Source: Desulfosudaceae bacterium
GTDB taxonomy: Bacteria; Desulfobacterota; Desulfobacteria; Desulfobacterales; Desulfosudaceae
DNA length: 64,000 nucleotides
Assembly: GCA_963674745.2 (NCBI GenBank)
Contig: CAXXDV010000001.1
Location: 1,472,001-1,536,000, forward strand
Direction: 5' to 3'
Part shown: piece after piece, positions 1 through 64,000 of the stretch
How the letters are laid out: every line of letters starts with the position of its first letter
Position numbering within the stretch: the stretch's first letter is position 1
Made by a program: the position numbers and the translations under genes
The notes under the pieces: model-generated
Database searches by the model: none
Seen by the model: only the letters and a program-made list of their open reading frames with translations
What the model was told of the DNA's origin: nothing

Positions 1-17
1 GCTTTATACGGCTCGTG

Positions 18-197
18 TTATTCTTCAACGTCGATTGCCGTTCGGCCTTTGTATATTCCGCAGGAGGGGCACGCCCGGTGATGCATTTTCGCTTCGCCGC
101 ATTGCGGACATGAAGACACGTTCACCCCTTCAGCCTTATATTGGGCGCGTCGCATGTCTCGTTTTGATTTTGATTTTTTTCGTTTTGGTACAGCCAT
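18..197 (-). CDS. rpmF: 50S ribosomal protein L32 (Zn-ribbon form)
   Basis: Translated by hand (59 aa, below the ORF-track cutoff): MAVPKRKKSKSKRDMRRAQY...CPQCG...HRACPSCGIYKGR; AAGGAG RBS upstream. Confidence 0.95.
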   Translation of the reverse strand: MAVPKRKKSKSKRDMRRAQYKAEGVNVSSCPQCGEAKMHHRACPSCGIYKGRTAIDVEE

Positions 198-361
198 TTG
201 TAAAATTCTCCTTGTTCGAATTGTGTTATCAACGCGTTATCGGCTGTTCAAGCTTCTCCTGAACGGGGCCGGTAACTGTTTTACCTTGTATAATCCAAAC
301 AGAAATAGTTAAAACCGCAATAATTGTCAAGAATTTTATTCCCTTAACCTCATCTCATCCA

Positions 362-2281
362 TCAGCCGGTCAGGGTGAAGCCAAGACCGAGTTTTTTCAG
401 CGTCTTGTTTGTGGGCACGCCGTTTTCATCCCACCCCCTCAGCTTGTAAAATTTGGGAAGCATTTTGTCCAGACGGACTAACCTTTTGGAATCACCGGAT
501 AATGGTTCATGGGTAAACCTTTTGGGAAGCCAGTCGGATTTTCTGTCAATGCCTTCCCGCAGGTTAAACATCCGTTCCAGTGTAAATCCCCGGTTGCCGG
601 CCGCCGTAAACCGACCGAAATCCATGGGCATTCCTGTTGCCTGGTGCAATGCTTTGGGGTGAGGAAGCATGGGTAAATGAATTTTTTGCATCCATGGCGG
701 AAGACGCAGCATCCAATCGATTACCGGCCAGGTCCAGGTCAGCAGAAAAGTGACCACAGCGGATGCGGCCGGATGGTCCGGCAGCTTGAATGCCTGGGGC
801 GGGACAAAGGTCCAGGATGTAAACAGGCAGTTACCGCCGGCACTGATGGCCGAAAGCAGGTTCTGGTCCAGAACCACCCAGCCCGGCTTGGAGCGAACAT
901 GCAACGGTTTTAAGGTGGCCGGACCGGACACCTCGAAATAAATCATGTAACCGCCGTCCAGGTGACAGGCCCCCCGGTTGGCGGTGGCATAACCCAGGCC
1001 GTGCCCCACCGCAGAGCGCGGCTCATATGCGGCCATCTCCAACCCCTTGGAATGCGCGGCAAAATCTTCTCCGCCGTATTTTGCGGCCAGGCGTTTGACG
1101 CCTTCGGCCAGATCGTTTCCAATTCCCCGGCGATAGGCGATATCTTCGATAACAGCGGAAATATTGTCCGCCTTGCCGAATTCCAGGCCGTTATCCCATA
1201 GTCCTTTCTGGTTCAGCTCTGTCGCGAACCCCAGAATATTACCGATGCTGATGGTATCCATGCCCAGGCAATCCAGCTCATAGTTCCAGCGGATAATCGC
1301 TTCCATGTCATTTATCCCCAGGTTGGACCCCATCAGGCAGAGGATTTCGTATTCCGGACCTTTGATTTCCTCTCCCTTGTATTCCACCACCCGCCCGCAA
1401 CGGATGGGACAGGAAATGCAGCCGCTGTTTTTTATTAAAAACGTGTCAGCCAGGCGTTCACCACTGATATCATGGGCTTTTTCAAACGTGCCTTGAGAAA
1501 AGTTTCTGGTCGGCAGGGCGTTGTTGCGGGAGAGAATGTTCAAAAAAACGGCTGTCCCGTATTTGGGGACGATATCGCCGGTGGCGGGATGACCCTGAAG
1601 CAGTTTGATCCATTTTTTGACGGTTTTTTTGAAGGCTTCGGGTTGGGCCAGGAGAATTTTCTGGTTTCCGTGGGCAACCATGCCTTTGAGGTTTTTTGAT
1701 CCCATGACCGCCCCCATGCCGGTCCGGCCGTGGCTTCTTTCCTGGGAGACAACCGAGGCAAACCGGACCAGGTTTTCCCCGGCCGGGCCGATGGCCATGG
1801 CGCCGCCCTTGATGTCCTTCAGCATGCCTTTCTGGGCTTTCTGCGTATCCGCACCCCATAACGCGCCGGCATCTTTGATGGCCACGCGCCCGTCATTAAG
1901 TTCGATATAGACCGGCCGGTCGGCCTTGCCGCGGACGATCACACCATCGAACCCGGCGCGTTTTAAATGAATGCCGAAATTGCCGCCGCTGTTGGAATGA
2001 CCGATTCCGCCGGTCAGGGGGCTTTTGGCGGAAATATCGTACCGGCTGGAAGAGGGCGCGCCGGTTCCGGTTAAGGGCGAGGTCATGACCACCAGGATGT
2101 TATCCGGGCCAAGCGCATCCACCCCCGGCTTGAGTTTATCCCACAGTATTTTGGTGGCTAGAAACCGGCCGCCGAGAAATTTTTCCCGGTCTTCATCGGC
2201 CAGCCGATAATCGGCAACGGTTCCCGAAGAAAGATCAATGTCCACTACCCGCCCGGTATAACCGTTGAGTTGAGATGTCAT
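362..2281 (-). CDS. Aldehyde:ferredoxin oxidoreductase family protein (tungstopterin, AOR-like)
   Basis: KSPLTG, IGPAGENLV, GRTGMGAVMGSKNLK, CISCPIRC, GPEYE, RGACH and RGWDENGVP motifs. Confidence 0.92.
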   Translation of the reverse strand: MTSQLNGYTGRVVDIDLSSGTVADYRLADEDREKFLGGRFLATKILWDKLKPGVDALGPDNILVVMTSPLTGTGAPSSSRYDISAKSPLTGGIGHSNSGGNFGIHLKRAGFDGVIVRGKADRPVYIELNDGRVAIKDAGALWGADTQKAQKGMLKDIKGGAMAIGPAGENLVRFASVVSQERSHGRTGMGAVMGSKNLKGMVAHGNQKILLAQPEAFKKTVKKWIKLLQGHPATGDIVPKYGTAVFLNILSRNNALPTRNFSQGTFEKAHDISGERLADTFLIKNSGCISCPIRCGRVVEYKGEEIKGPEYEILCLMGSNLGINDMEAIIRWNYELDCLGMDTISIGNILGFATELNQKGLWDNGLEFGKADNISAVIEDIAYRRGIGNDLAEGVKRLAAKYGGEDFAAHSKGLEMAAYEPRSAVGHGLGYATANRGACHLDGGYMIYFEVSGPATLKPLHVRSKPGWVVLDQNLLSAISAGGNCLFTSWTFVPPQAFKLPDHPAASAVVTFLLTWTWPVIDWMLRLPPWMQKIHLPMLPHPKALHQATGMPMDFGRFTAAGNRGFTLERMFNLREGIDRKSDWLPKRFTHEPLSGDSKRLVRLDKMLPKFYKLRGWDENGVPTNKTLKKLGLGFTLTG

Positions 2282-2307
2282 GCCCCCTCCTTATGAATTT
2301 GTTTTGA

Positions 2308-3669
2308 TTAAATAATATTGCCACCGGCCGGTTGCCGGCCGTTTTGATCCGATGTGTTACCGGCCATATAAATGGTTCGGCTGGGAAACGCAAAGCTGAT
2401 CCCGGCTTCGGAAAACCGGCGCATGATTTCCAGGGCCGTTCTCTGGACCCAGTCCATGTAAGCCCAGTAGTCCGGCGGATGATACCAGGCCACCACCAGG
2501 AGATTCAGGCTCCAGTCGTTGAAATTATTAAAATATACCCGGGGCGGCGAATCTTCATGCATGCCCTCGTGGTGGTGCAGTATTTCTTTTATGATGGATA
2601 CCGCCTGCTCGACTTTTTCCGGCGGCGTGTCATAGGTAATACCGATATTGGTCAGCCAGCGGATATTGGGCCGGCGGCCGATGTTTTCGATCGAGGAATT
2701 GGTTATTTTTTCATTGGGGATGGTCAGCAGGTGGCCGGTCAGGGTGCGGATCCGGGTGCTGCGAAAGCCAACCGATTCCACCGTACCGTCATGCCCGTCG
2801 ATAAGGATCCGTTCCCCGGGTTGAAACGGCTTGTCAAAAACAATGGTCATGGTGCCGAAGAAGTTGGCGATGGAGTCTTTGGCGGCCAGGGCGAGGGCAA
2901 TACCGCCGATTCCCAGAGAAGCCAGCAGGGGGCCGATTTTAATACCGGTCATGTTCTGGATCAGGACGACACCGCCCAGGACAATGATCAGGACGCGCAA
3001 TGTTTTACCCACCAGGGGCACCAGGATTTCATTCATTTTGCCGTCTGTTTTCTGGGCCCAGCGTTTTAAATGAATATCCACCAGCGCCACCAGACGGACC
3101 AGAAACCAGATTGCGACAACGAACGTGATCAGGCGAACGGCAAAATCGCAGGCCGTCTGAAAAGGATTAAGGCCGCTTTGAAGCGCACCATAACCAAACA
3201 GGGGCGTCAGGGCGACATATATGCCATAAGTAAAAAAGAGGACGGAGAACGGCCGGGAAAGTGCTTGGAAAAAATAGCCGACCAGGGAAAATTCCTCCCC
3301 CTGTTCCTGACTGCAAGCCGCTTTTTTCCGTATCAGCCACAGCAGCATTCTTTCCAGAACAATGACCAACGCCAGAATTACCGCGCAAAAAACAACCGTA
3401 AACCAGGAGATTTTACCGAGCGCTTTTTTTTTGGCCCATGGTCCAACCAGAGACGCGGACTTTTTTTCAAGGGCGCCGATGGATGTTGCCAGTAAACTGG
3501 TGCCGGTGGTGATTTTCGGCCGTGCGGAATGTTTCACCTGTTCATCTGCGGCGGTTGTTGCGGCCTGGTCCTGCTGACCGGCGGCTATATCCGGTAATGC
3601 CGCCGGTACCATGATCAGCAAAAACCCCATGGCCAGTGAAAAGATACGGTTTTTCGCGTTTGACATCAT
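2308..3669 (-). CDS. Small-conductance mechanosensitive channel (MscS family)
   Basis: ASLGIGGIALALAAKD..ANFFG, DKPFQPGERI, GFRSTRIRT, FAFPSRT motifs and TM helices. Confidence 0.92.
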   Translation of the reverse strand: MMSNAKNRIFSLAMGFLLIMVPAALPDIAAGQQDQAATTAADEQVKHSARPKITTGTSLLATSIGALEKKSASLVGPWAKKKALGKISWFTVVFCAVILALVIVLERMLLWLIRKKAACSQEQGEEFSLVGYFFQALSRPFSVLFFTYGIYVALTPLFGYGALQSGLNPFQTACDFAVRLITFVVAIWFLVRLVALVDIHLKRWAQKTDGKMNEILVPLVGKTLRVLIIVLGGVVLIQNMTGIKIGPLLASLGIGGIALALAAKDSIANFFGTMTIVFDKPFQPGERILIDGHDGTVESVGFRSTRIRTLTGHLLTIPNEKITNSSIENIGRRPNIRWLTNIGITYDTPPEKVEQAVSIIKEILHHHEGMHEDSPPRVYFNNFNDWSLNLLVVAWYHPPDYWAYMDWVQRTALEIMRRFSEAGISFAFPSRTIYMAGNTSDQNGRQPAGGNII

Positions 3670-3799
3670 CTGAAAATCCTCCTTGTAAAAAAAGGTGCTT
3701 TACAGAAAACAAACGAGGAAACAGACGCTTCTGCTGTGACCGGTTTTACTGAAGTTGATTTGGCCCCGAACCCTTGGCGCCTTCCGCTACATATTACCG

Positions 3800-4657
3800 C
3801 TAATATAACTTCCGTTTGCCAAAAGTAGACCCTATCACGTTAAAGGTGTTTTCCACAACAAAAAGCGCATCCGGATCATGAGAAAACACGAGGTTTTCCA
3901 GTTGTTTGAGCATCATGTTGTTGGTGATGGTCATCAGAATGTCCTGCTCTTTCCGGCGGTAGGCACCGAAACCTTTGATAAACGTCGATGTCTGGTTGTA
4001 CCGGCTCAACAGTTCATTGGCGATGGTGTGGTTTTTGTTGCTGATAATCAGGGCCATCTTCCGGGCATTGAAAAGGGTCAGCATGTACTCGATCATGGCT
4101 GAAGAGAGAAAGACGACGATCAGCGAAGCGATAAACTGGTCGGCGGTGAAAAAATGCAGAAAAAATCCGAACAGAATTGCGTTGAATATCAGGTAAAACC
4201 GGCCGATGCCCAGGTTAAAACGCTGGTTTAAAATGATGGCGATGACATCCATACCGCCGCCGCTGCCCAGGGATCGCAGAATCATGCCGCTTCCGGCCCC
4301 GCACAGAAGACCGCCGGCAATGGCGGCATAGGTCTGGTTTTCAAACCCGAAATCAAGATTGATAAGCATCGAACACAGGGTGAGGGTCAGGGTGGCATAA
4401 AGGCTGTAAAAGAAGAACCGCCGGCTGATATAAAAAAAGCAGAGCAGGAAGATGGGAATATTCAGCAGGAGAAACCACAGTCCCGGGGAAAACTCGTTGC
4501 TCAGGTAGTATATCAGCAGCCCGATGCCGTAGAGCCCGCCGACAATAAACTCTTGATGAATCAGCACCCCTTTAACACCGAGCGAAAAAACAAAGGAACC
4601 GGCCGTAATTAAAAACAGGTTGTAGGGAATGCGGTAAGTGTATTCTTTATTGTTCAT
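3800..4657 (-). CDS. YitT family membrane protein (DUF161/DUF2179)
   Basis: GGLYGI, LNIPIF, GSGGGMDVIA, GFGAY, DPDALFVV motifs. Confidence 0.88.
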   Translation of the reverse strand: MNNKEYTYRIPYNLFLITAGSFVFSLGVKGVLIHQEFIVGGLYGIGLLIYYLSNEFSPGLWFLLLNIPIFLLCFFYISRRFFFYSLYATLTLTLCSMLINLDFGFENQTYAAIAGGLLCGAGSGMILRSLGSGGGMDVIAIILNQRFNLGIGRFYLIFNAILFGFFLHFFTADQFIASLIVVFLSSAMIEYMLTLFNARKMALIISNKNHTIANELLSRYNQTSTFIKGFGAYRRKEQDILMTITNNMMLKQLENLVFSHDPDALFVVENTFNVIGSTFGKRKLY

Positions 4658-4816
4658 GGCCGTTTTTCTTTATCGATACCGTTTGAATTTTGTTTCAAGC
4701 AAAAACAATTTCCCCGGGTTTGTCAAGATTTCTCGGAGGGCGACATAAAAACGGTATTAATTTGCAAATCCGGCAAAAGCGGTTTATAAACCGGATAAAA
4801 ATTTTTGGAGGTTAAA

Positions 4817-6217
4817 ATGGAAACCGTTATTACACGTTTCCCGCCGAGCCCGACCGGTCATTTACATATCGGTGGTGCCAGGACGGCCCTGTTTAACTGG
4901 CTTTACGCCAGGCATACCGGGGGCAGATTTGTGCTGCGCATTGAAGACACCGACGTTCAGCGCTCCACCCAGGCCTCGGTCGAGGGGATTCTCGAATCCC
5001 TCGGGTGGCTTGGCATCGACTGGGATGAAGGCCCCTATTTCCAGTCGGAACGGTTTGATATTTATAAAGATTATGTGAAGCGGCTGCTTGATCAGGGGCA
5101 GGCTTATTATTGCGACTGCACGGCCGAACAACTGGAAGAAAAGCGGAAACAGGCCCTGGCCAAAGGGGCCAACCCGGTTTATGACGGGACCTGTCGCGAA
5201 AGAAACCTTTCCCCGTCCGACAAGACCGTTGTCCGGTTCCGGACGCCCGATGCGGGAAAAACCATTCTTGATGACAGCGTCAAAGGCCATATTGCATTCG
5301 ATAACACGGAAATCGGCGACTTTGTCATTTTCAGAAGCGATGGCACCCCTACTTATAACTTTGCGGTCGTGGTCGATGATATCACCATGAACATCAACAC
5401 CATTATCCGCGGAGATGACCATGTCACCAATACGCCCCGTCAGATCATGCTCTATCAGGCCCTGGGTTGTGAACTGCCGACCTTTGCCCACGTTCCCATG
5501 GTGCTGGGCAGCGACCGGGCCCGGTTGAGCAAGCGGCACGGCGCCATGTCCGTACTGGAGTACCGGGAGATGGGGTTCCTCCCCGCCGGCCTGCTGAATT
5601 ATCTCGTCCGGCTGGGGTGGTCATATGGTGATCAGGAATACTTCACCATGGATGAACTCATCGAAAAATTCTCCCTGGACCATATCGGCAAATCAGCCGG
5701 TGTGTTCAACCCGGAAAAGCTGGTGGCCATAAATGCCGAACACATTAAAAACAGTCCTCCGGAATACCTGGCCGGACACCTGCGGCCGATTCTCAAAGAC
5801 AGGGGATACACGGTTGATGATGACCGTTATTTGAATGAGGCGATTACCACCCTGACCCTGCGCAGCAAGACCATGTGCGAAATGGCCGATAAGGCCGCGT
5901 TTTATTTTGAAGAACCGCTTCAGTACGATGAAAAAGCCGCCAAAAAATTTCTGATCGCGGATAACCTGGAAGTTCTTCAAATGATATCAGCAGCGGTTGA
6001 AGGTGCGGCCGATTTCACCCAGGAAGCCCTGGAGCCGGTATTTCAGAAAATAATGGATGAAACCGGTATAAAGTTCGGAAAAATCGCCCAGCCCCTGCGG
6101 GTGGCCATTACCGGTCGCACCGAAAGCCCCGGCATTTTTGAAACCATGATCGTTCTGGGGAAGCCCGAGGTCGTTAAAAGACTGGCCGCAGCCATTGATT
6201 ACATAAAAACCGCTTGA
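4817..6217 (+). CDS. gltX: Glutamate--tRNA ligase
   Basis: RFPPSPTGHLHIGG (HIGH), LRIEDTD, IRGDDH, LSKR (KMSKS); GGAGG RBS before ATG at 4817. Confidence 0.97.
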   Translation: METVITRFPPSPTGHLHIGGARTALFNWLYARHTGGRFVLRIEDTDVQRSTQASVEGILESLGWLGIDWDEGPYFQSERFDIYKDYVKRLLDQGQAYYCDCTAEQLEEKRKQALAKGANPVYDGTCRERNLSPSDKTVVRFRTPDAGKTILDDSVKGHIAFDNTEIGDFVIFRSDGTPTYNFAVVVDDITMNINTIIRGDDHVTNTPRQIMLYQALGCELPTFAHVPMVLGSDRARLSKRHGAMSVLEYREMGFLPAGLLNYLVRLGWSYGDQEYFTMDELIEKFSLDHIGKSAGVFNPEKLVAINAEHIKNSPPEYLAGHLRPILKDRGYTVDDDRYLNEAITTLTLRSKTMCEMADKAAFYFEEPLQYDEKAAKKFLIADNLEVLQMISAAVEGAADFTQEALEPVFQKIMDETGIKFGKIAQPLRVAITGRTESPGIFETMIVLGKPEVVKRLAAAIDYIKTA

Positions 6218-6266
6218 CTTTTTTCTTGACCTAAAATAAGCGGGTTTGTTATTGTTAAAAAGATAT

Positions 6267-6340
6267 TGAGGGATCGTCTAATGGCAGGACGACGGGTTCT
6301 GGCCCCGTTAGTCAAGGTTCGAATCCTTGTCCCTCAGCCA
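6267..6340 (+). tRNA. tRNA-Gln(CTG)
   Basis: Acceptor stem TGAGGGA/TCCCTCA, anticodon arm ACGGG-TTCTGGC-CCCGT, GGTTCGAATCC T-loop, encoded CCA, U1-A72 pair. Confidence 0.96.
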
Positions 6341-6348
6341 ATAATTTT

Positions 6349-6385
6349 CGGGGATTTGCGATGATGATCGCAAGTCCCCGTTTTT
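6349..6385 (+). terminator. Rho-independent terminator after tRNA-Gln
   Basis: CGGGGATTTGCGAT...ATCGCAAGTCCCCG hairpin followed by TTTTT. Confidence 0.8.
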
Positions 6386-6533
6386 ATTGGTTCGGTTTCC
6401 GCTTGAGCTTTCTTGTGTGGCGTTTTTTATTGGCTCAATTCAGAACTGGCGACACGATTAAGACTAACTCCTGTGTGAAGCCGTTCGTTAGCCCTGTGTT
6501 TTGCATGGCTTTTCTCTTTGAGACGATGTGTTC

Positions 6534-7646
6534 CTATACGGCACTGAAGACCGTATCATACTCAGGAGCCATGTTCTGCCAGGAATACTGTTCAATACAA
6601 TGACGGAAATTTTTCTGTCGGATCGTCTCGATCTCTTGCAGGGACCTTGCAAGTTTTTCAACGAGTTCCTGGAAGTCATGGTAAAAGAGTTCAGGATACT
6701 CTTCATAAGGAACAAGTTCAGGATAGGTAAGACGCTTTGGCAGTAAGGGGTAACAACCACAATAGAGGGCTTCAACAATGCTTGCTCCGAAAAAATCATG
6801 GTGGGATGTCACCGGGACGATGTCGGCGCGATAAAGCCACCGTGCGTATGGTAGAAATTCTTCAGCATACCCATAGTGAACAACCTTGTTTCCCAACTTC
6901 ACGCGAGCCTTTTCAAAAATGGGGTGGTTTCGGCGGAAATTCTTTCCAAGAATTGCCACACGAAAATCCAGACCTTGCTCGTTCAGCACAAAGAGGGCCT
7001 GGAAGAACTCATCGGGATTTTTATCGTATTCCCAACGATGGTTCCAGAGAATAAGTGGCGCTTGACCACAATGTTCTTCACGCTGTTGTTGAAGTTCGGC
7101 GGCCTGAAATTTCTGGAAATCTACTCCGAGAGGTAACACCCTGCTTTTGGCACGAATGGTTGCTACCGTTCCCAACTCGTTGCAATCGGGGAATTGTTCC
7201 AGAAAGCGGGGTAATTTGTCGAAAAAGGCTGTGTAATGATACTGTGAGTTGAACACCACCGCATCCGCCGCAAGTGCGGAGCTATAATTGATAAATCCAT
7301 AATGGTGATCTCGCTTCTGCAGAACATCGCGATCCGTAGGCAACCAGGGGTAACATATTTGGTTTTCGTGGAAATAGATCGCAACAGGAATCGCAGAAGT
7401 CTTGTGGCGAGTCAAGGCCAGAAAGGTTGTCAGGTCGAGCATATCTGTGACAAGAAGCAGGTCCGGCATCGCGCCGGACGCCAAAAATTTTGTTGCCAGC
7501 GTAACTGCGCCGCCATGCATACGCCACTTCCAATAATTCCCACTGAGACTCAGAATGTCAATCTTGTGTTCGCTATACTGAGCGTATGCTGTAGCCCAAG
7601 CTGCATGCGAACCGGTAAAAAAAGGTTCAATGAGGGTAATATTCAT
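6534..7646 (-). CDS. DUF3524-containing GT4 glycosyltransferase (GTDC1/QTMAN-like)
   Basis: EPFFTGSH, WKWRMHG, YFHENQ, WNHRWEYDKNP, HDFFG..EA..CGC.P.LP.RL.YPE motifs. Confidence 0.85.
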   Translation of the reverse strand: MNITLIEPFFTGSHAAWATAYAQYSEHKIDILSLSGNYWKWRMHGGAVTLATKFLASGAMPDLLLVTDMLDLTTFLALTRHKTSAIPVAIYFHENQICYPWLPTDRDVLQKRDHHYGFINYSSALAADAVVFNSQYHYTAFFDKLPRFLEQFPDCNELGTVATIRAKSRVLPLGVDFQKFQAAELQQQREEHCGQAPLILWNHRWEYDKNPDEFFQALFVLNEQGLDFRVAILGKNFRRNHPIFEKARVKLGNKVVHYGYAEEFLPYARWLYRADIVPVTSHHDFFGASIVEALYCGCYPLLPKRLTYPELVPYEEYPELFYHDFQELVEKLARSLQEIETIRQKNFRHCIEQYSWQNMAPEYDTVFSAV

Positions 7647-7663
7647 TACGATTCTGTAGCGCC

Positions 7664-8128
7664 CTATTTGTCTAACCTTTGCTTACGACGGATTGATTTA
7701 ATCACCTCGTCGAGCTGATAAAGAAAACGTGATCGGTCAGCCTTCCTTAGCGGTGCAGGACCTCCTGTTATTTCTCCAGCGCCACGAAGATCTGACAACA
7801 GGTTACGGGTCGCGACCGCATCACCGATATTTCTTTCCTCGAACTGCTTTCCGGTTGGGCCAATTGCACTTGCACCCTCCTTCAGACAGCGGCTTGCAAG
7901 CGGAATATCCGCGGTGACAACGATGTCGTGAGGTTGCACCTGCCCGACAATCCAATCATCGGCAGCATCGAAACCCTCCGCTACAACTTCGAGAGAAATC
8001 CATCGCTCATTCGGAACTCGCATCCATGAGTTAGCCACCAAGATGACTTTAAGGCGATGTCGGCTTGCGACCCGGTACACTTCCTGTTTGACCGGGCACG
8101 CATCAGCATCTACAAAAATATTCAGCAA
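7664..8128 (-). CDS. YaiI/YqxD family protein (DUF188)
   Basis: IFVDADACPVK, DAADDWI, VVTADIPLA, GGPAP motifs; likely TTG start after GGAGAGG. Confidence 0.9.
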   Translation of the reverse strand: MLNIFVDADACPVKQEVYRVASRHRLKVILVANSWMRVPNERWISLEVVAEGFDAADDWIVGQVQPHDIVVTADIPLASRCLKEGASAIGPTGKQFEERNIGDAVATRNLLSDLRGAGEITGGPAPLRKADRSRFLYQLDEVIKSIRRKQRLDK

Positions 8129-8168
8129 ACGAAAATCCTCTCCTTTCAATAGTACTGATCCGGCCACC

Positions 8169-8283
8169 TAACGAGTCCGTCACTTGGGAGCAGGGAAAGG
8201 TGATTTTTGCAAAGCCACGTTAACACCGAACCCCGATACTGAAAAAGCAGCCCGCCCTGCGAGACAAGTGCATGATTTTGTTA
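8169..8283 (-). repeat. Distal-most intact attC site
   Basis: TAACGAGTCCGTCACTTGGGAGCAGGG...CCCTGCGAGACAAGTGCATGATTTTGTTA. Confidence 0.85.
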
Positions 8284-8316
8284 TAACACCTTTTTATTAC
8301 CGTTAAAATTTATCCA

Positions 8317-8345
8317 TTGACATTTTACGTATTAAAATTTACAAT
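8317..8345 (+). promoter_or_regulatory. Sigma70 promoter of phd-relE TA cassette
   Basis: TTGACA-N17-TACAAT, followed by TGTACA. Confidence 0.75.
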
Positions 8346-8385
8346 ATGTACAAAATGAACGTTTTATACATTTGAGGTGCTCATT

Positions 8386-8637
8386 ATGCTTAACAAAATC
8401 ACAACGGCGGATGCCAGAAAAAAATTATCAAACATCATCAACAGGGTTGCTTTTGGAAACGAGTCTTTTGTCTTGACCCGTAGGGGCGAACCGGTTGCGG
8501 CTCTTGTTTCATTGAATGAACTGAAACTCCTGCAAGATATTGAAGACCAGATAGACATTGAGGATGCGTGGAAAGCAAAAAAAGAACCCGGTGAACCAAT
8601 CCCCTGGGAAGAGTTGAAAAAGGAACTTGAACTGTGA
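8386..8637 (+). CDS. Phd/YefM-family antitoxin (cassette, inverted relative to array)
   Basis: ITTADARKKLSNIINRV...LTRRGEPVAALVS; overlaps toxin start (GTGA). Confidence 0.9.
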   Translation: MLNKITTADARKKLSNIINRVAFGNESFVLTRRGEPVAALVSLNELKLLQDIEDQIDIEDAWKAKKEPGEPIPWEELKKELEL

Positions 8638-8900
8638 GTTATCGCATTGAGGTTAAAAGGTCTGCCGCAAAAGCGCTCCAGAAGACACCTAAAGCCGATC
8701 AAAAAAGAATAGCTGACAAAATTGATAGCCTGGCTCAAAATCCGTCGAATCCTGATACGACTAAAATGAAGGGTAACAACCCTTTTCATAAGATACGGGT
8801 CGGGGATTATCGAATAATTTACGAAATACAAGAGGAAGTCCTTATTATCCTGATAGTCAAAATTGGCCACCGTAAAGATGTCTACAAAGGCTTATCATGA
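8634..8900 (+). CDS. RelE/StbE-family toxin
   Basis: YRIEVKRSAAKAL...KIRVGDYRIIYEI...VKIGHRKDVY. Confidence 0.92.
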   Translation: MSYRIEVKRSAAKALQKTPKADQKRIADKIDSLAQNPSNPDTTKMKGNNPFHKIRVGDYRIIYEIQEEVLIILIVKIGHRKDVYKGLS

Positions 8901-8985
8901 TTGTTTCTCTTTATGCGTTATAACGGCGGCCGCCAATGGGAGCCAGGGCTTCCTCTGACTGTCTTAATGGCGGTTAATATTCAGT

Positions 8986-9642
8986 TTACACCCGATAGCT
9001 CAAAACCCGAGTGCCCTGGCGATTCTCTTGCGATGCCTCGTTAGATAATCCTATATTTCTTTGTTGCATTTTTCGTAATGCATAATACAAAAATTCTTTT
9101 TTATTCGTTTTTAAATCATAACCATAACCCAGCTCAACTTCATTGCGGTCTTTTATGTGTATTACGATTTTATGAAATAATGAATTTTCAAAATCATACT
9201 CACTTTTTTTCTTTATTACTTGGATTGTATTTAGTGGAAAGGATCGTTTTTTTCCAAATTTGCCCACGCCGGAAAAAATTGTAACGTTACCATCAACACA
9301 TTGAAGTTCTATTTTTCCATAAACACTTTTCAGAACAGTACCAAGGCAGTATATGGGTACGATATAAAAAACACCACATACAATAATTGCTGAGATATCC
9401 AACGTTTTGGATGTGTAGCACATTAAAAGTATATAACCGAAAAATGCTGCGAAAAAAAATCCAACTAATGCATTTCCTATAGCTTGTGTTTTATCCTGAA
9501 TTAAGACACCAGCGATAAATTTGTTTGAATCTTCTAAAAGCCACGCACCTTCCGGTGGTGAATTAAGATATTGTTCAGCTAAGGAGTCTTCTTGATCAGA
9601 ATCGGAAATATCAAATCCACAATTTGGACATTTAATCTGCAT
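8986..9642 (-). CDS. Cassette protein, N-terminal CxxC plus 2 TM helices; stop lies inside attC
   Basis: Fills cassette; CPNC motif and hydrophobic segments. Confidence 0.7.
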   Translation of the reverse strand: MQIKCPNCGFDISDSDQEDSLAEQYLNSPPEGAWLLEDSNKFIAGVLIQDKTQAIGNALVGFFFAAFFGYILLMCYTSKTLDISAIIVCGVFYIVPIYCLGTVLKSVYGKIELQCVDGNVTIFSGVGKFGKKRSFPLNTIQVIKKKSEYDFENSLFHKIVIHIKDRNEVELGYGYDLKTNKKEFLYYALRKMQQRNIGLSNEASQENRQGTRVLSYRV

Positions 9643-9765
9643 TTTATTTATCTAACGTCCGCCACCACCGGCGAGCAGGGGATGCGGTCTTCGCTAAAGT
9701 GAGTTCAACACCAAGCTATGCCAGGACAAAAGCAGCCCGCCCCTGCGAGTCTGTGTGAGTGGCGT

Positions 9766-9894
9766 AGCAGCTATTTTACTACGCGCTTTGAATTAAAGAC
9801 AGTGAGTCCGTTCTGTTTAAAAAACGGAAAAGGGGAGTAAAAACTCAGGCCCTAAAAAATTTTTATTCCCTATTGACTCCGGGCGGCTCATATG
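9766..9894 (+). mobile_element. 129-bp insertion in attC, possible IS110/IS1111-like end remnant
   Basis: Interrupts conserved GGCGT|TGTTAG; ends TTGACTCCGGGCGGCTCATATG. Confidence 0.5.
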
Positions 9895-9896
9895 TG

Positions 9897-10157
9897 TTAG
9901 GCTGCGGATTGTTTTTTTGTATCCCACCCTGGAAATACAAGTACAGCAGGATGACATTTCAATGCTCTAGCAAGAACTTTTGCACGTTCAACACCAAGCT
10001 GAACACGGTCGTTTTCGATAGCAGAAATAGTAGATTGAGGAATACCTGTTAATTCAGCCAATTTGTTCTGGCTTAATTCCTGTAATTCCCGAATAATTCG
10101 AACTGATTCTCCTACGGATACATCCATACTTTTTTTGGCAAGCCTATAGTTTTTCAT
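9897..10157 (-). CDS. HTH XRE antitoxin (HigA-like)
   Basis: LSQNKLAELTGIPQSTISAIEN HTH; directly downstream of toxin. Confidence 0.85.
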   Translation of the reverse strand: MKNYRLAKKSMDVSVGESVRIIRELQELSQNKLAELTGIPQSTISAIENDRVQLGVERAKVLARALKCHPAVLVFPGWDTKKQSAA

Positions 10158-10158
10158 G

Positions 10159-10440
10159 TTATTTCTTCCTATAATCATGGGCGGTAATGTCAATTACCTC
10201 TATGAAGATCATGTCTCTCTCAATTCGATATATTACACGATACTGAAGCCCTAGGCGCGATGAACGGTGGCCAACCCACTGTCCAGAGAGCGACTCATCG
10301 TGAAATCCTTTAATCAGACGTAAACCTTCCGGTCCAGAAATAGCGACAATATCTTTCCATTTTTCATATCGTTTCAGCGTTTCTTGTGGCAGTCGGGGTA
10401 ACTTTCGAGTCGTTTTACGGTGTTCATATATTGTCCACAT
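10159..10440 (-). CDS. RelE/HigB-family mRNA interferase toxin
   Basis: GFHDESLSGQWVGHRSSRLGLQYRVIY; toxin-first order; TTGACA-N17-TATATA at 10475-10447. Confidence 0.85.
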   Translation of the reverse strand: MWTIYEHRKTTRKLPRLPQETLKRYEKWKDIVAISGPEGLRLIKGFHDESLSGQWVGHRSSRLGLQYRVIYRIERDMIFIEVIDITAHDYRKK

Positions 10441-10609
10441 ACTAAATATATACTATATTCTATTTGGTATGTCAAGGCTATTTTTCAGCCTAACGTCTCA
10501 AGCCAATGGCAGCCAGGGCTTCCACTGACTTGGTTAAAGAATTTAATTGTTCAACTCCCCCGACATTTCAAAACCCGAGTGCCCTGGCTGTCCACTTGAG
10601 CTTCTTGGT

Positions 10610-11319
10610 GTGTGCCGGGCACGGCACATGTTCTTAAAAGTGAGCCAAGGCTATCATATATTTGATAATTTTGGCAAGTCTTAGACCCAGCCTGATGGAG
10701 GCGAAGGGTGTAGCGGTAGTGCAACGGGGTACCGGTGACGGTGCTTCGGGAGGAAGCCGCCCTGCTGCGGAAGGGTACCGCGAAGGTACGGGATGACGCA
10801 CAGGAATCGAGTATAAGGCGCGCACGCCGGGACGAGTCTGCACAACAAGGCAAAGTCCTCTATCCATCTTAAGGCGTGTCCGTAAACTCGGCATTTACGT
10901 ACCGAAAGACACGTGCTTACCCCGGGAGATCTCTCCTGTGCCGTACAACGGCTGAGGGTCGGGTAACCGGCCCTGACCGCAGGGGAGAAGTCAGCAGAAG
11001 GCATAGTAGCCGGCGGAAACGAGCCGGGCCTCCCTTAAGCGGGAGAAGTATACCCGGAGGACTCACCCCGGTGAAGGCCGGAACGGTGCCCGGACCGAAT
11101 GGCACGGGTAAATGGTGGTGGCAAGTAAGGGAGTATCTCTTACGGGGATAATGCGGCAGCTGCCGAAATTCACGTAGCGAGCTTTCTCTGAAAACCCGGT
11201 GGAGCTGGTGGGATAACTCACAGCCGGTTTCATCAGTACCAGCCGAACCGCCTTGGTACGTGATCCGTATGCCAGGTGGTGTGGGAGGGGGTAGCCGTGA
11301 GGCTACTCCCTATCCCAAT
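10610..11319 (+). ncRNA. ORF-less group IIC-attC intron, copy 1
   Basis: 5' GTGTGCCGGGCACGGCAC; DV GAACCGCC...GGTGGTGTG; DVI ending CCCAAT; sits at GT|T of attC R'' on the bottom strand; removing it restores GTTGGGGC matching GCCCCAAC. Confidence 0.93.
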
Positions 11320-11334
11320 TGGGGCAAAAAAATA

Positions 11335-11372
11335 TTGACAATTCGCCCTTTATATGTACAATATGCTGTACA
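11335..11372 (+). promoter_or_regulatory. yefM-yoeB promoter and operator
   Basis: TTGACA-N16-TACAAT; two TGTACA palindromes 12 bp apart (11355, 11367), as in E. coli yefM-yoeB. Confidence 0.85.
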
Positions 11373-11384
11373 GGAGGTGATGAA

Positions 11385-11636
11385 ATGGAAGCCATAACCT
11401 ATACAGCAGCAAGACAAAACCTTGCTAAAACAATGGAAAAAGTTTGTCGAGACCGTGCTCCGATGATTGTAACACGGAAGTCCTCGGAATCTGTAGTTAT
11501 TATGTCTCTTGAGGATTTTGAATCCCTTGAAGAGACAGCATATCTATTGCGGTCACCGAAAAACACAAGACGGCTGATTGAATCTATCGTCCAACTCGAA
11601 AATGGCAAAGGAGATGAAAAGGAGCTTATAGAGTGA
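11385..11636 (+). CDS. yefM: YefM antitoxin (cassette, inverted)
   Basis: MEAITYTAARQNLAKTMEKV...SLEETAYLLRSPKN; 83 aa. Confidence 0.93.
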   Translation: MEAITYTAARQNLAKTMEKVCRDRAPMIVTRKSSESVVIMSLEDFESLEETAYLLRSPKNTRRLIESIVQLENGKGDEKELIE

Positions 11637-11887
11637 AGCTCATTTTTTCTGACCATGCCTGGGACGATTACATCTATTGGCAAAAAACGGACAAAAAAAT
11701 TCTTCGCCGTATCAACACCCTCATTAAGGAAACTAAACGCAGCCCTTTTGAGGGTGTTGGCAAACCTGAACCTTTGAAACATGCGCTTTCCGGCTACTGG
11801 TCCAGGCGAATCAATGACGAGCATAGATTCATTTATAAGGTTTCTGATGATGCAATTTTGATTGCTCAATTGAGATACCACTACTGA
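11633..11887 (+). CDS. yoeB: YoeB/Txe toxin
   Basis: AWDDYIYWQ...PFEGVGKPEPLKHALSGYWSRRINDEHR...RYHY. Confidence 0.95.
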   Translation: MKLIFSDHAWDDYIYWQKTDKKILRRINTLIKETKRSPFEGVGKPEPLKHALSGYWSRRINDEHRFIYKVSDDAILIAQLRYHY

Positions 11888-12022
11888 TCTTTCTTGTAGC
11901 CCCAACGGCGGCCGCCAATGGGAGCCAGGGCTTCCACTGACTTGCCTTAAAGTCGGTTAATGTTCGTTTTCCCCCGAATTGTTCAAAACCCGAATGCCCT
12001 GGCGATCCATTGCGCGGCCTTG

Positions 12023-12496
12023 TTAAGCGCCCATTTTCTTAATAGTATTTCGTCTTAATATGAAAAGCGTTTTCAATATAAAGAACAACACAAAGCTGAA
12101 AAAAAATCCGTTGGCTAATAATCCCACTGCAGCAAGTATTTGAGTCCTTTGGTTGAATTGTCTTTGTCCTATTGCATGATCTAATAATGGCTGGTAGATC
12201 CATTTCTGTTGTAAAGGCCTCAAGGCAGGACCAAAAGGTAAAGATAAAACAAACGAAAGATAATATGTGGAACGAATCTCGTTTTTAAAATTAACTTTCA
12301 AATTCTGGATTTCATTTTCTTCGAATTCTGGTTGTTCGATGGATTTTAAAAAAAGAGAGCCAACTTTCTTCCCGGCCAAATTCCCATGATAAATCGATAT
12401 GGAAAGGCTCATCAAAATATGAAGGAAAGCGATTGAGGCAATAATTACTATCTGTTTTGAATTGTATCTCATGTCATGCTTGGGAGCTATTGTCAT
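12023..12496 (-). CDS. Cassette membrane protein, unknown function
   Basis: Fills cassette; stop in R''. Confidence 0.7.
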   Translation of the reverse strand: MTIAPKHDMRYNSKQIVIIASIAFLHILMSLSISIYHGNLAGKKVGSLFLKSIEQPEFEENEIQNLKVNFKNEIRSTYYLSFVLSLPFGPALRPLQQKWIYQPLLDHAIGQRQFNQRTQILAAVGLLANGFFFSFVLFFILKTLFILRRNTIKKMGA

Positions 12497-12512
12497 ATTT
12501 TTGGCGCTTAAC

Positions 12513-12728
12513 GAGTCTGTAGGAAAAGTCTATTTTCGATAAATTTTATCTTTTTTCAGAAAAACACCTTCGTAGAATATATTTTATACTAAAACATAAA
12601 ATCCTTGCAAACCATCTATTTTAGATGGCTTCACAGAGATCATACAAAATCTTATATAACTTTCAGTTTTTCAAAAATTGGCGACAAAACCCTATGTTTT
12701 ACTCAAATTTTACTTTTTCTACAGCCTC
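12513..12728. mobile_element. 216-bp attC-targeting MITE-like element, locus 1
   Basis: TIRs GAGTCTGTAGGAAAAGT / ACTTTTTCTACAGCCTC; flanked by AAC and ATC. Confidence 0.85.
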
Positions 12729-12848
12729 ATCGTCGGAAGCCAGAGGCAGCCAGGGCTTTCTCGGACTGCCTTAATGATGATTAATGTTCATTTCCCCCAG
12801 GTTGCTCAAAATCCGACTGCCCTGGCTGTCCTTTCTGAGCTTCCTGGT

Positions 12849-13558
12849 GTGTGCCGGGCACGGCACATGTTCTTAAAAGTGAGCCAAGGCTATCATATAT
12901 TTGATAATTTTGGCAAGTCTTAGACCCAGCCTGATGGAGGCGAAGGGTGTAGCGGTAGTGCAACGGGGTGCCAGGGACGGTGCTTCGGGAGGAAGCCGCC
13001 CTGCTGCGGCAGGGTACCGCGAAGGTACGGGATGACGCACAGGAATCGAGTATAAGGCGCGCACGCCGGGACGAGCCTGCACCACAAGGCAAAGTCCTCT
13101 ATCCATCTTAAGGCGTGTCCGTAAACTTGGCATTTACGTACCGAAAGACACGTGCTTACCCCGGGAGATCTCTCCTGTGCCGTACAACGGCTGAGGGTCG
13201 GGTAACCGGCCCTGACCGCAGGGGAGAAGTCAGCAGAAGGCATAGTAGCCGGCGGAAACGAGCCGGGCCTCCCTTAAGCGGGAGAAGTATACCCGGAGGA
13301 CTCACCCCGGTGAAGGCCGGAACGGTGCCCGGACCGAATGGCACGGGTAAATGGTGGTGGCAAGTAAGGGAGTATCTCTTACGGGGATAATGCGGCAGCT
13401 GCCGAAATTCACGTAGCGAGCTTTCTCTGAAAACCCGGTGGAACTGGTGGGATAACTCACAGCCGGTTTCATCAGTACCAGCCGAACCGCCTTGGTACGT
13501 GATCCGTATGCCAGGTGGTGTGGGAGGGGGTAGCCGTGAGGCTACTCCCTATCCCAAT
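12849..13558 (+). ncRNA. ORF-less group IIC-attC intron, copy 2
   Basis: Same 710-bp element as 10610-11319 with few substitutions; removal restores GTTAAGCGGC matching GCCGCTTAAC. Confidence 0.93.
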
Positions 13559-14187
13559 TAAGCGGCATGTGGCTTTGGTGGTACGGGTACGCCCAGATGT
13601 CGTGCAGCTATTCGTGCCAAGCGACCGATGTTTTGGTTCGACGATAAGGAGACTTCCCGCAGCAGGGCTGTTGCAGTCTCCGAATTCCCAGAATGGTGAA
13701 GAATAGCAGCGAGAGAGACCCTCCTTCGGGGTGGTGTGAAGCAATCAAGGAGCCCAAGATTCCAGCGCTCAATGATCGAATGACGATCAGATAAATCGGA
13801 AAGGAATGGAAGGACGTTATTCACCAGGGAGGATTCTATCTCTTCCACAGCCTGTTCGAAACTGGACTCAGAGAGTGTCCACCAGTGATCGGTGCCATGC
13901 GGTTCAAGTACTCCAATTCGTGCACGGATCTCACATTCGGGCTCCGCGACAAACTCTGGTGATGCATCTGCGCCTTTTAAAGCCAGTGCAACTTCCGGGA
14001 TATAGACACCGATATTTATCGTGCACCTACCAGGAGGCCTTCTGCTGAGCTGCAGCTCGATTACATGAACGAGTTTCGCAGGAAGCGCGCGGTTGTAGGT
14101 GCGCCCTTTTCTGACAAACCCGTTACTTTGGAAGGTCCGCCCAAGCCGAGTCTGAAGCCGAGTTGCTATCTGTTGATGAGAACCCAT
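13558..14187 (-). CDS. DUF4304-like protein (cassette, visibly higher GC)
   Basis: GFVRKGRTY..VIELQLS..TINIGV..RARIG..DHWW..LPFL pattern. Confidence 0.7.
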   Translation of the reverse strand: MGSHQQIATRLQTRLGRTFQSNGFVRKGRTYNRALPAKLVHVIELQLSRRPPGRCTINIGVYIPEVALALKGADASPEFVAEPECEIRARIGVLEPHGTDHWWTLSESSFEQAVEEIESSLVNNVLPFLSDLSDRHSIIERWNLGLLDCFTPPRRRVSLAAILHHSGNSETATALLREVSLSSNQNIGRLARIAARHLGVPVPPKPHAA

Positions 14188-14343
14188 ATTTGTTCTGATT
14201 CCAACTCCTTCAGCCGCTTAACGTCCGCCACCACCGGCGAGCAGGGGATGCGGACTTCGCTAAAGTGAGTTCAACTCTAAATTACGCCAAAGCTAAAAAC
14301 AGCCCGCCCCTGCGAGTCAGCGTGGGTGGCGTTGTTAGAAACA

Positions 14344-14934
14344 TTATTTAAATCCTAATACCAAAACAACAAATTCCTTGTGATCTTCAAGCAGTTCTAT
14401 GAATGGAATAATATTTTGATCCTCGAATTTAAAAGGTAACCGGCGTTCGTAATTATTTTTTCTTGGAATTTCCATTGTTATACTTAGGAGCGTTGAATTT
14501 AATGGTTTATAAACCATGTCTGGCAAATTGATAGTTACTGAACTTTCAGCCAAATTAATCACTTTTGCTGTTTCCCAATTTATTAAAAACTCGGTACCAT
14601 AATTAAAACCTTTTGGAACATGAATATCTGTACTGTCGGCTGCAAAAACTGCGTATCCTAGGGGGTATTTATTTTTCAACTCATTTTCTTGTATTTCTTT
14701 ACGCGAAAGGTCTTGCTGGAAGTAATTGTTGATTGTTATTTGATTAGCTGTGATTCCGCCTTGTTGTTCTTTTGAGTTCACAATATTCTCAGCAATGAAA
14801 GCTTTAGGTTCTTTCATAGAGACTGTAGAATTATTCTCGCTCTTATTGGGCATAATATGCCAGCCATAGCCAGCCAGGACACCACCAAGAAGGATCAATA
14901 ACCCGCCAATTATTATGTAAGCCCAAGCATGCAT
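14344..14934 (-). CDS. Cassette protein with N-terminal TM anchor
   Basis: Fills cassette. Confidence 0.7.
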   Translation of the reverse strand: MHAWAYIIIGGLLILLGGVLAGYGWHIMPNKSENNSTVSMKEPKAFIAENIVNSKEQQGGITANQITINNYFQQDLSRKEIQENELKNKYPLGYAVFAADSTDIHVPKGFNYGTEFLINWETAKVINLAESSVTINLPDMVYKPLNSTLLSITMEIPRKNNYERRLPFKFEDQNIIPFIELLEDHKEFVVLVLGFK

Positions 14935-15075
14935 GATATTTTTATCCTACTCCGGTTTCTAACGTCTGCAGCCAAAGTAGCCAGGGCTTCCAGTGACTGC
15001 CTTTAAGATGGTTGATGTTCAATTTCCCCCGAATGTTCAAAAACCGAATGCCCTGGCTATCATTTGGGCTGCTTG

Positions 15076-15771
15076 GTTAAGTGCCCGCATTATTCTGAAA
15101 GACTTTAACGACAGCATGGGCAAATAAATTAAATTATTTTTTTTCTTTTTACGCCTTGTCCATCATGAACCTATGAAAACGGGCCGGTCTCTTTTCATCC
15201 GGACAAATATGGCGCATTATCATTCGGCAGCGCCAGTTCGAGATTACAATTTATCTTTACTGGACAAAAATATCAACTTGGTGACAATTACAATTTTGGC
15301 AACGAATATCGATTTCAGCCAAAATTCTTTTTTTATTTGTTTCCCGTACAGATTCAGTGCACTTAACGTCTGCAGCCAAAGTAGCCAGGGCTTCCAGTGA
15401 CTGACTTTAAGGTGGTTGATGTTCAATTTCCCCCGAATGATCAAAACCCTAATGCCCTGGCTATCATTTGGGCTGCTTGGTTAAGTGCCCGTATCATTCA
15501 GAAAGGCTTTAACGACAGCATGGACAAAATAATAAAATGATTTTTTCTTTTTACGACTTGCCCATCATGAACCTATGAAAACGGGCAGGTCACTTTTCAT
15601 CCGGACAAATAAAGGCGCATTATCATCTGGCCGCGCCAGTTCAAAAATACAATTTATCGTTACTGACCGAAAAATTCAACTTGGTGACAATTACCATTTT
15701 GGCAACGAATATCGTTTTCAGCCAAAATTCATTTTTTTATTTTTTCCCCGTAAAGAATTTGTGCACTTAAC
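15076..15771 (-). repeat. Gene-less cassette family A, copies 1-2 (bodies 15076-15367, 15480-15771)
   Basis: ~290-bp body bounded by GTTAAGTGC...GCACTTAAC; no conserved ORF. Confidence 0.85.
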
Positions 15772-15819
15772 GTCCGCCACCACCGGCGAGCAGGGTTTGC
15801 GGACTTTTTAAGGGTTAGT

Positions 15820-16407
15820 TCAACACCACACTATGCTAAAACTAAGGCAGGCCGCCCCTGCGAGTCCGTGTGAGTGGCGTTGTTGTGCAGCCGCATTAAC
15901 TTTTTTAAAAATTATACTATAGATTTCTATACCAATCGATTTGGCTTGGCTTTGTATGCTCTCTTTAATATTTTCGTACATATGATTTGAATAGTTGCAA
16001 TCGCTTTCCTGTCCCTCAGCGATTTGTGCAATCTTATCAGTTTCAATGTTCTTTAGCGCCTTTTGAAATTTATCTGAGAGACTATCTAAAACTATTTTTA
16101 TGTCTTTATCTCGAGTGGCATAATAAAAAGCCTTTGGCTCTTGGATTTTCCAGAGAATAGAAGCAGTATATTCAGGAAAACTGTTTAATTTTATCGGTAT
16201 TTGTTCAATTCTGCATACTTTAAATTCATGAACGTTTTCGGCAAAAGGTAATTTAAAATGAAGCCCGGGTTTAACAGGGCCTCTAACTATTTCTCCCTTT
16301 TGAGTAATGATAGCTTCACTACCTTCCATCACAGTGTAAACCGGTGAACCTGACCCACAAGCATAAAGAGTTAAGCACGGAATTAAGATTAATAATATTT
16401 TTCGCAT
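15820..16407 (-). CDS. SPFH/HflC-like lipoprotein (cassette; stop inside attC)
   Basis: LYAC lipobox; EAIITQKG..PGLHFKLPF; W.I.EP..FY. Confidence 0.7.
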   Translation of the reverse strand: MRKILLILIPCLTLYACGSGSPVYTVMEGSEAIITQKGEIVRGPVKPGLHFKLPFAENVHEFKVCRIEQIPIKLNSFPEYTASILWKIQEPKAFYYATRDKDIKIVLDSLSDKFQKALKNIETDKIAQIAEGQESDCNYSNHMYENIKESIQSQAKSIGIEIYSIIFKKVNAAAQQRHSHGLAGAACLSFSIVWC

Positions 16408-16544
16408 AGAATACCGTTTTATGCTGCACAACGTCCGCCACCACCTGCGAGCAGGGAATGCGGTCTTCGCTAAAGTGAGTTTAACACCAAACTACGCCAA
16501 AGCCAAAAACAGCCCACCCCTGCGAGTCTGTGTGAGTGGCGTTG

Positions 16545-16766
16545 TTATACCTTTTCTCTTTTTTTCTTTAAAGTCGCTAATGAATTCACTATTGCTGCTA
16601 CAAGAAAGACGCCGCTTAGAAACAGCAATATTGGACATGAAATCATGACGAATTTCTCAGCAGGTGAATTGGGTACGACAGAAATGGAGGAAATTACAAG
16701 AAAGGGAATAAAACAAAGGAAGAAACCCGCCCAAAAGGAATGCTGCTTATGTTTCCCTGATTCCAT
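16545..16766 (-). CDS. Small membrane protein (two-ORF cassette, duplicated at 49.6 kb)
   Basis: 2 TM helices; stop in R''. Confidence 0.6.
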   Translation of the reverse strand: MESGKHKQHSFWAGFFLCFIPFLVISSISVVPNSPAEKFVMISCPILLFLSGVFLVAAIVNSLATLKKKREKV

Positions 16767-16796
16767 ATATTAAACCTTTTCAAATGTATAAAACAT

Positions 16797-16973
16797 TCAT
16801 CCAAAACAAGATAACATTAAAACAACCCCATGACACGCAAAACCACCAATCAGGAATTTAATGGCGCTTGGCCTTTTCTGATCATTTATTTGTTCTAAAA
16901 GGACTTCTGCAATTCCAATAAATTCTAAAACTATTCCACAGACAGTCAGGATTATAACAAAAGGTATATCCAT
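16797..16973 (-). CDS. Small membrane peptide, 58 aa (MDIPFVIILTVCG...)
   Basis: Translated by hand; first ORF of the cassette; repeated at 49868-50044. Confidence 0.45.
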   Translation of the reverse strand: MDIPFVIILTVCGIVLEFIGIAEVLLEQINDQKRPSAIKFLIGGFACHGVVLMLSCFG

Positions 16974-17106
16974 ATTCTTTTAGGTCGGTATAACGTTTGC
17001 AGCCAAAGTAGCCAGGGCTTCCAGTGACTGACTTTAAGGTGGTTGACGTTCAATTTCCCCCGAATGTTCAAAACCCGAATGCCCTGGCTATCATTTGGGC
17101 TGCTTG

Positions 17107-17400
17107 GTTAAGTGCCCGCATTATTCAGAAAGACTTTAACGACAGCATGGGCAAATAAAATAAAATGATATTTTTCTTTTTACGCCTTGTCCATCATGAA
17201 CTTATGAAAACGGGTAGGTCTCTTTTCATCCGGACAAATAAAGGCGCATTATCATTTGGCCACGCCAGTTCGAAATTACAATTTATCTTTACTGGACAAA
17301 AATATCAACTTGGTGACAATTACCATTTTGGCAACGAATGGCGATTTCAGCCAAAATTCTTTTTTTTATTTTTTCCACGTACAGATTTAGTGCACTTAAC
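17107..17400 (-). repeat. Gene-less cassette family A, copy 3
   Basis: Same body. Confidence 0.85.
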
Positions 17401-17511
17401 GTCCACCGTCACTTGGGAGCAGGGGAAACGTGACTTTTGCAACGCCACGTTAACACCGAACCAGAATACATTAAAAGCAGCGCGCCCCTGCGAGTCAAGT
17501 GCATGGTGTTG

Positions 17512-17904
17512 TTAGGCAGCATTTCCTTTTTTAGAAGCCAAAACTCCGAGTCCGCCGATTAAGGCTACCAGACTCCAAACATAAGGCGCTGGAGTTTCCC
17601 ACATGACATTGCTGCCCCAGAGGCCGAGCCCTATTCCAAGGCAAGCAAAGCCTGCACTCATACCTGTGGCAACAACTGCCATCGCGACATGGCCTGGTCT
17701 GATAGATGCGTACACATACATAATGATAATGGCAGCAACGGATACTGAACCCACATGCCACGAGAAGTGATGTAACCAGATTACTTCATTAGGTATATCG
17801 GTCATGGAGAGGGGCGGTAGCACCATCGGTGCGCCAAGAAACTCATGTCCAACAACGCCAGCGAATGATAGTGCTGCTGCAATGCGAAAAAACCAGAATG
17901 ACAT
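17512..17904 (-). CDS. 4-TM cassette membrane protein
   Basis: GHEFLG and WHVGS motifs; AGGAG RBS. Confidence 0.75.
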   Translation of the reverse strand: MSFWFFRIAAALSFAGVVGHEFLGAPMVLPPLSMTDIPNEVIWLHHFSWHVGSVSVAAIIIMYVYASIRPGHVAMAVVATGMSAGFACLGIGLGLWGSNVMWETPAPYVWSLVALIGGLGVLASKKGNAA

Positions 17905-17934
17905 ATTACATACTCCTGCTGATTAATGCCTAAC

Positions 17935-18150
17935 GAGTCTGTAGGAAAAGTCTATTTTCGATAAATTTTATCTTTTTTCAGAAAAACACCTTCGTAGAAT
18001 ATATTTTATACTAAAACATAAAATCCTTGCAAACCATCTATTTTAGATGGCTTCACAGAGATCATACAAAATCTTATATAACTTTCAGGTTTTCAAAAAT
18101 TGGCGGCAAAACCCTATGTTTTACTCAAATTTTACTTTTTCTACAGCCTC
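17935..18150. mobile_element. 216-bp attC-targeting MITE-like element, locus 2
   Basis: AAC[GAGTC...GCCTC]AAC at attC crossover. Confidence 0.88.
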
Positions 18151-18265
18151 AACGTCCGCCACCACCGGCGAGCAGGGTTTGCGGACTTCTTTAAATGTCA
18201 GTTCAACACCACACTATGCCAAAACTAAGGCAGGGCGCCCCTGCGAGTCTGTGTGAGTGGCGTTG

Positions 18266-18601
18266 TTATAATCCATTTGTATTTATCATTTTTAAGCCCC
18301 CTACAATAAAAAGGATAAACAAAGAAGAAAATAGGGCCAAATAAAAAAATTGGTATCCTCTTAATATTTTGCAATATTTCAAAAGAGTAAGATTGTCTAT
18401 ATCAGTATATTGCTTTTTCCAAATGAATTTATGAAGTTTGTAAATAGTAGGCAGGGAATTGAACATAATATATATCTGCGGGCTCCCAATTGAAACCCAA
18501 GTATCATCATGTGACTGCCTCAGAATTGTGATTGTTTTCCATCTGAAGTATTCACCAAACAATAAAATAACTATCAAAATTATTATGATCAGATCTATCA
18601 T
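18266..18601 (-). CDS. Cassette membrane protein
   Basis: Fills cassette. Confidence 0.65.
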   Translation of the reverse strand: MIDLIIIILIVILLFGEYFRWKTITILRQSHDDTWVSIGSPQIYIMFNSLPTIYKLHKFIWKKQYTDIDNLTLLKYCKILRGYQFFYLALFSSLFILFIVGGLKMINTNGL

Positions 18602-18746
18602 TGATTTGGATTATAACGGCTGCCGCCAATGGGAGCCAGGGCTTCCACTGACTTGCCTTAATATTGGTTAAAGTTTGTTTTCCCCCGAATGGTCAAAATC
18701 CGGGTGCCCTGGCTCTCCTTTGGGCGGCATGGTTATGCGGGTTTTT

Positions 18747-19061
18747 TTATTCACCATTTTTGATTGCCTGCTTAATAATTGGAGCGACTGTATCTGGGCT
18801 TATCCTCCGGTCTTTGCAATATTTAGACTGCAACCAGACTGATAATTGCTTCTGTCCTTTACTTGCATTGCAACCTCGACAGCAAAGAACAATATTTTCT
18901 CTTGTAATAATTTTCGCATCATTGATTATATGTTCCCAACTTGCAGCAGATTTTGCAGATATCTTTGCTGGGGTAAATTCAACGCCGCAATAAACACACT
19001 TTTTATCCCTTTCCCTTACTTCCTTTTCAAGCCACTCTGGAATATTCCAATTATTTGCCAT
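18747..19061 (-). CDS. HNH endonuclease-like protein (cassette)
   Basis: VRERDKKCVYCG...WEHII...NIVLCCRGCNASKG. Confidence 0.85.
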   Translation of the reverse strand: MANNWNIPEWLEKEVRERDKKCVYCGVEFTPAKISAKSAASWEHIINDAKIITRENIVLCCRGCNASKGQKQLSVWLQSKYCKDRRISPDTVAPIIKQAIKNGE

Positions 19062-19218
19062 GAGAGATCGATGTATTGTTACGCATAACGTCTTCAGCCA
19101 AAGGGCGCCAGGGCTTCCTCCGACTGACTTAAAGATGGTTAAAATTTCAACTCAGCATGGCTGTTCAAAACCCGGGTGCCCTGGCGATCCTATTGCGCTG
19201 AATTGTTCGGTGCCGATT

Positions 19219-19629
19219 TTAGTTTCCGAAAAACAACTCTTTTGTCTCATAAAGCTTAGAACTATGTTTCCATCCAGACTCATGAGGTGGATCAGGGAAA
19301 GGGGCCTTTGCATAACCACAAGATTCCTTGAAATTAAATACAGCATGTGGAACTTGATTGATCAATAAGGCTGCTGCAGAAAAATCCCTCGTCCATATAA
19401 TTTTAATCATGGATGGTTTATCTCGGTCTATTACATCCTTAACATTGTATATATGTAGAGCATCTACGAAAAATTGACCAGAGAGAGAATAATCTCGCGC
19501 ATAAAAATAGCCTGTCTCACCATCATCTTCAAAGACAACTCCACGAATCCCATCAGATGTATCCGATTCAAGGACGATTTCTTCCCCGACCACGATTTCT
19601 TCTTCTACACCCAAAAATGGTGGCTTCAT
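19219..19629 (-). CDS. DUF2251-like protein (cassette; second copy at 40306)
   Basis: VVFEDDGETGYFYA...DALHIYNV...LLIN..PHAVFNF. Confidence 0.8.
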   Translation of the reverse strand: MKPPFLGVEEEIVVGEEIVLESDTSDGIRGVVFEDDGETGYFYARDYSLSGQFFVDALHIYNVKDVIDRDKPSMIKIIWTRDFSAAALLINQVPHAVFNFKESCGYAKAPFPDPPHESGWKHSSKLYETKELFFGN

Positions 19630-19757
19630 ATTTTATGCACCGAACGTCTGCAGCCAAAGTAGCCAGGGCTTCCAGTGACTGACTTTAAGGTGGTTGATGT
19701 TCAATTTCCCCCGAATGTTCAAAAGCCGAATGCCCTGGCTATCATTTGGGCTGCTTG

Positions 19758-20050
19758 GTTAAGTGCCCGCATTATTCAGAAAGACTTTAACGACAGCATG
19801 GGCAAATAAATAAAATTAATTTTTTTCTTTTTACGCCTTGTCCATCATGAACTTATAAAAACGGGCAGGTCTCTTTTCATCCGGACAAATAAAGGCGCAT
19901 TATCATCTGGCCGCGCCAGTTCGAAATTACAATTTATCTTTACTGGACAAAAATATCAACTTGGTGACAATTATAATTTTGGCAACGAATGTCGAATTCA
20001 GCCAAAATTCTTTTTTTATTTTTTTCTCGTACAAATTCAGTGCACTTAAC
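19758..20050 (-). repeat. Gene-less cassette family A, copy 4
   Basis: Same body. Confidence 0.85.
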
Positions 20051-20923
20051 GAGTCTGTAGGAAAAGTCTATTTTCGATAAATTTTATCTTTTTTCAGAAA
20101 AACACCTTCGTAGAATATATTTTATACTAAAACATAAAATCCTTGCAAACCATCTATTTTAGATGGCTTCACAGAGATCATACAAAATCTTATATAACTT
20201 TCAGGTTTTCAAAAATTGGCGGCAAAACCCTATGTTTTACTCAAATTTTACTTTTTCTACAGCCTCAACGAGTCTGTAGGAAAAGTCTATTTTCGATAAA
20301 TTTTATCTTTTTTCAGAAAAACACCTTCGTAGAATATATTTTATACTAAAACATAAAATCCTTGCAAACCATCTATTTTAGATGGCTTCACAGAGATCAT
20401 ACAAAATCTTATATAACTTTCAGGTTTTCAAAAATTGGCGGCAAAACCCTATGTTTTACTCAAATTTTACTTTTTCTACAGCCTCAACGAGTCTGTAGGA
20501 AAAGTCTATTTTCGATAAATTTTATCTTTTTTCAGAAAAACACCTTCGTAGAATATATTTTATACTAAAACATAAAATCCTTGCAAACCATCTATTTTAG
20601 ATGGCTTCACAGAGATCATACAAAATCTTATATAACTTTCAGGTTTTCAAAAATTGGCGGCAAAACCCTATGTTTTACTCAAATTTTACTTTTTCTACAG
20701 CCTCAACGAGTCTGTAGGAAAAGTCTATTTTCGATAAATTTTATCTTTTTTCAGAAAAACACCTTCGTAGAATATATTTTATACTAAAACATAAAATCCT
20801 TGCAAACCATCTATTTTAGATGGCTTCACAGAGATCATACAAAATCTTATATAACTTTCAGGTTTTCAAAAATTGGCGGCAAAACCCTATGTTTTACTCA
20901 AATTTTACTTTTTCTACAGCCTC
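20051..20923. mobile_element. Four head-to-tail copies of the 216-bp element (locus 3; period 219 bp)
   Basis: Copies at 20051, 20270, 20489, 20708, each separated by one AAC. Confidence 0.88.
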
Positions 20924-20965
20924 AACGTCTGAAGCCAGGGGCAGCCAGGGCTACTCCTGACCAGA

Positions 20966-21391
20966 TTATGGTTTTAAATTTTCGACTCCCCTCGGTTGCT
21001 CAACAAAGCCTGCCCTGGCTGTCCCTTTGCGCTTCTTGGTTATAAGGCTGATTATTATGGATAACGTGAATGTAATAACTGTGGCACATAATGCCAAAAA
21101 ACACACAAAGAAAAAATATGAATCCCAAAAAGGAGTTCCCAGAATTGGCAACCAAGTTAAAGCACAGGAATAAAACACAATTAAAGATATCATAAAATAT
21201 TTTGTATAATTTGATTTATGAAGATGCTTTAAACTCCATAATATGCCGAATACAAAGCCGATAATTCCAAAGAAGAAAATTGCCAAAATATAATGGTTTC
21301 CACTTTTCAAAACCGCGGATGACAAACCAGATAATGCGTTTAATTCATAATAAATAAATGGAATATATATTGTTGCCAGAAACCAACGCAT
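20966..21391 (-). CDS. 4-TM cassette membrane protein (stop inside attC)
   Basis: Start adjusted to first ATG inside cassette. Confidence 0.65.
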   Translation of the reverse strand: MRWFLATIYIPFIYYELNALSGLSSAVLKSGNHYILAIFFFGIIGFVFGILWSLKHLHKSNYTKYFMISLIVFYSCALTWLPILGTPFWDSYFFFVCFLALCATVITFTLSIIISLITKKRKGTARAGFVEQPRGVENLKP

Positions 21392-21520
21392 TTCGAAAAG
21401 CCTTATAACGTCCGCCACCACCGGCGCGCAGGGTTTGCGGACTTCGCTAAAGTAAGTTAAACACCAAATTACGCCAAAACAAAGGCCGCCCGCCCCTGCG
21501 AGTCCGGGTGAGTGGCGTTG

Positions 21521-21811
21521 TTATATTCCAGTTTTTATTTTTATGAAAATAATTGCTGCCAGCAGCCCTATCATAGCACCAAAAATTATCGACAAATACC
21601 ATTTTGAAATATTCGTGAATTTTATAATTAGTGCCGGAAAGATCGAAATCAGGATTATTTTGAATAGACCTGAAATTAAATAAGGCCAATCCATAAAACC
21701 GTAATGCTTGAGCATAGTCAAAAAGAAAATGGAAAATAAACAAATTGTGCTTGCAAAATAAGCAAGTAATGCTTGTTTTGAATGAGCTAAAAATTTGCTT
21801 TGATCATCCAT
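21521..21811 (-). CDS. 3-TM cassette membrane protein
   Basis: Start adjusted; stop in R''. Confidence 0.65.
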   Translation of the reverse strand: MDDQSKFLAHSKQALLAYFASTICLFSIFFLTMLKHYGFMDWPYLISGLFKIILISIFPALIIKFTNISKWYLSIIFGAMIGLLAAIIFIKIKTGI

Positions 21812-21957
21812 AAATTTTCTCTTGTGGAATATAACGTCCGCCACCACCGGCGAGCAGGGTTTGCGGACTTCGCTAAAGTAAGTTTAACACCAAATTACAC
21901 CAAAACTAAGGCAGCACGCCCCTGCGAGTCCGGGTGGGTGGCGTTGTTAGGAGGCGT

Positions 21958-22398
21958 CTATCCCGGCGCCTCATATTCCAAATTTTTTAAATGTATAGGT
22001 AATGGTGTCGGTTTTGGCAATTCAATATTACCATATATTGTCTTTAATGGTTTATTGGGGTTGAGAAAGTGAAAAAAGAATACCCAGCGACACCCACTAT
22101 CATCAAGGTGGCGTTCATCGTAAGGGACTTGCCAGTTCTCTTTTGATACCCCTTTTTCTTCTTGTGTTATCGAAGCCCAGTCAGAAGGCTGAAGCGGCTG
22201 TTGTGAGAGAATCTCAATTAGGAACAGATTATCAAAATGTTCCGTAACGTGTCTTTTGGCTTCATCAAGTTCTGCGCCTTCCAACTCTTCTCCCCACTGT
22301 AATATCAAAGTCTTTTGAAAGGTAGCCTCATTTGCTTGGTATTTATGGACACCAATGACCTGAAGAGGCATAGTTTTGGGCTTTTTCTTGAAGAGCAT
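21958..22398 (-). CDS. Cassette hypothetical protein
   Basis: Start adjusted; WQVPYDE...FFFHFL...L.T.YG motif. Confidence 0.7.
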   Translation of the reverse strand: MLFKKKPKTMPLQVIGVHKYQANEATFQKTLILQWGEELEGAELDEAKRHVTEHFDNLFLIEILSQQPLQPSDWASITQEEKGVSKENWQVPYDERHLDDSGCRWVFFFHFLNPNKPLKTIYGNIELPKPTPLPIHLKNLEYEAPG

Positions 22399-22531
22399 TA
22401 CTTCGTAAAGCCTCCTAACGTCCGCCACCACCGGCGAGCAGGGCTTGCGGACTTCGCTAAAGTAAAGTTCAACTCCAAATAACGCCAAAGCCAAAACAGC
22501 CCGCCCCTGCGAGTCTGTGTGAGTGGCGTTG

Positions 22532-23008
22532 TTATATTTTGCCTGTATTAATTTTATCTATAGCACGATCAAATTTGACCACCAATTCATTTAAAGTATC
22601 AACTGGACTCTTAGTAAAGGCTTTATCAGTAGGGTATAATGGCGCTACCCATTCGCATTCTTTGCAATTTTCGGCTATTGCAATCATTATGGTCAAAGAC
22701 CCTTTCCAAGATTCAATTATTTCATGCGGGTCACAGTTTGGAAAAACTTGCATCAATTTTTCCATCATTTTCTTTGTTGGGCTTTGAAGCAAATTTATCA
22801 CTTCAAGAGAATATTTAATCACATCTTTCGAGGCAGACGTCCTTGGCATTCCGACACAAATCGAAAAGCGCCAAAACCATTCCGCACATTCTTCTGAAAT
22901 ATCCGTGAAATATTCAGAATAGCTCAACAGGTCAAGTGAAGATGCATATTCGGGAAGAACGTGCATTTCAAATATGATTAATCTTGGATATTCTTTATAT
23001 TGCCACAT
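22532..23008 (-). CDS. Cassette hypothetical protein MWQYKEYP (copy 1 of 4)
   Basis: Identical translations at 27855, 56182, 58190. Confidence 0.75.
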   Translation of the reverse strand: MWQYKEYPRLIIFEMHVLPEYASSLDLLSYSEYFTDISEECAEWFWRFSICVGMPRTSASKDVIKYSLEVINLLQSPTKKMMEKLMQVFPNCDPHEIIESWKGSLTIMIAIAENCKECEWVAPLYPTDKAFTKSPVDTLNELVVKFDRAIDKINTGKI

Positions 23009-23137
23009 ATCTTATAAAATATAACGTCCGCCACCACCGGCGAGCAGGGGATGCGGACTTCTTAAATGTTCGTTTAACACCACACTATGCTAAAACCCAA
23101 AACCGACCGCCCCTGCGAGTCCGGGTGAGTGGCGTTG

Positions 23138-23518
23138 TTATATGCCATTATTCTTTCTACTTATTAGTTCATATGTAGAATATTTAAATCTAATATATAT
23201 GGTAGCAAAACCAAATAAACCCAAAAGAGAAATTGATACGTATTTATATAAATTATAATTGATCCCAAAGCTTGTCAGATCGGAAATAACTCCCAAAATA
23301 ATCCATATAAAAGCAAGAACAAAAAGTGATAACATGAAAATGGCTCTTCTTCTGGCATTTATATTTGGAATTAAAATAGAATTGCATAATGGACATTCAA
23401 TTTCAGATAAATAAAAAAAATTACGACGGTTTTTTCTTTGCTTCATCGCTTCGGAGTTCAGATCGAATTCTCCACTACAATCTGGACATTGAATGTTTAG
23501 TAATCTTTTTTTGAACAT
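23138..23518 (-). CDS. Zn-ribbon plus 2-TM cassette protein (copy 1 of 2)
   Basis: CPDC...CPLC motifs. Confidence 0.7.
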   Translation of the reverse strand: MFKKRLLNIQCPDCSGEFDLNSEAMKQRKNRRNFFYLSEIECPLCNSILIPNINARRRAIFMLSLFVLAFIWIILGVISDLTSFGINYNLYKYVSISLLGLFGFATIYIRFKYSTYELISRKNNGI

Positions 23519-23681
23519 GTGAAATTATTTTTGTGCATTTAAGTTCAAAGCATATAACGGCGGCCGCCAATGGGAGCCAGGGCTTCCACTGACCTGCCTT
23601 AAAGATGGTTTATGTTCAATTCCCCCGAAATTTCAAAAACCGAATGCCCTGGCTCTCCTTTGAGCGGCCTTGTTATATGAA

Positions 23682-24002
23682 TTACGCCACTATTGAAAAC
23701 AACAAACCAATTACTATAATCAAAAGTCCATATTCTTTTGCCCGAACTCTTGTCATAAATTTTATCTTTGATTCATCCAACTTGTTTCTGAGTATTATTG
23801 AGATAAATCCAAAAATGATCCAAAAAGGTCCAATATACCCAAAGCTTCCAGAGTGAGGGATTGTATTTACAGTGATATAGGACGCAAGAATGAGAATAAA
23901 CAACCCCAAAACTATAAAAAATTTATTATTTTTCCATAGCCCCAAACCCCAGAATAAGAATGAAAACAAAAACGGTATTGATAAATGATTAATATAGTTC
24001 AT
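23682..24002 (-). CDS. Cassette membrane protein
   Basis: Fills cassette. Confidence 0.65.
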   Translation of the reverse strand: MNYINHLSIPFLFSFLFWGLGLWKNNKFFIVLGLFILILASYITVNTIPHSGSFGYIGPFWIIFGFISIILRNKLDESKIKFMTRVRAKEYGLLIIVIGLLFSIVA

Positions 24003-24134
24003 TCAATGATAATTCATATAACGTCCGCCACCACCGGCGAGCAGGGGATGCGGACTTCTTAAATGTTCGTTTAACACCACACTATGCTAAAACCCAAAAC
24101 CGACCGCCCCTGCGAGTCCGGGTGAGTGGCGTTG

Positions 24135-24515
24135 TTATATGCCATTATTCTTTCTACTTATTAGTTCATATGTAGAATATTTAAATCTAATATATATGGT
24201 AGCAAAACCAAATAAACCCAAAAGAGAAATTGATACGTATTTATATAAATTATAATTGATCCCAAAGCTTGTCAGATCGGAAATAACTCCCAAAATAATC
24301 CATATAAAAGCAAGAACAAAAAGTGATAACATGAAAATGGCTCTTCTTCTGGCATTTATATTTGGAATTAAAATAGAATTGCATAATGGACATTCAATTT
24401 CAGATAAATAAAAAAAATTACGACGGTTTTTTCTTTGCTTCATCGCTTCGGAGTTCAGATCGAATTCTCCACTACAATCTGGACATTGAATGTTTAGTAA
24501 TCTTTTTTTGAACAT
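24135..24515 (-). CDS. Zn-ribbon plus 2-TM cassette protein (copy 2)
   Basis: Identical to 23138-23518. Confidence 0.7.
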   Translation of the reverse strand: MFKKRLLNIQCPDCSGEFDLNSEAMKQRKNRRNFFYLSEIECPLCNSILIPNINARRRAIFMLSLFVLAFIWIILGVISDLTSFGINYNLYKYVSISLLGLFGFATIYIRFKYSTYELISRKNNGI

Positions 24516-24666
24516 GTGAAATTATTTTTGTGCATTTAAGTTCAAAGCATATAACGTCCGCCACCACCGGCGAGCAGGGTTTTCGGACTTCTTAAAGGTT
24601 AGTTCAACACCACATTATGTTTAAACCAAGGCAGCCCGCCCCTGCGAGTCTGTGTGAGTGGCGTTG

Positions 24667-25047
24667 TTATGCAACTTGTATTATTGTTTTTCTAATTCCT
24701 GTTTTTGGGTCCCAGAAAACATAAAAGGACGTATCATCATGAAAATAGCCCGTGTTAACTGGAAGGTCAATTTGCCCGACAAAGACCATTGGCTGTCCTT
24801 TGGCGAATTGCCAATCGGAACCTTGAATCCAATTTGGTGGGGACGATATTGAAATGAACTGTTCCTTCATGACTTTCCGCAATGATGTGGCGATATCTTC
24901 GTCTCCTTCACGTGCAGAACTTATCAATTTCAAGAAAAACTCCTCCGATTCAGATGAAGTAAGTGGATCGATATTGTATTCACTGCATATCGGTAAAATT
25001 TCATCTAAATCATTACTTGAAATTTTGCTTTCGAAGGTATCTTCCAC
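24667..25047 (-). CDS. Cassette protein, C-terminus resembling YwqG/DUF1963
   Basis: PPNWIQ...MVFVGQID...FYVFWD...IIQ. Confidence 0.6.
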   Translation of the reverse strand: MEDTFESKISSNDLDEILPICSEYNIDPLTSSESEEFFLKLISSAREGDEDIATSLRKVMKEQFISISSPPNWIQGSDWQFAKGQPMVFVGQIDLPVNTGYFHDDTSFYVFWDPKTGIRKTIIQVA

Positions 25048-25184
25048 ATTTTCTCCGTTGCATAACGTCCGCCACCACCGGCGAGCAGGGTTTGCGGACT
25101 TTGCTAAAGTGAGTTTAACACCAAACTATGCCAGGACAAAAGCAGCCCGCCCCTGCGAGTCCGGGTGAGTGGCATTGTTATCTT

Positions 25185-25673
25185 TCAGTTTTTTAATATT
25201 TTTGATTCTATTAATTCATTTTTTAAAATCATAAAAATTCCTGCTACTACCGTAAAACCATGTGCAAATAAATTACTCCAATAGAAACCTCCTCCCGAGC
25301 GAATTGGTAAAAGGAATAAATCTCTGATTAAGGAGGACGTTCCACTTGTGAAAAAGTATATGCCTAAAAGAATAAGCCAAAAGGATAGATTAGAGTAATT
25401 GGGGTCGCTTTCATCTGTCTTGGGTGTTACTTTAGAATCTCCGGAAATAAAATTTGATATTTTTTCGGCCTTCGAAATTAAGAGGATTGCAACAATAATA
25501 TAAAATATCGGGAGAAAAGAAGCCCAAATATTATATAGCACAGGATTCTTGATAAACTTTTCCTGATTGATAGCAAATGAAGAGATTAATCCAGAAAATG
25601 CATATGGTATTTGAACTAAAAGATAAAGGCCGTAAATACGTGTTGCAATTTCAATGGCTTTTTTTGTGCTCAT
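25185..25673 (-). CDS. 4-TM cassette membrane protein (similar architecture to 37079)
   Basis: Start adjusted; RIYGLY...ILLGIYFF. Confidence 0.7.
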   Translation of the reverse strand: MSTKKAIEIATRIYGLYLLVQIPYAFSGLISSFAINQEKFIKNPVLYNIWASFLPIFYIIVAILLISKAEKISNFISGDSKVTPKTDESDPNYSNLSFWLILLGIYFFTSGTSSLIRDLFLLPIRSGGGFYWSNLFAHGFTVVAGIFMILKNELIESKILKN

Positions 25674-25848
25674 AGAGTTCCTTGAAGAAAGATAACGGTT
25701 GCAGCCAAAGGGCGCCAGGGCTTCTTCTGACTGTCTTAAAAATGGTTTATGTTCAAGTTCCATCGAAAATTCAAAACCCGTGTGCCCTGGCGGTCCTTTT
25801 GGGCTGCATGGTTATACGAATAATTATAGATTGGTTCTATGACTTTCA

Positions 25849-26118
25849 TTATTTAAATAAGCCAGATAATCTTGTAATCAAAGAAAGGCTTACAAGTATC
25901 AACAATACTACTCCCCATGTTCTAAACCAAAATGTATTTTCCCCGATAAAATATTTTTTGTTTTCTTCTGATTTCCCAAGTGCTGCACTCTTTTCCATGC
26001 GCCAATAAATGTTTCCAATTAACTTGATAAACTTGATCAATGATTTAGGTTTAAATATCAGATAAAGGCTTATAATTAACACGATCGTATCATTGATAAT
26101 AATAAATATATCTATCAT
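25849..26118 (-). CDS. Small cassette membrane protein
   Basis: Fills cassette. Confidence 0.6.
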   Translation of the reverse strand: MIDIFIIINDTIVLIISLYLIFKPKSLIKFIKLIGNIYWRMEKSAALGKSEENKKYFIGENTFWFRTWGVVLLILVSLSLITRLSGLFK

Positions 26119-26266
26119 AAAGGTTTCTTTTTCTCTTTCTTGTTCAACGTATAACGTCTACCGTCACTTGGGAGCAGGGGAAAAGTGACTTTTGCAAAGC
26201 CACGTAAACACCGAACCACGATACTGTAAAAGCAGCACGCCCCTGCGAGTCAAGTGCATGGTATTG

Positions 26267-26767
26267 TTAGCCTTTACTATTTATATTATTAACGAAAATT
26301 CCAAATATTTTTGTTTCAGTTCCTATGAGATCTGGGATTGATGAGTAATTCATTTCTTTTGTCCCATTACTCTTTGTACAGTACTTTTCATTTAACATGA
26401 AAGATATAACCTTTGGCAAAGAATCTACATGTACAACTCTTTGATAAAAACTGATTGGGTCAGAAATTGTAAAATTCATATCAGCTCGAAATGGTTTTGC
26501 TCTCGGAGGGCACCCAAGAAAATTTATTTGAACGATGATTTGTCCGCTTGGATATCTGACGACCTGATCGGCATTACCTAGCTTAAAATGATATCCTTGG
26601 GTCTTTATTGGGCCTTTTATTATTTTTCCAAAACGAGTAACAATAATTTGCTCACCTGGTTTAATTACGTACACAGATTCATATGCAAATTGGGCCGCCA
26701 AACCAATAATTGCCAATATAATTATTGGGGCTTTTACTTTTTGTGTATATTTGTCCGGTAGCTGCAT
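26267..26767 (-). CDS. SPFH/HflC-like protein (cassette)
   Basis: SVYVIKPGEQIIVTRFGK...GYHFK...ISDPISFY. Confidence 0.7.
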   Translation of the reverse strand: MQLPDKYTQKVKAPIIILAIIGLAAQFAYESVYVIKPGEQIIVTRFGKIIKGPIKTQGYHFKLGNADQVVRYPSGQIIVQINFLGCPPRAKPFRADMNFTISDPISFYQRVVHVDSLPKVISFMLNEKYCTKSNGTKEMNYSSIPDLIGTETKIFGIFVNNINSKG

Positions 26768-26914
26768 TTTTATGTAAGGCTAACGTCGGCCGCCAATGGG
26801 AGCCAGGGCTTCCACTGTCTTGCCTTAAAAGTGATTAAAGTTCGTTTTCCTCCAAATGTTCAAAAACCGAATGCCCTGGCTCTCCTTTGGGCGGCCTTGT
26901 TCGCTGCAATATTT

Positions 26915-27319
26915 TTATTGATTGTTATTTAGTTTTTCAAGAGCTTCTGATACACGGGAATATCTTGGAATATTCATAGATTCCACAAGATTCTTCAGCT
27001 CTTCATTATTATCTGAGTATTCCCAATAATTTGAATTAAAACGTTTAAGTATTGTTTCGGCTGTTTTATAATCTCCGCTTTCTATTAATTTTTCGACATG
27101 CGACGTAACAGAAGTCACTAATTCTCGATGAAAATATCTCTCGCTTGCTTCCAGCTTCTCATTTACTTGATTAGTCCAGAAAATACATGTGATTGCAAGT
27201 ATGGTGAAAGCAAAATAACGACAAAATTTAGCCCATTTCTTAAACTTAATTATATCCGAAACTATAAAGAGGATAAACGCTATTAAAAATGGGAATGGAG
27301 ACGATATAAATTCTTGCAT
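26915..27319 (-). CDS. Cassette membrane protein
   Basis: Fills cassette. Confidence 0.7.
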   Translation of the reverse strand: MQEFISSPFPFLIAFILFIVSDIIKFKKWAKFCRYFAFTILAITCIFWTNQVNEKLEASERYFHRELVTSVTSHVEKLIESGDYKTAETILKRFNSNYWEYSDNNEELKNLVESMNIPRYSRVSEALEKLNNNQ

Positions 27320-27448
27320 AGCTTATTCCAGCGAACGTCTGCAGCCAAAGTAGCCAGGGCTTCCAGTGACTGCCTTTAAGATGGTTGATGTTCAATTTCC
27401 CCCGAAAGTGCAAAAGCCGAATGCCCTGGCTATCATTTGGGCTGCTTG

Positions 27449-27742
27449 GTTAAGTGCCCGCATTATTGAGAAAGACTTTAACGACAGCATGGGCAAATAA
27501 AATAAAATGATATTTTTCTTTTTACGCCTTGTCCATCATGAACTTATGAAATCGGGTAGGTCTCTTTTCATCCGGACAAATAAAGGCGCATTATCATTTG
27601 GCCGCGCCAGTTCGAAATTACAATTTATCTTTACTGGCCGAAAAATTCAACTTGGTGACAATTACCATTTTGGCAATGAATGTCGTTTTCAGCCAAAATT
27701 CTTTTTTTTATTTTTTTCCCGTACAGATTCAGTGCACTTAAC
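27449..27742 (-). repeat. Gene-less cassette family A, copy 5
   Basis: Same body. Confidence 0.85.
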
Positions 27743-27854
27743 GTCCGCCACCACCGGCGAGCAGGGCTTGCGGACTTCGCTAAAGTAAAGTTCAACTCCA
27801 AATAACGCCAAAGCCAAAACAGCCCGCCCCTGCGAGTCTGTGTGAGTGGCGTTG

Positions 27855-28331
27855 TTATATTTTGCCTGTATTAATTTTATCTATAGCACGATCAAATTTG
27901 ACCACCAATTCATTTAAAGTATCAACTGGACTCTTAGTAAAGGCTTTATCAGTAGGGTATAATGGCGCTACCCATTCGCATTCTTTGCAATTTTCGGCTA
28001 TTGCAATCATTATGGTCAAAGACCCTTTCCAAGATTCAATTATTTCATGCGGGTCACAGTTTGGAAAAACTTGCATCAATTTTTCCATCATTTTCTTTGT
28101 TGGGCTTTGAAGCAAATTTATCACTTCAAGAGAATATTTAATCACATCTTTCGAGGCAGACGTCCTTGGCATTCCGACACAAATCGAAAAGCGCCAAAAC
28201 CATTCCGCACATTCTTCTGAAATATCCGTGAAATATTCAGAATAGCTCAACAGGTCAAGTGAAGATGCATATTCGGGAAGAACGTGCATTTCAAATATGA
28301 TTAATCTTGGATATTCTTTATATTGCCACAT
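27855..28331 (-). CDS. MWQYKEYP protein (copy 2)
   Basis: Identical repeat. Confidence 0.75.
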   Translation of the reverse strand: MWQYKEYPRLIIFEMHVLPEYASSLDLLSYSEYFTDISEECAEWFWRFSICVGMPRTSASKDVIKYSLEVINLLQSPTKKMMEKLMQVFPNCDPHEIIESWKGSLTIMIAIAENCKECEWVAPLYPTDKAFTKSPVDTLNELVVKFDRAIDKINTGKI

Positions 28332-28460
28332 ATCTTATAAAATATAACGTCTGCAGCCAAAGTAGCCAGGGCTTCCAGTGACTGACTTTAAGGTGGTTGA
28401 TGTTCAATTTCCCCCGAATGTTCAAAAGCCGAATGCCCTGGCTATCATTTGGGCTGCTTG

Positions 28461-29154
28461 GTTAAGTGCCCGCATTATTGAGAAAGACTTTAACGACAGC
28501 ATGGGCAAATAAATTAAAATGATATTTTTCTTTTTACGCCTTGTCCATCATGAACTTATGAAAACGGGTAGGTCTCTTTTCATCCGGACAAATAAAGGCG
28601 CAAAATCAAACAGTCCCGCCAGATCAAAATACAGCTTATCTTTACTGATTGAAAATATCAATCTGGTGACAATTTCCATAGTGGCAACGAAGATCATTTT
28701 TCGTCAAAATTCTTTTTTTATTTTTTCCCGTACAGATTAAGTGCACTTAACGTCTGCAGCCAAAGTAGCCAGGGCTTCCAGTGACTGACTTTAAGGTGGT
28801 TGATGTTCAATTTCCCCCGAATGTTCAAAAGCCGAATGCCCTGGCTATCATTTGGGCTGCTTGGTTAAGTGCCCGCATTATTCAGAAAGACTTAAACGAC
28901 AGCATGGGCAAATAAAATAAAATGATATTTTTCTTTTTACGCCTTGTCCATCATGAACTTATGAAAACGGGTAGGTCTCTTTTCATCCGGACAAATAAAG
29001 GCTCAAAATCAAACAGTCCCGCCAGATCAAAATACAGCTTATCTTTACTGATTGAAAATATCAATCTGGTGACAATTTCCATAGTGGCAACGAAGATCAT
29101 TTTTCGTCAAAATTCTTTTTTTATTTTTTCCCGTACAGATTAAGTGCACTTAAC
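28461..29154 (-). repeat. Gene-less cassette family A, copies 6-7 (28461-28751, 28864-29154)
   Basis: Subtype b bodies in tandem. Confidence 0.85.
28519..28661 (-). promoter_or_regulatory. Two candidate sigma70 promoters in a family A cassette (example copy)
   Basis: TTGATA-N17-TAAGCT (28661-28633) and TGGACA-N17-TATCAT (28547-28519), both in array direction. Confidence 0.6.
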
Positions 29155-29277
29155 GTCTGAAGCCAATGGCAGCCAGGGCTTCCACCAGCTTAGTTAAAGA
29201 TTTTGGTTATTCAATTCCCCCGACTTTTCAAAACCCGAGTGCCCTGGCTGTCCACTTGAGCTTCTTGGTTATGTTTC

Positions 29278-29658
29278 TTAATATTTTGATTTAATTGGAA
29301 ATTTAAAAGAAACTGTATTCGTATAATTTGCAAATTCTTCTTTATTTGCAATATATTTTTTAATATCATTTTTAGTTTTGAAAACTATAATATCGTTTTC
29401 ATGCTGAAAAGAATAATCAGCGGTAAGGTCATGAACACTTATAAGAAAGCACTGCTTATCCATATTCATTTTAGTCAGCAGTTCCTCGCCTAATGATTTC
29501 TTCTTAAATGCAATATAAGATCCACCGGTGCTGGTTTTCATTTTTACAAGGATAAGAGGCAAATCATGGCCTTTATCATTTTTGAGTCCATGACTGCATA
29601 CAAAAAACAATTCATTTCTTTTTTTAACAAAATTTTGAAAGATATCTTTTATCATCAT
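29278..29658 (-). CDS. Cassette hypothetical protein
   Basis: Fills cassette. Confidence 0.65.
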   Translation of the reverse strand: MMIKDIFQNFVKKRNELFFVCSHGLKNDKGHDLPLILVKMKTSTGGSYIAFKKKSLGEELLTKMNMDKQCFLISVHDLTADYSFQHENDIIVFKTKNDIKKYIANKEEFANYTNTVSFKFPIKSKY

Positions 29659-29782
29659 GAAACATAACGTCTCAAGCCAATGGCAGCCAGGGCTTCCACT
29701 GTCTTGGTTTATGATTTGGGTTGTTCAGTTCCCCCAATATTTCAAAACCCGAGTGCCCTGGCTGTCCACTTGAGCTTGATTG

Positions 29783-30802
29783 TTAGGCCTTCGAAGTTTT
29801 ATTAATTAAGATCAAAGTATTACACTTAGGGCATTTTTCCGGAATAAACCGTCTTAACAAAAATGATTTATTACAATTAGGACATTTTAATAAAGAAAAT
29901 CGAGCGATTAACCATAGTATTGGTAAAAGTAAAAATATAATACCAGCCATTACAGTGCCTATTGTGCTTGTTGGAGAAACAATCTTGCGCCCAAATAATA
30001 TAAATCCAAAAAATATTGCCACAAATAAAGCTGTTAGTAATTTATACAATGAGTATTTTTTTTTGAACTCTTTCAAAGCATTCACACTATCGGTTATTTT
30101 TGTTGATGCTACATTTTTCTTTTCAGTCACATTGATACTTTTAGGTTTTTCAGTGTCAGATAAACGAATAACCATTTTATGATGTTCGTGATACTTTAGA
30201 AATTTTTTAAGTGGGGTCAGCTCTTTAATTGGGTCTAAAAGATAAGGTCTTTGGCCAAAGTTGTCTTGATAGTCTGTTGTTTCACCCATCAGAACATGCT
30301 TTTTAAATAGGTTGATTTCCTCTGCAGTGATTACAAACGGCTCAAAAGGTCTTATTCTCATAATGTTGTCTAAAAGGCCCTGATGAGTAGAATTGCATTC
30401 TTCACAATGAATTTCCCAATATTTAGCGGAAATAAAATTATCATCTTTAAATACAAAACTCGTTGTAGCGTATTTTGTTTCATCCTCATTATTTATTTCT
30501 GGTGGGAATTCCGCTGCATGGTCGCAAAATTTATATATCCTGTGCCCCTGATGTTTAACCAAAAAAGCTTGGAATGCTTCAACTTCAAAGGTTAACATTT
30601 TAAAAGCTTCTAATCCTATATAAATAAATCCAAAATTCTTTTCCCAAGGACTTGTAGAATCTTTATCCCATTTTGAAGGGCAGGCCTCTTCATCTGTAGA
30701 TATGCTAGGATAGCCGATAAATCCAAAGTCCCCGACCTCAGGGCCTTCTTCAAGGCAGTCTAAACAAATTGCTCCAAAAAGTACCCCCATCATATCCTCC
30801 AA
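29783..30802 (-). CDS. Cassette protein with several CxxC pairs and C-terminal TM plus Zn ribbon
   Basis: CLDC, CEEC, CPNC, CPKC; largest cassette ORF. Confidence 0.75.
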   Translation of the reverse strand: MEDMMGVLFGAICLDCLEEGPEVGDFGFIGYPSISTDEEACPSKWDKDSTSPWEKNFGFIYIGLEAFKMLTFEVEAFQAFLVKHQGHRIYKFCDHAAEFPPEINNEDETKYATTSFVFKDDNFISAKYWEIHCEECNSTHQGLLDNIMRIRPFEPFVITAEEINLFKKHVLMGETTDYQDNFGQRPYLLDPIKELTPLKKFLKYHEHHKMVIRLSDTEKPKSINVTEKKNVASTKITDSVNALKEFKKKYSLYKLLTALFVAIFFGFILFGRKIVSPTSTIGTVMAGIIFLLLPILWLIARFSLLKCPNCNKSFLLRRFIPEKCPKCNTLILINKTSKA

Positions 30803-30818
30803 TATGTTTTTGCCTAAC

Positions 30819-31034
30819 GAGTCTGTAGGAAAAGTCTATTTTCGATAAATTTTATCTTTTTTCAGAAAAACACCTTCGTAGAATATATTTTATACTAAAA
30901 CATAAAATCCTTGCAAACCATCTATTTTAGATGGCTTCACAGAGATCATACAAAATCTTATATAACTTTCAGGTTTTCAAAAATTGGCGGCAAAACCCTA
31001 TGTTTTACTCAAATTTTACTTTTTCTACAGCCTC
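30819..31034. mobile_element. 216-bp attC-targeting MITE-like element, locus 4
   Basis: AAC[...]AAC at attC crossover. Confidence 0.88.
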
Positions 31035-31152
31035 AACGGCGGCCGCCAGTGGGCGCCAGGGCTTCCACTGACTTGCCTTAAAGATATTTAATATTCAATT
31101 TCCCTCGACTTTTCAAAAGCCGAGTGCCCTGGCGATCCATTGCGCGGCCTTG

Positions 31153-31716
31153 TTAAACCTTGTTTTTTCTATATTCTCTAAATTCATTTACGAATTTTAG
31201 CCTTGCCTGATCTTGGACGATAGAAACCCCACTGATTTTATTGAAGACGGTTTTTTCATCCGAGTCGAATAGTGCCCAGACTAATCCCAAAAGGCCAATT
31301 ATCAGATAAGTACAGCTTACCATCATTAAGCCTTCTTGGAGCAAGGCTGTTTTCCATGACAAAGATTCTTCGGTGGGCTTTACCGCTTTTAACCCGAATA
31401 ATTTCATTCCCCAAGTTTGGGATTTAGATTTTAAGGGGTACAGAAAGGCCAGAAACCAGCCTAAAATGGTTGGAACGGTTAATAATGAAACAAAAAATAA
31501 TATTTGATAAAGGGCTTTATAAGAAAGGCTTATCCATGAATAATTTACTGCCATTGTTTCAGGCCACAAATTTTCGAGAAAAATATTCAGTGCGAAAAAA
31601 AGAAGTATGATCAGAGTGACAAATAGTGAGCAAAGAAATCCTGTCATAGCATACCCACAAATTCGGAATACGATTTCCCCATTTTGAACAGTCACGTTTG
31701 TTTGTTCAGTATTCAT
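31153..31716 (-). CDS. RDD-family membrane protein (cassette)
   Basis: QTWGMKLFGLK.V...WALFD..KT..NKISG. Confidence 0.75.
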   Translation of the reverse strand: MNTEQTNVTVQNGEIVFRICGYAMTGFLCSLFVTLIILLFFALNIFLENLWPETMAVNYSWISLSYKALYQILFFVSLLTVPTILGWFLAFLYPLKSKSQTWGMKLFGLKAVKPTEESLSWKTALLQEGLMMVSCTYLIIGLLGLVWALFDSDEKTVFNKISGVSIVQDQARLKFVNEFREYRKNKV

Positions 31717-31791
31717 TCTGTAGGTTTAACGGCTTCAGCCAAAGGGCGCCAGGGCTTACTCTGACTGACTTAAAGTCGGTTAATATTCAAT

Positions 31792-32421
31792 TCAGCACGG
31801 TTGTTCAAAATCCGAGTGCCCTGGCGGTCCTATTGAGCTGGATTGTTGGGTGAGTTCTATATCAAAATTTGGCTTCCAGTCTTTCAATGAACAATTACTC
31901 CTAGAGATAGGGTAGTTCCTATAAGCCCATTCGATAGAAGCGCCATGTTGTTCATATAGTCTATTTTCCCATATACCGCCTCTCAGTACATCAATAAGGT
32001 TGTCCGTAATATGTTTCTCAATATTAGGGAGGCTTTTAGAAAAATTTTGAACACCAAGTATAAAAAAGGAGGAAGGTCGTTCTTCAATAGTTTTTCCCGC
32101 AAAAGTGTCCGAAAAAGTCAGGTGAATGTTACATAGGAAGCTTGGAATTGTTTCTTTAGTCCAATCCTTAGAAGACGTATAAATTCCAATTTCTTTCAAG
32201 TGATCATTTTCCGCTTTCTTAACATATTCATCATATGTATGACTCTTATGTATTTTCCTTCTATATTTTTCCACATCAAATTCATGGTAAGCAATAGCCT
32301 CAGTCTTTAATGGCATATCTTTGAAGAGACTCACGGAATCTCTAGCGTACTCAATTACTTTTTTAAAGGGTGCAGCGGTATACCATGCGACACAATAATA
32401 TTTTGTATCTGAATATCCCAT
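31792..32421 (-). CDS. Cassette hypothetical protein (stop inside attC)
   Basis: Fills cassette. Confidence 0.7.
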   Translation of the reverse strand: MGYSDTKYYCVAWYTAAPFKKVIEYARDSVSLFKDMPLKTEAIAYHEFDVEKYRRKIHKSHTYDEYVKKAENDHLKEIGIYTSSKDWTKETIPSFLCNIHLTFSDTFAGKTIEERPSSFFILGVQNFSKSLPNIEKHITDNLIDVLRGGIWENRLYEQHGASIEWAYRNYPISRSNCSLKDWKPNFDIELTQQSSSIGPPGHSDFEQPC

Positions 32422-32435
32422 TACAATTTACACCC

Positions 32436-32553
32436 AACGTCCACGGTGTGGGGCCGCAAGGGGAGGGAGCCACCCGCAGAAAACTCGTTTTTGAATTATG
32501 TGGCAAGAGCCAAAACCGGACGCCCCTTGCGGTCCCTTACCAACGTGTTGTTA
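32436..32553 (-). repeat. Divergent singleton attC
   Basis: AACGTCCACGGTGTGGGGCCGCAAGGGG...CCCCTTGCGGTCCCTTACCAACGTGTTGTTA. Confidence 0.8.
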
Positions 32554-32557
32554 TATT

Positions 32558-33070
32558 TTAATAGTGGCCTTCTTCTTTGGCCGTTACAATTCGTATCTCA
32601 AACGAGTCATAAAGTTCCTGCGGAAATTCTCTTCTAATCGATACCTTAAAAGGGACTTTTTCTTTTGATGGTAGGACAAAACTGTAATTTTCCTCCTGTT
32701 CGGTATCAATTATATTTTTATCCTTGTCAAAGAAAATCATTTCAAAATTTGGTTTTTCCCAATTTAGATCGCTATTATTTTCAATCATTCCTAAAATGAC
32801 CACTGTTTGCCCGCATTTGGATTCACCGAACTCCATAGTACAATCCTTTAAAACAATTTCACTTCTTACCGGAGCAAAATCCTGACCAGGGCCAAGTGTA
32901 TCAATGAAGAATTGTTGGAATAGAAGGTAAAGAACAAGCAATATCGCTACTGTAAAAAATGGATGCCAAATCACCAGGCTAATTTTATTTTGCCAGTGTT
33001 TACAAAAAGGACATTTTTTAGCCTGAACATCTATTTCACTACAGCATATCAAACATTTTTTCTTATCCAT
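32558..33070 (-). CDS. Zn-ribbon plus TM plus FxLYD-like domain protein (cassette)
   Basis: KCLIC..AKKCPFC; G.IENNS..FFDKD..IID..L.SKEK.PF. Confidence 0.7.
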   Translation of the reverse strand: MDKKKCLICCSEIDVQAKKCPFCKHWQNKISLVIWHPFFTVAILLVLYLLFQQFFIDTLGPGQDFAPVRSEIVLKDCTMEFGESKCGQTVVILGMIENNSDLNWEKPNFEMIFFDKDKNIIDTEQEENYSFVLPSKEKVPFKVSIRREFPQELYDSFEIRIVTAKEEGHY

Positions 33071-33207
33071 TCAGAAATATCCTTCATAAAATATAACGTC
33101 CACCGTCACTTGGGAGCAGGGAAAGGTGACTTTTGCAAAGCCACGTTAACACCGAACCTCGATAATTGAAAAGCAGCCCGCCCCTGCGAGTCAAGTGCAT
33201 GGTGTTG

Positions 33208-33528
33208 TTAGGTTCCGTTTTTATTGATTAATTCATTACAAAACTCGATAGTATCAGTTTTGCCTTTCGATTGCAGCCTCGATAATAAAATTGGGCCTTT
33301 GATGAAACGAAAATATAGAAAAATGGTGGTTGTCACCAATGGCCCCAAGAGTAGCGAAAGCAAAAGAATCTCTTTCCAACTTGTCGTTTTATGAGATTCG
33401 GATGGTAAAAGGGAAAACGTAGCGAAAACCAATATAGCTATAGCGCTAATGGTAAAGCATAAGGTGAGAAACCTACGCCATGTCCATCCAAAGATGATTC
33501 TCGCAAAAAATTTTTCCGATTCTTCCAT
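33208..33528 (-). CDS. Cassette membrane protein
   Basis: Fills cassette. Confidence 0.65.
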   Translation of the reverse strand: MEESEKFFARIIFGWTWRRFLTLCFTISAIAILVFATFSLLPSESHKTTSWKEILLLSLLLGPLVTTTIFLYFRFIKGPILLSRLQSKGKTDTIEFCNELINKNGT

Positions 33529-33707
33529 TCTGGAACCTAACGTCGGCCGCCAATGGGAGCCAGGGCTTCCACTGACTTGCCTTAAAGGTGGTTACTGTTC
33601 AATTCCCCCCGGTTTTTCAAAACCCGAATGCCCTGGCTATCCTTTGCGCGGCTTGGTTATCTTTAAAATATTATATTTTCGGGCAGCCGCTTCTGGAAGA
33701 ATTTTCT

Positions 33708-33992
33708 CTAAAGTTCATATCGTTCATCACACTCATCATTTAACTCGGAATACCTTTTTCTGAGATTTTCCAAACGGCTTTCCAAATCAATTCTTTCGAC
33801 ACCTTTCAAAGGCGGATCTGAATTGAGCTTATCTTGAATGAGCTCCATTTCTTCATAGGTTGCCCGGGCTTTTTGGCAACTTTCTGGCTCTGGTAAACCA
33901 AAAATAATTTCCGTCATAAAACCACATGATGGAAGAGTCAGCAGAGAAATCATAACCAGGACTTTCAATGCTTTTATCAAGTTGCCCCTCAT
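33708..33992 (-). CDS. Small lipoprotein (copy 1 of 2)
   Basis: LPSC lipobox; identical at 38740. Confidence 0.7.
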   Translation of the reverse strand: MRGNLIKALKVLVMISLLTLPSCGFMTEIIFGLPEPESCQKARATYEEMELIQDKLNSDPPLKGVERIDLESRLENLRKRYSELNDECDERYEL

Positions 33993-34126
33993 ATATGTTG
34001 AAAGATAACGTCCGCCACCACCGGCGAGCAGGGGATGCGGACTTCTTTAAATGTTAGTTCAACACCACACTATGCAAAAACTAAGGCAGGGCGCCCCTGC
34101 GAGTCTGTGTGAGTGGATTTGTTAGA

Positions 34127-34708
34127 TCATCTCCATATTTGATTCTGAATTAATGTGAATACCCACAGAGGGGTATAACTGACAATGTTCGCAGCTAGGA
34201 TCGTTTTATGAATTTTTTTCGGATCAACCCTTATAAGTACTGAAGAACGCTTGGCAAGAAATTCTTCAACAGAGACACTTAAAGCAAAAGCAATTACAGT
34301 CCAGAAGAGCATAGCACATGTCATAAAGATATACCACGATCCTGGTTGCTTAGCTGGATACATCGCTGGGGGGAAACTCCAATAAAAGTTCCCCATAGCG
34401 GCAAGAGATTGTGGTACATCTATTCCGGAGATAGCAACAAGATAGATTATCCAGTAAATCATAAAGAGCATGACAGGAAAACCAATGAGAGTTGTAACTA
34501 CATTCCATTTGAGGGAATTGATAAATGACTTTTTCCAGCCTATCCGCAGGGTGTATTGGATCACAAGACATTCAAGCAGAATTAATCCTGGAAAATAAAG
34601 AATAATTTCAATCCCAACAGTAGGCGCAATAGGAACACCAACGTTAGCGCATGCTTCTACGGGAAATGCAAACAAAGCAAAAAATATTATGGTCCATTTT
34701 CTTTTCAT
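34127..34708 (-). CDS. Cassette membrane protein
   Basis: ANVGVP..LILLE..NVVTTLIGFP..ANIVSY. Confidence 0.75.
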   Translation of the reverse strand: MKRKWTIIFFALFAFPVEACANVGVPIAPTVGIEIILYFPGLILLECLVIQYTLRIGWKKSFINSLKWNVVTTLIGFPVMLFMIYWIIYLVAISGIDVPQSLAAMGNFYWSFPPAMYPAKQPGSWYIFMTCAMLFWTVIAFALSVSVEEFLAKRSSVLIRVDPKKIHKTILAANIVSYTPLWVFTLIQNQIWR

Positions 34709-34716
34709 GATCTAAC

Positions 34717-34932
34717 GAGTCTGTAGGAAAAGTCTATTTTCGATAAATTTTATCTTTTTTCAGAAAAACACCTTCGTAGAATATATTTTATACTAAAACA
34801 TAAAATCCTTGCAAACCATCTATTTTAGATGGCTTCACAGAGATCATACAAAATCTTATATAACTTTCAGGTTTTCAAAAATTGGCGGCAAAACCCTATG
34901 TTTTACTCAAATTTTACTTTTTCTACAGCCTC
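34717..34932. mobile_element. 216-bp attC-targeting MITE-like element, locus 5
   Basis: AAC[...]AAC at attC crossover. Confidence 0.88.
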
Positions 34933-35070
34933 AACGTCTCCAGCCAGAGGGCGCCAGGGATTCCACTGACTGTCTTAAAGTTGGTGAATGTTAAATCCCC
35001 CCGGTTGTCCAACAAAGCCCGCCCTGGCGGTCCTGCTGGGCTGGATTGTTATGATTTAGGATATTATTTT

Positions 35071-35415
35071 TCAATCCACCCATTCAACTTTTACTTTAGT
35101 TCCTCTAAGACCTTCAAAAAACCCGCCGACTAAGGCCCATGCGGTTTTTTGGTTCCCTTGTCTTGTTTTAACTTTTATCCAAAAAATTCGTTGTCTCCAA
35201 ACAAGTTTAAAAAAAAATGGATTCATTTTTAATCTTGGATATTTGAAGTCTATTAAAGCATATCCATTATTACTTGCCCAGATTTCGAGTATTTTTTTAC
35301 CCTTTTTCGAGTTATAATAATGTTCAAATATAAACAATATAAGGAGAATAGATATCGGAACATTACATAATGATAGTAATATTAAAAGATCATTGTTCAT
35401 ATGCAGAAAAATCAT
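35071..35415 (-). CDS. Cassette protein with N-terminal TM
   Basis: WASNNGY...AWALVGG...VEW. Confidence 0.7.
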   Translation of the reverse strand: MIFLHMNNDLLILLSLCNVPISILLILFIFEHYYNSKKGKKILEIWASNNGYALIDFKYPRLKMNPFFFKLVWRQRIFWIKVKTRQGNQKTAWALVGGFFEGLRGTKVKVEWVD

Positions 35416-35544
35416 AACGGCGGCAGCCAGAGGGAGCCAGGGCTTCTTCCGACTGTCTTAAAGATGGTTAAAGTTCAGTTTTCCCAGAATGCTCAGAACC
35501 CGGGTGCCCTGGCTATCCTTTTGCGCTGCCTTGTTCTGCAATCA

Positions 35545-36114
35545 CTAATCCCACCAAAAATGAATCATGTTTTCTTTCAAAACTGGCTGCAGAAGTGGAC
35601 TCGTTCCATCCCACTCGGAAATGTATAAGTCGAGCCCTGCCTGCATCTGAATGTCTGCTGGGAACAGCCTTTCGATCTGGCGGACTTCGCCGTCGGTGAT
35701 CTTTCGCTCGAATTTAAGTTTCAATCCCGCTGGATCAGCGAACGTTACACGACAGGGAATCATGGCTGCAATGGCTTCGGTTTTCTCCGCGACAAGATTA
35801 ATAGTGGCATTTTGATCGTATCCATAGCTCTGGGCGCCATGAGAGCCGACCCGGAATAGGCGTACTACATTGCCTACCTTCGTATCCACAGGCATAGAAT
35901 ATAAACGATGCCCTGTATCTCCATCAAGGAGGCCATAAAACTGGACCTTCTCACTATCGGGTGATCTGGGGGGATCACTGTATATCTCTTCATGAGTGAC
36001 AGGAGCACCTATGGTCCAGCCGGGTGGCAGTGCAGAAGTATTCATCTTATTCGCCTGTTCATGGTTACATCCAAATGCAAGGATGAACAACAATATTGTG
36101 AAAAATATTCTCAT
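35545..36114 (-). CDS. DUF4253-like lipoprotein (cassette)
   Basis: AFGC lipobox; C-terminal HFWWD. Confidence 0.65.
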   Translation of the reverse strand: MRIFFTILLFILAFGCNHEQANKMNTSALPPGWTIGAPVTHEEIYSDPPRSPDSEKVQFYGLLDGDTGHRLYSMPVDTKVGNVVRLFRVGSHGAQSYGYDQNATINLVAEKTEAIAAMIPCRVTFADPAGLKLKFERKITDGEVRQIERLFPADIQMQAGLDLYISEWDGTSPLLQPVLKENMIHFWWD

Positions 36115-36254
36115 GATCTCTTGCAGAACGTCCGCCACCACCGGCGAGCAGGGTTTGCGGACTTCGCTAAAGGAAGTTTAACTCTAAATTACGCCAAAAC
36201 TAAGGCGGCCCGCCCCTGCGAGTCCGTGTGAGTGGCGTTGTTATGTGCCTCTAA

Positions 36255-36593
36255 TCATTCGTATTTCTTATATGCACTCCAATGCGTATCACAATTCAAG
36301 CATTTGCTATGGAAAACGCCTAAATATCTCCAACTAAAACCGAATAATTCTCCACAGACAGGACAAGTACTGTATTTACTTGCAAGGCTGGAAATGAACA
36401 GCGCTACAAGATATGGCAAAAAAAATATAGCCATGATTATTCCAAAGTAGAATCCATTGAAAAGGATATCGCTAAATAATGCCACAATAATAAAATACGG
36501 GAATGTGCAACCAGCAAGAATCCAGTTGGTTTTTCTCGCAAGCCTTATTTTTCGTAGTTCCTTTGCAATTTTTCTATTGTCTTCTTCACCCAT
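36255..36593 (-). CDS. 2-TM plus Zn-ribbon cassette protein
   Basis: CPVCG...CLNC. Confidence 0.7.
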   Translation of the reverse strand: MGEEDNRKIAKELRKIRLARKTNWILAGCTFPYFIIVALFSDILFNGFYFGIIMAIFFLPYLVALFISSLASKYSTCPVCGELFGFSWRYLGVFHSKCLNCDTHWSAYKKYE

Positions 36594-36746
36594 TATTCTT
36601 TGGCACATAACGGCGGCCGCCAATGGGAGCCAGGGCTTCCACCGACTTGCCTTAAAGATGGTTTATGTTCGTTTCCCCCGGAATCTCAAAACCTGACTGC
36701 CCTGGCTCTCCTTTGCGCGGCCTGGTTATAAACGAAAATTAATTTT

Positions 36747-37013
36747 TTAAAAAAATAGACATAATAAAATTATTGAAATAAATACGAATAACATACCATA
36801 TTGTATAATAAAAATGTCATCCTTTTTGGGAGCCGAAGCTCGCCTCATTATTATGATCGCAATAAACCCCCAATGAACAAAGACCAAAAGCAAACAAGCT
36901 CGAAATACCTGCCCTCCATCAAGAATCAAACTGGATAGAAATAAAACAAGCAATTGCCATATGATGGCTGAGAAAATTGATTTCTTTAATTCTGGTGAGA
37001 ATATTAACATCAT
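36747..37013 (-). CDS. 3-TM cassette protein
   Basis: ILDGG...RRA.P...IQYG. Confidence 0.7.
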   Translation of the reverse strand: MMLIFSPELKKSIFSAIIWQLLVLFLSSLILDGGQVFRACLLLVFVHWGFIAIIIMRRASAPKKDDIFIIQYGMLFVFISIILLCLFF

Positions 37014-37078
37014 TGTTTATGTTTATAACGTCGGAAGCCAGAGGCAGCCAGGGCTTTCTCGGACTGCCTTAATGATGA

Positions 37079-37672
37079 TTAATGTTCATTTCCCCCAGGT
37101 TGCTCAAAATCCGACTGCCCTGGCTGTCCTTTCTGAGCTTCCTGGTTAGATGATTCTATCTTTTTAAAAGTCTCGTCGTATTTACCGAGAAAGCCTATTA
37201 CCTTATCTGGACCTATTATCAATATAGTTCCTATGATAAGTTTTATAATTGGTCCTATGAGATAAGTCCATCTGTGTTCCACGCCCCTGACGTGCACTGG
37301 CACCTCATTAATGGTTTTATAGTATAGACCGATATCTATTGACAGTTGAATAAACTGTGGAATCGCCTGAGAAAAAATAAAAATCCCTAAAACCAATAAT
37401 GCAATTCGTGTCGTTTTTTCAGAGGCAGTTATATGCATGCTGCCTTCCTCAGCCTCGCTAAATTCGATTATAAAGGTACTCATTCTTGGAGCAAAAATAT
37501 AAAGTAACAGGCCGCAGGCAATCAATATGAAAGGGCTTACAAGAAGGTAAGGATATGAGCTTGATGATTCTATGAACATCGAAGTGACATGCGGCAACGA
37601 ACTCAACCCTTGAACCCCAAAAAAGATTCCAAGAAGCCGTAAACATAGTGTAACAAAATTATTCTTTTTCAT
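37079..37672 (-). CDS. 4-TM cassette protein (stop inside attC)
   Basis: Fills cassette. Confidence 0.7.
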   Translation of the reverse strand: MKKNNFVTLCLRLLGIFFGVQGLSSLPHVTSMFIESSSSYPYLLVSPFILIACGLLLYIFAPRMSTFIIEFSEAEEGSMHITASEKTTRIALLVLGIFIFSQAIPQFIQLSIDIGLYYKTINEVPVHVRGVEHRWTYLIGPIIKLIIGTILIIGPDKVIGFLGKYDETFKKIESSNQEAQKGQPGQSDFEQPGGNEH

Positions 37673-37827
37673 TTGTTTGCTCTTCTATATTCATCTAACG
37701 GCGGCCGCCAATGGGAGCCAGGGCTTCCACTGACTTACCTTAAAGATGGTTATTGTTCGTTTTCCCCCGACTCTTCAAAAACCGACTGCCCTGGATCTCC
37801 TTTGGGCGGCCTTGTTATACCCTAACC

Positions 37828-38151
37828 CTACATCTTCATTACATCTACTAAATCTTGCATCCGTTCTTTGATACTTTCGTCGACTTCGTCTATTGAAATC
37901 ACGCCCCGGACGATTCCAAAGCCTACTGTGATAAACGGATTATTCAAAGTATAATTTTTGTGTAAGAATCTTGCTTTATCATGATGGTATTCGTGAATAA
38001 ATTTATCAAGATCCCAAACAGTGATATCCTTTTTTCGCCATGCATCAAATTTTTCGGCTAATTCTTCCTGACATTTCGCCAAGTCTTTTTCATAGGCTAT
38101 TTCTGTAAGTTCTCTGAGCTGTCTTTTTTGTTTTTTTGTTAATTGTTCCAT
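37828..38151 (-). CDS. Cassette hypothetical protein
   Basis: Start adjusted; LRELTEIAYE...FDAWR...IHEYH. Confidence 0.75.
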   Translation of the reverse strand: MEQLTKKQKRQLRELTEIAYEKDLAKCQEELAEKFDAWRKKDITVWDLDKFIHEYHHDKARFLHKNYTLNNPFITVGFGIVRGVISIDEVDESIKERMQDLVDVMKM

Positions 38152-38282
38152 AAATTCTATTGGGTATAACGTCTGCAGCCAAAGTAGCCAGGGCTTCCAG
38201 TGACTGACTTTAAGGTGGTTGATGTTCAATTTCCCCCGAATGTTCAAAAGCCGAATGCCCTGGCTATCATTTGGGCTGCTTG

Positions 38283-38573
38283 GTTAAGTGCCCGCATTAT
38301 TGAGAAAGACTTTAACGACAGCATGGGCAAATAAATTAAAATGATATTTTTCTTTTTACGCCTTGTCCATCATGAACTTATGAAAACGGGTAGGTCTCTT
38401 TTCATCCGGACAAATAAAGGCGCAAAATCAAACAGTCCCGCCAGATCAAAATACAGCTTATCTTTACTGATTGAAAATATCAATCTAGTGACAATTTCCA
38501 TAGTGGCAACGAAGATCATTTTTCGTCAAAATTCTTTTTTTATTTTTTCCCGTACAGATTAAGTGCACTTAAC
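38283..38573 (-). repeat. Gene-less cassette family A, copy 8
   Basis: Subtype b. Confidence 0.85.
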
Positions 38574-38739
38574 GTCGGCCGCCAATGGGAGCCAGGGCTT
38601 CCACTGACTTGCCTTAAAGGTGGTTACTGTTCAATTCCCCCCGGTTTTTCAAAACCCGAATGCCCTGGCTATCCTTTGCGCGGCTTGGTTATCTTTAAAA
38701 TATTATATTTTCGGGCAGCCGCTTCTGGAAGAATTTTCT

Positions 38740-39024
38740 CTAAAGTTCATATCGTTCATCACACTCATCATTTAACTCGGAATACCTTTTTCTGAGATTT
38801 TCCAAACGGCTTTCCAAATCAATTCTTTCGACACCTTTCAAAGGCGGATCTGAATTGAGCTTATCTTGAATGAGCTCCATTTCTTCATAGGTTGCCCGGG
38901 CTTTTTGGCAACTTTCTGGCTCTGGTAAACCAAAAATAATTTCCGTCATAAAACCACATGATGGAAGAGTCAGCAGAGAAATCATAACCAGGACTTTCAA
39001 TGCTTTTATCAAGTTGCCCCTCAT
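38740..39024 (-). CDS. Small lipoprotein (copy 2)
   Basis: Identical to 33708. Confidence 0.7.
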   Translation of the reverse strand: MRGNLIKALKVLVMISLLTLPSCGFMTEIIFGLPEPESCQKARATYEEMELIQDKLNSDPPLKGVERIDLESRLENLRKRYSELNDECDERYEL

Positions 39025-39158
39025 ATATGTTGAAAGATAACGCCCGCCACCACCGGCGAGCAGGGTTTGCGGACTTCTCTAAAGTGAGTTCAACTCCAAA
39101 TTACGCCACAACAAAAGCCGCGCGTCCCTGCGAGTCCGTGTGGGTGGCGTTGTTATCT

Positions 39159-39443
39159 CTAAATGTTATGCTTTTTTTTAACTTCTGAGATTCTATCCCA
39201 AACTGCTTTTGAAACTGAATCTTGGGATACTTGATCGAAAATGTTATTTAGTACCCGTTTTTCATCATCATCAATAATATTATCGGCCATTGCTAATCCA
39301 AGCAGATAATTGATTTCTCCAATATCCAGCGTACCATCATCAGTGAAACATTTAATAGAGTCGAGGGCAATTCTTAAATGACTTTCAAGTGGTGACATTT
39401 GATTGTACCTTTCTCTCCAAGAGGGTTGTCGGTTAAAGCGCAC
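39159..39443 (-). CDS. TerB-like small protein (copy 1 of 2)
   Basis: DDGTLD..E...LAMADNIIDDDEKRVL. Confidence 0.6.
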   Translation of the reverse strand: MRFNRQPSWRERYNQMSPLESHLRIALDSIKCFTDDGTLDIGEINYLLGLAMADNIIDDDEKRVLNNIFDQVSQDSVSKAVWDRISEVKKKHNI

Positions 39444-39578
39444 TTAATATTATAAGAGAGATAACGTCTGAAGCCAATGGCAGCAAGGGTTTCCACTGAC
39501 TTGATTAATGTTGTTTGCTGTTCAATCACCCAGCATGTTCAAAAACCGAGTGCCCTTGCTGTCCTTTGAGCTTCATTG

Positions 39579-40157
39579 TTAGTTTTCTATATCCAATAAT
39601 AGCCACTGGTTTAATTCATCATAACCTTTTACATATGTACGAACATCAATATTTAAGCGATTCCCAAATGCTGCAGTATATTTTTTATAGTCTATTATGC
39701 CAAAAAAGAGGTTGTTTATATTGATAATTACTCCTTGTGGGTAATAAACACACGACCTTCCCAAAACCGCTTTTTGTAGGGGATTATTTTCTTTAAAAAG
39801 TTTCCATTCATTTATCGTAGTGTTTAAATATCTGTTCCACTCAAAATCAAATTCTTCTTTTGTTATCTCTGGGACTTCTTCTGATGGAGCAAACTCTTGA
39901 ATAGGTTGATCGCATATACTTGGATGTGGCAACCAATCGGTTGAAGCCTTGTCATTCCTTTGAGCGGGGTTATCAATAACTGTAAATTTCTGTTCATGTT
40001 TTGTTATTCGGTTTGATGCAATATACTTTTCTCCATCAACGTCTAATTGTCTGAACACTATCAAATCAGTTTGTATATATTGCGCCTCCAGGAAACAAAA
40101 ACCACCTCCCAAAGGGCCTTCTTCATTTGAGTGTTTGAAATAATATGACCTATTCAT
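39579..40157 (-). CDS. Cassette hypothetical protein
   Basis: Fills cassette; GGAG RBS. Confidence 0.7.
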   Translation of the reverse strand: MNRSYYFKHSNEEGPLGGGFCFLEAQYIQTDLIVFRQLDVDGEKYIASNRITKHEQKFTVIDNPAQRNDKASTDWLPHPSICDQPIQEFAPSEEVPEITKEEFDFEWNRYLNTTINEWKLFKENNPLQKAVLGRSCVYYPQGVIININNLFFGIIDYKKYTAAFGNRLNIDVRTYVKGYDELNQWLLLDIEN

Positions 40158-40305
40158 AGGTAACTCCGAAAACTAACGTCTTCAGCCAAAGGGCGCCAGG
40201 GCTTCCCCCGACTGACTTAAAGTTGTTTTATGGTCAATTTTTTTCGGATATTCAAAATCCGAATGCCCTGGCGATCCTCTTGCGCTGAATTGTTCGGTGC
40301 CGATT

Positions 40306-40716
40306 TTAGTTTCCGAAAAACAGCTCTTTTGTCTCATAAAGCTTAGAACTATGTTTCCATCCAGACTCATGAGGTGGATCAGGGAAAGGGGCCTTTGCAT
40401 AACCACAAGATTCCTTGAAATTAAATACAGCATGTGGAACTTGATTGATCAATAAGGCTGCTGCAGAAAAATCCCTCGTCCATATAATTTTAATCATGGA
40501 TGGTTTATCTCGGTCTATTACATCCTTAACATTGTATATATGTAGAGCATCTACGAAAAATTGATCAGGGAGAGAATAATCTCGCGCATAAAAATAGCCT
40601 GTCTCACCATCATCTTCAAAAACAACTCCACGAATCCCATCAGATGTATCCGATTCAAGGACGATTTCTTCCCCGACCACGATTTTTTCTTCTACACCCA
40701 AAAATGGTGGCTTCAT
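40306..40716 (-). CDS. DUF2251-like protein (copy 2)
   Basis: Three aa differences from 19219. Confidence 0.8.
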   Translation of the reverse strand: MKPPFLGVEEKIVVGEEIVLESDTSDGIRGVVFEDDGETGYFYARDYSLPDQFFVDALHIYNVKDVIDRDKPSMIKIIWTRDFSAAALLINQVPHAVFNFKESCGYAKAPFPDPPHESGWKHSSKLYETKELFFGN

Positions 40717-40876
40717 ATTTTATGCACCGAACGTCGGCAGCCAAAGGGCGACAGGGCTTCCACTGACTTGCCTTAAAGACGGTTAATGTTCATTTTCCCC
40801 CGAATGTTCAAAAGCCGAATGCCCTGGCGATCCTCTTGCGATGCCTTGTTATGTGTTTACGTTTTTTTTCTGTATC

Positions 40877-41227
40877 TTATGTCTCTTTATTCGAGGAATA
40901 GTTTTTAGTAACAATAATATTTATTATCAGCACGATAATTACAAAGACCGTAAAACAAAAATAAATTATAAACAAAGAAACAGAAGCTTTTTCGGAGATA
41001 TCTTGCACTTTCGAAATATCTTTTAAGACCCCAATAATTTTTATGGGGTCTGTTGTGTTATCAATCTCAGAACTTAAATCAGAAACTAAGGAGCTGGTCT
41101 GTGTACTTGGCATCCCCATAAAAACATAATAAAGAACTAATACTGATACAATCAAACCGATAATATTGATACCAGATAGCCAAGATAAATCTTTTCTTTT
41201 TTTCACATACCACCTCCGTACTTTCAT
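40877..41227 (-). CDS. 2-TM cassette protein
   Basis: Fills cassette. Confidence 0.65.
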   Translation of the reverse strand: MKVRRWYVKKRKDLSWLSGINIIGLIVSVLVLYYVFMGMPSTQTSSLVSDLSSEIDNTTDPIKIIGVLKDISKVQDISEKASVSLFIIYFCFTVFVIIVLIINIIVTKNYSSNKET

Positions 41228-41357
41228 ACCTATGTTGACACATAACGTCCGCCACCACCGGCAAGCAGGGTTTGCGGACTTCGCTAAAGTGAGTTCAACA
41301 CCAAACTATGCCAGGACAAAAGCAGCCCGCCCCTGCGAGTCCGTGTGAGTGGCATGG

Positions 41358-41789
41358 TTATGTAACTGAATTCAATTCTTTTTTCTTCCTTCTTGTAAAA
41401 AATCCAAATATCATTCCCGCAAACATTAATATAATTCCAATAATGATAAGGATTCTCGATACAGAAAAACCTGCTATTATAAACCCAAATGCTGCTGTAT
41501 ATAGTAACCACGACGATAACGACCAAACAGCAATCGTATTTTCCTGTTTAGAGTATTTGAGGCCCTGTTTTTCTGAAGTTTCTGGTTCCAATATCTTTTG
41601 TGCCAGATTTGTATCACTTTCACAGACCTTGAGCTTTACACCATGTATAGACTGCATTATAGGATACGCTCCACCACAATCATCTTTCACAATAAGAGAT
41701 TTGATACCTGAAACCTCAAGTTTACCTTTCGCAATTTCTGCTTCCAGATTAGAAGAAAAGGATTTTATAGTGACAAGGTCTTTTTGCAT
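41358..41789 (-). CDS. DUF2007-like putative signal-transducing protein with C-terminal TMs
   Basis: LVTIKSF....EAEIAKGKLE..GI. Confidence 0.75.
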   Translation of the reverse strand: MQKDLVTIKSFSSNLEAEIAKGKLEVSGIKSLIVKDDCGGAYPIMQSIHGVKLKVCESDTNLAQKILEPETSEKQGLKYSKQENTIAVWSLSSWLLYTAAFGFIIAGFSVSRILIIIGIILMFAGMIFGFFTRRKKKELNSVT

Positions 41790-41945
41790 GTTTCAATCAA
41801 TTTTGCGAGAAGTTACATAACGTCTGAAGCCAATGGCAGCGAGGGCTTCCACTGACTTAATTAAAGATTTGGGTTGTTCAGTTTCCCCCGTATGTTCAAA
41901 ACCCGAGTGCCCTCGGTGTCCACTTGAGCTTCTTGGTTAGGCTTT

Positions 41946-42443
41946 TTAATTAATTTCGTTTGTTACTTTGAAATCAATATCATTGTTTTTAAGAAAAAGT
42001 CTTAAATTGTTGAAGATCTGGACTTTGTCTTTATTGCTCACAAATGGTGCTATCGGTATGTTTAAAATTTTATCTTTTAATGAATATAAAGCTTGAAGCT
42101 CATAGCCTATTGAGCCTTTAGAAAAGTGTAAACCTAAGAATGAATGTATTGGAACTACCTTATTGGTTTTTATCGGCCCGAAATTTTTGAAGATCAACCC
42201 ATCAGAATTTATTTCAATAATTTCTTTAGCGTTTATAAAAAGCAAAATCAAAAATGATGCTACCCCCACAAGACAAGTAAGAAACAGGACAAAAAAATGG
42301 AGATAGGAAAAATCAATAATTAATTTTCTAATACCAAGGCAGGAGCCAAAAAGGAATGTGGAACCAAAAATTATCAAGAAAATAATTATGGGCTTATTTT
42401 TGGGGAAGTCTTTTGGATTTAATTCGAATATTTTATCGTTCAT
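41946..42443 (-). CDS. 2-TM plus PH-like domain cassette protein
   Basis: Fills cassette. Confidence 0.65.
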   Translation of the reverse strand: MNDKIFELNPKDFPKNKPIIIFLIIFGSTFLFGSCLGIRKLIIDFSYLHFFVLFLTCLVGVASFLILLFINAKEIIEINSDGLIFKNFGPIKTNKVVPIHSFLGLHFSKGSIGYELQALYSLKDKILNIPIAPFVSNKDKVQIFNNLRLFLKNNDIDFKVTNEIN

Positions 42444-42573
42444 CCTGAAGCCTAACGTCGGCCACCACCGGCGAGCAGGGATTGCAGACTTTTTTTAAAG
42501 TGCGTTCAACACCAAACTTGGCTAAAGCCAAGGCAGCCCGCCCCTGCGAGTCCGTGTGAGTGGCATTGTTGGG

Positions 42574-43017
42574 TCATTTCCTATTTAATTCACTGCTAAT
42601 GATGTCTTTAATATTCTTCTCATCAAGAAAACATTTATATAAAACGGCACGTATTCTTGATTCATCTTTTTTTGCAACGGCCGCATCAAAATCATCAAGT
42701 AAGCCTAAATTGAATAATCTTTCATTGACAGTCATTCCGTGGATTGAGCGAACAAATAACTCTTTGAACTTATCCCATGCTTGATATGCTTTGGAGTATG
42801 AAGCATTGTCTTTAAGCCAAGAATTTCCGAAGAGCTTTTCCATCGTAGAGATATCATCACCAATAGGTTGCGCTTTCACCAACTTTGAAATAATTATCGC
42901 AGAGTAGGACAGAAACCTTTCATAAATAGGTATGTCTTCAGCATAGTTTGTCTTTCTGGCAAGAGATTCAATTTCTAAAATGAATTCCGCCATCAATGAT
43001 ATTTCTGTTTCATTCAT
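42574..43017 (-). CDS. Cassette hypothetical protein
   Basis: GMTVNERL..LGLLDDFDAA motif. Confidence 0.7.
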   Translation of the reverse strand: MNETEISLMAEFILEIESLARKTNYAEDIPIYERFLSYSAIIISKLVKAQPIGDDISTMEKLFGNSWLKDNASYSKAYQAWDKFKELFVRSIHGMTVNERLFNLGLLDDFDAAVAKKDESRIRAVLYKCFLDEKNIKDIISSELNRK

Positions 43018-43144
43018 GATTTTGAGACCCAACGTCTGCAGCCAAAGTAGCCAGGGCTTTCTCCGACTGCCTTAAAGATGGTTAATGTTCGATTTTCCCC
43101 GAATTTTCGAACCCGAGTGCCCTGGCTATCATTTGGGCTGCTTG

Positions 43145-43425
43145 GTTGTGCGAAAATATATTTTATAGTGATTCACAAAAATTTGCAGGGCTTTTCGTTA
43201 CAAAGTTTTGCAAAAAAGTACAGAAACCGTTTTTCATCTTTTCCGGATTGACTGGCGAATTCAAAAAATCCAATTTCTGGCTGATCAGAAACGCATGATC
43301 TGATCGATGCCGGTGGTTCATTCGCAAAGATGAAAAATATATCTTTTTTCCCCTTTGTTTCAAATTCATCCTGCCAAAAATTATCGAGTAGCTCGATTTT
43401 CCAAAAAGCGTTTTATACGCACAAC
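43145..43425 (-). repeat. Gene-less cassette family B, copy 1
   Basis: ~281-bp body GTTGTGCG...CGCACAAC; internal TTTTTCATCTTT/AAAGATGAAAAA inverted repeat. Confidence 0.8.
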
Positions 43426-43557
43426 GTCTTCAGCCAATGGGCGCCAGGGCTTCCACTGACCGGCTTAAAGTCGGATAATGTTCAATTCAGCACGGCAGTT
43501 CAAAGCCCGAGTGCCCTGGCGGTCCTTTGCGCTGAATGGTTATAAATCGAAACCTTT

Positions 43558-43881
43558 TTAATATATTTTTTCCTTTTCCCAATTGTTCAGAATTGCATCA
43601 TATCGGTCAGCTTGCTTCTCCCAACGATCCAATATATTCGACATGCGCTCAACATTGATCTTTTGTAATCCTTGTAGCCGAGCGGATTCTTCTAACTGTC
43701 TTTTAGTTTCCAATTGGAGCTCAATGTTTTTTTTGACCTGTTGCTCATACATATCAACCTGGTGTTGATATCCATTTTGTTTCTGGGGCGCTAAATGGGG
43801 GCTATTGAAAATATTGTAAACAATGATTAAGGCAAAGAATAAAATTATCGTCAGACTGACGCCTTTCCAAAAACTATTCAT
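43558..43881 (-). CDS. TM-anchored coiled-coil cassette protein
   Basis: Fills cassette. Confidence 0.7.
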   Translation of the reverse strand: MNSFWKGVSLTIILFFALIIVYNIFNSPHLAPQKQNGYQHQVDMYEQQVKKNIELQLETKRQLEESARLQGLQKINVERMSNILDRWEKQADRYDAILNNWEKEKIY

Positions 43882-44016
43882 TGGTGTGCCTCATTGATTT
43901 ATAACGTCCGCCACCACCGGCGAGCAGGGTTTGCGGACTTCGCTAAAGTGAGTTTAACTCTAAATTACGCCAGACCAAAAACAGCCCGCCCCTGCGAGTC
44001 CGTGTGGGTGGCGTGG

Positions 44017-44436
44017 TTATACGCCAGATTTATTTTTTTCAACTTTTTCAAGAATGTCTTTGATTAATAAAGGGTCATCTGCCCAGAAAGGTCTTGGAAT
44101 TCTAACGACCGATTTATTTATACCGTCTTTTAGTTTTATGAACAGAAAAGGATTAAAGCTAAATGTTTTTTTTGCATTTGATAATTTAACAGTTCCTCGT
44201 CCTAAAAATGGGTCTATGGCTTCTATTTCGTCATCTACCATAACTGACCCCATGCTTAGCATAGCACTTAAAGCCCCTATGATACCGCATAATAGAGCTA
44301 TTAAACCGATAAATTTTAGAAAGGGTATGTCAAATCCACATTCACAACCAGCATAAATAAAAATAATAATCGAAGAGGATATTGCAGCGGCTAAAGACTG
44401 CTTCCAAACATTCAATTTTATAATATAATTTTTCAT
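44017..44436 (-). CDS. Cassette membrane protein
   Basis: Fills cassette. Confidence 0.65.
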   Translation of the reverse strand: MKNYIIKLNVWKQSLAAAISSSIIIFIYAGCECGFDIPFLKFIGLIALLCGIIGALSAMLSMGSVMVDDEIEAIDPFLGRGTVKLSNAKKTFSFNPFLFIKLKDGINKSVVRIPRPFWADDPLLIKDILEKVEKNKSGV

Positions 44437-44570
44437 TTTATTTGTGTAGCGTATAACGTCTTCAGCCAGAGGGCGCCAGGGATTCCACTGACTGACTTAA
44501 AGATGGTTAAAGTTCATTAAGCACGGTTGTTCAAAAAAGCCTGCCCTGGCGATCCTGCTGGGCTGAATTG

Positions 44571-44951
44571 TTAGAATTTCAATAATTTTAGAACCTTATC
44601 TTTAATGGACGCTTTATCTTTGTGCTGTTCTAAAACATCTGGGTGATAAAGTTTTTCTGCATCCTTCGTTCTATAACCATACTTGCGCCCAGCATCCGGA
44701 TTCTCAGTATCAACAATTGTCCCAACATGCCATCCTTCGTATCTTACCGCACAACTAATATGTAAGGTAAGAAAGGTTCCTTTATTTTCGATTTTTCGAA
44801 TAATTACGCTAAATGGATGATGTGTCTCATATAGGATAAATTCATCATCCACATTCAAATCGCCAGATATTACCTGAACGTCGATTTGTGGTTTATGATC
44901 AAAATCCTTTTTTTCTATTGGCCGAGAGGCAATTATTTTGAAAACAGCCAT
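44571..44951 (-). CDS. Cassette hypothetical beta-rich protein
   Basis: Fills cassette. Confidence 0.7.
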   Translation of the reverse strand: MAVFKIIASRPIEKKDFDHKPQIDVQVISGDLNVDDEFILYETHHPFSVIIRKIENKGTFLTLHISCAVRYEGWHVGTIVDTENPDAGRKYGYRTKDAEKLYHPDVLEQHKDKASIKDKVLKLLKF

Positions 44952-45087
44952 AGGTATAATTTTATAATTCTAACGTCCGCCACCACCGGCGAGCAGGGGT
45001 CTGCGGACTTCGCTAAAGTAAAGTTCAACTCCAAATTACGCCAAAGCCAAAACAGCCCGCCCCTGCGAGTCTGTGTGAGTGGCGTGG

Positions 45088-45714
45088 TTAGCCTGCTTTA
45101 TCTATATAATTTAGTAACTCAGACATATTAACATTATAGTTTGTAAAAAACATGTGCCCTTTGCCAGTTCTATCTCTTTTTCTGCATTTTTCTCTATGTG
45201 ACTTGTTAATTGATAATTCATATTTTGTAAAATCATGAATTTTGATACCGATCACGGTAATTCGTGGGCTTGGTCTTATAACAAGTTCAAAATCATTATA
45301 AGGCAATTTAATACCAATTCGATAATCTTCATATCCCTGGCTATCAAATTTGCCAATCACAGGCAGTTCAAATAAATCTTTGAAGCCGAAAACGCCAAAA
45401 AAAAACGATAGTAAAATAAAGAAAATTCCTGGAATGAGTCCAGTAACTCCGTGTATATGAATGATGTATGCGCCACATAGCAGTAGAATCATGCCTAAAA
45501 AAATTACAATTAGGGAGATTTGTTTATTTGATGTCACTTCGATTTTGTCTTTAGTGATGAACCGGGTATTATTTTTTCCCTTTTTCCTATCGGATATTTC
45601 TTTTTTAACAAGCTCAAATCGATCTTTATATTTCTCCCTATCTATATGGAAATAAATATCCTTTAATTCGTCCAAGCCCAATTGGTTAAGATATTCTTGG
45701 TAATCGTTCATCAA
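45088..45714 (-). CDS. Cassette membrane protein
   Basis: ELKDIYFHIDREKYKDR N-terminus plus 2 TM. Confidence 0.7.
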   Translation of the reverse strand: MMNDYQEYLNQLGLDELKDIYFHIDREKYKDRFELVKKEISDRKKGKNNTRFITKDKIEVTSNKQISLIVIFLGMILLLCGAYIIHIHGVTGLIPGIFFILLSFFFGVFGFKDLFELPVIGKFDSQGYEDYRIGIKLPYNDFELVIRPSPRITVIGIKIHDFTKYELSINKSHREKCRKRDRTGKGHMFFTNYNVNMSELLNYIDKAG

Positions 45715-45851
45715 GATTTTCTCAGGCTAACGTCCGCCACCACCGGCGAGCAGGGTTTGCAGACTTCGCTAAAGTGAGTTTAACTCCAAATTACGCCAAA
45801 ACCAAAGCCGACCGCCCCTGCGAGTCCGTGTGAGTGGCGTTGTTAGCTGTT

Positions 45852-46355
45852 TCATTGATCAGCTGTAAACAATACATATCGATTATTTTCAGCTGCCCGA
45901 TTATATAATTGTCGAACATTTTGAAACCAATCCCAAGTGTATTCAAAATCCTCGTCTGTTAATTCCATACCGTAGCTTTCAGGGTTTATGCTAAAATATT
46001 TTTTTCTAAATTCGCTTTCTGATATTTCTATTAAAGCCTTATTGATATCTTTAACTTGATCGGGAGATTTTAAACTCATTATATAGTCATCGTCTGTGTA
46101 GAGAAGATCACCAGCAAGAACAACATGATTTAATGGGTAATTACCACCATCCCAAGTTAACTCACCATCGGCAAGAACACGATGCATCGCATCCCAAGCT
46201 TTGTCACTTTCAGCAGCGAATTTCTTGTCATCTTCTAAGTATTGTTCTTCAATTACTTCAGTGACAAACTCAAGTCGATCTTGCTCATCGTCCATTGATA
46301 TAATCGTTTTGACTTCTGATTCATTAAGAGCGAAATGGACACCTAAACATGACAT
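45852..46355 (-). CDS. YfbM/DUF1877 family protein (cassette)
   Basis: DKAWDAMHRVL..YPL..VVL.G..SPDQVK..LYNRAA. Confidence 0.8.
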   Translation of the reverse strand: MSCLGVHFALNESEVKTIISMDDEQDRLEFVTEVIEEQYLEDDKKFAAESDKAWDAMHRVLADGELTWDGGNYPLNHVVLAGDLLYTDDDYIMSLKSPDQVKDINKALIEISESEFRKKYFSINPESYGMELTDEDFEYTWDWFQNVRQLYNRAAENNRYVLFTADQ

Positions 46356-46492
46356 TATAGGTTCTCCTTCCAACAGCTAACGTCTGCAGCCAAAGTAGCC
46401 AGGGCTTTCTCCGACTGCCTTAAAGATGGTTAATGTTCGATTTTCCCCGAATTTTCGAACCCGAGTGCCCTGGCTATCATTTGGGCTGCTTG

Positions 46493-47165
46493 GTTGTGCG
46501 AAAATATATTTTATAGTGATTCACAAAAATTTGCAGGGCTTTTCGTTACAAAGTTTTGCAAAAAAGTACAGAAACCGTTTTTCATCTTTTCCGGATTGAC
46601 TGGCGAATTCAAAAAATCCAATTTCTGGCTGATCAGAAACGCATGATCTGATCGATGCCGGTGGTTCATTCGCAAAGATGAAAAATATATCTTTTTTCCC
46701 CTTTGTTTCAAATTCATCCTGCCAAAAATTATCGAGTAGCTCGATTTTCCAAAAAGCGTTTTATACGCACAACGTCTGCAGCCAAAGTAGCCAGGGCTTT
46801 CTCCGACTGCCTTAAAGATGGTTAATGTTCAATTTTCCCCGAATTTTCGAACCCGAGTGCCCTGGCTGTCATTTGGGCTGCTTGGTTGTGCGAAAATATA
46901 TTTTATAGTGATTCACAAAAATTTGCAGGGCTTTTCGTTACAAAGTTTTGCAAAAAAGTACAGAAACCGTTTTTCATCTTTTTCGGATTGACTGGCGAAT
47001 TCAAAAAATCCATTTTCCGGCTGATCAGAAACGCATGATCTGATCGATGCCGGTGGTTCATTCGCAAAGATGAAAAATAAATCTTTTTTCCCCTTTGTTT
47101 CAAATTCATCCTGCCAAAAATTATCGAGTAGCTCGATTTTCCAAAAAGCGTTTTATACGCACAAC
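46493..47165 (-). repeat. Gene-less cassette family B, copies 2-3 (46493-46773, 46885-47165)
   Basis: Tandem bodies, each with attC. Confidence 0.8.
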
Positions 47166-47282
47166 GCCCGCCACCACCGGCGAGCAGGGTTTGCGGACTT
47201 CTCTAAAGTGAGTTCAACTCCAAATTACGCCACAACAAAAGCCGCGCGTCCCTGCGAGTCCGTGTGGGTGGCGTTGTTATCT

Positions 47283-47567
47283 CTAAATGTTATGCTTTTT
47301 TTTAACTTCTGAGATTCTATCCCAAACTGCTTTTGAAACTGAATCTTGGGATACTTGATCGAAAATGTTATTTAGTACCCGTTTTTCATCATCATCAATA
47401 ATATTATCGGCCATTGCTAATCCAAGCAGATAATTGATTTCTCCAATATCCAGCGTACCATCATCAGTGAAACATTTAATAGAGTCGAGGGCAATTCTTA
47501 AATGACTTTCAAGTGGTGACATTTGATTGTACCTTTCTCTCCAAGAGGGTTGTCGGTTAAAGCGCAC
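47283..47567 (-). CDS. TerB-like small protein (copy 2)
   Basis: Identical to 39159. Confidence 0.6.
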   Translation of the reverse strand: MRFNRQPSWRERYNQMSPLESHLRIALDSIKCFTDDGTLDIGEINYLLGLAMADNIIDDDEKRVLNNIFDQVSQDSVSKAVWDRISEVKKKHNI

Positions 47568-47719
47568 TTAATATTATAAGAGAGATAACGTCTGCAGCCA
47601 AAAGCAGCCAGGGCTTCCACTGCCGTTCTTAAAATTGTTTGCTGTTTAAAAACCACCGAATGTTCAAAAACGCCTTAGCCCTGGATGTCTTCTTGGGCTG
47701 CTTGGTTATACTCCGCCAG

Positions 47720-48025
47720 TCATTTTGAGGTTAACATCAATAGTGTTATAAAAAGCCATATAAAAATAAGGCAGATGCTAAAAGCTCCCCATTTTTTTCT
47801 TTTAAAATCCCGTACGCAAACACCAACAGATCCAATAAAGACGATTACTGATAGTGCTGAAAGCAAATAATGATCATTTTTGTACAATTCTGTAGCGACA
47901 TAGGTTGGAAGACAAATAATTAATAGTAACATCAAAAAACTGAGCGCAATAAAGTGAATGGCTTGATCTAGAAAATCCATTCCTTTGAAAAAGCTCTTAA
48001 TATATTCGAACATTCTTAATTCCAT
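47720..48025 (-). CDS. 3-TM cassette protein
   Basis: Fills cassette. Confidence 0.65.
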   Translation of the reverse strand: MELRMFEYIKSFFKGMDFLDQAIHFIALSFLMLLLIICLPTYVATELYKNDHYLLSALSVIVFIGSVGVCVRDFKRKKWGAFSICLIFIWLFITLLMLTSK

Positions 48026-48151
48026 GCGGAGTATAACGTCTTCAGCCAGAGGGCGCCAGGGCTTCCACTGACTTGATTAAAGGTGGTTAATGTCCAGTTC
48101 TCTCAAAAGTTCAAAACCCGAGTGCCCTGGCGATCCTACTGGGCTGAATTG

Positions 48152-48679
48152 TTAGCCTTTTTTATTTTTATAATTGATTACGGTAATCCTATCTGTATCG
48201 GGTAACTCAATCCAGTTTTCATCTGGAAAATCTGGATCTTTCCCAATGCACACATATGGGTGGCTGTTTATTTCGCAAACCTTTTTATAATCTTGAAGAT
48301 CATTTTGGATTTCTTCCCATGTATCGCCAGATGCAATACAATCTATATCACCGGGGAAAGACGTATCCCCCAAAATACTCCAATTTTCGCCTTCTCGATA
48401 ATTATTCTTGGCTCTGCTTAAAAGACTCTCAGAAAAAATTCCACGTATCGGATATGCATTCTTGAATATACTCAAAATATATTTGGAATTTATATTCATT
48501 TCGTTGTTTTCTGCATAGAGTACAAGATTCTTATACCTATCTATAGAATTGATGAAAAAGTCTGGCCCTTTACCAGGGAAATTAACAAAGTGTACATCAA
48601 CAAAAAGCAAATCTTGTTCCTGAAGCCATGTCCTCAAGGTTTCCGTAACAAATTGATCGTTGTAAGAAAAAGGTCCCAT
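48152..48679 (-). CDS. Cassette hypothetical protein
   Basis: Start adjusted. Confidence 0.7.
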   Translation of the reverse strand: MGPFSYNDQFVTETLRTWLQEQDLLFVDVHFVNFPGKGPDFFINSIDRYKNLVLYAENNEMNINSKYILSIFKNAYPIRGIFSESLLSRAKNNYREGENWSILGDTSFPGDIDCIASGDTWEEIQNDLQDYKKVCEINSHPYVCIGKDPDFPDENWIELPDTDRITVINYKNKKG

Positions 48680-48806
48680 GTTTGTAAGGCTAACGTCTGC
48701 AGCCAAAGTAGCCAGGGCTTCCAGTGACTGACTTTAAGGTGGTTGATGTTCAATTTCCCCCGAATGTTCAAAAGCCGAATGCCCTGGCTATCATTTGGGC
48801 TGCTTG

Positions 48807-49503
48807 GTTAAGTGCCCGCATTATTCAGAAAGACTTAAACGACAGCATGGGCAAATAAAATAAAATGTTATTTTTCTTTTTACGCTTTGTCCATCATGTA
48901 CTTATGAAAACGGGTAGGTCTCTTTTCATCCGGACAAATAAAGGCGCATTATCACTTGGCCGCGCCAGTTCGAAATTACAATTTATCTTTACTGGACAAA
49001 AATATCAACTTGGTGACAATTACCATTTTGGCAACGAATGTCGATTTCAGCCCAAATTCTTTTTTTTATTTTTTTCCCGTACAGAATCAGTGCACTTAAC
49101 GTCTGCAGCCAAAGTAGCCAGGGCTTCCAGTGACTGACTTTAAGGTGGTTGATGTTCAATTTCCCCCGAATGTTCAAAAGCCGAATGCCCTGGCTATCAT
49201 TTGGGCTGCTTGGTTAAGTGCCCGCATTATTGAGAAAGACTTTAACGACAGCATGGGCAAATAAATTAAAATGATATTTTTCTTTTTACGCCTTGTCCAT
49301 CATGAACTTATGAAAACGGGTAGGTCTCTTTTCATCCGGACAAATAAAGGCGCAAAATCAAACAGTCCCGCCAGATCAAAATACAGCTTATCTTTACTGA
49401 TTGAAAATATCAATCTAGTGACAATTTCCATAGTGGCAACGAAGATCATTTTTCGTCAAAATTCTTTTTTTATTTTTTCCCGTACAGATTAAGTGCACTT
49501 AAC
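48807..49503 (-). repeat. Gene-less cassette family A, copies 9-10 (48807-49100, 49213-49503)
   Basis: Subtype a plus subtype b in tandem. Confidence 0.85.
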
Positions 49504-49615
49504 GTCCGCCACCACCTGCGAGCAGGGAATGCGGTCTTCGCTAAAGTGAGTTTAACACCAAACTACGCCAAAGCCAAAAACAGCCCACCCCTGCGAGTCT
49601 GTGTGAGTGGCGTTG

Positions 49616-49837
49616 TTATACCTTTTCTCTTTTTTTCTTTAAAGTCGCTAATGAATTCACTATTGCTGCTACAAGAAAGACGCCGCTTAGAAACAGCAAT
49701 ATTGGACATGAAATCATGACGAATTTCTCAGCAGGTGAATTGGGTACGACAGAAATGGAGGAAATTACAAGAAAGGGAATAAAACAAAGGAAGAAACCCG
49801 CCCAAAAGGAATGCTGCTTATGTTTCCCTGATTCCAT
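49616..49837 (-). CDS. Small membrane protein (duplicate of 16545)
   Basis: Identical translation. Confidence 0.6.
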   Translation of the reverse strand: MESGKHKQHSFWAGFFLCFIPFLVISSISVVPNSPAEKFVMISCPILLFLSGVFLVAAIVNSLATLKKKREKV

Positions 49838-50180
49838 ATATTAAACCTTTTCAAATGTATAAAACATTCATCCAAAACAAGATAACATTAAAACAACCCC
49901 ATGACACGCAAAACCACCAATCAGGAATTTAATGGCGCTTGGCCTTTTCTGATCATTTATTTGTTCTAAAAGGACTTCTGCAATTCCAATAAATTCTAAA
50001 ACTATTCCACAGACAGTCAGGATTATAACAAAAGGTATATCCATATTCTTTTAGGTCGGTATAACGTCTTCAGCCAAAGGGCGCCAGGGCTTCCTCTGAC
50101 TGTCTTAAAGATGGTTAATATTCAGTTTCCCCCAAATGTTCAAAACCCGAGTGCCCTGGCGATCCTTTTGCGCTGAATGG

Positions 50181-50708
50181 TTAACTGTTGACTATATAAT
50201 TTTTAAAAATTTTATGAAAACGTTTATGTAAATCTACCAATTCCGGGTTTTGAATGAACCTTGTAAATTGGATAAATATATATAGGGTGGCAATTATCAG
50301 AATTGGGAAAGCAATATTAACAAGTACCTCTTTATCAAAGACCATACCTATCGCCACACAACACCATGAAATAACCATGACTATTCCAAAAAACCAGTTT
50401 ACCAATTGCTTAGATTTGAACAAATTAAATGGTGGTAAAAGCCTTGAAGTGGCTTTCAAGAAAGATTTATCGCCATTTGGAACTATTTCTCCCGTGACGA
50501 CAATATCGGTTATGTTGCTGTAGATCGTATTTGGCCAAACCAAAAATTTATTTTTGTATATTATGCCTTTAATGCTTGTCTTTGTCATGAACCATGGCAA
50601 AAGAATATGATCGAGAGAAGCGGATAACACACCGAGGGCATGCTTGGCATTGCAGTTAAGCAGCAACTCAGTCTCGAATTTATCTTTGTCCTTTGTACTA
50701 TCGTTCAT
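50181..50708 (-). CDS. Cassette protein with 2 C-terminal TMs
   Basis: Fills cassette. Confidence 0.7.
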   Translation of the reverse strand: MNDSTKDKDKFETELLLNCNAKHALGVLSASLDHILLPWFMTKTSIKGIIYKNKFLVWPNTIYSNITDIVVTGEIVPNGDKSFLKATSRLLPPFNLFKSKQLVNWFFGIVMVISWCCVAIGMVFDKEVLVNIAFPILIIATLYIFIQFTRFIQNPELVDLHKRFHKIFKNYIVNS

Positions 50709-50838
50709 TACTTTTTATACAGTTAACGGCGGCAGCCAAAGTAGCCAGGGCTTTCTCCGACTGCCTTAAAGATGGTTAATGTTCAATTTCCCCCGAATTT
50801 TCGAACCCGAGTGCCCTGGCTGTCATTTGGGCTGCTTG

Positions 50839-51118
50839 GTTGTGCGAAAATATATTTTATAGTGATTCACAAAAATTTGCAGGGCTTTTCGTTACAAAGT
50901 TTTGCAAAAAAGTACAGAAACCGTTTTTCATCTTTTCCGGATTGACTGGCGAATTCAAAAAATCCATTTTCCGGCTGATCAGAAACGCATGATCCGATCG
51001 ATGCCGGTGGTTCATTCGCAAAGATGAAAATTATATCTTTTTCCCCTTTGTTTCAAATTCATCCTGCCAAAAATTATCGAGCAGCTCGATTTTCCAAAAA
51101 GTGTTTTATACGCACAAC
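50839..51118 (-). repeat. Gene-less cassette family B, copy 4
   Basis: Same body; 68-aa ORF of other copies disrupted. Confidence 0.8.
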
Positions 51119-51230
51119 GGCGGCAGCCAAAGCAGCCAGGGCTTCCACTGCCTTTATTAAAGTTGTTTGCTGCTCAATTCCCCCGGCATGTTCAAAAACC
51201 GAATGCCCTGGCTGTCATTTGGGCTGCTTG

Positions 51231-51924
51231 GTTAAGTGCCCGCATTATTCAGAAAGCCTTTAACGACAGCATGGGCAAATCAATTAAAATGATTTTTTTC
51301 TTTTTACGCCTTGTCCATCATGAACTTATGAAAACGGGTAGGTCTCTTTTCATCCGGACAAATAAAGGCGCAAAATCAAACAGTCCCGCCAGATCAAAAT
51401 ACAGCTTATCTTTACTGATTGAAAATATCAATCTGGTGACAATTTCCATAGTGGCAACGAAGATCATTTTTCGTCAAAATTCTTTTTTTATTTTTTCCCG
51501 TACAGATTAAGTGCACTTAACGTCTGCAGCCAAAGTAGCCAGGGCTTCCAGTGACTGACTTTAAGGTGGTTGATGTTCAATTTCCCCCGAATGTTCAAAA
51601 GCCGAATGCCCTGGCTATCATTTGGGCTGCTTGGTTAAGTGCCCGCATTATTGAGAAAGACTTTAACGACAGCATGGGCAAATAAATTAAAATGATATTT
51701 TTCTTTTTACGCCTTGTCCATCATGAACTTATGAAAACGGGTAGGTCTCTTTTCATCCGGACAAATAAAGGCGCAAAATCAAACAGTCCCGCCAGATCAA
51801 AATACAGCTTATCTTTACTGATTGAAAATATCAATCTGGTGACAATTTCCATAGTGGCAACGAAGATCATTTTTCGTCAAAATTCTTTTTTTATTTTTTC
51901 CCGTACAGATTAAGTGCACTTAAC
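51231..51924 (-). repeat. Gene-less cassette family A, copies 11-12 (51231-51521, 51634-51924)
   Basis: Subtype b in tandem. Confidence 0.85.
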
Positions 51925-52038
51925 GTCTTCAGCCAATGGGCGCCAGGGCCTTCTCTGACTGATTTAAAGTTGGTTAATATTCAATTCAGCACGGCTGTTC
52001 AAAACCCGAGTGCCCTGGCGGTCCTTTGCGCTGAATGG

Positions 52039-52443
52039 TTATCTTCTTTTTATTTTTTTATTATTTATCGCTTCCCAATTATCCCAGAATTCTTTTCTGT
52101 GTCTCTCATAATCTTCTTCTGTATTATGATAAAGGAACACTTCCTTTAGGTTTATAAAATCACTTTTTGTGAGAAAGTTTGGCAAGATTTTTCGAATATG
52201 TTCTTTTTCAAGCAGGTGTTCATAGAAATGAGTTAAAACAACTGTTCTGATCTCAGCATTGTCAGAATCCTCAAGACACCATTTCGCATAATCAAAAATT
52301 TCATTAAGGCTCTCAAAATCTTTATTCTCGATAAGCATATCCAATTCTATCCAAAGCATTCCAATAGAATCGATTTCATTAGATTGGATCAGTTCCCGTT
52401 GGGATGGAATTTTCTCCAATGCATTTTTTCGCCATTCGTTCAT
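52039..52443 (-). CDS. Helical immunity-like hypothetical protein (tandem copy 1)
   Basis: WRKNALE..P...IFDYAKWC...FYEHL. Confidence 0.7.
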   Translation of the reverse strand: MNEWRKNALEKIPSQRELIQSNEIDSIGMLWIELDMLIENKDFESLNEIFDYAKWCLEDSDNAEIRTVVLTHFYEHLLEKEHIRKILPNFLTKSDFINLKEVFLYHNTEEDYERHRKEFWDNWEAINNKKIKRR

Positions 52444-52578
52444 TTTTTCTCGTTGGAAGATAACGTCTTCAGCCAATGGGCGCCAGGGCCTTCTCTGACT
52501 GATTTAAAGTTGGTTAATATTCAATTCAGCACGGCTGTTCAAAACCCGAGTGCCCTGGCGGTCCTTTGCGCTGAATGG

Positions 52579-52983
52579 TTATCTTCTTTTTATTTTTTTA
52601 TTATTTATCGCTTCCCAATTATCCCAGAATTCTTTTCTGTGTCTCTCATAATCTTCTTCTGTATTATGATAAAGGAACACTTCCTTTAGGTTTATAAAAT
52701 CACTTTTTGTGAGAAAGTTTGGCAAGATTTTTCGAATATGTTCTTTTTCAAGCAGGTGTTCATAGAAATGAGTTAAAACAACTGTTCTGATCTCAGCATT
52801 GTCAGAATCCTCAAGACACCATTTCGCATAATCAAAAATTTCATTAAGGCTCTCAAAATCTTTATTCTCGATAAGCATATCCAATTCTATCCAAAGCATT
52901 CCAATAGAATCGATTTCATTAGATTGGATCAGTTCCCGTTGGGATGGAATTTTCTCCAATGCATTTTTTCGCCATTCGTTCAT
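52579..52983 (-). CDS. Helical immunity-like hypothetical protein (tandem copy 2)
   Basis: Exact 540-bp tandem cassette duplication. Confidence 0.7.
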   Translation of the reverse strand: MNEWRKNALEKIPSQRELIQSNEIDSIGMLWIELDMLIENKDFESLNEIFDYAKWCLEDSDNAEIRTVVLTHFYEHLLEKEHIRKILPNFLTKSDFINLKEVFLYHNTEEDYERHRKEFWDNWEAINNKKIKRR

Positions 52984-53130
52984 TTTTTCTCGTTGGAAGA
53001 TAACGTCCGCCACCACCGGCGAGCAGGGCTTGCGGACTTCGCTAAAGTGAGTTTAACTCCAAAATACGCCAAAGCCAAGGCGGCCCGCCCCTGCGAGTCT
53101 GTGTGGGTGGCGTTGTTATATGCAAAAATA

Positions 53131-53430
53131 TTATTTCTTAAAATCAGTTGCGGCTTCAACGATTTCTTCGTTTGTGCTTTTAAGACCAAACTCAACTAAT
53201 TTTGTAACCAAATCTTGATCAAGGGTTTCGTAAACTTCCAGAAGCCGCCTAAAATGCCATTCGTCGGATAAGTTCAGCGTTTCCGCCGCAACATTTTCGA
53301 TATTTTCAAGAACCCATTTTTTTGGCATTGAGAGAATAATATCTCTCCCCTTCAAAATATTTGGCGTGTACGATGCGTCACATGCCAAGCCAACAGCTTC
53401 TTTCAAATTTTTGATATTTGTATCATTCAT
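53131..53430 (-). CDS. Helical hypothetical protein (cassette)
   Basis: DEWHFRRLLE...S.NEEIVEAA.DF. Confidence 0.7.
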   Translation of the reverse strand: MNDTNIKNLKEAVGLACDASYTPNILKGRDIILSMPKKWVLENIENVAAETLNLSDEWHFRRLLEVYETLDQDLVTKLVEFGLKSTNEEIVEAATDFKK

Positions 53431-53569
53431 ATTGCATATAACGGCGGCAGCCAAAGGGCGCCAGGGCTCCCACAGACTTGCCTTAAAGACGGTTAATGTT
53501 TATTTCCCCCCGAATGTTCAAAAGCCGAATGCCCTGGCGATCCTCTTGAGCTGCCTTGTTCGGCCATAA

Positions 53570-53953
53570 TTATTTATATTGGAGGAATAAAATAGCTCCT
53601 AACACAGTAATGATTAACGATATGGCAAGAGCGATACTAAGTCCCTTCATTGCCTGGAAAAAATTATTACGACCTGTTTCAGCTACTTCATTCTCAAAAA
53701 CATTACGCAAATGGGGAATTAAATATGCAATGCCATTTATAGCCATAAGCCCCAGAATTTTCCCAAAGATAAAACACGGGAGGATAATCGCGAGCGGCCA
53801 TAAATTATCTGTTTGAAGAAGACCTTTGATACTTGAGTTTTCAATTTTAGCAAGGCAGATCAACATAATATATATTGTCGCGAAGGCAATAAAATATGAA
53901 ATTGGCATTAGCGCCAATCGTAATTTTCTACCTTGTGATGTAAATGGTTGCAT
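53570..53953 (-). CDS. 3-TM cassette protein
   Basis: Start adjusted. Confidence 0.65.
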   Translation of the reverse strand: MQPFTSQGRKLRLALMPISYFIAFATIYIMLICLAKIENSSIKGLLQTDNLWPLAIILPCFIFGKILGLMAINGIAYLIPHLRNVFENEVAETGRNNFFQAMKGLSIALAISLIITVLGAILFLQYK

Positions 53954-54010
53954 ATTATGTGTCGGCCGAACGTCTGAAGCCAATGGCAGCCAGGGCTACC
54001 ACTGACTTGG

Positions 54011-54532
54011 TTAAAGATTTTGGTTGTTCCACTCCCCCGACTTTTCAAAACCCGAATGCCCTGGCTGTCCACTTGCGCTTCTTTGTTCTGCATCAATAAT
54101 ATAACTTTTGTGTTTAAGGAAGAAGTAAATACAAAAGAGAAGGCAAACACAAAACGTAATTAAAAAATCTTTCCATCCAGTAAATTCCCATGTGTATTTT
54201 GCAACTCCTGGTATTGTATAAATTGCTTCCCATACAATTATTGCCACATATAGAAAAAGACATACCAGTGAAGCCCAGTGTTTATTTCTAAAAAGTCCAA
54301 GTGCTCCAACAATTCCCACAAGCCCCCACAGTGAGAAAAAACCAGTAGAAAGGATCCATCGAATAGTCCAGTCTGTCTTATTGAATGCATCATCCATAAA
54401 TTCCGAGGGCATTGTACCCAAGCTATTTGCGAGGGAGTGTGAATTGATAAGGCAGGGTATGCCATAATACAACAAATATACTGAAAAGATCAGAATCAGA
54501 GTGGCAATGATGTTGTTAATCAATTTTTTCAT
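54011..54532 (-). CDS. 4-TM cassette protein (copy 1; stop inside attC)
   Basis: Identical at 55039. Confidence 0.7.
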   Translation of the reverse strand: MKKLINNIIATLILIFSVYLLYYGIPCLINSHSLANSLGTMPSEFMDDAFNKTDWTIRWILSTGFFSLWGLVGIVGALGLFRNKHWASLVCLFLYVAIIVWEAIYTIPGVAKYTWEFTGWKDFLITFCVCLLFCIYFFLKHKSYIIDAEQRSASGQPGHSGFEKSGEWNNQNL

Positions 54533-54666
54533 GCAGAACGTCCGCCACCACCGGCGAGCAGGGATTGCGGACTTCGCTAAAGTGAGTTTAACTCCAAATT
54601 ACGCCAGACCAAAAACAGCCCGCCCCTGCGAGTCAGCGTGAGTGGCGTTGTTGTGCAGGTTGTTAA

Positions 54667-54972
54667 TTAATAAAAGCTTAAACCACCGGTTTTAAATGCT
54701 GAAATGATAACTGTAGCCCAAAATATAAATGGACTTAAAATATGAAAAAAAACCAAAAGTATTGCATTTTTCCGTTTTGATGATGAATGGCAGTTTATGA
54801 ATGATTTATAAAATGAAGCAATATTTTTCAAATCACCAAGAAAGGATTTAATCATTCCTAAAGAGCTTATCTTATCTGTACTGTTTGTGTCTATAATTCT
54901 GACAAAATATATGAATGAACCACCAAAAAATATTGTGCAAAAAGCTATGATGATCAGTGATAATAGAGGCAT
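54667..54972 (-). CDS. 2-TM cassette protein
   Basis: Fills cassette. Confidence 0.6.
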   Translation of the reverse strand: MPLLSLIIIAFCTIFFGGSFIYFVRIIDTNSTDKISSLGMIKSFLGDLKNIASFYKSFINCHSSSKRKNAILLVFFHILSPFIFWATVIISAFKTGGLSFY

Positions 54973-55038
54973 TTATTCGAATATCCTGTCCTGCACAACG
55001 TCTGAAGCCAATGGCAGCCAGGGCTACCACTGACTTGG

Positions 55039-55560
55039 TTAAAGATTTTGGTTGTTCCACTCCCCCGACTTTTCAAAACCCGAATGCCCTGGCTGTCCAC
55101 TTGCGCTTCTTTGTTCTGCATCAATAATATAACTTTTGTGTTTAAGGAAGAAGTAAATACAAAAGAGAAGGCAAACACAAAACGTAATTAAAAAATCTTT
55201 CCATCCAGTAAATTCCCATGTGTATTTTGCAACTCCTGGTATTGTATAAATTGCTTCCCATACAATTATTGCCACATATAGAAAAAGACATACCAGTGAA
55301 GCCCAGTGTTTATTTCTAAAAAGTCCAAGTGCTCCAACAATTCCCACAAGCCCCCACAGTGAGAAAAAACCAGTAGAAAGGATCCATCGAATAGTCCAGT
55401 CTGTCTTATTGAATGCATCATCCATAAATTCCGAGGGCATTGTACCCAAGCTATTTGCGAGGGAGTGTGAATTGATAAGGCAGGGTATGCCATAATACAA
55501 CAAATATACTGAAAAGATCAGAATCAGAGTGGCAATGATGTTGTTAATCAATTTTTTCAT
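55039..55560 (-). CDS. 4-TM cassette protein (copy 2)
   Basis: Identical to 54011. Confidence 0.7.
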   Translation of the reverse strand: MKKLINNIIATLILIFSVYLLYYGIPCLINSHSLANSLGTMPSEFMDDAFNKTDWTIRWILSTGFFSLWGLVGIVGALGLFRNKHWASLVCLFLYVAIIVWEAIYTIPGVAKYTWEFTGWKDFLITFCVCLLFCIYFFLKHKSYIIDAEQRSASGQPGHSGFEKSGEWNNQNL

Positions 55561-55689
55561 GCAGAACGTCCGCCACCACCGGCGAGCAGGGAATGGTGAC
55601 TATTGCAAAGCCACGTTAACACCAGACCACGAAATTTAAAAAGCAGCCCGCCCCTGCGAGTCCGTGTGAGTGGCGTTGTTAGCTCTTTT

Positions 55690-56055
55690 TTAAAATAATT
55701 TTATACTGTATCGGTCTACCAACATTAGAGCACCCAAAAGCGAAATCCCGCCAAATGTTAAATTATAAAGAAACGCCCAGCTAAAATAAACAAGGGCATC
55801 TCTTCTGCTTCGTTTGGTTGTGATATTTAAAACTTCTGCAACTAAAGTAATTGCGAGAACGATTACGAAAAGCAATGCGCCACTCAACAAGATTATTCCG
55901 AGCCACAAAAGAGCGGCTGGGAAACCTGATTTTATCCATGCGATGATGAACGCAATGCCAGAGATCCATCCCACCGATGCAAAACTCCAGATTGCCCCCA
56001 AAATCATTCCTTGATGCAAGCTGATTCTTCGTTCAATTTTCTCTGGAGTATCCAT
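55690..56055 (-). CDS. 3-TM cassette protein
   Basis: Fills cassette. Confidence 0.65.
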   Translation of the reverse strand: MDTPEKIERRISLHQGMILGAIWSFASVGWISGIAFIIAWIKSGFPAALLWLGIILLSGALLFVIVLAITLVAEVLNITTKRSRRDALVYFSWAFLYNLTFGGISLLGALMLVDRYSIKLF

Positions 56056-56181
56056 ATTGTAGAGCTAACGTCCGCCACCACCGGCGAGCAGGGCTTGCGG
56101 ACTTCGCTAAAGTAAAGTTCAACTCCAAATAACGCCAAAGCCAAAACAGCCCGCCCCTGCGAGTCTGTGTGAGTGGCGTTG

Positions 56182-56658
56182 TTATATTTTGCCTGTATTA
56201 ATTTTATCTATAGCACGATCAAATTTGACCACCAATTCATTTAAAGTATCAACTGGACTCTTAGTAAAGGCTTTATCAGTAGGGTATAATGGCGCTACCC
56301 ATTCGCATTCTTTGCAATTTTCGGCTATTGCAATCATTATGGTCAAAGACCCTTTCCAAGATTCAATTATTTCATGCGGGTCACAGTTTGGAAAAACTTG
56401 CATCAATTTTTCCATCATTTTCTTTGTTGGGCTTTGAAGCAAATTTATCACTTCAAGAGAATATTTAATCACATCTTTCGAGGCAGACGTCCTTGGCATT
56501 CCGACACAAATCGAAAAGCGCCAAAACCATTCCGCACATTCTTCTGAAATATCCGTGAAATATTCAGAATAGCTCAACAGGTCAAGTGAAGATGCATATT
56601 CGGGAAGAACGTGCATTTCAAATATGATTAATCTTGGATATTCTTTATATTGCCACAT
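56182..56658 (-). CDS. MWQYKEYP protein (copy 3)
   Basis: Identical repeat. Confidence 0.75.
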   Translation of the reverse strand: MWQYKEYPRLIIFEMHVLPEYASSLDLLSYSEYFTDISEECAEWFWRFSICVGMPRTSASKDVIKYSLEVINLLQSPTKKMMEKLMQVFPNCDPHEIIESWKGSLTIMIAIAENCKECEWVAPLYPTDKAFTKSPVDTLNELVVKFDRAIDKINTGKI

Positions 56659-56803
56659 ATCTTATAAAATATAACGGCGGCAGCCAAAAGCAGCCAGGGC
56701 TTCCACTGCCTTCCTTGAAGTTTTTTACTGTTCAATAATCCCCGGTTGTTCAAAAACGCCTTAGCCCTGGATGTCTTCTTGGGCTGCCTTGTTATAAATC
56801 TAA

Positions 56804-57247
56804 TTATATAATGAAAGGCAGGCAAGCAATTAATAAAAATAATAATATATTGAATGCGAGCACAAAATAAGCATATACAAGTTGCATCCTACCTATATAT
56901 TTATGCTCAGGTGCAATATATTGATTACCACAATTAGGGCAAACTACTAAAGATGGGTTTAATATATTTCCAAAGAATGAAAAAGATTTTTCATTTCTGG
57001 ACAATTTTTCGAAAAAGTTATTGATTGCAAATCTTACATTCGAAAATGTGAAATGTCTATTGTTAGATTTGAACTTAAATGGACCTAAATTTTTAAACGG
57101 ATAGTATCCATATTTTAAGTTCCTTGACACTCTAAATTTTCGATCACATTTTGGACATTTAGTAAATGTCATAAAAGATAAAATACCTAAAATAAATGAT
57201 AAAGAAACGGCGAATATCAAAAAAATCAGAATCAAAAAAGGATCCAT
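56804..57247 (-). CDS. TM plus Zn-ribbon plus TM cassette protein
   Basis: CPKC...CPNC. Confidence 0.7.
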   Translation of the reverse strand: MDPFLILIFLIFAVSLSFILGILSFMTFTKCPKCDRKFRVSRNLKYGYYPFKNLGPFKFKSNNRHFTFSNVRFAINNFFEKLSRNEKSFSFFGNILNPSLVVCPNCGNQYIAPEHKYIGRMQLVYAYFVLAFNILLFLLIACLPFII

Positions 57248-57382
57248 TTCTCATCTCTATGATTTATAACGTCTGCAGCCAAAGTAGCCAGGGCTTCCAG
57301 TGACTGACTTTAAGGTGGTTGATGTTCAATTTCCCCCGAATGTTCAAAAGCCGAATGCCCTGGCTATCATTTGGGCTGCTTG

Positions 57383-58077
57383 GTTAAGTGCCCGCATTAT
57401 TGAGAAAGACTTTAACGACAGCATGGGCAAATAAATTAAAATGATATTTTTCTTTTTACGCCTTGTCCATCATGAACTTATGAAAACGGGTAGGTCTCTT
57501 TTCATCCGGACAAATAAAGGCGCAAAATCAAACAGTCCCGCCAGATCAAAATACAGCTTATCTTTACTGATTGAAAATATCAATCTGGTGACAATTTCCA
57601 TAGTGGCAACGAAGATCATTTTTCGTCAAAATTCTTTTTTTATTTTTTCCCGTACAGATTAAGTGCACTTAACGTCTGCAGCCAAAGTAGCCAGGGCTTC
57701 CAGTGACTGACTTTAAGGTGGTTGATGTTCAATTTCCCCCGAATGTTCAAAAGCCGAATGCCCTGGCTATCATTTGGGCTGCTTGGTTAAGTGCCCGCAT
57801 TATTCAGAAAGACTTAAACGACAGCATGGGCAAATAAAATAAAATGATATTTTTCTTTTTACGCCTTGTCCATCATGAACTTATGAAAACGGGTAGGTCT
57901 CTTTTCATCCGGACAAATAAAGGCGCATTATCATTTGGCCGCGCCAGTTCGAAATTACAATTTATCTTTACTGGACAAAAATATCAACTTGGTGACAATT
58001 ACCATTTTGGCAACGAATGTCGATTTCAGCCAAAACTCTTTTTTATTTGTTTCCCGTACAGATTCAGTGCACTTAAC
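57383..58077 (-). repeat. Gene-less cassette family A, copies 13-14 (57383-57673, 57786-58077)
   Basis: Subtype b plus subtype a in tandem. Confidence 0.85.
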
Positions 58078-58189
58078 GTCCGCCACCACCGGCGAGCAGG
58101 GCTTGCGGACTTCGCTAAAGTAAAGTTCAACTCCAAATAACGCCAAAGCCAAAACAGCCCGCCCCTGCGAGTCTGTGTGAGTGGCGTTG

Positions 58190-58666
58190 TTATATTTTGC
58201 CTGTATTAATTTTATCTATAGCACGATCAAATTTGACCACCAATTCATTTAAAGTATCAACTGGACTCTTAGTAAAGGCTTTATCAGTAGGGTATAATGG
58301 CGCTACCCATTCGCATTCTTTGCAATTTTCGGCTATTGCAATCATTATGGTCAAAGACCCTTTCCAAGATTCAATTATTTCATGCGGGTCACAGTTTGGA
58401 AAAACTTGCATCAATTTTTCCATCATTTTCTTTGTTGGGCTTTGAAGCAAATTTATCACTTCAAGAGAATATTTAATCACATCTTTCGAGGCAGACGTCC
58501 TTGGCATTCCGACACAAATCGAAAAGCGCCAAAACCATTCCGCACATTCTTCTGAAATATCCGTGAAATATTCAGAATAGCTCAACAGGTCAAGTGAAGA
58601 TGCATATTCGGGAAGAACGTGCATTTCAAATATGATTAATCTTGGATATTCTTTATATTGCCACAT
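58190..58666 (-). CDS. MWQYKEYP protein (copy 4)
   Basis: Identical repeat. Confidence 0.75.
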   Translation of the reverse strand: MWQYKEYPRLIIFEMHVLPEYASSLDLLSYSEYFTDISEECAEWFWRFSICVGMPRTSASKDVIKYSLEVINLLQSPTKKMMEKLMQVFPNCDPHEIIESWKGSLTIMIAIAENCKECEWVAPLYPTDKAFTKSPVDTLNELVVKFDRAIDKINTGKI

Positions 58667-58813
58667 ATCTTATAAAATATAACGTCCGCCACCACCGGCG
58701 AGCAGGGTTTGCGGACTTCGCTAAAGTAAGGTTAACACCAACCTATGCCTAAACCCAAGGCCGACCGCCCCTGCGAGTCCGAGTGGGTGGCGTTGTTATG
58801 TCTTTATATTTTT

Positions 58814-59191
58814 TTATAAGTTCCAAACTTGACCTGTGAGAATTATTAGACCCATTGTGATGTACATTGATATCGGTGGCAATAAAATGAGCCCGATAAC
58901 GCCTTTTAAAATCCGTTTCTTTTCGCTCCAATATGTACAAAAAAATATGGACGGAAGTACTAAATGCCCCATGTGTAAAACGGCTGAACCTACTTGGGTT
59001 ATTTCATTTGATTTCTCCCAGCCCGCTGCTCCGACATAACAGAATATGGATATGGCAATGAAGCTTATAACAATTAAAACCGTTTGCCTTTTGAGTTTGT
59101 CTTTCAATGTATTCCATATCAAAAACTGTACGATTGATATTCCGTAAATCAATAGAAAGTCTATGGCAATTTTAGTTGTAGGATAGATCAT
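58814..59191 (-). CDS. 4-TM cassette protein
   Basis: Fills cassette. Confidence 0.7.
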   Translation of the reverse strand: MIYPTTKIAIDFLLIYGISIVQFLIWNTLKDKLKRQTVLIVISFIAISIFCYVGAAGWEKSNEITQVGSAVLHMGHLVLPSIFFCTYWSEKKRILKGVIGLILLPPISMYITMGLIILTGQVWNL

Positions 59192-59322
59192 TTATTTTGA
59201 GACATAACGTCTTCAGCCAAAGGGCGCCAGGGCTTCCTCCGACTGACTTAAAGAAGGTTTAAGTTCAATTCAGCACGGCTGTTCAAAACCCGAATGCCCT
59301 GGTGGTCCTTTGCGCTGAATGG

Positions 59323-59745
59323 TTAGTTTCCAACTTTTATTTCTTTTATAATTCTCTTTTTGGTTTCAATTAAATGTTTCTTCAAATTAATTGCCCACTC
59401 TTCTTTCTCGGGCTCTAATCTTTTGATGCTTTCATTCAAATGTTGGATTGCATCGCTAAACTCGAAATATCGAAAATCCTTTTTCTCCCTTTCACTGACC
59501 GGGAATAAAGACTTGATTTGCGATAGTGGCATATCGCGATAAACAACAACCTTAATATCATCTTTAGAATTTGGATCGCTACTGCCGTGGTTATTCCATT
59601 GCCACCATTCCATCCCAATTTTTTCGTAAACCATAGATTGTGGGCCAAAATCTTCATAATCGAAAACCCCGTATGGCTTCGTTGAATTCAGGCAGCTCGA
59701 AACACAAAAAAAGCAGAGTATCAAGAGTAGCGTATGAAATTTCAT
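59323..59745 (-). CDS. Lipoprotein, first cassette
   Basis: VSSC lipobox; YEDFGPQ..IG.EWWQW..HG..IKVVVYR. Confidence 0.75.
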   Translation of the reverse strand: MKFHTLLLILCFFCVSSCLNSTKPYGVFDYEDFGPQSMVYEKIGMEWWQWNNHGSSDPNSKDDIKVVVYRDMPLSQIKSLFPVSEREKKDFRYFEFSDAIQHLNESIKRLEPEKEEWAINLKKHLIETKKRIIKEIKVGN

Positions 59746-59750
59746 AATGA

Positions 59751-59770
59751 AACTAACAATGTTATTAGAT
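59751..59770 (-). other. Putative attI site
   Basis: Minus strand ATCTAATAACATT-GTTAGTT with no attC hairpin upstream; resembles attI1 CCCTAAAACAAA-GTTAGGC. Confidence 0.7.
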
Positions 59771-60141
59771 AGAATTTCTCGATTACATCCCCCTTGAATA
59801 TAATTAGCTATAATTTTTATTAATTACAAGCGAATTGTGATTAGCGCTATTTTTGTATATAAATAATTAGAAATCAATAGTTTATGTAAAATATTGGTAA
59901 GCCTAAATGGTTTTGCGATTCTTGTTTTCGTGCCATATGGGCTTCTTAGTCGGAATTTCTCGATAAAATTGGTTTTACTTATCAATTTGTTTTCAGGATC
60001 AGGGTGGAACCATGGCTGAATTCGTCAACCATTTGTTTTTAATGTTAATAAATATTAGAAGTCAGGTTCGATATTATGGGGGCCGGATAGTGCCTTTTTT
60101 TCGTTAATCGGGCAGGGATACATTGAAAAGAGGGTGAATCG

Positions 60142-60798
60142 TCAAGGCGAGGCTTCGTGTTGAATCAAAAAGGCATAAGCCAAGAAGCGGCCGTCATGGC
60201 TCAGGCTGATGCTGATGCCGGATTCCTCGCCGTTGATATACACCACGGGAAACAGGCTGTGTTTTTCATGACCGGTGTTGGTGATGGTCACATCATTTTC
60301 TGATAATGACAGGGCTGAAGCGATCTTTCTTCGTGCCGATGCCCGCACCATGCGTGATTGGAATTTTGAGCTTCTGCAGAAATCCGGCTGTGGAAGATCA
60401 TTTATGGTCTCAATGCCGTAGCGGACGGTTTTGGCGGCCGGAGACGTTTGGGCACCAAAGCAGTGAATAAACGCCTGGTTTTGCAAGGCCCTGACATGGA
60501 CCAGGCCAAAAGGTGTTGTAACCCGTCCCCGGATATCTTTTCCGCTTTCCGGGGTATCGAGGCACACGTCGTATCGCCGGGGCGCCGAAGATACGGCCGG
60601 GCAGATTTTGGCGGTAATTTTGTAGGCGGTTTCCTTGGCCGCCCAGAACAACTGCAGCAGGCTGTCCTGTTTATGGGATTTCATGAGGACCTGATGCTCG
60701 CGGGGTGTTAAGACCCGCTGCACAAATTTCCGGTCGTCGCTTTTTCCTTTTACATAAGGAGAGGACATATCAACGATGTCATTGCCCACGTGCATCAA
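60142..60798 (-). CDS. 4'-phosphopantetheinyl transferase
   Basis: VGNDIVD, WAAKETAYK, ISLSHDG motifs. Confidence 0.88.
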   Translation of the reverse strand: MMHVGNDIVDMSSPYVKGKSDDRKFVQRVLTPREHQVLMKSHKQDSLLQLFWAAKETAYKITAKICPAVSSAPRRYDVCLDTPESGKDIRGRVTTPFGLVHVRALQNQAFIHCFGAQTSPAAKTVRYGIETINDLPQPDFCRSSKFQSRMVRASARRKIASALSLSENDVTITNTGHEKHSLFPVVYINGEESGISISLSHDGRFLAYAFLIQHEASP

Positions 60799-61519
60799 AA
60801 TACGTTTTTTCCATTTCAGCCAGTTTTTCGATGATTTGGCGGGAGTGCGCCCGATGCGCTTTCAGTCCTGACAGGTTGCGGTTTATCGCACACGTCTCTA
60901 CCGCAAATGAAAAAACGTCGTTGGGCACGGGGATATTGCTGTAGGATGCCTGGTGTTCCCCCCGCAGGTAGAGACACATGACCCGGCAGTCCGGGCGGCT
61001 GTCGACCAGCCGGCCCGGACCGTAGGAAAACGTTTCGGTGTTGATCCGGCCTGTCCGGGAACGGGTACCTTCCGGAAAAATCATAATGCTTTCGCCCTGT
61101 TCAAGAAGGTACCCGCATTTGGCAAAACAGGCCTTGATGGATTCCCGCTTGCCCCGGCGCACCACGGGGATGCATTTTAACACAAAGCACAGCAGGGTCA
61201 TGGCCGGGTTGCGCTGAAAATTCCGTTTTTCCGGAAGGTTCCAGGCCAGCAGGTGGTAATCGATCATATACCGCCAGACCGGGAACATGACATAGCTCAG
61301 GATAGCCGAATCGATCAAGGTCAGGTGATTGGCGCAGATGACCCAGGGGCCCTGGTGCGCATTAAAAAGGGCGGCGATCTTCTGTCTGTGTTTTTTCAGT
61401 TGGCTGACCCGGTAACCGGCCATCTTTATCAACAGAACCAGAATCGGCGCGGTCATAAAAATGGCGATTCGTCCTGAAAGATACTGAAGGTGCAGCAGAA
61501 AGAAGTCATGCCGTCTCAT
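60779..61519 (-). CDS. Lysophospholipid acyltransferase (PlsC-like)
   Basis: NHLTLID (HX4D), IFPEGTRSRTG. Confidence 0.88.
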   Translation of the reverse strand: MRRHDFFLLHLQYLSGRIAIFMTAPILVLLIKMAGYRVSQLKKHRQKIAALFNAHQGPWVICANHLTLIDSAILSYVMFPVWRYMIDYHLLAWNLPEKRNFQRNPAMTLLCFVLKCIPVVRRGKRESIKACFAKCGYLLEQGESIMIFPEGTRSRTGRINTETFSYGPGRLVDSRPDCRVMCLYLRGEHQASYSNIPVPNDVFSFAVETCAINRNLSGLKAHRAHSRQIIEKLAEMEKTYFDARGQ

Positions 61520-61782
61520 GCCTGCGCTCCTGCCGGGGCGGTTTTCCGGAGAATAACCCGGACGGCGTCCCCGATGGTTTTGATGGCATCGGCGTCATCA
61601 TCATCGATTTCGATGTCAAAGCAGTCTTCCGCATTGATAATGATATCCACCAGGCGGGCCGAATTGACCTTGAGGTCCTTGATAATGTCTGTTTCCATAG
61701 ACGCTTGCGCCAGCGCGTTTTCGTCTGTAACAAATTCTTCGATAATACCGATCAGTTCATCGTAAATGGCTTGTTCGTTCAT
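61516..61782 (-). CDS. Acyl carrier protein
   Basis: DLKVNSARLVD...ED.FDIEIDD...TIGDAV; ATGA overlap with KS stop. Confidence 0.88.
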   Translation of the reverse strand: MNEQAIYDELIGIIEEFVTDENALAQASMETDIIKDLKVNSARLVDIIINAEDCFDIEIDDDDADAIKTIGDAVRVILRKTAPAGAQA

Positions 61783-63095
61783 TTTTGGTCTCCTTTGTGG
61801 TTGGTTTGGTAGTGTGATGCCTGTCCTTCCCATTTTTTTAGGATCAGGCAGCCGTTGACGTCTCCGAATCCGAAACTGGCCTTGGCCAGTACCTTTAAAT
61901 CCGGGCAGTCTTTGCGGGTTTGCACGATTTTATCCGAAAAAGGCATGATCTCCGGGTGAAGATCTTCGCAATTGATTGACGGGTGCAGAAACCCGTTGCG
62001 AAGCTGGATGACGGCCGCAACGGTTTCAATCGCGCCGGCGGCGCCCAGGCAGTGGCCGATCAGCGATTTGGTCGAGTTGATATACGGAAAGTCAGCAGGC
62101 CCCCGTTCCAGGGCGTTTGACCAGTTTTGAATTTCGTGGGGATCGGCAAAAGTGGCGGAAAGGTGCCCGTTGATGGCATCGATTTCATCGGGTGAGATGC
62201 CGGCATCAGAAATCGCCTGCCGGATGCAGCGCAGCACGCCGTCGGCATTGGGCGCCGTCATGGAACCGCCGCCCCTCTGCCCGCCGGAGTTGACATGACC
62301 GCCCAGAATCTCGGCGTAAATATCCGCGCCCCGCGCGCGAGCGGTTTCCAGTTCTTCTAAGACCAGGACACCGGCGCCCGAGCCCGGGACGAAACCGCAG
62401 GCGGAAGCGCTCATGGGCCGGGACCCGCGTTCCGGTGCGTCATTGTACTTTCTGGACAGTATCCGCATGGAATCAAATCCGCCCCATGTGTACGGTGACG
62501 GGGCTTCGGCGCCGCCCGCGACCATGCGCCTGGCCCGGCCGTCACGAATTCTGTACATGGCGTCGATAATGGCTTCAGAGCCGGTGTTGCAGGCGGATGA
62601 ATTCGAGGTTACCTGGTTTCCCAGCCCGAGTAATCCGCCGACCCTGGCGCTGATGCCGCTGCTCATCACCTGTTCGACCACCCGGCTGCCGATCCGGCGG
62701 ACCCGGCCCTCGTTGACCAGCGGAATGATCCGTTCGGCAATGGTGTCCATATCGCCGATGCCGCACCCCATGACCGCGCCCGTGTCCCAGTCGGTTTCGG
62801 TGTCGTTTTTGTCAACGGAAAATCCGGCGTTGGTCCAGGCCTCCAGCGCCGCCACCGAGGCGTACCCGATATTGTCGCTGGTGTCTTTTAGCTGTTTCTT
62901 CGGAATATGCTTTTCAAAAATCGTGTCAACGTCCCTGGGAATGCCCGCGATCCGGCAGCCGAAATTAAGATCGGCCAGCCGCGGCACAAACCGGATTCCC
63001 GAACGGCCGTTTGCCAGGGCATCTTCAAATTCGGTTGTATTATTGGCGTTGGGGCAGACAACGCCCATGCCGGTGATGACGACTCTGTGTTTCAT
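61779..63095 (-). CDS. Beta-ketoacyl-ACP synthase (FabF-like)
   Basis: SSAC(Cys), INGH, KSLIGHCLGAAG, SFGFG motifs. Confidence 0.92.
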   Translation of the reverse strand: MKHRVVITGMGVVCPNANNTTEFEDALANGRSGIRFVPRLADLNFGCRIAGIPRDVDTIFEKHIPKKQLKDTSDNIGYASVAALEAWTNAGFSVDKNDTETDWDTGAVMGCGIGDMDTIAERIIPLVNEGRVRRIGSRVVEQVMSSGISARVGGLLGLGNQVTSNSSACNTGSEAIIDAMYRIRDGRARRMVAGGAEAPSPYTWGGFDSMRILSRKYNDAPERGSRPMSASACGFVPGSGAGVLVLEELETARARGADIYAEILGGHVNSGGQRGGGSMTAPNADGVLRCIRQAISDAGISPDEIDAINGHLSATFADPHEIQNWSNALERGPADFPYINSTKSLIGHCLGAAGAIETVAAVIQLRNGFLHPSINCEDLHPEIMPFSDKIVQTRKDCPDLKVLAKASFGFGDVNGCLILKKWEGQASHYQTNHKGDQK

Positions 63096-63562
63096 CAGTG
63101 CTTTACCCCCGTTCCGGTCAGCACCCCATGACAGACGGTCAGGCCGTCTTCACGGACAATGCTGGTTTTTGATTTTATGTTTCCCCGGCGAAAATATAAT
63201 TTTTTCCCCTTGATGATCACCCGCTGGCCCGGTTTTACCGGATGAAGAAATTCCACCCGGTCAATAAACACGAAAAGCGGTGTCAGCGTGTTGAGCGGTT
63301 TTTCTTCGGGCAGGTCTATTAAAAGCTGGTAAATCCCCAGGGCGGTGACACCGGCCTGGGCCATTGTCTCGACCAGGATGACGCCCGGCGTTATCGGGTT
63401 CCCCGGAAAATGGCCTTTGTAAAAAAAGGCCTTTTCGTCAAACCGGTATGACGACGTAACCGATTGTTCGTCTATGCCGAGGATGTCGTCGATAAATCGA
63501 AAAGGGGCCTGCTGCGGGATCGCCTCAAGCACCCGGTCAATCATTTTCCGGTCAGCCGCCAT
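63095..63562 (-). CDS. 3-hydroxyacyl-ACP dehydratase (FabZ-like)
   Basis: IPQQAPFRFID...GHFPGNPITPGVILVETMAQ. Confidence 0.9.
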   Translation of the reverse strand: MAADRKMIDRVLEAIPQQAPFRFIDDILGIDEQSVTSSYRFDEKAFFYKGHFPGNPITPGVILVETMAQAGVTALGIYQLLIDLPEEKPLNTLTPLFVFIDRVEFLHPVKPGQRVIIKGKKLYFRRGNIKSKTSIVREDGLTVCHGVLTGTGVKH

Positions 63563-64000
63563 AGTTGCCTCCGTTTACATGAATGACCGTGCCGTTGATG
63601 TAGCTTCCCTGTGACGCCAGAAAGGCCACGACCTCGGCCACCTCTTCGGGAAGCCCCATTCTTTGCAGGGGGACATCCCTGATCATTCTGTTTTTGATGT
63701 CTTCGGGCAGGTCCCGGGTCATGTCCGTATCGATGAAGCCCGGCGCCACGGAATTGACCAGAATGTTCCGGCCGGAAAACTCTTTGGCCAGTGATTTGGT
63801 CATGGCATCAAGCGCGCCTTTTTCCATGGTATAGGCAACCTGGCCCGGGTTTCCCATATGACCGGTGATGCTGGAAATGTTGATGATTCTGCCCCCGGAC
63901 TGCCGGAGCATGAACAGCCGCAATATTTTTTTGGTCAGATACCAGGCGCCTCTCATGACGGACCGCTGGGTGTCGAACTCATCGATGGTCATGCCCAGGA
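63552..64000 (-). CDS. 3-oxoacyl-ACP reductase (FabG-like SDR), 5' end outside window
   Basis: GRIINISS, YTMEK (YxxxK), VAPGFIDTDMT. Confidence 0.88.
   Translation of the reverse strand, partial: LGMTIDEFDTQRSVMRGAWYLTKKILRLFMLRQSGGRIINISSITGHMGNPGQVAYTMEKGALDAMTKSLAKEFSGRNILVNSVAPGFIDTDMTRDLPEDIKNRMIRDVPLQRMGLPEEVAEVVAFLASQGSYINGTVIHVNGGNYGG

Follow-up and report, generated by a model that had tools for sequence, protein, structure and literature searches.

The cassette array of this Desulfosudaceae bacterium carries a 216-bp MITE that very probably belongs to an IS1182 lineage whose DDE transposase inserts at the GTT triplet of the attC R' core. The element adjoins an attC R' end at all seven of its loci in the genome, is flanked by a 3-bp target duplication, and has both its ends and its target in common with elements that bear a transposase gene.

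Anatomy and copies of the element

A repeat search found eight copies of the 216-bp element at five loci in the window, which is the whole 64,000-nucleotide stretch of DNA that was analysed, and ten copies at seven loci in the whole genome. The eight window copies share a single orientation and are spaced, start to start, by 5422, 2116, 219, 219, 219, 10111 and 3898 bp. Seven of them are identical, as are nine of the ten genome-wide. The two copies outside the window lie at C1:903006 and C1:2275092, where the flanks read ..TAAC on one side and AAC followed by attC on the other. The features of the window are as follows.

8919..59325, minus strand (cassettes read on minus): cassette array with 87 attC matches
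12513..12728, plus strand: MITE copy 1, with AAC at 12510-12512 on the left, ATC at 12729-12731 on the right and two substitutions relative to the other copies
12731..12848, plus strand (bottom strand shown on plus): degenerate attC adjoining copy 1, in which ATC and GTG replace AAC and GTT
17935..18150, plus strand: MITE copy 2, AAC on both sides
18150..18270, plus strand: attC of the GTCCGCCACC family adjoining copy 2
20051..20923, plus strand: four tandem MITE copies (20051-20266, 20270-20485, 20489-20704 and 20708-20923) with a single AAC between neighbours
20923..21044, plus strand: attC adjoining the tandem array
29783..30802, minus strand: ORF of the next cassette at copy 7, starting 17 nt past the left end of the MITE
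30819..31034, plus strand: MITE copy 7, AAC on both sides
31034..31156, plus strand: attC adjoining copy 7, folding as its own hairpin
34127..34708, minus strand: ORF of the next cassette at copy 8
34717..34932, plus strand: MITE copy 8, AAC on both sides
34932..35053, plus strand: attC adjoining copy 8

The termini of the element, GAGTCTGTAGGAAAAGT and ACTTTTTCTACAGCCTC, form imperfect 17-bp inverted ends that are complementary at 15 of 17 positions. Its G+C content is 29%, and its longest stop-to-stop frame spans 45 codons, with no ORF above that. The left flank reads ..YTAAC at every window locus, and the right flank is AAC followed by G at four of them. The remaining locus, that of copy 1, has unequal flanking triplets (AAC/ATC). 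An earlier note on this DNA had described eight near-identical copies at five loci in one orientation, 17-bp imperfect inverted ends of these sequences, and AAC flanks with a single ATC at the first locus; the repeat search and the coordinates agree with it on each point.

By its size, lack of an ORF, inverted ends, target duplication and transposase-bearing relatives, the element is a MITE. Correia elements and integron-flanking MITEs are likewise short and non-coding, bounded by inverted ends and a target duplication, and present in many near-identical copies. The present element resembles these bacterial MITEs in all of these respects but differs from them in its attC target; to our knowledge, integron-associated MITEs flank whole integrons rather than target attC.

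A consensus scan for an outward promoter returned four sites against 1.4 expected, two of them within the element and directed toward the next cassette; in DNA of 29% G+C, such promoter-like sites are not evidence for an outward promoter. A search of positions 19900-21100 against Rfam gave nothing at the gathering score, introns included, and the best match, to a plant-virus UTR model (30.5 bits against a threshold of 43), was taken as chance.

Location at the attC crossover triplet

An nhmmer model trained on 17 of the window's attC sites located 237 attC sites in the genome, of which 87 lie in the window. At all seven loci of the element, an attC match starts 0-3 bases from its right end, within positions 4-7 of the 127-position model, and the insertion point is the IntI crossover triplet (AAC/GTT) at attC R'. 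Of the occupied attC sites, one belongs to the GTCCGCCACC family and the other six to the G(T/G)C..GCCA..CCAGGG kind, and the element has the same orientation relative to attC at every locus. Insertion at the crossover triplet and the targeting of both main attC families, which the earlier note had proposed from the window, hold across the genome, where no copy was found at a non-attC site.

There are 2242 occurrences of AACGTC in the genome, of which just 181 are at attC R' ends. Against this background, the location of seven of seven loci at attC R' is not due to chance and has a probability of about 2e-8, a value calculated with the most generous motif, in which all loci are taken as AACGTC; the right flank is truly AACGTC at five of the seven, and the others are AACGGC and ATCGTC. 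Widening the motif to AACG[GT]C, to which six of the seven conform, makes the probability about 1.4e-11. As AACGTC lies mostly away from attC ends, a local motif of six bases is insufficient to explain the targeting. The further proposal, that the attC fold rather than its sequence is read by the element, is unproven, and recognition of a longer sequence is the alternative.

In the single-strand fold of the locus at 30819, the ends of the MITE pair together and attC forms a separate hairpin. Together with the attC model matches, this fold supports the prediction that insertion leaves the attC hairpin intact, and the ORF positions confirm that the element precedes the ORF of the next cassette. 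The same fold bears on whether the element is simply a cassette that lacks an ORF and has a highly degenerate attC of its own. ORF-less cassettes exist, and junctions of the G/TT type bound the element as they do cassettes, yet this explanation is the most improbable of those considered here: the attC model has no match inside the element, the terminal inverted repeats pair end to end with no 3' R''-L''..L'-R' hairpin, and versions of the element that bear a transposase exist.

Target duplication and empty junctions

One cassette family has 26 paralogous junction matches in the genome. A single AAC, in the context ..gtgcacttAAC+G(T/G)C-attC, is present in 17 of the 18 paralogous junctions shown for the cassette to the left of the tandem array, and the element is absent from them; at the tandem array, the filled site is flanked by AAC left and right. 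These paralogous empty junctions establish a 3-bp target duplication, which the earlier note had put forward as one of two possibilities.

Searches for an orthologous empty site in two further genomes found none. In one, of the same genus, the attC families are common to both (74-91% identity) and the cassettes differ; the other, 71% complete, gave no match. The element is absent from 60 related genomes, in which only AT-rich fragments of 36 nt or less were matched. In one public sequencing run, probably from the source sample, the element assembled as a separate 223-nt contig with a depth of 116 against 13 and 10 for its flanks, a depth that is not a copy number. Three other runs yielded contigs on the flanking cassettes, none of which spans or bridges the element; as these contigs never reach it, they are not evidence of empty sites.

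Paralogous junctions also show how extensively cassettes have been duplicated in this genome, and larger segments that carry the copies might have been duplicated or shuffled (through cassette duplication or unequal crossing-over), with no movement of the element itself. Unequal crossing-over could likewise have expanded two copies into the array of four. Spread by these routes is nevertheless highly unlikely, as the left flanks differ at all seven loci, only the attC sites at C1:903006 and C1:2275092 begin alike and lose their similarity within about 15 bases, the element is missing from paralogues of the cassette next to the tandem array, and unrelated genomes carry related elements at the same target.

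Relatives encode an IS1182-family transposase

A scan of 185,579 species genomes with the end sequence GAGKCTGTAGRAAAAGT returned 122 matches, of which 41 are preceded by AAC and 32 by GTT. These two of the 64 possible triplets thus account for 60% of the matches, against about 3% expected. The titles of the matching records name Nitrospirota, Gamma- and Betaproteobacteria, Thermodesulfobacteriota, Gemmatimonadota, Binatia and Chloroflexota, among others. In metagenomes, a longer end pattern gave eight matches, all flanked by GTT, four of which are complete elements of 216-217 bp. An even sample of the host phylum contained AAC followed by the end in 10 of 401 genomes, including the host, and a reversed control pattern in none; elements from this sample measure 137, 463 and 922 bp, and the four loci examined contain no transposase frame.

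Complete elements, with both ends and an equal triplet on each side, number 27 and comprise MITEs of 98-335 bp together with six elements of 1760-1842 bp. Each of these six, all from phyla other than that of the host, contains one ORF of 509-539 aa. Family models were run on two of the six ORFs. Against NCBIfam NF033551 (IS1182 family transposase; cut-off 270), one scores 274.9 bits, just above the cut-off, and the other, from the 1842-bp Marinobacter algicola element, 268.3 bits, just below it; in Pfam, the matches are to DDE_Tnp_1_6, DUF772 and DDE_Tnp_1. The inference of IS5/IS1182-like ends, made from the MITE by itself, was therefore correct in that full-length elements with those ends encode an IS1182-family transposase. 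Eight MITE lineages of 216-221 bp have conserved inverted ends and nothing in common in their interiors, as expected if the ends are transposase binding sites. BLAST of the element against all fetched loci aligned only 20-44 terminal bases and found no closer partner.

The consensus drawn from the distinct flanks, 38 of them upstream and 41 downstream, reads C (79%), GTT, A (90%), G (66%), G (51%) and C (63%), and this family-wide target, as read from the flanking sequences, is the attC R' core (canonically C, GTT, AGGC). The attC-side flank is AACG in 24 of the 27 complete elements. That the flanks outside the host genome are themselves attC sites is only partly shown. A strict hairpin rule was passed by 8 of 30 real flanks and 9 of 273 controls, and a looser rule by 8 of 30 and 16 of 221; AAC-GTT pairing in the minimum-energy fold, a rule that proved too strict, was found in 5 of 30 real flanks and 20 of 221 controls. 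By eye, about two thirds of the flanks appear attC-like, and two loci lie in a short palindrome instead of attC. The six full-length relatives occur in both orientations, five one way and one the opposite. Unequal flanking triplets were seen at a few relatives, at least four in number, one of them in a genome that also has a tandem pair.

In databases, the transposases of this lineage bear generic transposase names only. They are 30% identical to the two IS1182 transposases matched in the host genome and at most 26% identical to most plasmid IS1182 transposases. The lineage is nearly absent from a plasmid collection, where the best matches (41-44% identical) are on Pseudoalteromonas and Catenovulum replicons. 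At one of these plasmid matches, a related end is flanked by ..ctctAAC.

Transposase or integron integrase

The earlier note had also considered an attC-less mini-cassette integrated by IntI. A 219-bp circle (..GACTC-GTT-GAGGC..), acting as a double-stranded attI-like or secondary site, would recombine with a folded attC to leave AAC..AAC. Several observations fit such a route: the element inserts at the very triplet where IntI crosses over, and it is bounded at the G/TT crossover as a gene cassette is; the genome contains three intI genes over the TIGR02249 cut-off (none of them within the window) and no cognate transposase; the orientation relative to attC is the same at seven loci; and serial integration would give tandem repeats with one AAC between them. 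IntI-mediated integration is nonetheless improbable. A DDE transposase is the sole gene of 1.8-kb elements that have the same ends and occur in phyla with very different attC sites, eight MITE lineages conserve their inverted ends only, and the model detected no attC, such as a cassette would have, in the element or its tandem junctions. Furthermore, tyrosine-recombinase core sites contain a spacer, and here the inverted repeat reaches GTT without a spacer of that kind. Since identical ends bound IS1182-transposase elements at the same target, movement by a transposase appears far likelier, on comparative sequence grounds, than movement by the integron integrase.

An autonomous partner in the host genome, anticipated by the earlier note, was not found by end searches or among the resident IS1182 genes. 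No other inverted end pair at three or fewer mismatches is present, and a looser inverted-pair scan of the same genome returned mostly noise and no partner. Three resident IS1182-family transposase genes (C3:898631, C3:2545600 and C1:1416218) have ends that differ from those of the element; the first two are 30% identical to the Marinobacter transposase of the lineage, and the third has no match at E up to 0.01. One resident IS1182-family element sits between inverted flanking sequences. The identity of nine of the ten copies implies recent movement, though no cognate transposase is encoded in the genome.

Comparison with known attC-homing elements

The IS1111-attC group (ISPa21 and ISPst6, of the IS110/IS1111 family) inserts near the 5' end of attC, antisense to the cassettes, according to PMC3001079, and the transposase of that family is of the DEDD rather than the DDE type (PMC11187229). 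These are likewise insertion sequences that home to attC at a fixed position; they differ from the present lineage in their transposase (the relatives here encode DDE IS1182 enzymes) and in their insertion point, as the present element enters at the 3' R' triplet. With no IS110-type gene involved, the element falls outside that group.

Group IIC-attC introns such as S.ma.I2 are attC-specific retroelements with a ribozyme and a reverse transcriptase, insert in the bottom strand between gene and attC, and can supply the next cassette with a new leader or promoter, as PMC3001079 describes. The element has inverted ends and a target duplication, no Rfam intron and no ORF, and is thus not one of them. 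By that source, known attC-homing elements do insert elsewhere in attC, as had been stated.

A precedent in target choice is IS1272, an IS1182-family element of Staphylococcus that is reported to target inverted-repeat, potential stem-loop structures (PMC5678879). Full-length relatives of the MITE resemble IS1182/IS1272 in that their transposase matches NF033551 at about the cut-off. IS1272 is described as replacing its target repeat without duplication (PMC5678879), whereas in the new lineage the attC hairpin survives insertion, 3 bp are duplicated and a single, fixed attC triplet serves as the target. Consistent with the earlier note's view that this behaviour was undescribed, searches confined to published papers found none linking IS1182 to attC and no attC-targeting MITE.

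Proposed mechanism

The MITE would be a gene-less deletion derivative of an insertion sequence. The predicted target of the lineage's DDE transposase is the GTT triplet of the attC R' core, which reads AAC on the opposite strand, and insertion duplicates those 3 bp. The MITE was probably moved by a transposase supplied in trans, which may now be absent or may be a distant resident relative. Repeated insertion may have built the tandem array of four: as the AAC beside the attC body is regenerated, the same attC could be hit again, giving a head-to-tail array in which neighbours share one AAC. As the attC hairpin is untouched, the element becomes the 5' leader of the next cassette.

A broader reading, which is offered tentatively, is that this IS1182 lineage is a structure-guided DDE transposon adapted to integrons, recognising a folded or cruciform attC rather than its sequence. 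The tips of the element (G and AGGC) and the duplicated GTT might then rebuild an R'-like core, leaving the invaded attC usable by IntI, and the element could spread as the leader of the next cassette through both its own transposase and the integrase of the host. In that case, some cassettes called non-coding or long-leadered in surveys would be these elements.

Significance

Only two kinds of attC-homing mobile element have been described, each of them entering attC close to its 5' end. The IS1182 lineage would be a third and unrelated kind, which uses a DDE transposase and enters precisely where the integrase crosses over. Spread across many phyla, it appears to be an undescribed branch of IS1182-type transposons and illustrates how a DDE enzyme can be directed to a recombination hairpin. 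As its insertions are silently counted as parts of cassettes, they matter for integron annotation, and the element could alter how the cassette behind it is expressed or mobilised.

Copies and junctions of the 216-bp element

Repeat and flank comparison confirmed the earlier note's count of eight copies of a 216-bp element at five loci in the window, all in one orientation and bounded by 17-bp imperfect inverted repeats.

Start positions of the 216-bp element in the window (all in the same orientation)
12513: one copy (locus 1)
17935: one copy
20051, 20270, 20489, 20708: four tandem copies
30819: one copy
34717: one copy

Two substitutions distinguish the copy at 12513 from the other seven, which are identical; the four tandem copies repeat every 219 bp, with a single AAC common to neighbours. 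Every locus has YTAAC as its left flank and, on the right, AAC followed by G and an attC (integron cassette recombination) site. The AAC flanks reported at the R′ end of attC were thus recovered, except for the ATC on the right of locus 1 that the note had itself recorded. The attC adjoining this copy (12729–12848) is degenerate, with ATC for AAC and GTG for GTT, and its unequal flanking triplets (AAC/ATC) may reflect later mutation or exchange between copies. Empty paralogous junctions contain one AAC and the filled junction two, which bears out the proposed 3-bp target duplication.

The host genome (5.55 Mb, three contigs) holds ten copies, nine of them identical; the flanks of the two copies beyond the window (C1:903006 and C1:2275092) match those inside it. 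The longest frame in the element is at most 45 codons and its G+C content is 29%; an Rfam search gave no match, and the attC model found no attC inside it. In the predicted single-strand fold of a 354-nt stretch (z-score −4.2), the ends of the element pair mutually and the adjoining attC folds separately.

Insertion at the cassette boundary

Nearly all long ORFs between ~8 and 60 kb of the window lie on the minus strand, so the cassettes are read on that strand and the plus strand displays the attC bottom strand. An nhmmer model trained on 17 distinct window attC sites gave 237 matches in 14 clusters of the host genome, 87 of them at 8919–59325 of the window. No integrase gene was present among 15 window ORFs scanned, and the three intI genes above the TIGR02249 cut-off in the host genome all lie elsewhere; the window array is therefore an attC cluster without its own integrase.

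When insertion sites were listed genome-wide, the attC match started 0–3 bases off the right end of the element (model positions 4–7 of 127) at all seven loci, which places insertion at the R′ end and hence at the cassette boundary; none lay at the R″ end. The model alignment extends one base into the element. The element tip GAGGC, following the duplicated GTT, reads GTT-G-AGGC, one base off the displaced core, GTTAGGC. The boundary position was confirmed by a much-repeated cassette family, whose conserved sequence stops at ..gtgcacttAAC in 18/18 paralogues shown, with differing attC sites downstream in 17 and non-attC sequence beside an intI gene in one.

Three arrays in the host genome adjoin intI genes (C1:2117407, C3:27977 and C3:2348261). 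Four tyrosine-recombinase-like frames (C1:1739981, C1:2102784, C1:2282749 and C3:2332314) are nearly identical, score ~86 bits against the intI model and have a second part after a TAA stop; all are located within or next to attC clusters, C1:2102784 being clearly inside one. A ~403-bp cassette without known function, found at 28346–29152 of the window and at some 25 further genomic positions, has at least 26 paralogous copies, some in tandem; its only frames are small, of 73 aa (plus strand) and 49 aa (minus strand).

Relatives in other genomes

The merged end pattern GAGKCTGTAGRAAAAGT was scanned against one genome per species (185,579 species, 596 Gb), yielding at least 121 stretches, with 122 matches among those listed. 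Roughly 280 chance matches are expected by our own arithmetic, so many of these must be chance, and 49 of the 122 listed resemble ordinary coding sequence. Of the remaining 73 listed, AAC precedes 41 and GTT 32; together they make up 60% of the 122, whereas two of the 64 triplets should account for ~3%. Complete elements, with both ends and an identical triplet on each side, numbered 27 among the matches listed: 98–335 bp in length (many 157–160 bp), plus six of 1760–1842 bp from a Nitrospirota genome (two copies), Mangrovitalea sediminis, Marinobacter algicola and two proteobacterial MAGs.

A single ORF of 509–539 aa is present in all six. The two ORFs scanned scored 274.9 and 268.3 bits against an IS1182-family transposase model (cut-off 270) and also matched Pfam DDE domains. 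The ends of the 216-bp element thus bound IS1182-family transposase elements elsewhere, in agreement with its proposed identity as a non-autonomous IS1182-like element. Candidates for the sought autonomous partner came from other genomes, none from the host genome.

A metagenome search with a longer end pattern returned eight stretches, all GTT-flanked and four complete (216–217 bp). In an even sample of the host phylum, AAC plus the end occurred in 10/401 genomes, the host included, and a reversed control pattern in none. Comparison of eight MITE lineages of 216–221 bp revealed the inverted ends as the only conserved part, as transposase binding sites would show; this speaks against any conserved role for the interior.

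A ~922-bp related element in L181 shares the left end and AAC flank; the same left end occurs in L178, L179, L180 and L182, the five genomes belonging to one family of the host's phylum. No transposase frame was found in the four loci examined (L178–L181), and the L181 element may be a derivative that has decayed or carries cargo.

Target recognition

The consensus of the distinct flanks (38 upstream, 41 downstream) has C (79%) before GTT, followed by A (90%), G (66%), G (51%) and C (63%). It corresponds to the canonical R′ core of attC, which follows the rule GTTRRRY. The attC-side flank begins AACG in 24 of the 27 complete elements among the matches listed.

A short motif cannot explain targeting in the host genome, because only 181 of 2242 AACGTC occurrences lie at attC R′ ends. 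Occupancy of R′ at 7/7 loci has p ~2e-8 under AACGTC with all loci counted as matching (the flank is actually AACGTC in 5/7), and p ~1.4e-11 under AACG[GT]C, a wider motif that accommodates 6/7. The extra information may be a hairpin or a longer bipartite sequence (R′ and L′ boxes).

Outside the host genome, the evidence that the flanks are attC sites is less firm than within it. Under strict automated hairpin rules, 8/30 foreign flanks pass versus 9/273 or 16/221 controls; by eye, about two thirds have a hairpin closed by GTTnnnn within 45–110 nt, and about a third are unclassified. In two loci of one Nitrospirota genome (L060 and L106, an 1811-bp transposase-bearing relative), the flanks are paralogous and the triplet lies near the centre of a short palindrome, GTGGGC..GTT..GCCCAC, where no attC could be recognised; hairpins of other kinds may thus also serve the lineage as targets.

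Proposed mechanism of insertion

The best reading is transposase-driven insertion, in which the enzyme would cut the R′ GTT with a 3-bp stagger and insert the element. Insertion would regenerate the site beside the attC body and permit repeated insertions, which would explain both the tandem array in the window and a tandem pair of a related element in L029.

This reading has weak points. End searches and inspection of resident IS1182-family genes identified no cognate transposase in the host genome, yet nine of ten copies are identical; and a single orientation is shared by all seven loci, whereas full-length relatives insert both ways. In five of the six full-length relatives the transposase gene is co-directional with the GTT strand, and in L079 it is opposite.

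The single orientation agrees with movement by IntI of an attC-less mini-cassette, the earlier note's other proposal, which predicts the same junctions; this alternative cannot, however, account for the same ends on DDE-transposase elements across phyla.

Resident IS1182-family elements have ends unlike those of the 216-bp element, and their two matched transposases are 30% identical to that of Marinobacter. Two copies of one such element (C3:2545600–2546952 and C3:898631–899983; 402 and 398 bits) have ends reading ..GRAAGGCTnnACAGGCTGTCC, and the first (L149) has inverted sequences on its two sides, as though it had entered a palindrome.

Comparison with known systems

IS1272, of the same IS1182 family, offers a precedent: it is reported to target inverted-repeat structures by replacement without duplication (PMC5678879), in contrast with the 3-bp duplication seen here. 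Both group IIC-attC introns and members of the IS1111-attC group enter attC close to its 5′ end, antisense to cassettes (PMC3001079); as had been claimed, they thus insert elsewhere, whereas the IS1182-type lineage enters the 3′ crossover triplet with an enzyme unrelated to either.

None of the papers searched links IS1182 to attC, in keeping with the claim of no prior description, and the lineage appears absent from published literature. Its transposase clade carries generic names in databases and is nearly absent from a plasmid collection, and clinical integron studies may have missed it for that reason. The main inference of the earlier note is right: the 216-bp element is a member of an attC-homing IS1182 lineage.

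Follow-up and report, generated by a model that had tools for sequence, protein, structure and literature searches.

Group IIC-attC introns, as portrayed in the available portions of PMC3001079 and PMC7923331, lie in the attC bottom strand, in antisense orientation to the gene of the cassette, at T(T/G)GT/T in the R'' box, and separate the gene from its attC. The intron analysed here agrees with S.ma.I2 and its relatives in all these respects. It differs from them, however, in lacking an ORF, in being present in six copies and in having in front of it an attC that comes from another cassette.

The mechanism of cassette creation is stated to be unknown in the accessible text of bioRxiv 10.1101/030866. 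A model by Leon and Roy (2009), as summarized in PMC7923331, proposes that homologous recombination between introns joins a gene to an attC. Our locus would resemble that model in that a gene was probably joined to an attC by recombination between two intron copies. Unlike in the model, both partners are mature cassettes, so that an attC was replaced and no cassette created; furthermore, splicing and reverse transcription into DNA would be putative steps at the DUF4304 locus described below. Recombination across group II intron copies has also been described from long reads of Klebsiella Kpn2146 (PMC4048246, in its accessible part). There, as in the "flank switch" of IS26, homology ends in a repeat and the flanks are reassorted, a likeness to the present case; the difference is that the position of the repeat studied here is fixed to the base, between gene and attC, and each reassortment therefore provides the gene with a new attC while leaving the R boxes intact. 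Recombination of attC top strands by IntI likewise has its crossover at R''. In the available part of PMC5027507, use of the top strand leads to inverted insertion at attI, and the exchange of bodies between two top strands considered below is an inference of ours.

Large, integrase-less, sedentary arrays with long attCs typical of their genome (CALINs) offer a further parallel. The portion of bioRxiv 10.1101/030866 at hand ties attC homogeneity to cassette creation, whereas the present data suggest that replacement and shuffling contribute to it as well. Searches of the accessible full-text literature revealed no earlier account of an attC being replaced through recombination between introns, and the accessible parts of PMC8946536 and PMC8876359 contain nothing on attC replacement.

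Two cassettes with the same attC body

The window, which is the whole 64,000-nt stretch analysed, corresponds to C1:1472001-1536000 of a 5.55-Mb genome in three contigs. The host is probably of Desulfobacterota type, to judge by the labels of two homologs of a single cassette gene. A cassette array of at least 88 attC sites occupies the minus strand (8172..59323), and the window has no integrase gene; a search for tyrosine recombinases gave no PF00589 match in C1:1472001-1536000. The 86 mapped attCs thus form a cluster without a neighbouring intI, as in CALINs, and the three candidate integron integrases of the genome each adjoin arrays other than this one. The attCs at 8918 and 9652 were omitted from the 86-site analysis as their ends could not be called. 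Genome-wide, 11 of 243 candidates were omitted for the same reason and 232 were used, a sample from which short attCs unlike the search seeds are probably missing. Families starting TGAACGAAG and TAATCATTG were counted as inserted elements and excluded from the cassettes. The 232 attCs serve 160 cassette types, 31 of them multi-copy. One short type, found at many sites within 14963-58190 of the window, occurs 27 times in the genome, and the attC bodies of some of these copies are recombined.

The longest exact match joins the attC body at 12731..12848 (plus strand, which carries the attC bottom strand) to 37029-37146. It extends over 118 nt, confirming the letter-for-letter identity asserted in the preliminary description; its first base is the C of the R' crossover and its last bases are the GT at which an intron begins, the body being the 5' exon of that intron. 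Family likeness does not explain this identity because the next-closest body among 231 others reaches only 78.8%. When all 86 window attCs were compared against each other, this was the sole identical pair among 3,545 pairs from unrelated cassettes, the runner-up showing 95.7%. We consider it very probable that the identity is a real feature of the sequence.

The view that unrelated cassettes carry distinct attCs holds within the window, where identical bodies are not common on intron-free cassettes. It does not hold genome-wide: two further identical pairs are carried by unrelated intron-free cassettes (C3:34473/36628 and C1:958173/C3:33003). At a level of 98% or more, unrelated partners that are likewise intron-free exist for 14 of the 225 intron-free sites, so that shared bodies on such cassettes occur to a slight extent. 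Identical bodies are shared by one of seven intron-bearing sites versus 4/225 intron-free sites (p=0.14); at 98%, the figures are 2/7 and 14/225 (p=0.077).

The second copy of the body (37029..37146, plus strand) is free of both the intron and the 219-nt repeat described below, and is recovered at single-copy depth in a contig of an independent run. Its cassette carries a gene for a 197-aa membrane protein (37079..37672, minus strand, GC 0.37) whose own start and R'' match, and whose product has no Pfam or NCBIfam match. The frame crosses R'', runs for 25 codons and stops inside the attC body (37079-37146). The 84 homologs of the gene mostly show SSN or SSK-like motifs near the end, and the C-terminal tails that come after the residues encoded by R'' are varied, as one would expect if gene and R'' travel apart from the attC body. 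No homolog was found in 150 relatives; a single metagenome locus, at 65%, has a different tail. A 27-nt pattern from the attC body had no match in the genome contig collection. By inference, this AT-rich gene is the likelier long-term owner of the 118-nt body, which is of the local type.

The intron, the adjoining repeat and the DUF4304 cassette

The body at 12731-12848 is followed by a 710-nt, ORF-less group IIC-attC intron (copy 2; 12849..13558, plus strand), inserted at TGGT/T in R'' and antisense to the cassette gene. A direct repeat of it, copy 1 (10610..11319, plus strand), lies 2.2 kb away. The intron scores 109.5 bits with Rfam RF02001 and 41.8 bits with RF01998, has a folding z of -4.6 and runs from GTGTG to CCCAAT, thus showing the GUGYG start, DV/DVI and AY end of group II introns. 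Six copies of 98.9-100% identity are present in the genome, which suggests recent mobility of the ORF-less form, together with one full-length relative (93%). All seven lie after TGGT or TTGT and before T in R'', in keeping with the IIC-attC target given in PMC7923331. The full-length relative, the only full-length IIC intron in the genome (L117:10135-12066, that is, C3:1855134-1857065), encodes a putative RT that matches TIGR04416 and, among solved structures, is closest to GsI-IIC RT (E 6e-116); its frame is interrupted by an in-frame stop that follows codon 310 and precedes the thumb region. Of 401 genomes from the order, 69 contain the start motif of the intron.

Copy 2 carries three clustered changes at 12970, 12973 and 12975 (intron positions 122-127), and all four of its differences from the closest copy fall within the first 127 of 710 nt. 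The SNP patterns of the intron copies break the four-gamete rule. Two of the changes in 12970-12975 create a CAGGG complementary to a nearby CCCTG, and look like quasi-palindrome templated mutation and not random change.

On the opposite side of the body, at the R' crossover, lies an element that had been overlooked in the preliminary description: a 219-nt non-coding, MITE-like repeat (12512..12730). The genome harbors ten copies (window 12512-12730, 17935, four in tandem at 20051-20926, 30819 and 34717; C1:903006 and C1:2275307), always at an attC R' crossover, where the repeat regenerates the AAC end; no full copy was found in 60 relatives. Nine copies are identical and the one at 12512-12730 deviates, with private changes at 12667, 12684 and 12730, the last of which turns the conserved AAC into ATC. 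All three fall in the last 65 of 219 nt (P ~0.01 for one copy). Six private substitutions (12667-12975), three in the repeat and three in the intron, therefore flank the 118-nt body. They fit a donor tract between two repeats, but they also fit a poorly resolved assembly. Bleed-over from 37029 was considered as their source and does not explain them.

Beyond the intron lies a DUF4304 gene of 209 aa (13558..14187, minus strand; PF14137, E 5.9e-18; GC 0.525, GC3 0.48), whose stop codon sits in R'' and overlaps the last base of the intron. The 3' exon, TAAGCGGC (13559..13566, plus strand), is the remainder of the cassette's own R''. Box comparison identified its complementary partner in the cassette's own start box, TTAAGCGGC (14213..14221, minus strand). 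The TAAGCGGC after the intron and the cassette's own start, GTTAAGCGGC, share a 9-nt run (the mode over 212 intervals is 8) and agree at 7/7 variable positions, for which the chance is about 4^-7; the match between R'' and cassette start noted earlier was thus borne out. As R' and R'' match, the leader is 33 nt and the stop codon lies in R'', the unit is a mature cassette, and its maturity makes the event an attC replacement and no cassette birth. The unit is, in addition, already integrated at an attC crossover, and no terminator-like site was found at the end of the gene. Of the two interpretations offered in the preliminary description, "attC swapping" is supported by the finding of a mature cassette with an exact copy of an unrelated cassette's attC, whereas the marks of maturity run against a "captured intermediate of cassette formation".

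The gene had also been described as more GC-rich than its neighbours. The cassette indeed has the highest GC of 85 window intervals (0.52, against a mean of 0.354 for all); as a mark of foreignness, however, this value fails, being close to the genome mean of 50.5%. A foreign origin is suggested only by GC3 (0.48 versus 0.62-0.70 in four host genes) and by the lack of homologs in 100 relatives. The closest protein has 55% identity (it comes without DNA context) and the next 41%, none being found among the genome contigs searched.

In its present state the attC of the DUF4304 cassette is interrupted by the intron and has ATC in its R'. In an in silico circle form without the intron, the R box is paired, with -36.0 kcal/mol versus -31.0 kcal/mol for the native pairing.

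Other intron-bearing cassettes and attC shuffling

A second replacement case may lie next to the first. Intron copy 1 is preceded by a local-type 116-nt attC body, located by attC mapping (10494..10609, plus strand), and followed by a YefM-YoeB toxin-antitoxin cassette (11320..11905, plus strand). This cassette is 98% identical in genome G009, where a IIC intron is also found at R'' but the attC is an unrelated one of 57 nt; in G002 it is 94% identical, intron-free and followed by a short hairpin. In the genome under study (G000) the intron is resident-type up to its 3' end, and G000 and G009 therefore probably acquired their introns in separate insertions. The cassette behind the full-length intron likewise has a local long attC, and its 95% relative in G007 is intron-free with an unrelated 57-nt attC. 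The cassette behind C3:1854485, on the other hand, has retained its attC family in G002. Hence, three of the four assessable intron-bearing cassettes look refitted, and the other three are without a relative for comparison. Where intron-free cassettes have relatives, the local class is mostly retained, in cases too few for a test. The second of the two intron-bearing sites that share a body at 98% is a conserved short attC, which the intron-free G002 homolog carries too; the similarity between C3:1854485 and C3:2329456 (49/50 nt) was rejected as evidence of a swap.

Toxin-antitoxin cassettes behind introns recur in G000, G009 and G071 (11320-11905; L043; L031), the HigBA label in G071 being based on sequence appearance. 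Introns may be gained more readily by such cassettes if these reside for a long time.

Two other genomes contain comparable arrangements. In G071, two loci show no differences over a 550-nt flank, the attC itself and the first 450 nt of the intron; past this point they differ both in the 3' half of the intron and in the mature cassette that follows. A marker, G99, ties the 5' half of an ORF-less copy to the copy of IEP type, whereas A is found in the other two ORF-less copies; this single marker suggests a crossover between intron columns 99 and 508. In G423, 16 of the 30 main-family attCs in the 280 kb examined carry introns. Three pairs of unrelated cassettes have identical bodies there, two with introns on both sides and one without any, and the frequency of identical bodies is 4/16 at intron-bearing and 2/14 at intron-free sites (p=0.40). 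One G423 pair shares a 3,483-nt flank plus the attC at 99.6% up to the intron, with different genes beyond. In the present genome, in G071 and in G423, the shared body is bordered by the intron on one side and by a repeat or paralogous stretch on the other. Intron flanks from G307 and G168 were left out of the comparison, as their 3' ends were not called.

The IIC intron of G423, 1,931 nt long and present in 22 copies, also forms head-to-tail tandems of two, three and two copies at single attC sites (L119, L121; C1:2360756-2364620, 2395510-2401302 and 2409197-2413058).

Independently of introns, shuffling of attCs pervades the genome under study, and many multi-copy cassette types carry different attC bodies. 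Recent swaps without introns, in which the genes are 99-100% identical, have 14-32 or more terminal nt in common, which fits recombination in a conserved attC arm. Older intron-free gene pairs (87-93%) show whole-body differences ending 4-5 nt from R''. The body at 12731-12848 has at most 6 terminal nt in common with any of 230 other attCs, and recombination in the attC arm is therefore unlikely at DUF4304. Chimeric attCs are found at C3:1857801 and C1:903224. At L117 (C3:1857066-1857919), two adjacent attCs have the same last 47 nt, including a TTGA duplication, and the left arm of the upstream one is of another type, making it a chimera.

Possible routes to the attC replacement

As the best of the explanations, we consider it somewhat more probable than not that the attC of the DUF4304 cassette was replaced by homologous recombination between ORF-less IIC-attC intron copies. 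An ORF-less intron, mobilized in trans, would have inserted at GT/T in the R'' of the DUF4304 cassette and, likewise, in a copy of the 37079 cassette that has since been lost. The two introns, 99% identical, would then have undergone RecA-type recombination, which joined the DUF4304 R'' to the other attC body, either by deletion within the array or by conversion with the 219-nt repeat as second arm, and the reciprocal product would have been lost. The product would keep a matched R'/R'' pair because the intron always lies between the gene's own R'' and the attC body; after precise intron loss, a normal cassette with a host-type attC would result.

Several observations argue for this route, and the sequences make a role of the intron likely. 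The joint lies exactly at the intron, with identity up to the last base, and copies of cassettes are common in the genome. The G071 crossover and the flank sharing in G423 favor recombination through the intron, as do the two further intron-bearing cassettes with local long attCs whose relatives have unrelated 57-nt attCs. The four-gamete violation, together with changes that hug the swapped body, and the intron-free circle form that folds as a normal attC point in the same direction. Against the route stand the partner at 37029, which has neither intron nor repeat, and the fact that no reciprocal product or intron-bearing donor was found in the assembly. None of the enrichments is significant, neither the two in this genome nor that of G423, and whole-body differences also occur between intron-free pairs. 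In addition, the G071 crossover hangs on one marker, the introns of G000 and G009 were probably separate insertions, and the only full-length parent has a premature stop.

The order of events might also be the reverse. In this explanation, which we regard as unlikely, IntI recombined two top strands at R'' (G/TT) and ordinary retrohoming of the intron followed; in a variant, another R''-inserting repeat provided the homology and was later lost. The IntI crossover lies one invariant base from the intron site, and the joint thus cannot distinguish the routes. Top-strand cleavage at the AAC of R'' is described, at a low rate for some sites, in the accessible part of PMC5027507; the genome has candidate integrases and intron-free whole-body differences, other multi-copy elements follow R'' at several attCs, and no lost intron-bearing donor is required. 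However, the same source puts top-strand use orders of magnitude lower, and here it would be needed at both sites. This intron is found on only 7/232 attCs, a coincidence that costs about 3% per site, and neither the crossover within the G071 intron nor the private changes that flank the body are explained.

An assembly chimera, in which the wrong copy was placed where a short unique attC lies between high-copy repeats, seems improbable to us. The body does lie between a 10-copy and a 7-copy repeat, and is bordered by the six private substitutions in 12667-12975. Two independent runs, with no flank differences, have the body in one contig, in the 37029 context and at single-copy depth; the repeat-body and body-intron joints and the private alleles are absent from the listed contigs of both. 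Those contigs are, however, simplified ones that drop rare paths, and they also lose the alleles of three intron copies (13128, X1). Contigs of both runs confirm the cassette-repeat and intron-DUF4304 joints. Furthermore, the assembly resolves a four-copy repeat tandem and intron copies distinct by SNPs, the CAGGG/CCCTG changes look templated, and G071 and G423, although themselves assemblies, present the same pattern.

Recombination or conversion between attC bodies, with a crossover in the last bases before R'' and the intron arriving later, is in our opinion quite improbable. Such exchange is active in this genome, as indicated by the chimeric attCs and by the same genes (99-100%) with different bodies and 14-32 shared terminal nt, but the short terminal sharing of the DUF4304 body with any attC and a product identical to the last base argue against it here.

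Lastly, half-way de novo cassette formation as in the Leon and Roy model, with an intron behind the terminator of a non-cassette gene recombining with an intron in an attC, is very improbable: the gene is a GC outlier lacking homologs in 100 relatives and the gene-intron-attC layout is the one predicted in the summary given by PMC7923331, but the 7/7 agreement of R'' with the gene's own start, the compact leader, the stop codon in R'' and the position at an attC crossover oppose it, and DUF4304 is not the non-cassette gene with an intron behind its terminator that the model starts from.

If intron recombination is indeed the route, the step itself had already been proposed; what is new here is, most likely, that it is seen in natural genomes and acts on old cassettes, with G000, G071 and G423 offering natural products and a testable system. 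A tentative generalization, which we put forward with reserve, is that IIC-attC introns and other R''-inserting repeats act as a portable stretch of homology through which incoming cassettes are refitted with attCs of the host type. Such "naturalization" would be one reason for the uniformity of attCs in large chromosomal arrays, with no need for de novo cassettes, and would uncouple the lineage of an attC from the origin of its gene. If replacement is common, tracing the source of cassettes by their attCs, as treated in the available part of PMC8352920, would reveal the last refitting host and not the origin of the gene.

Two other multi-copy elements are found after R'' in this genome, one at C1:1740634, C1:2102522, C1:2283399 and C3:2332051, and the other at C3:1844368, C3:1847102 and C3:2334935. 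Swaps of this kind could use either of them as the homologous stretch.
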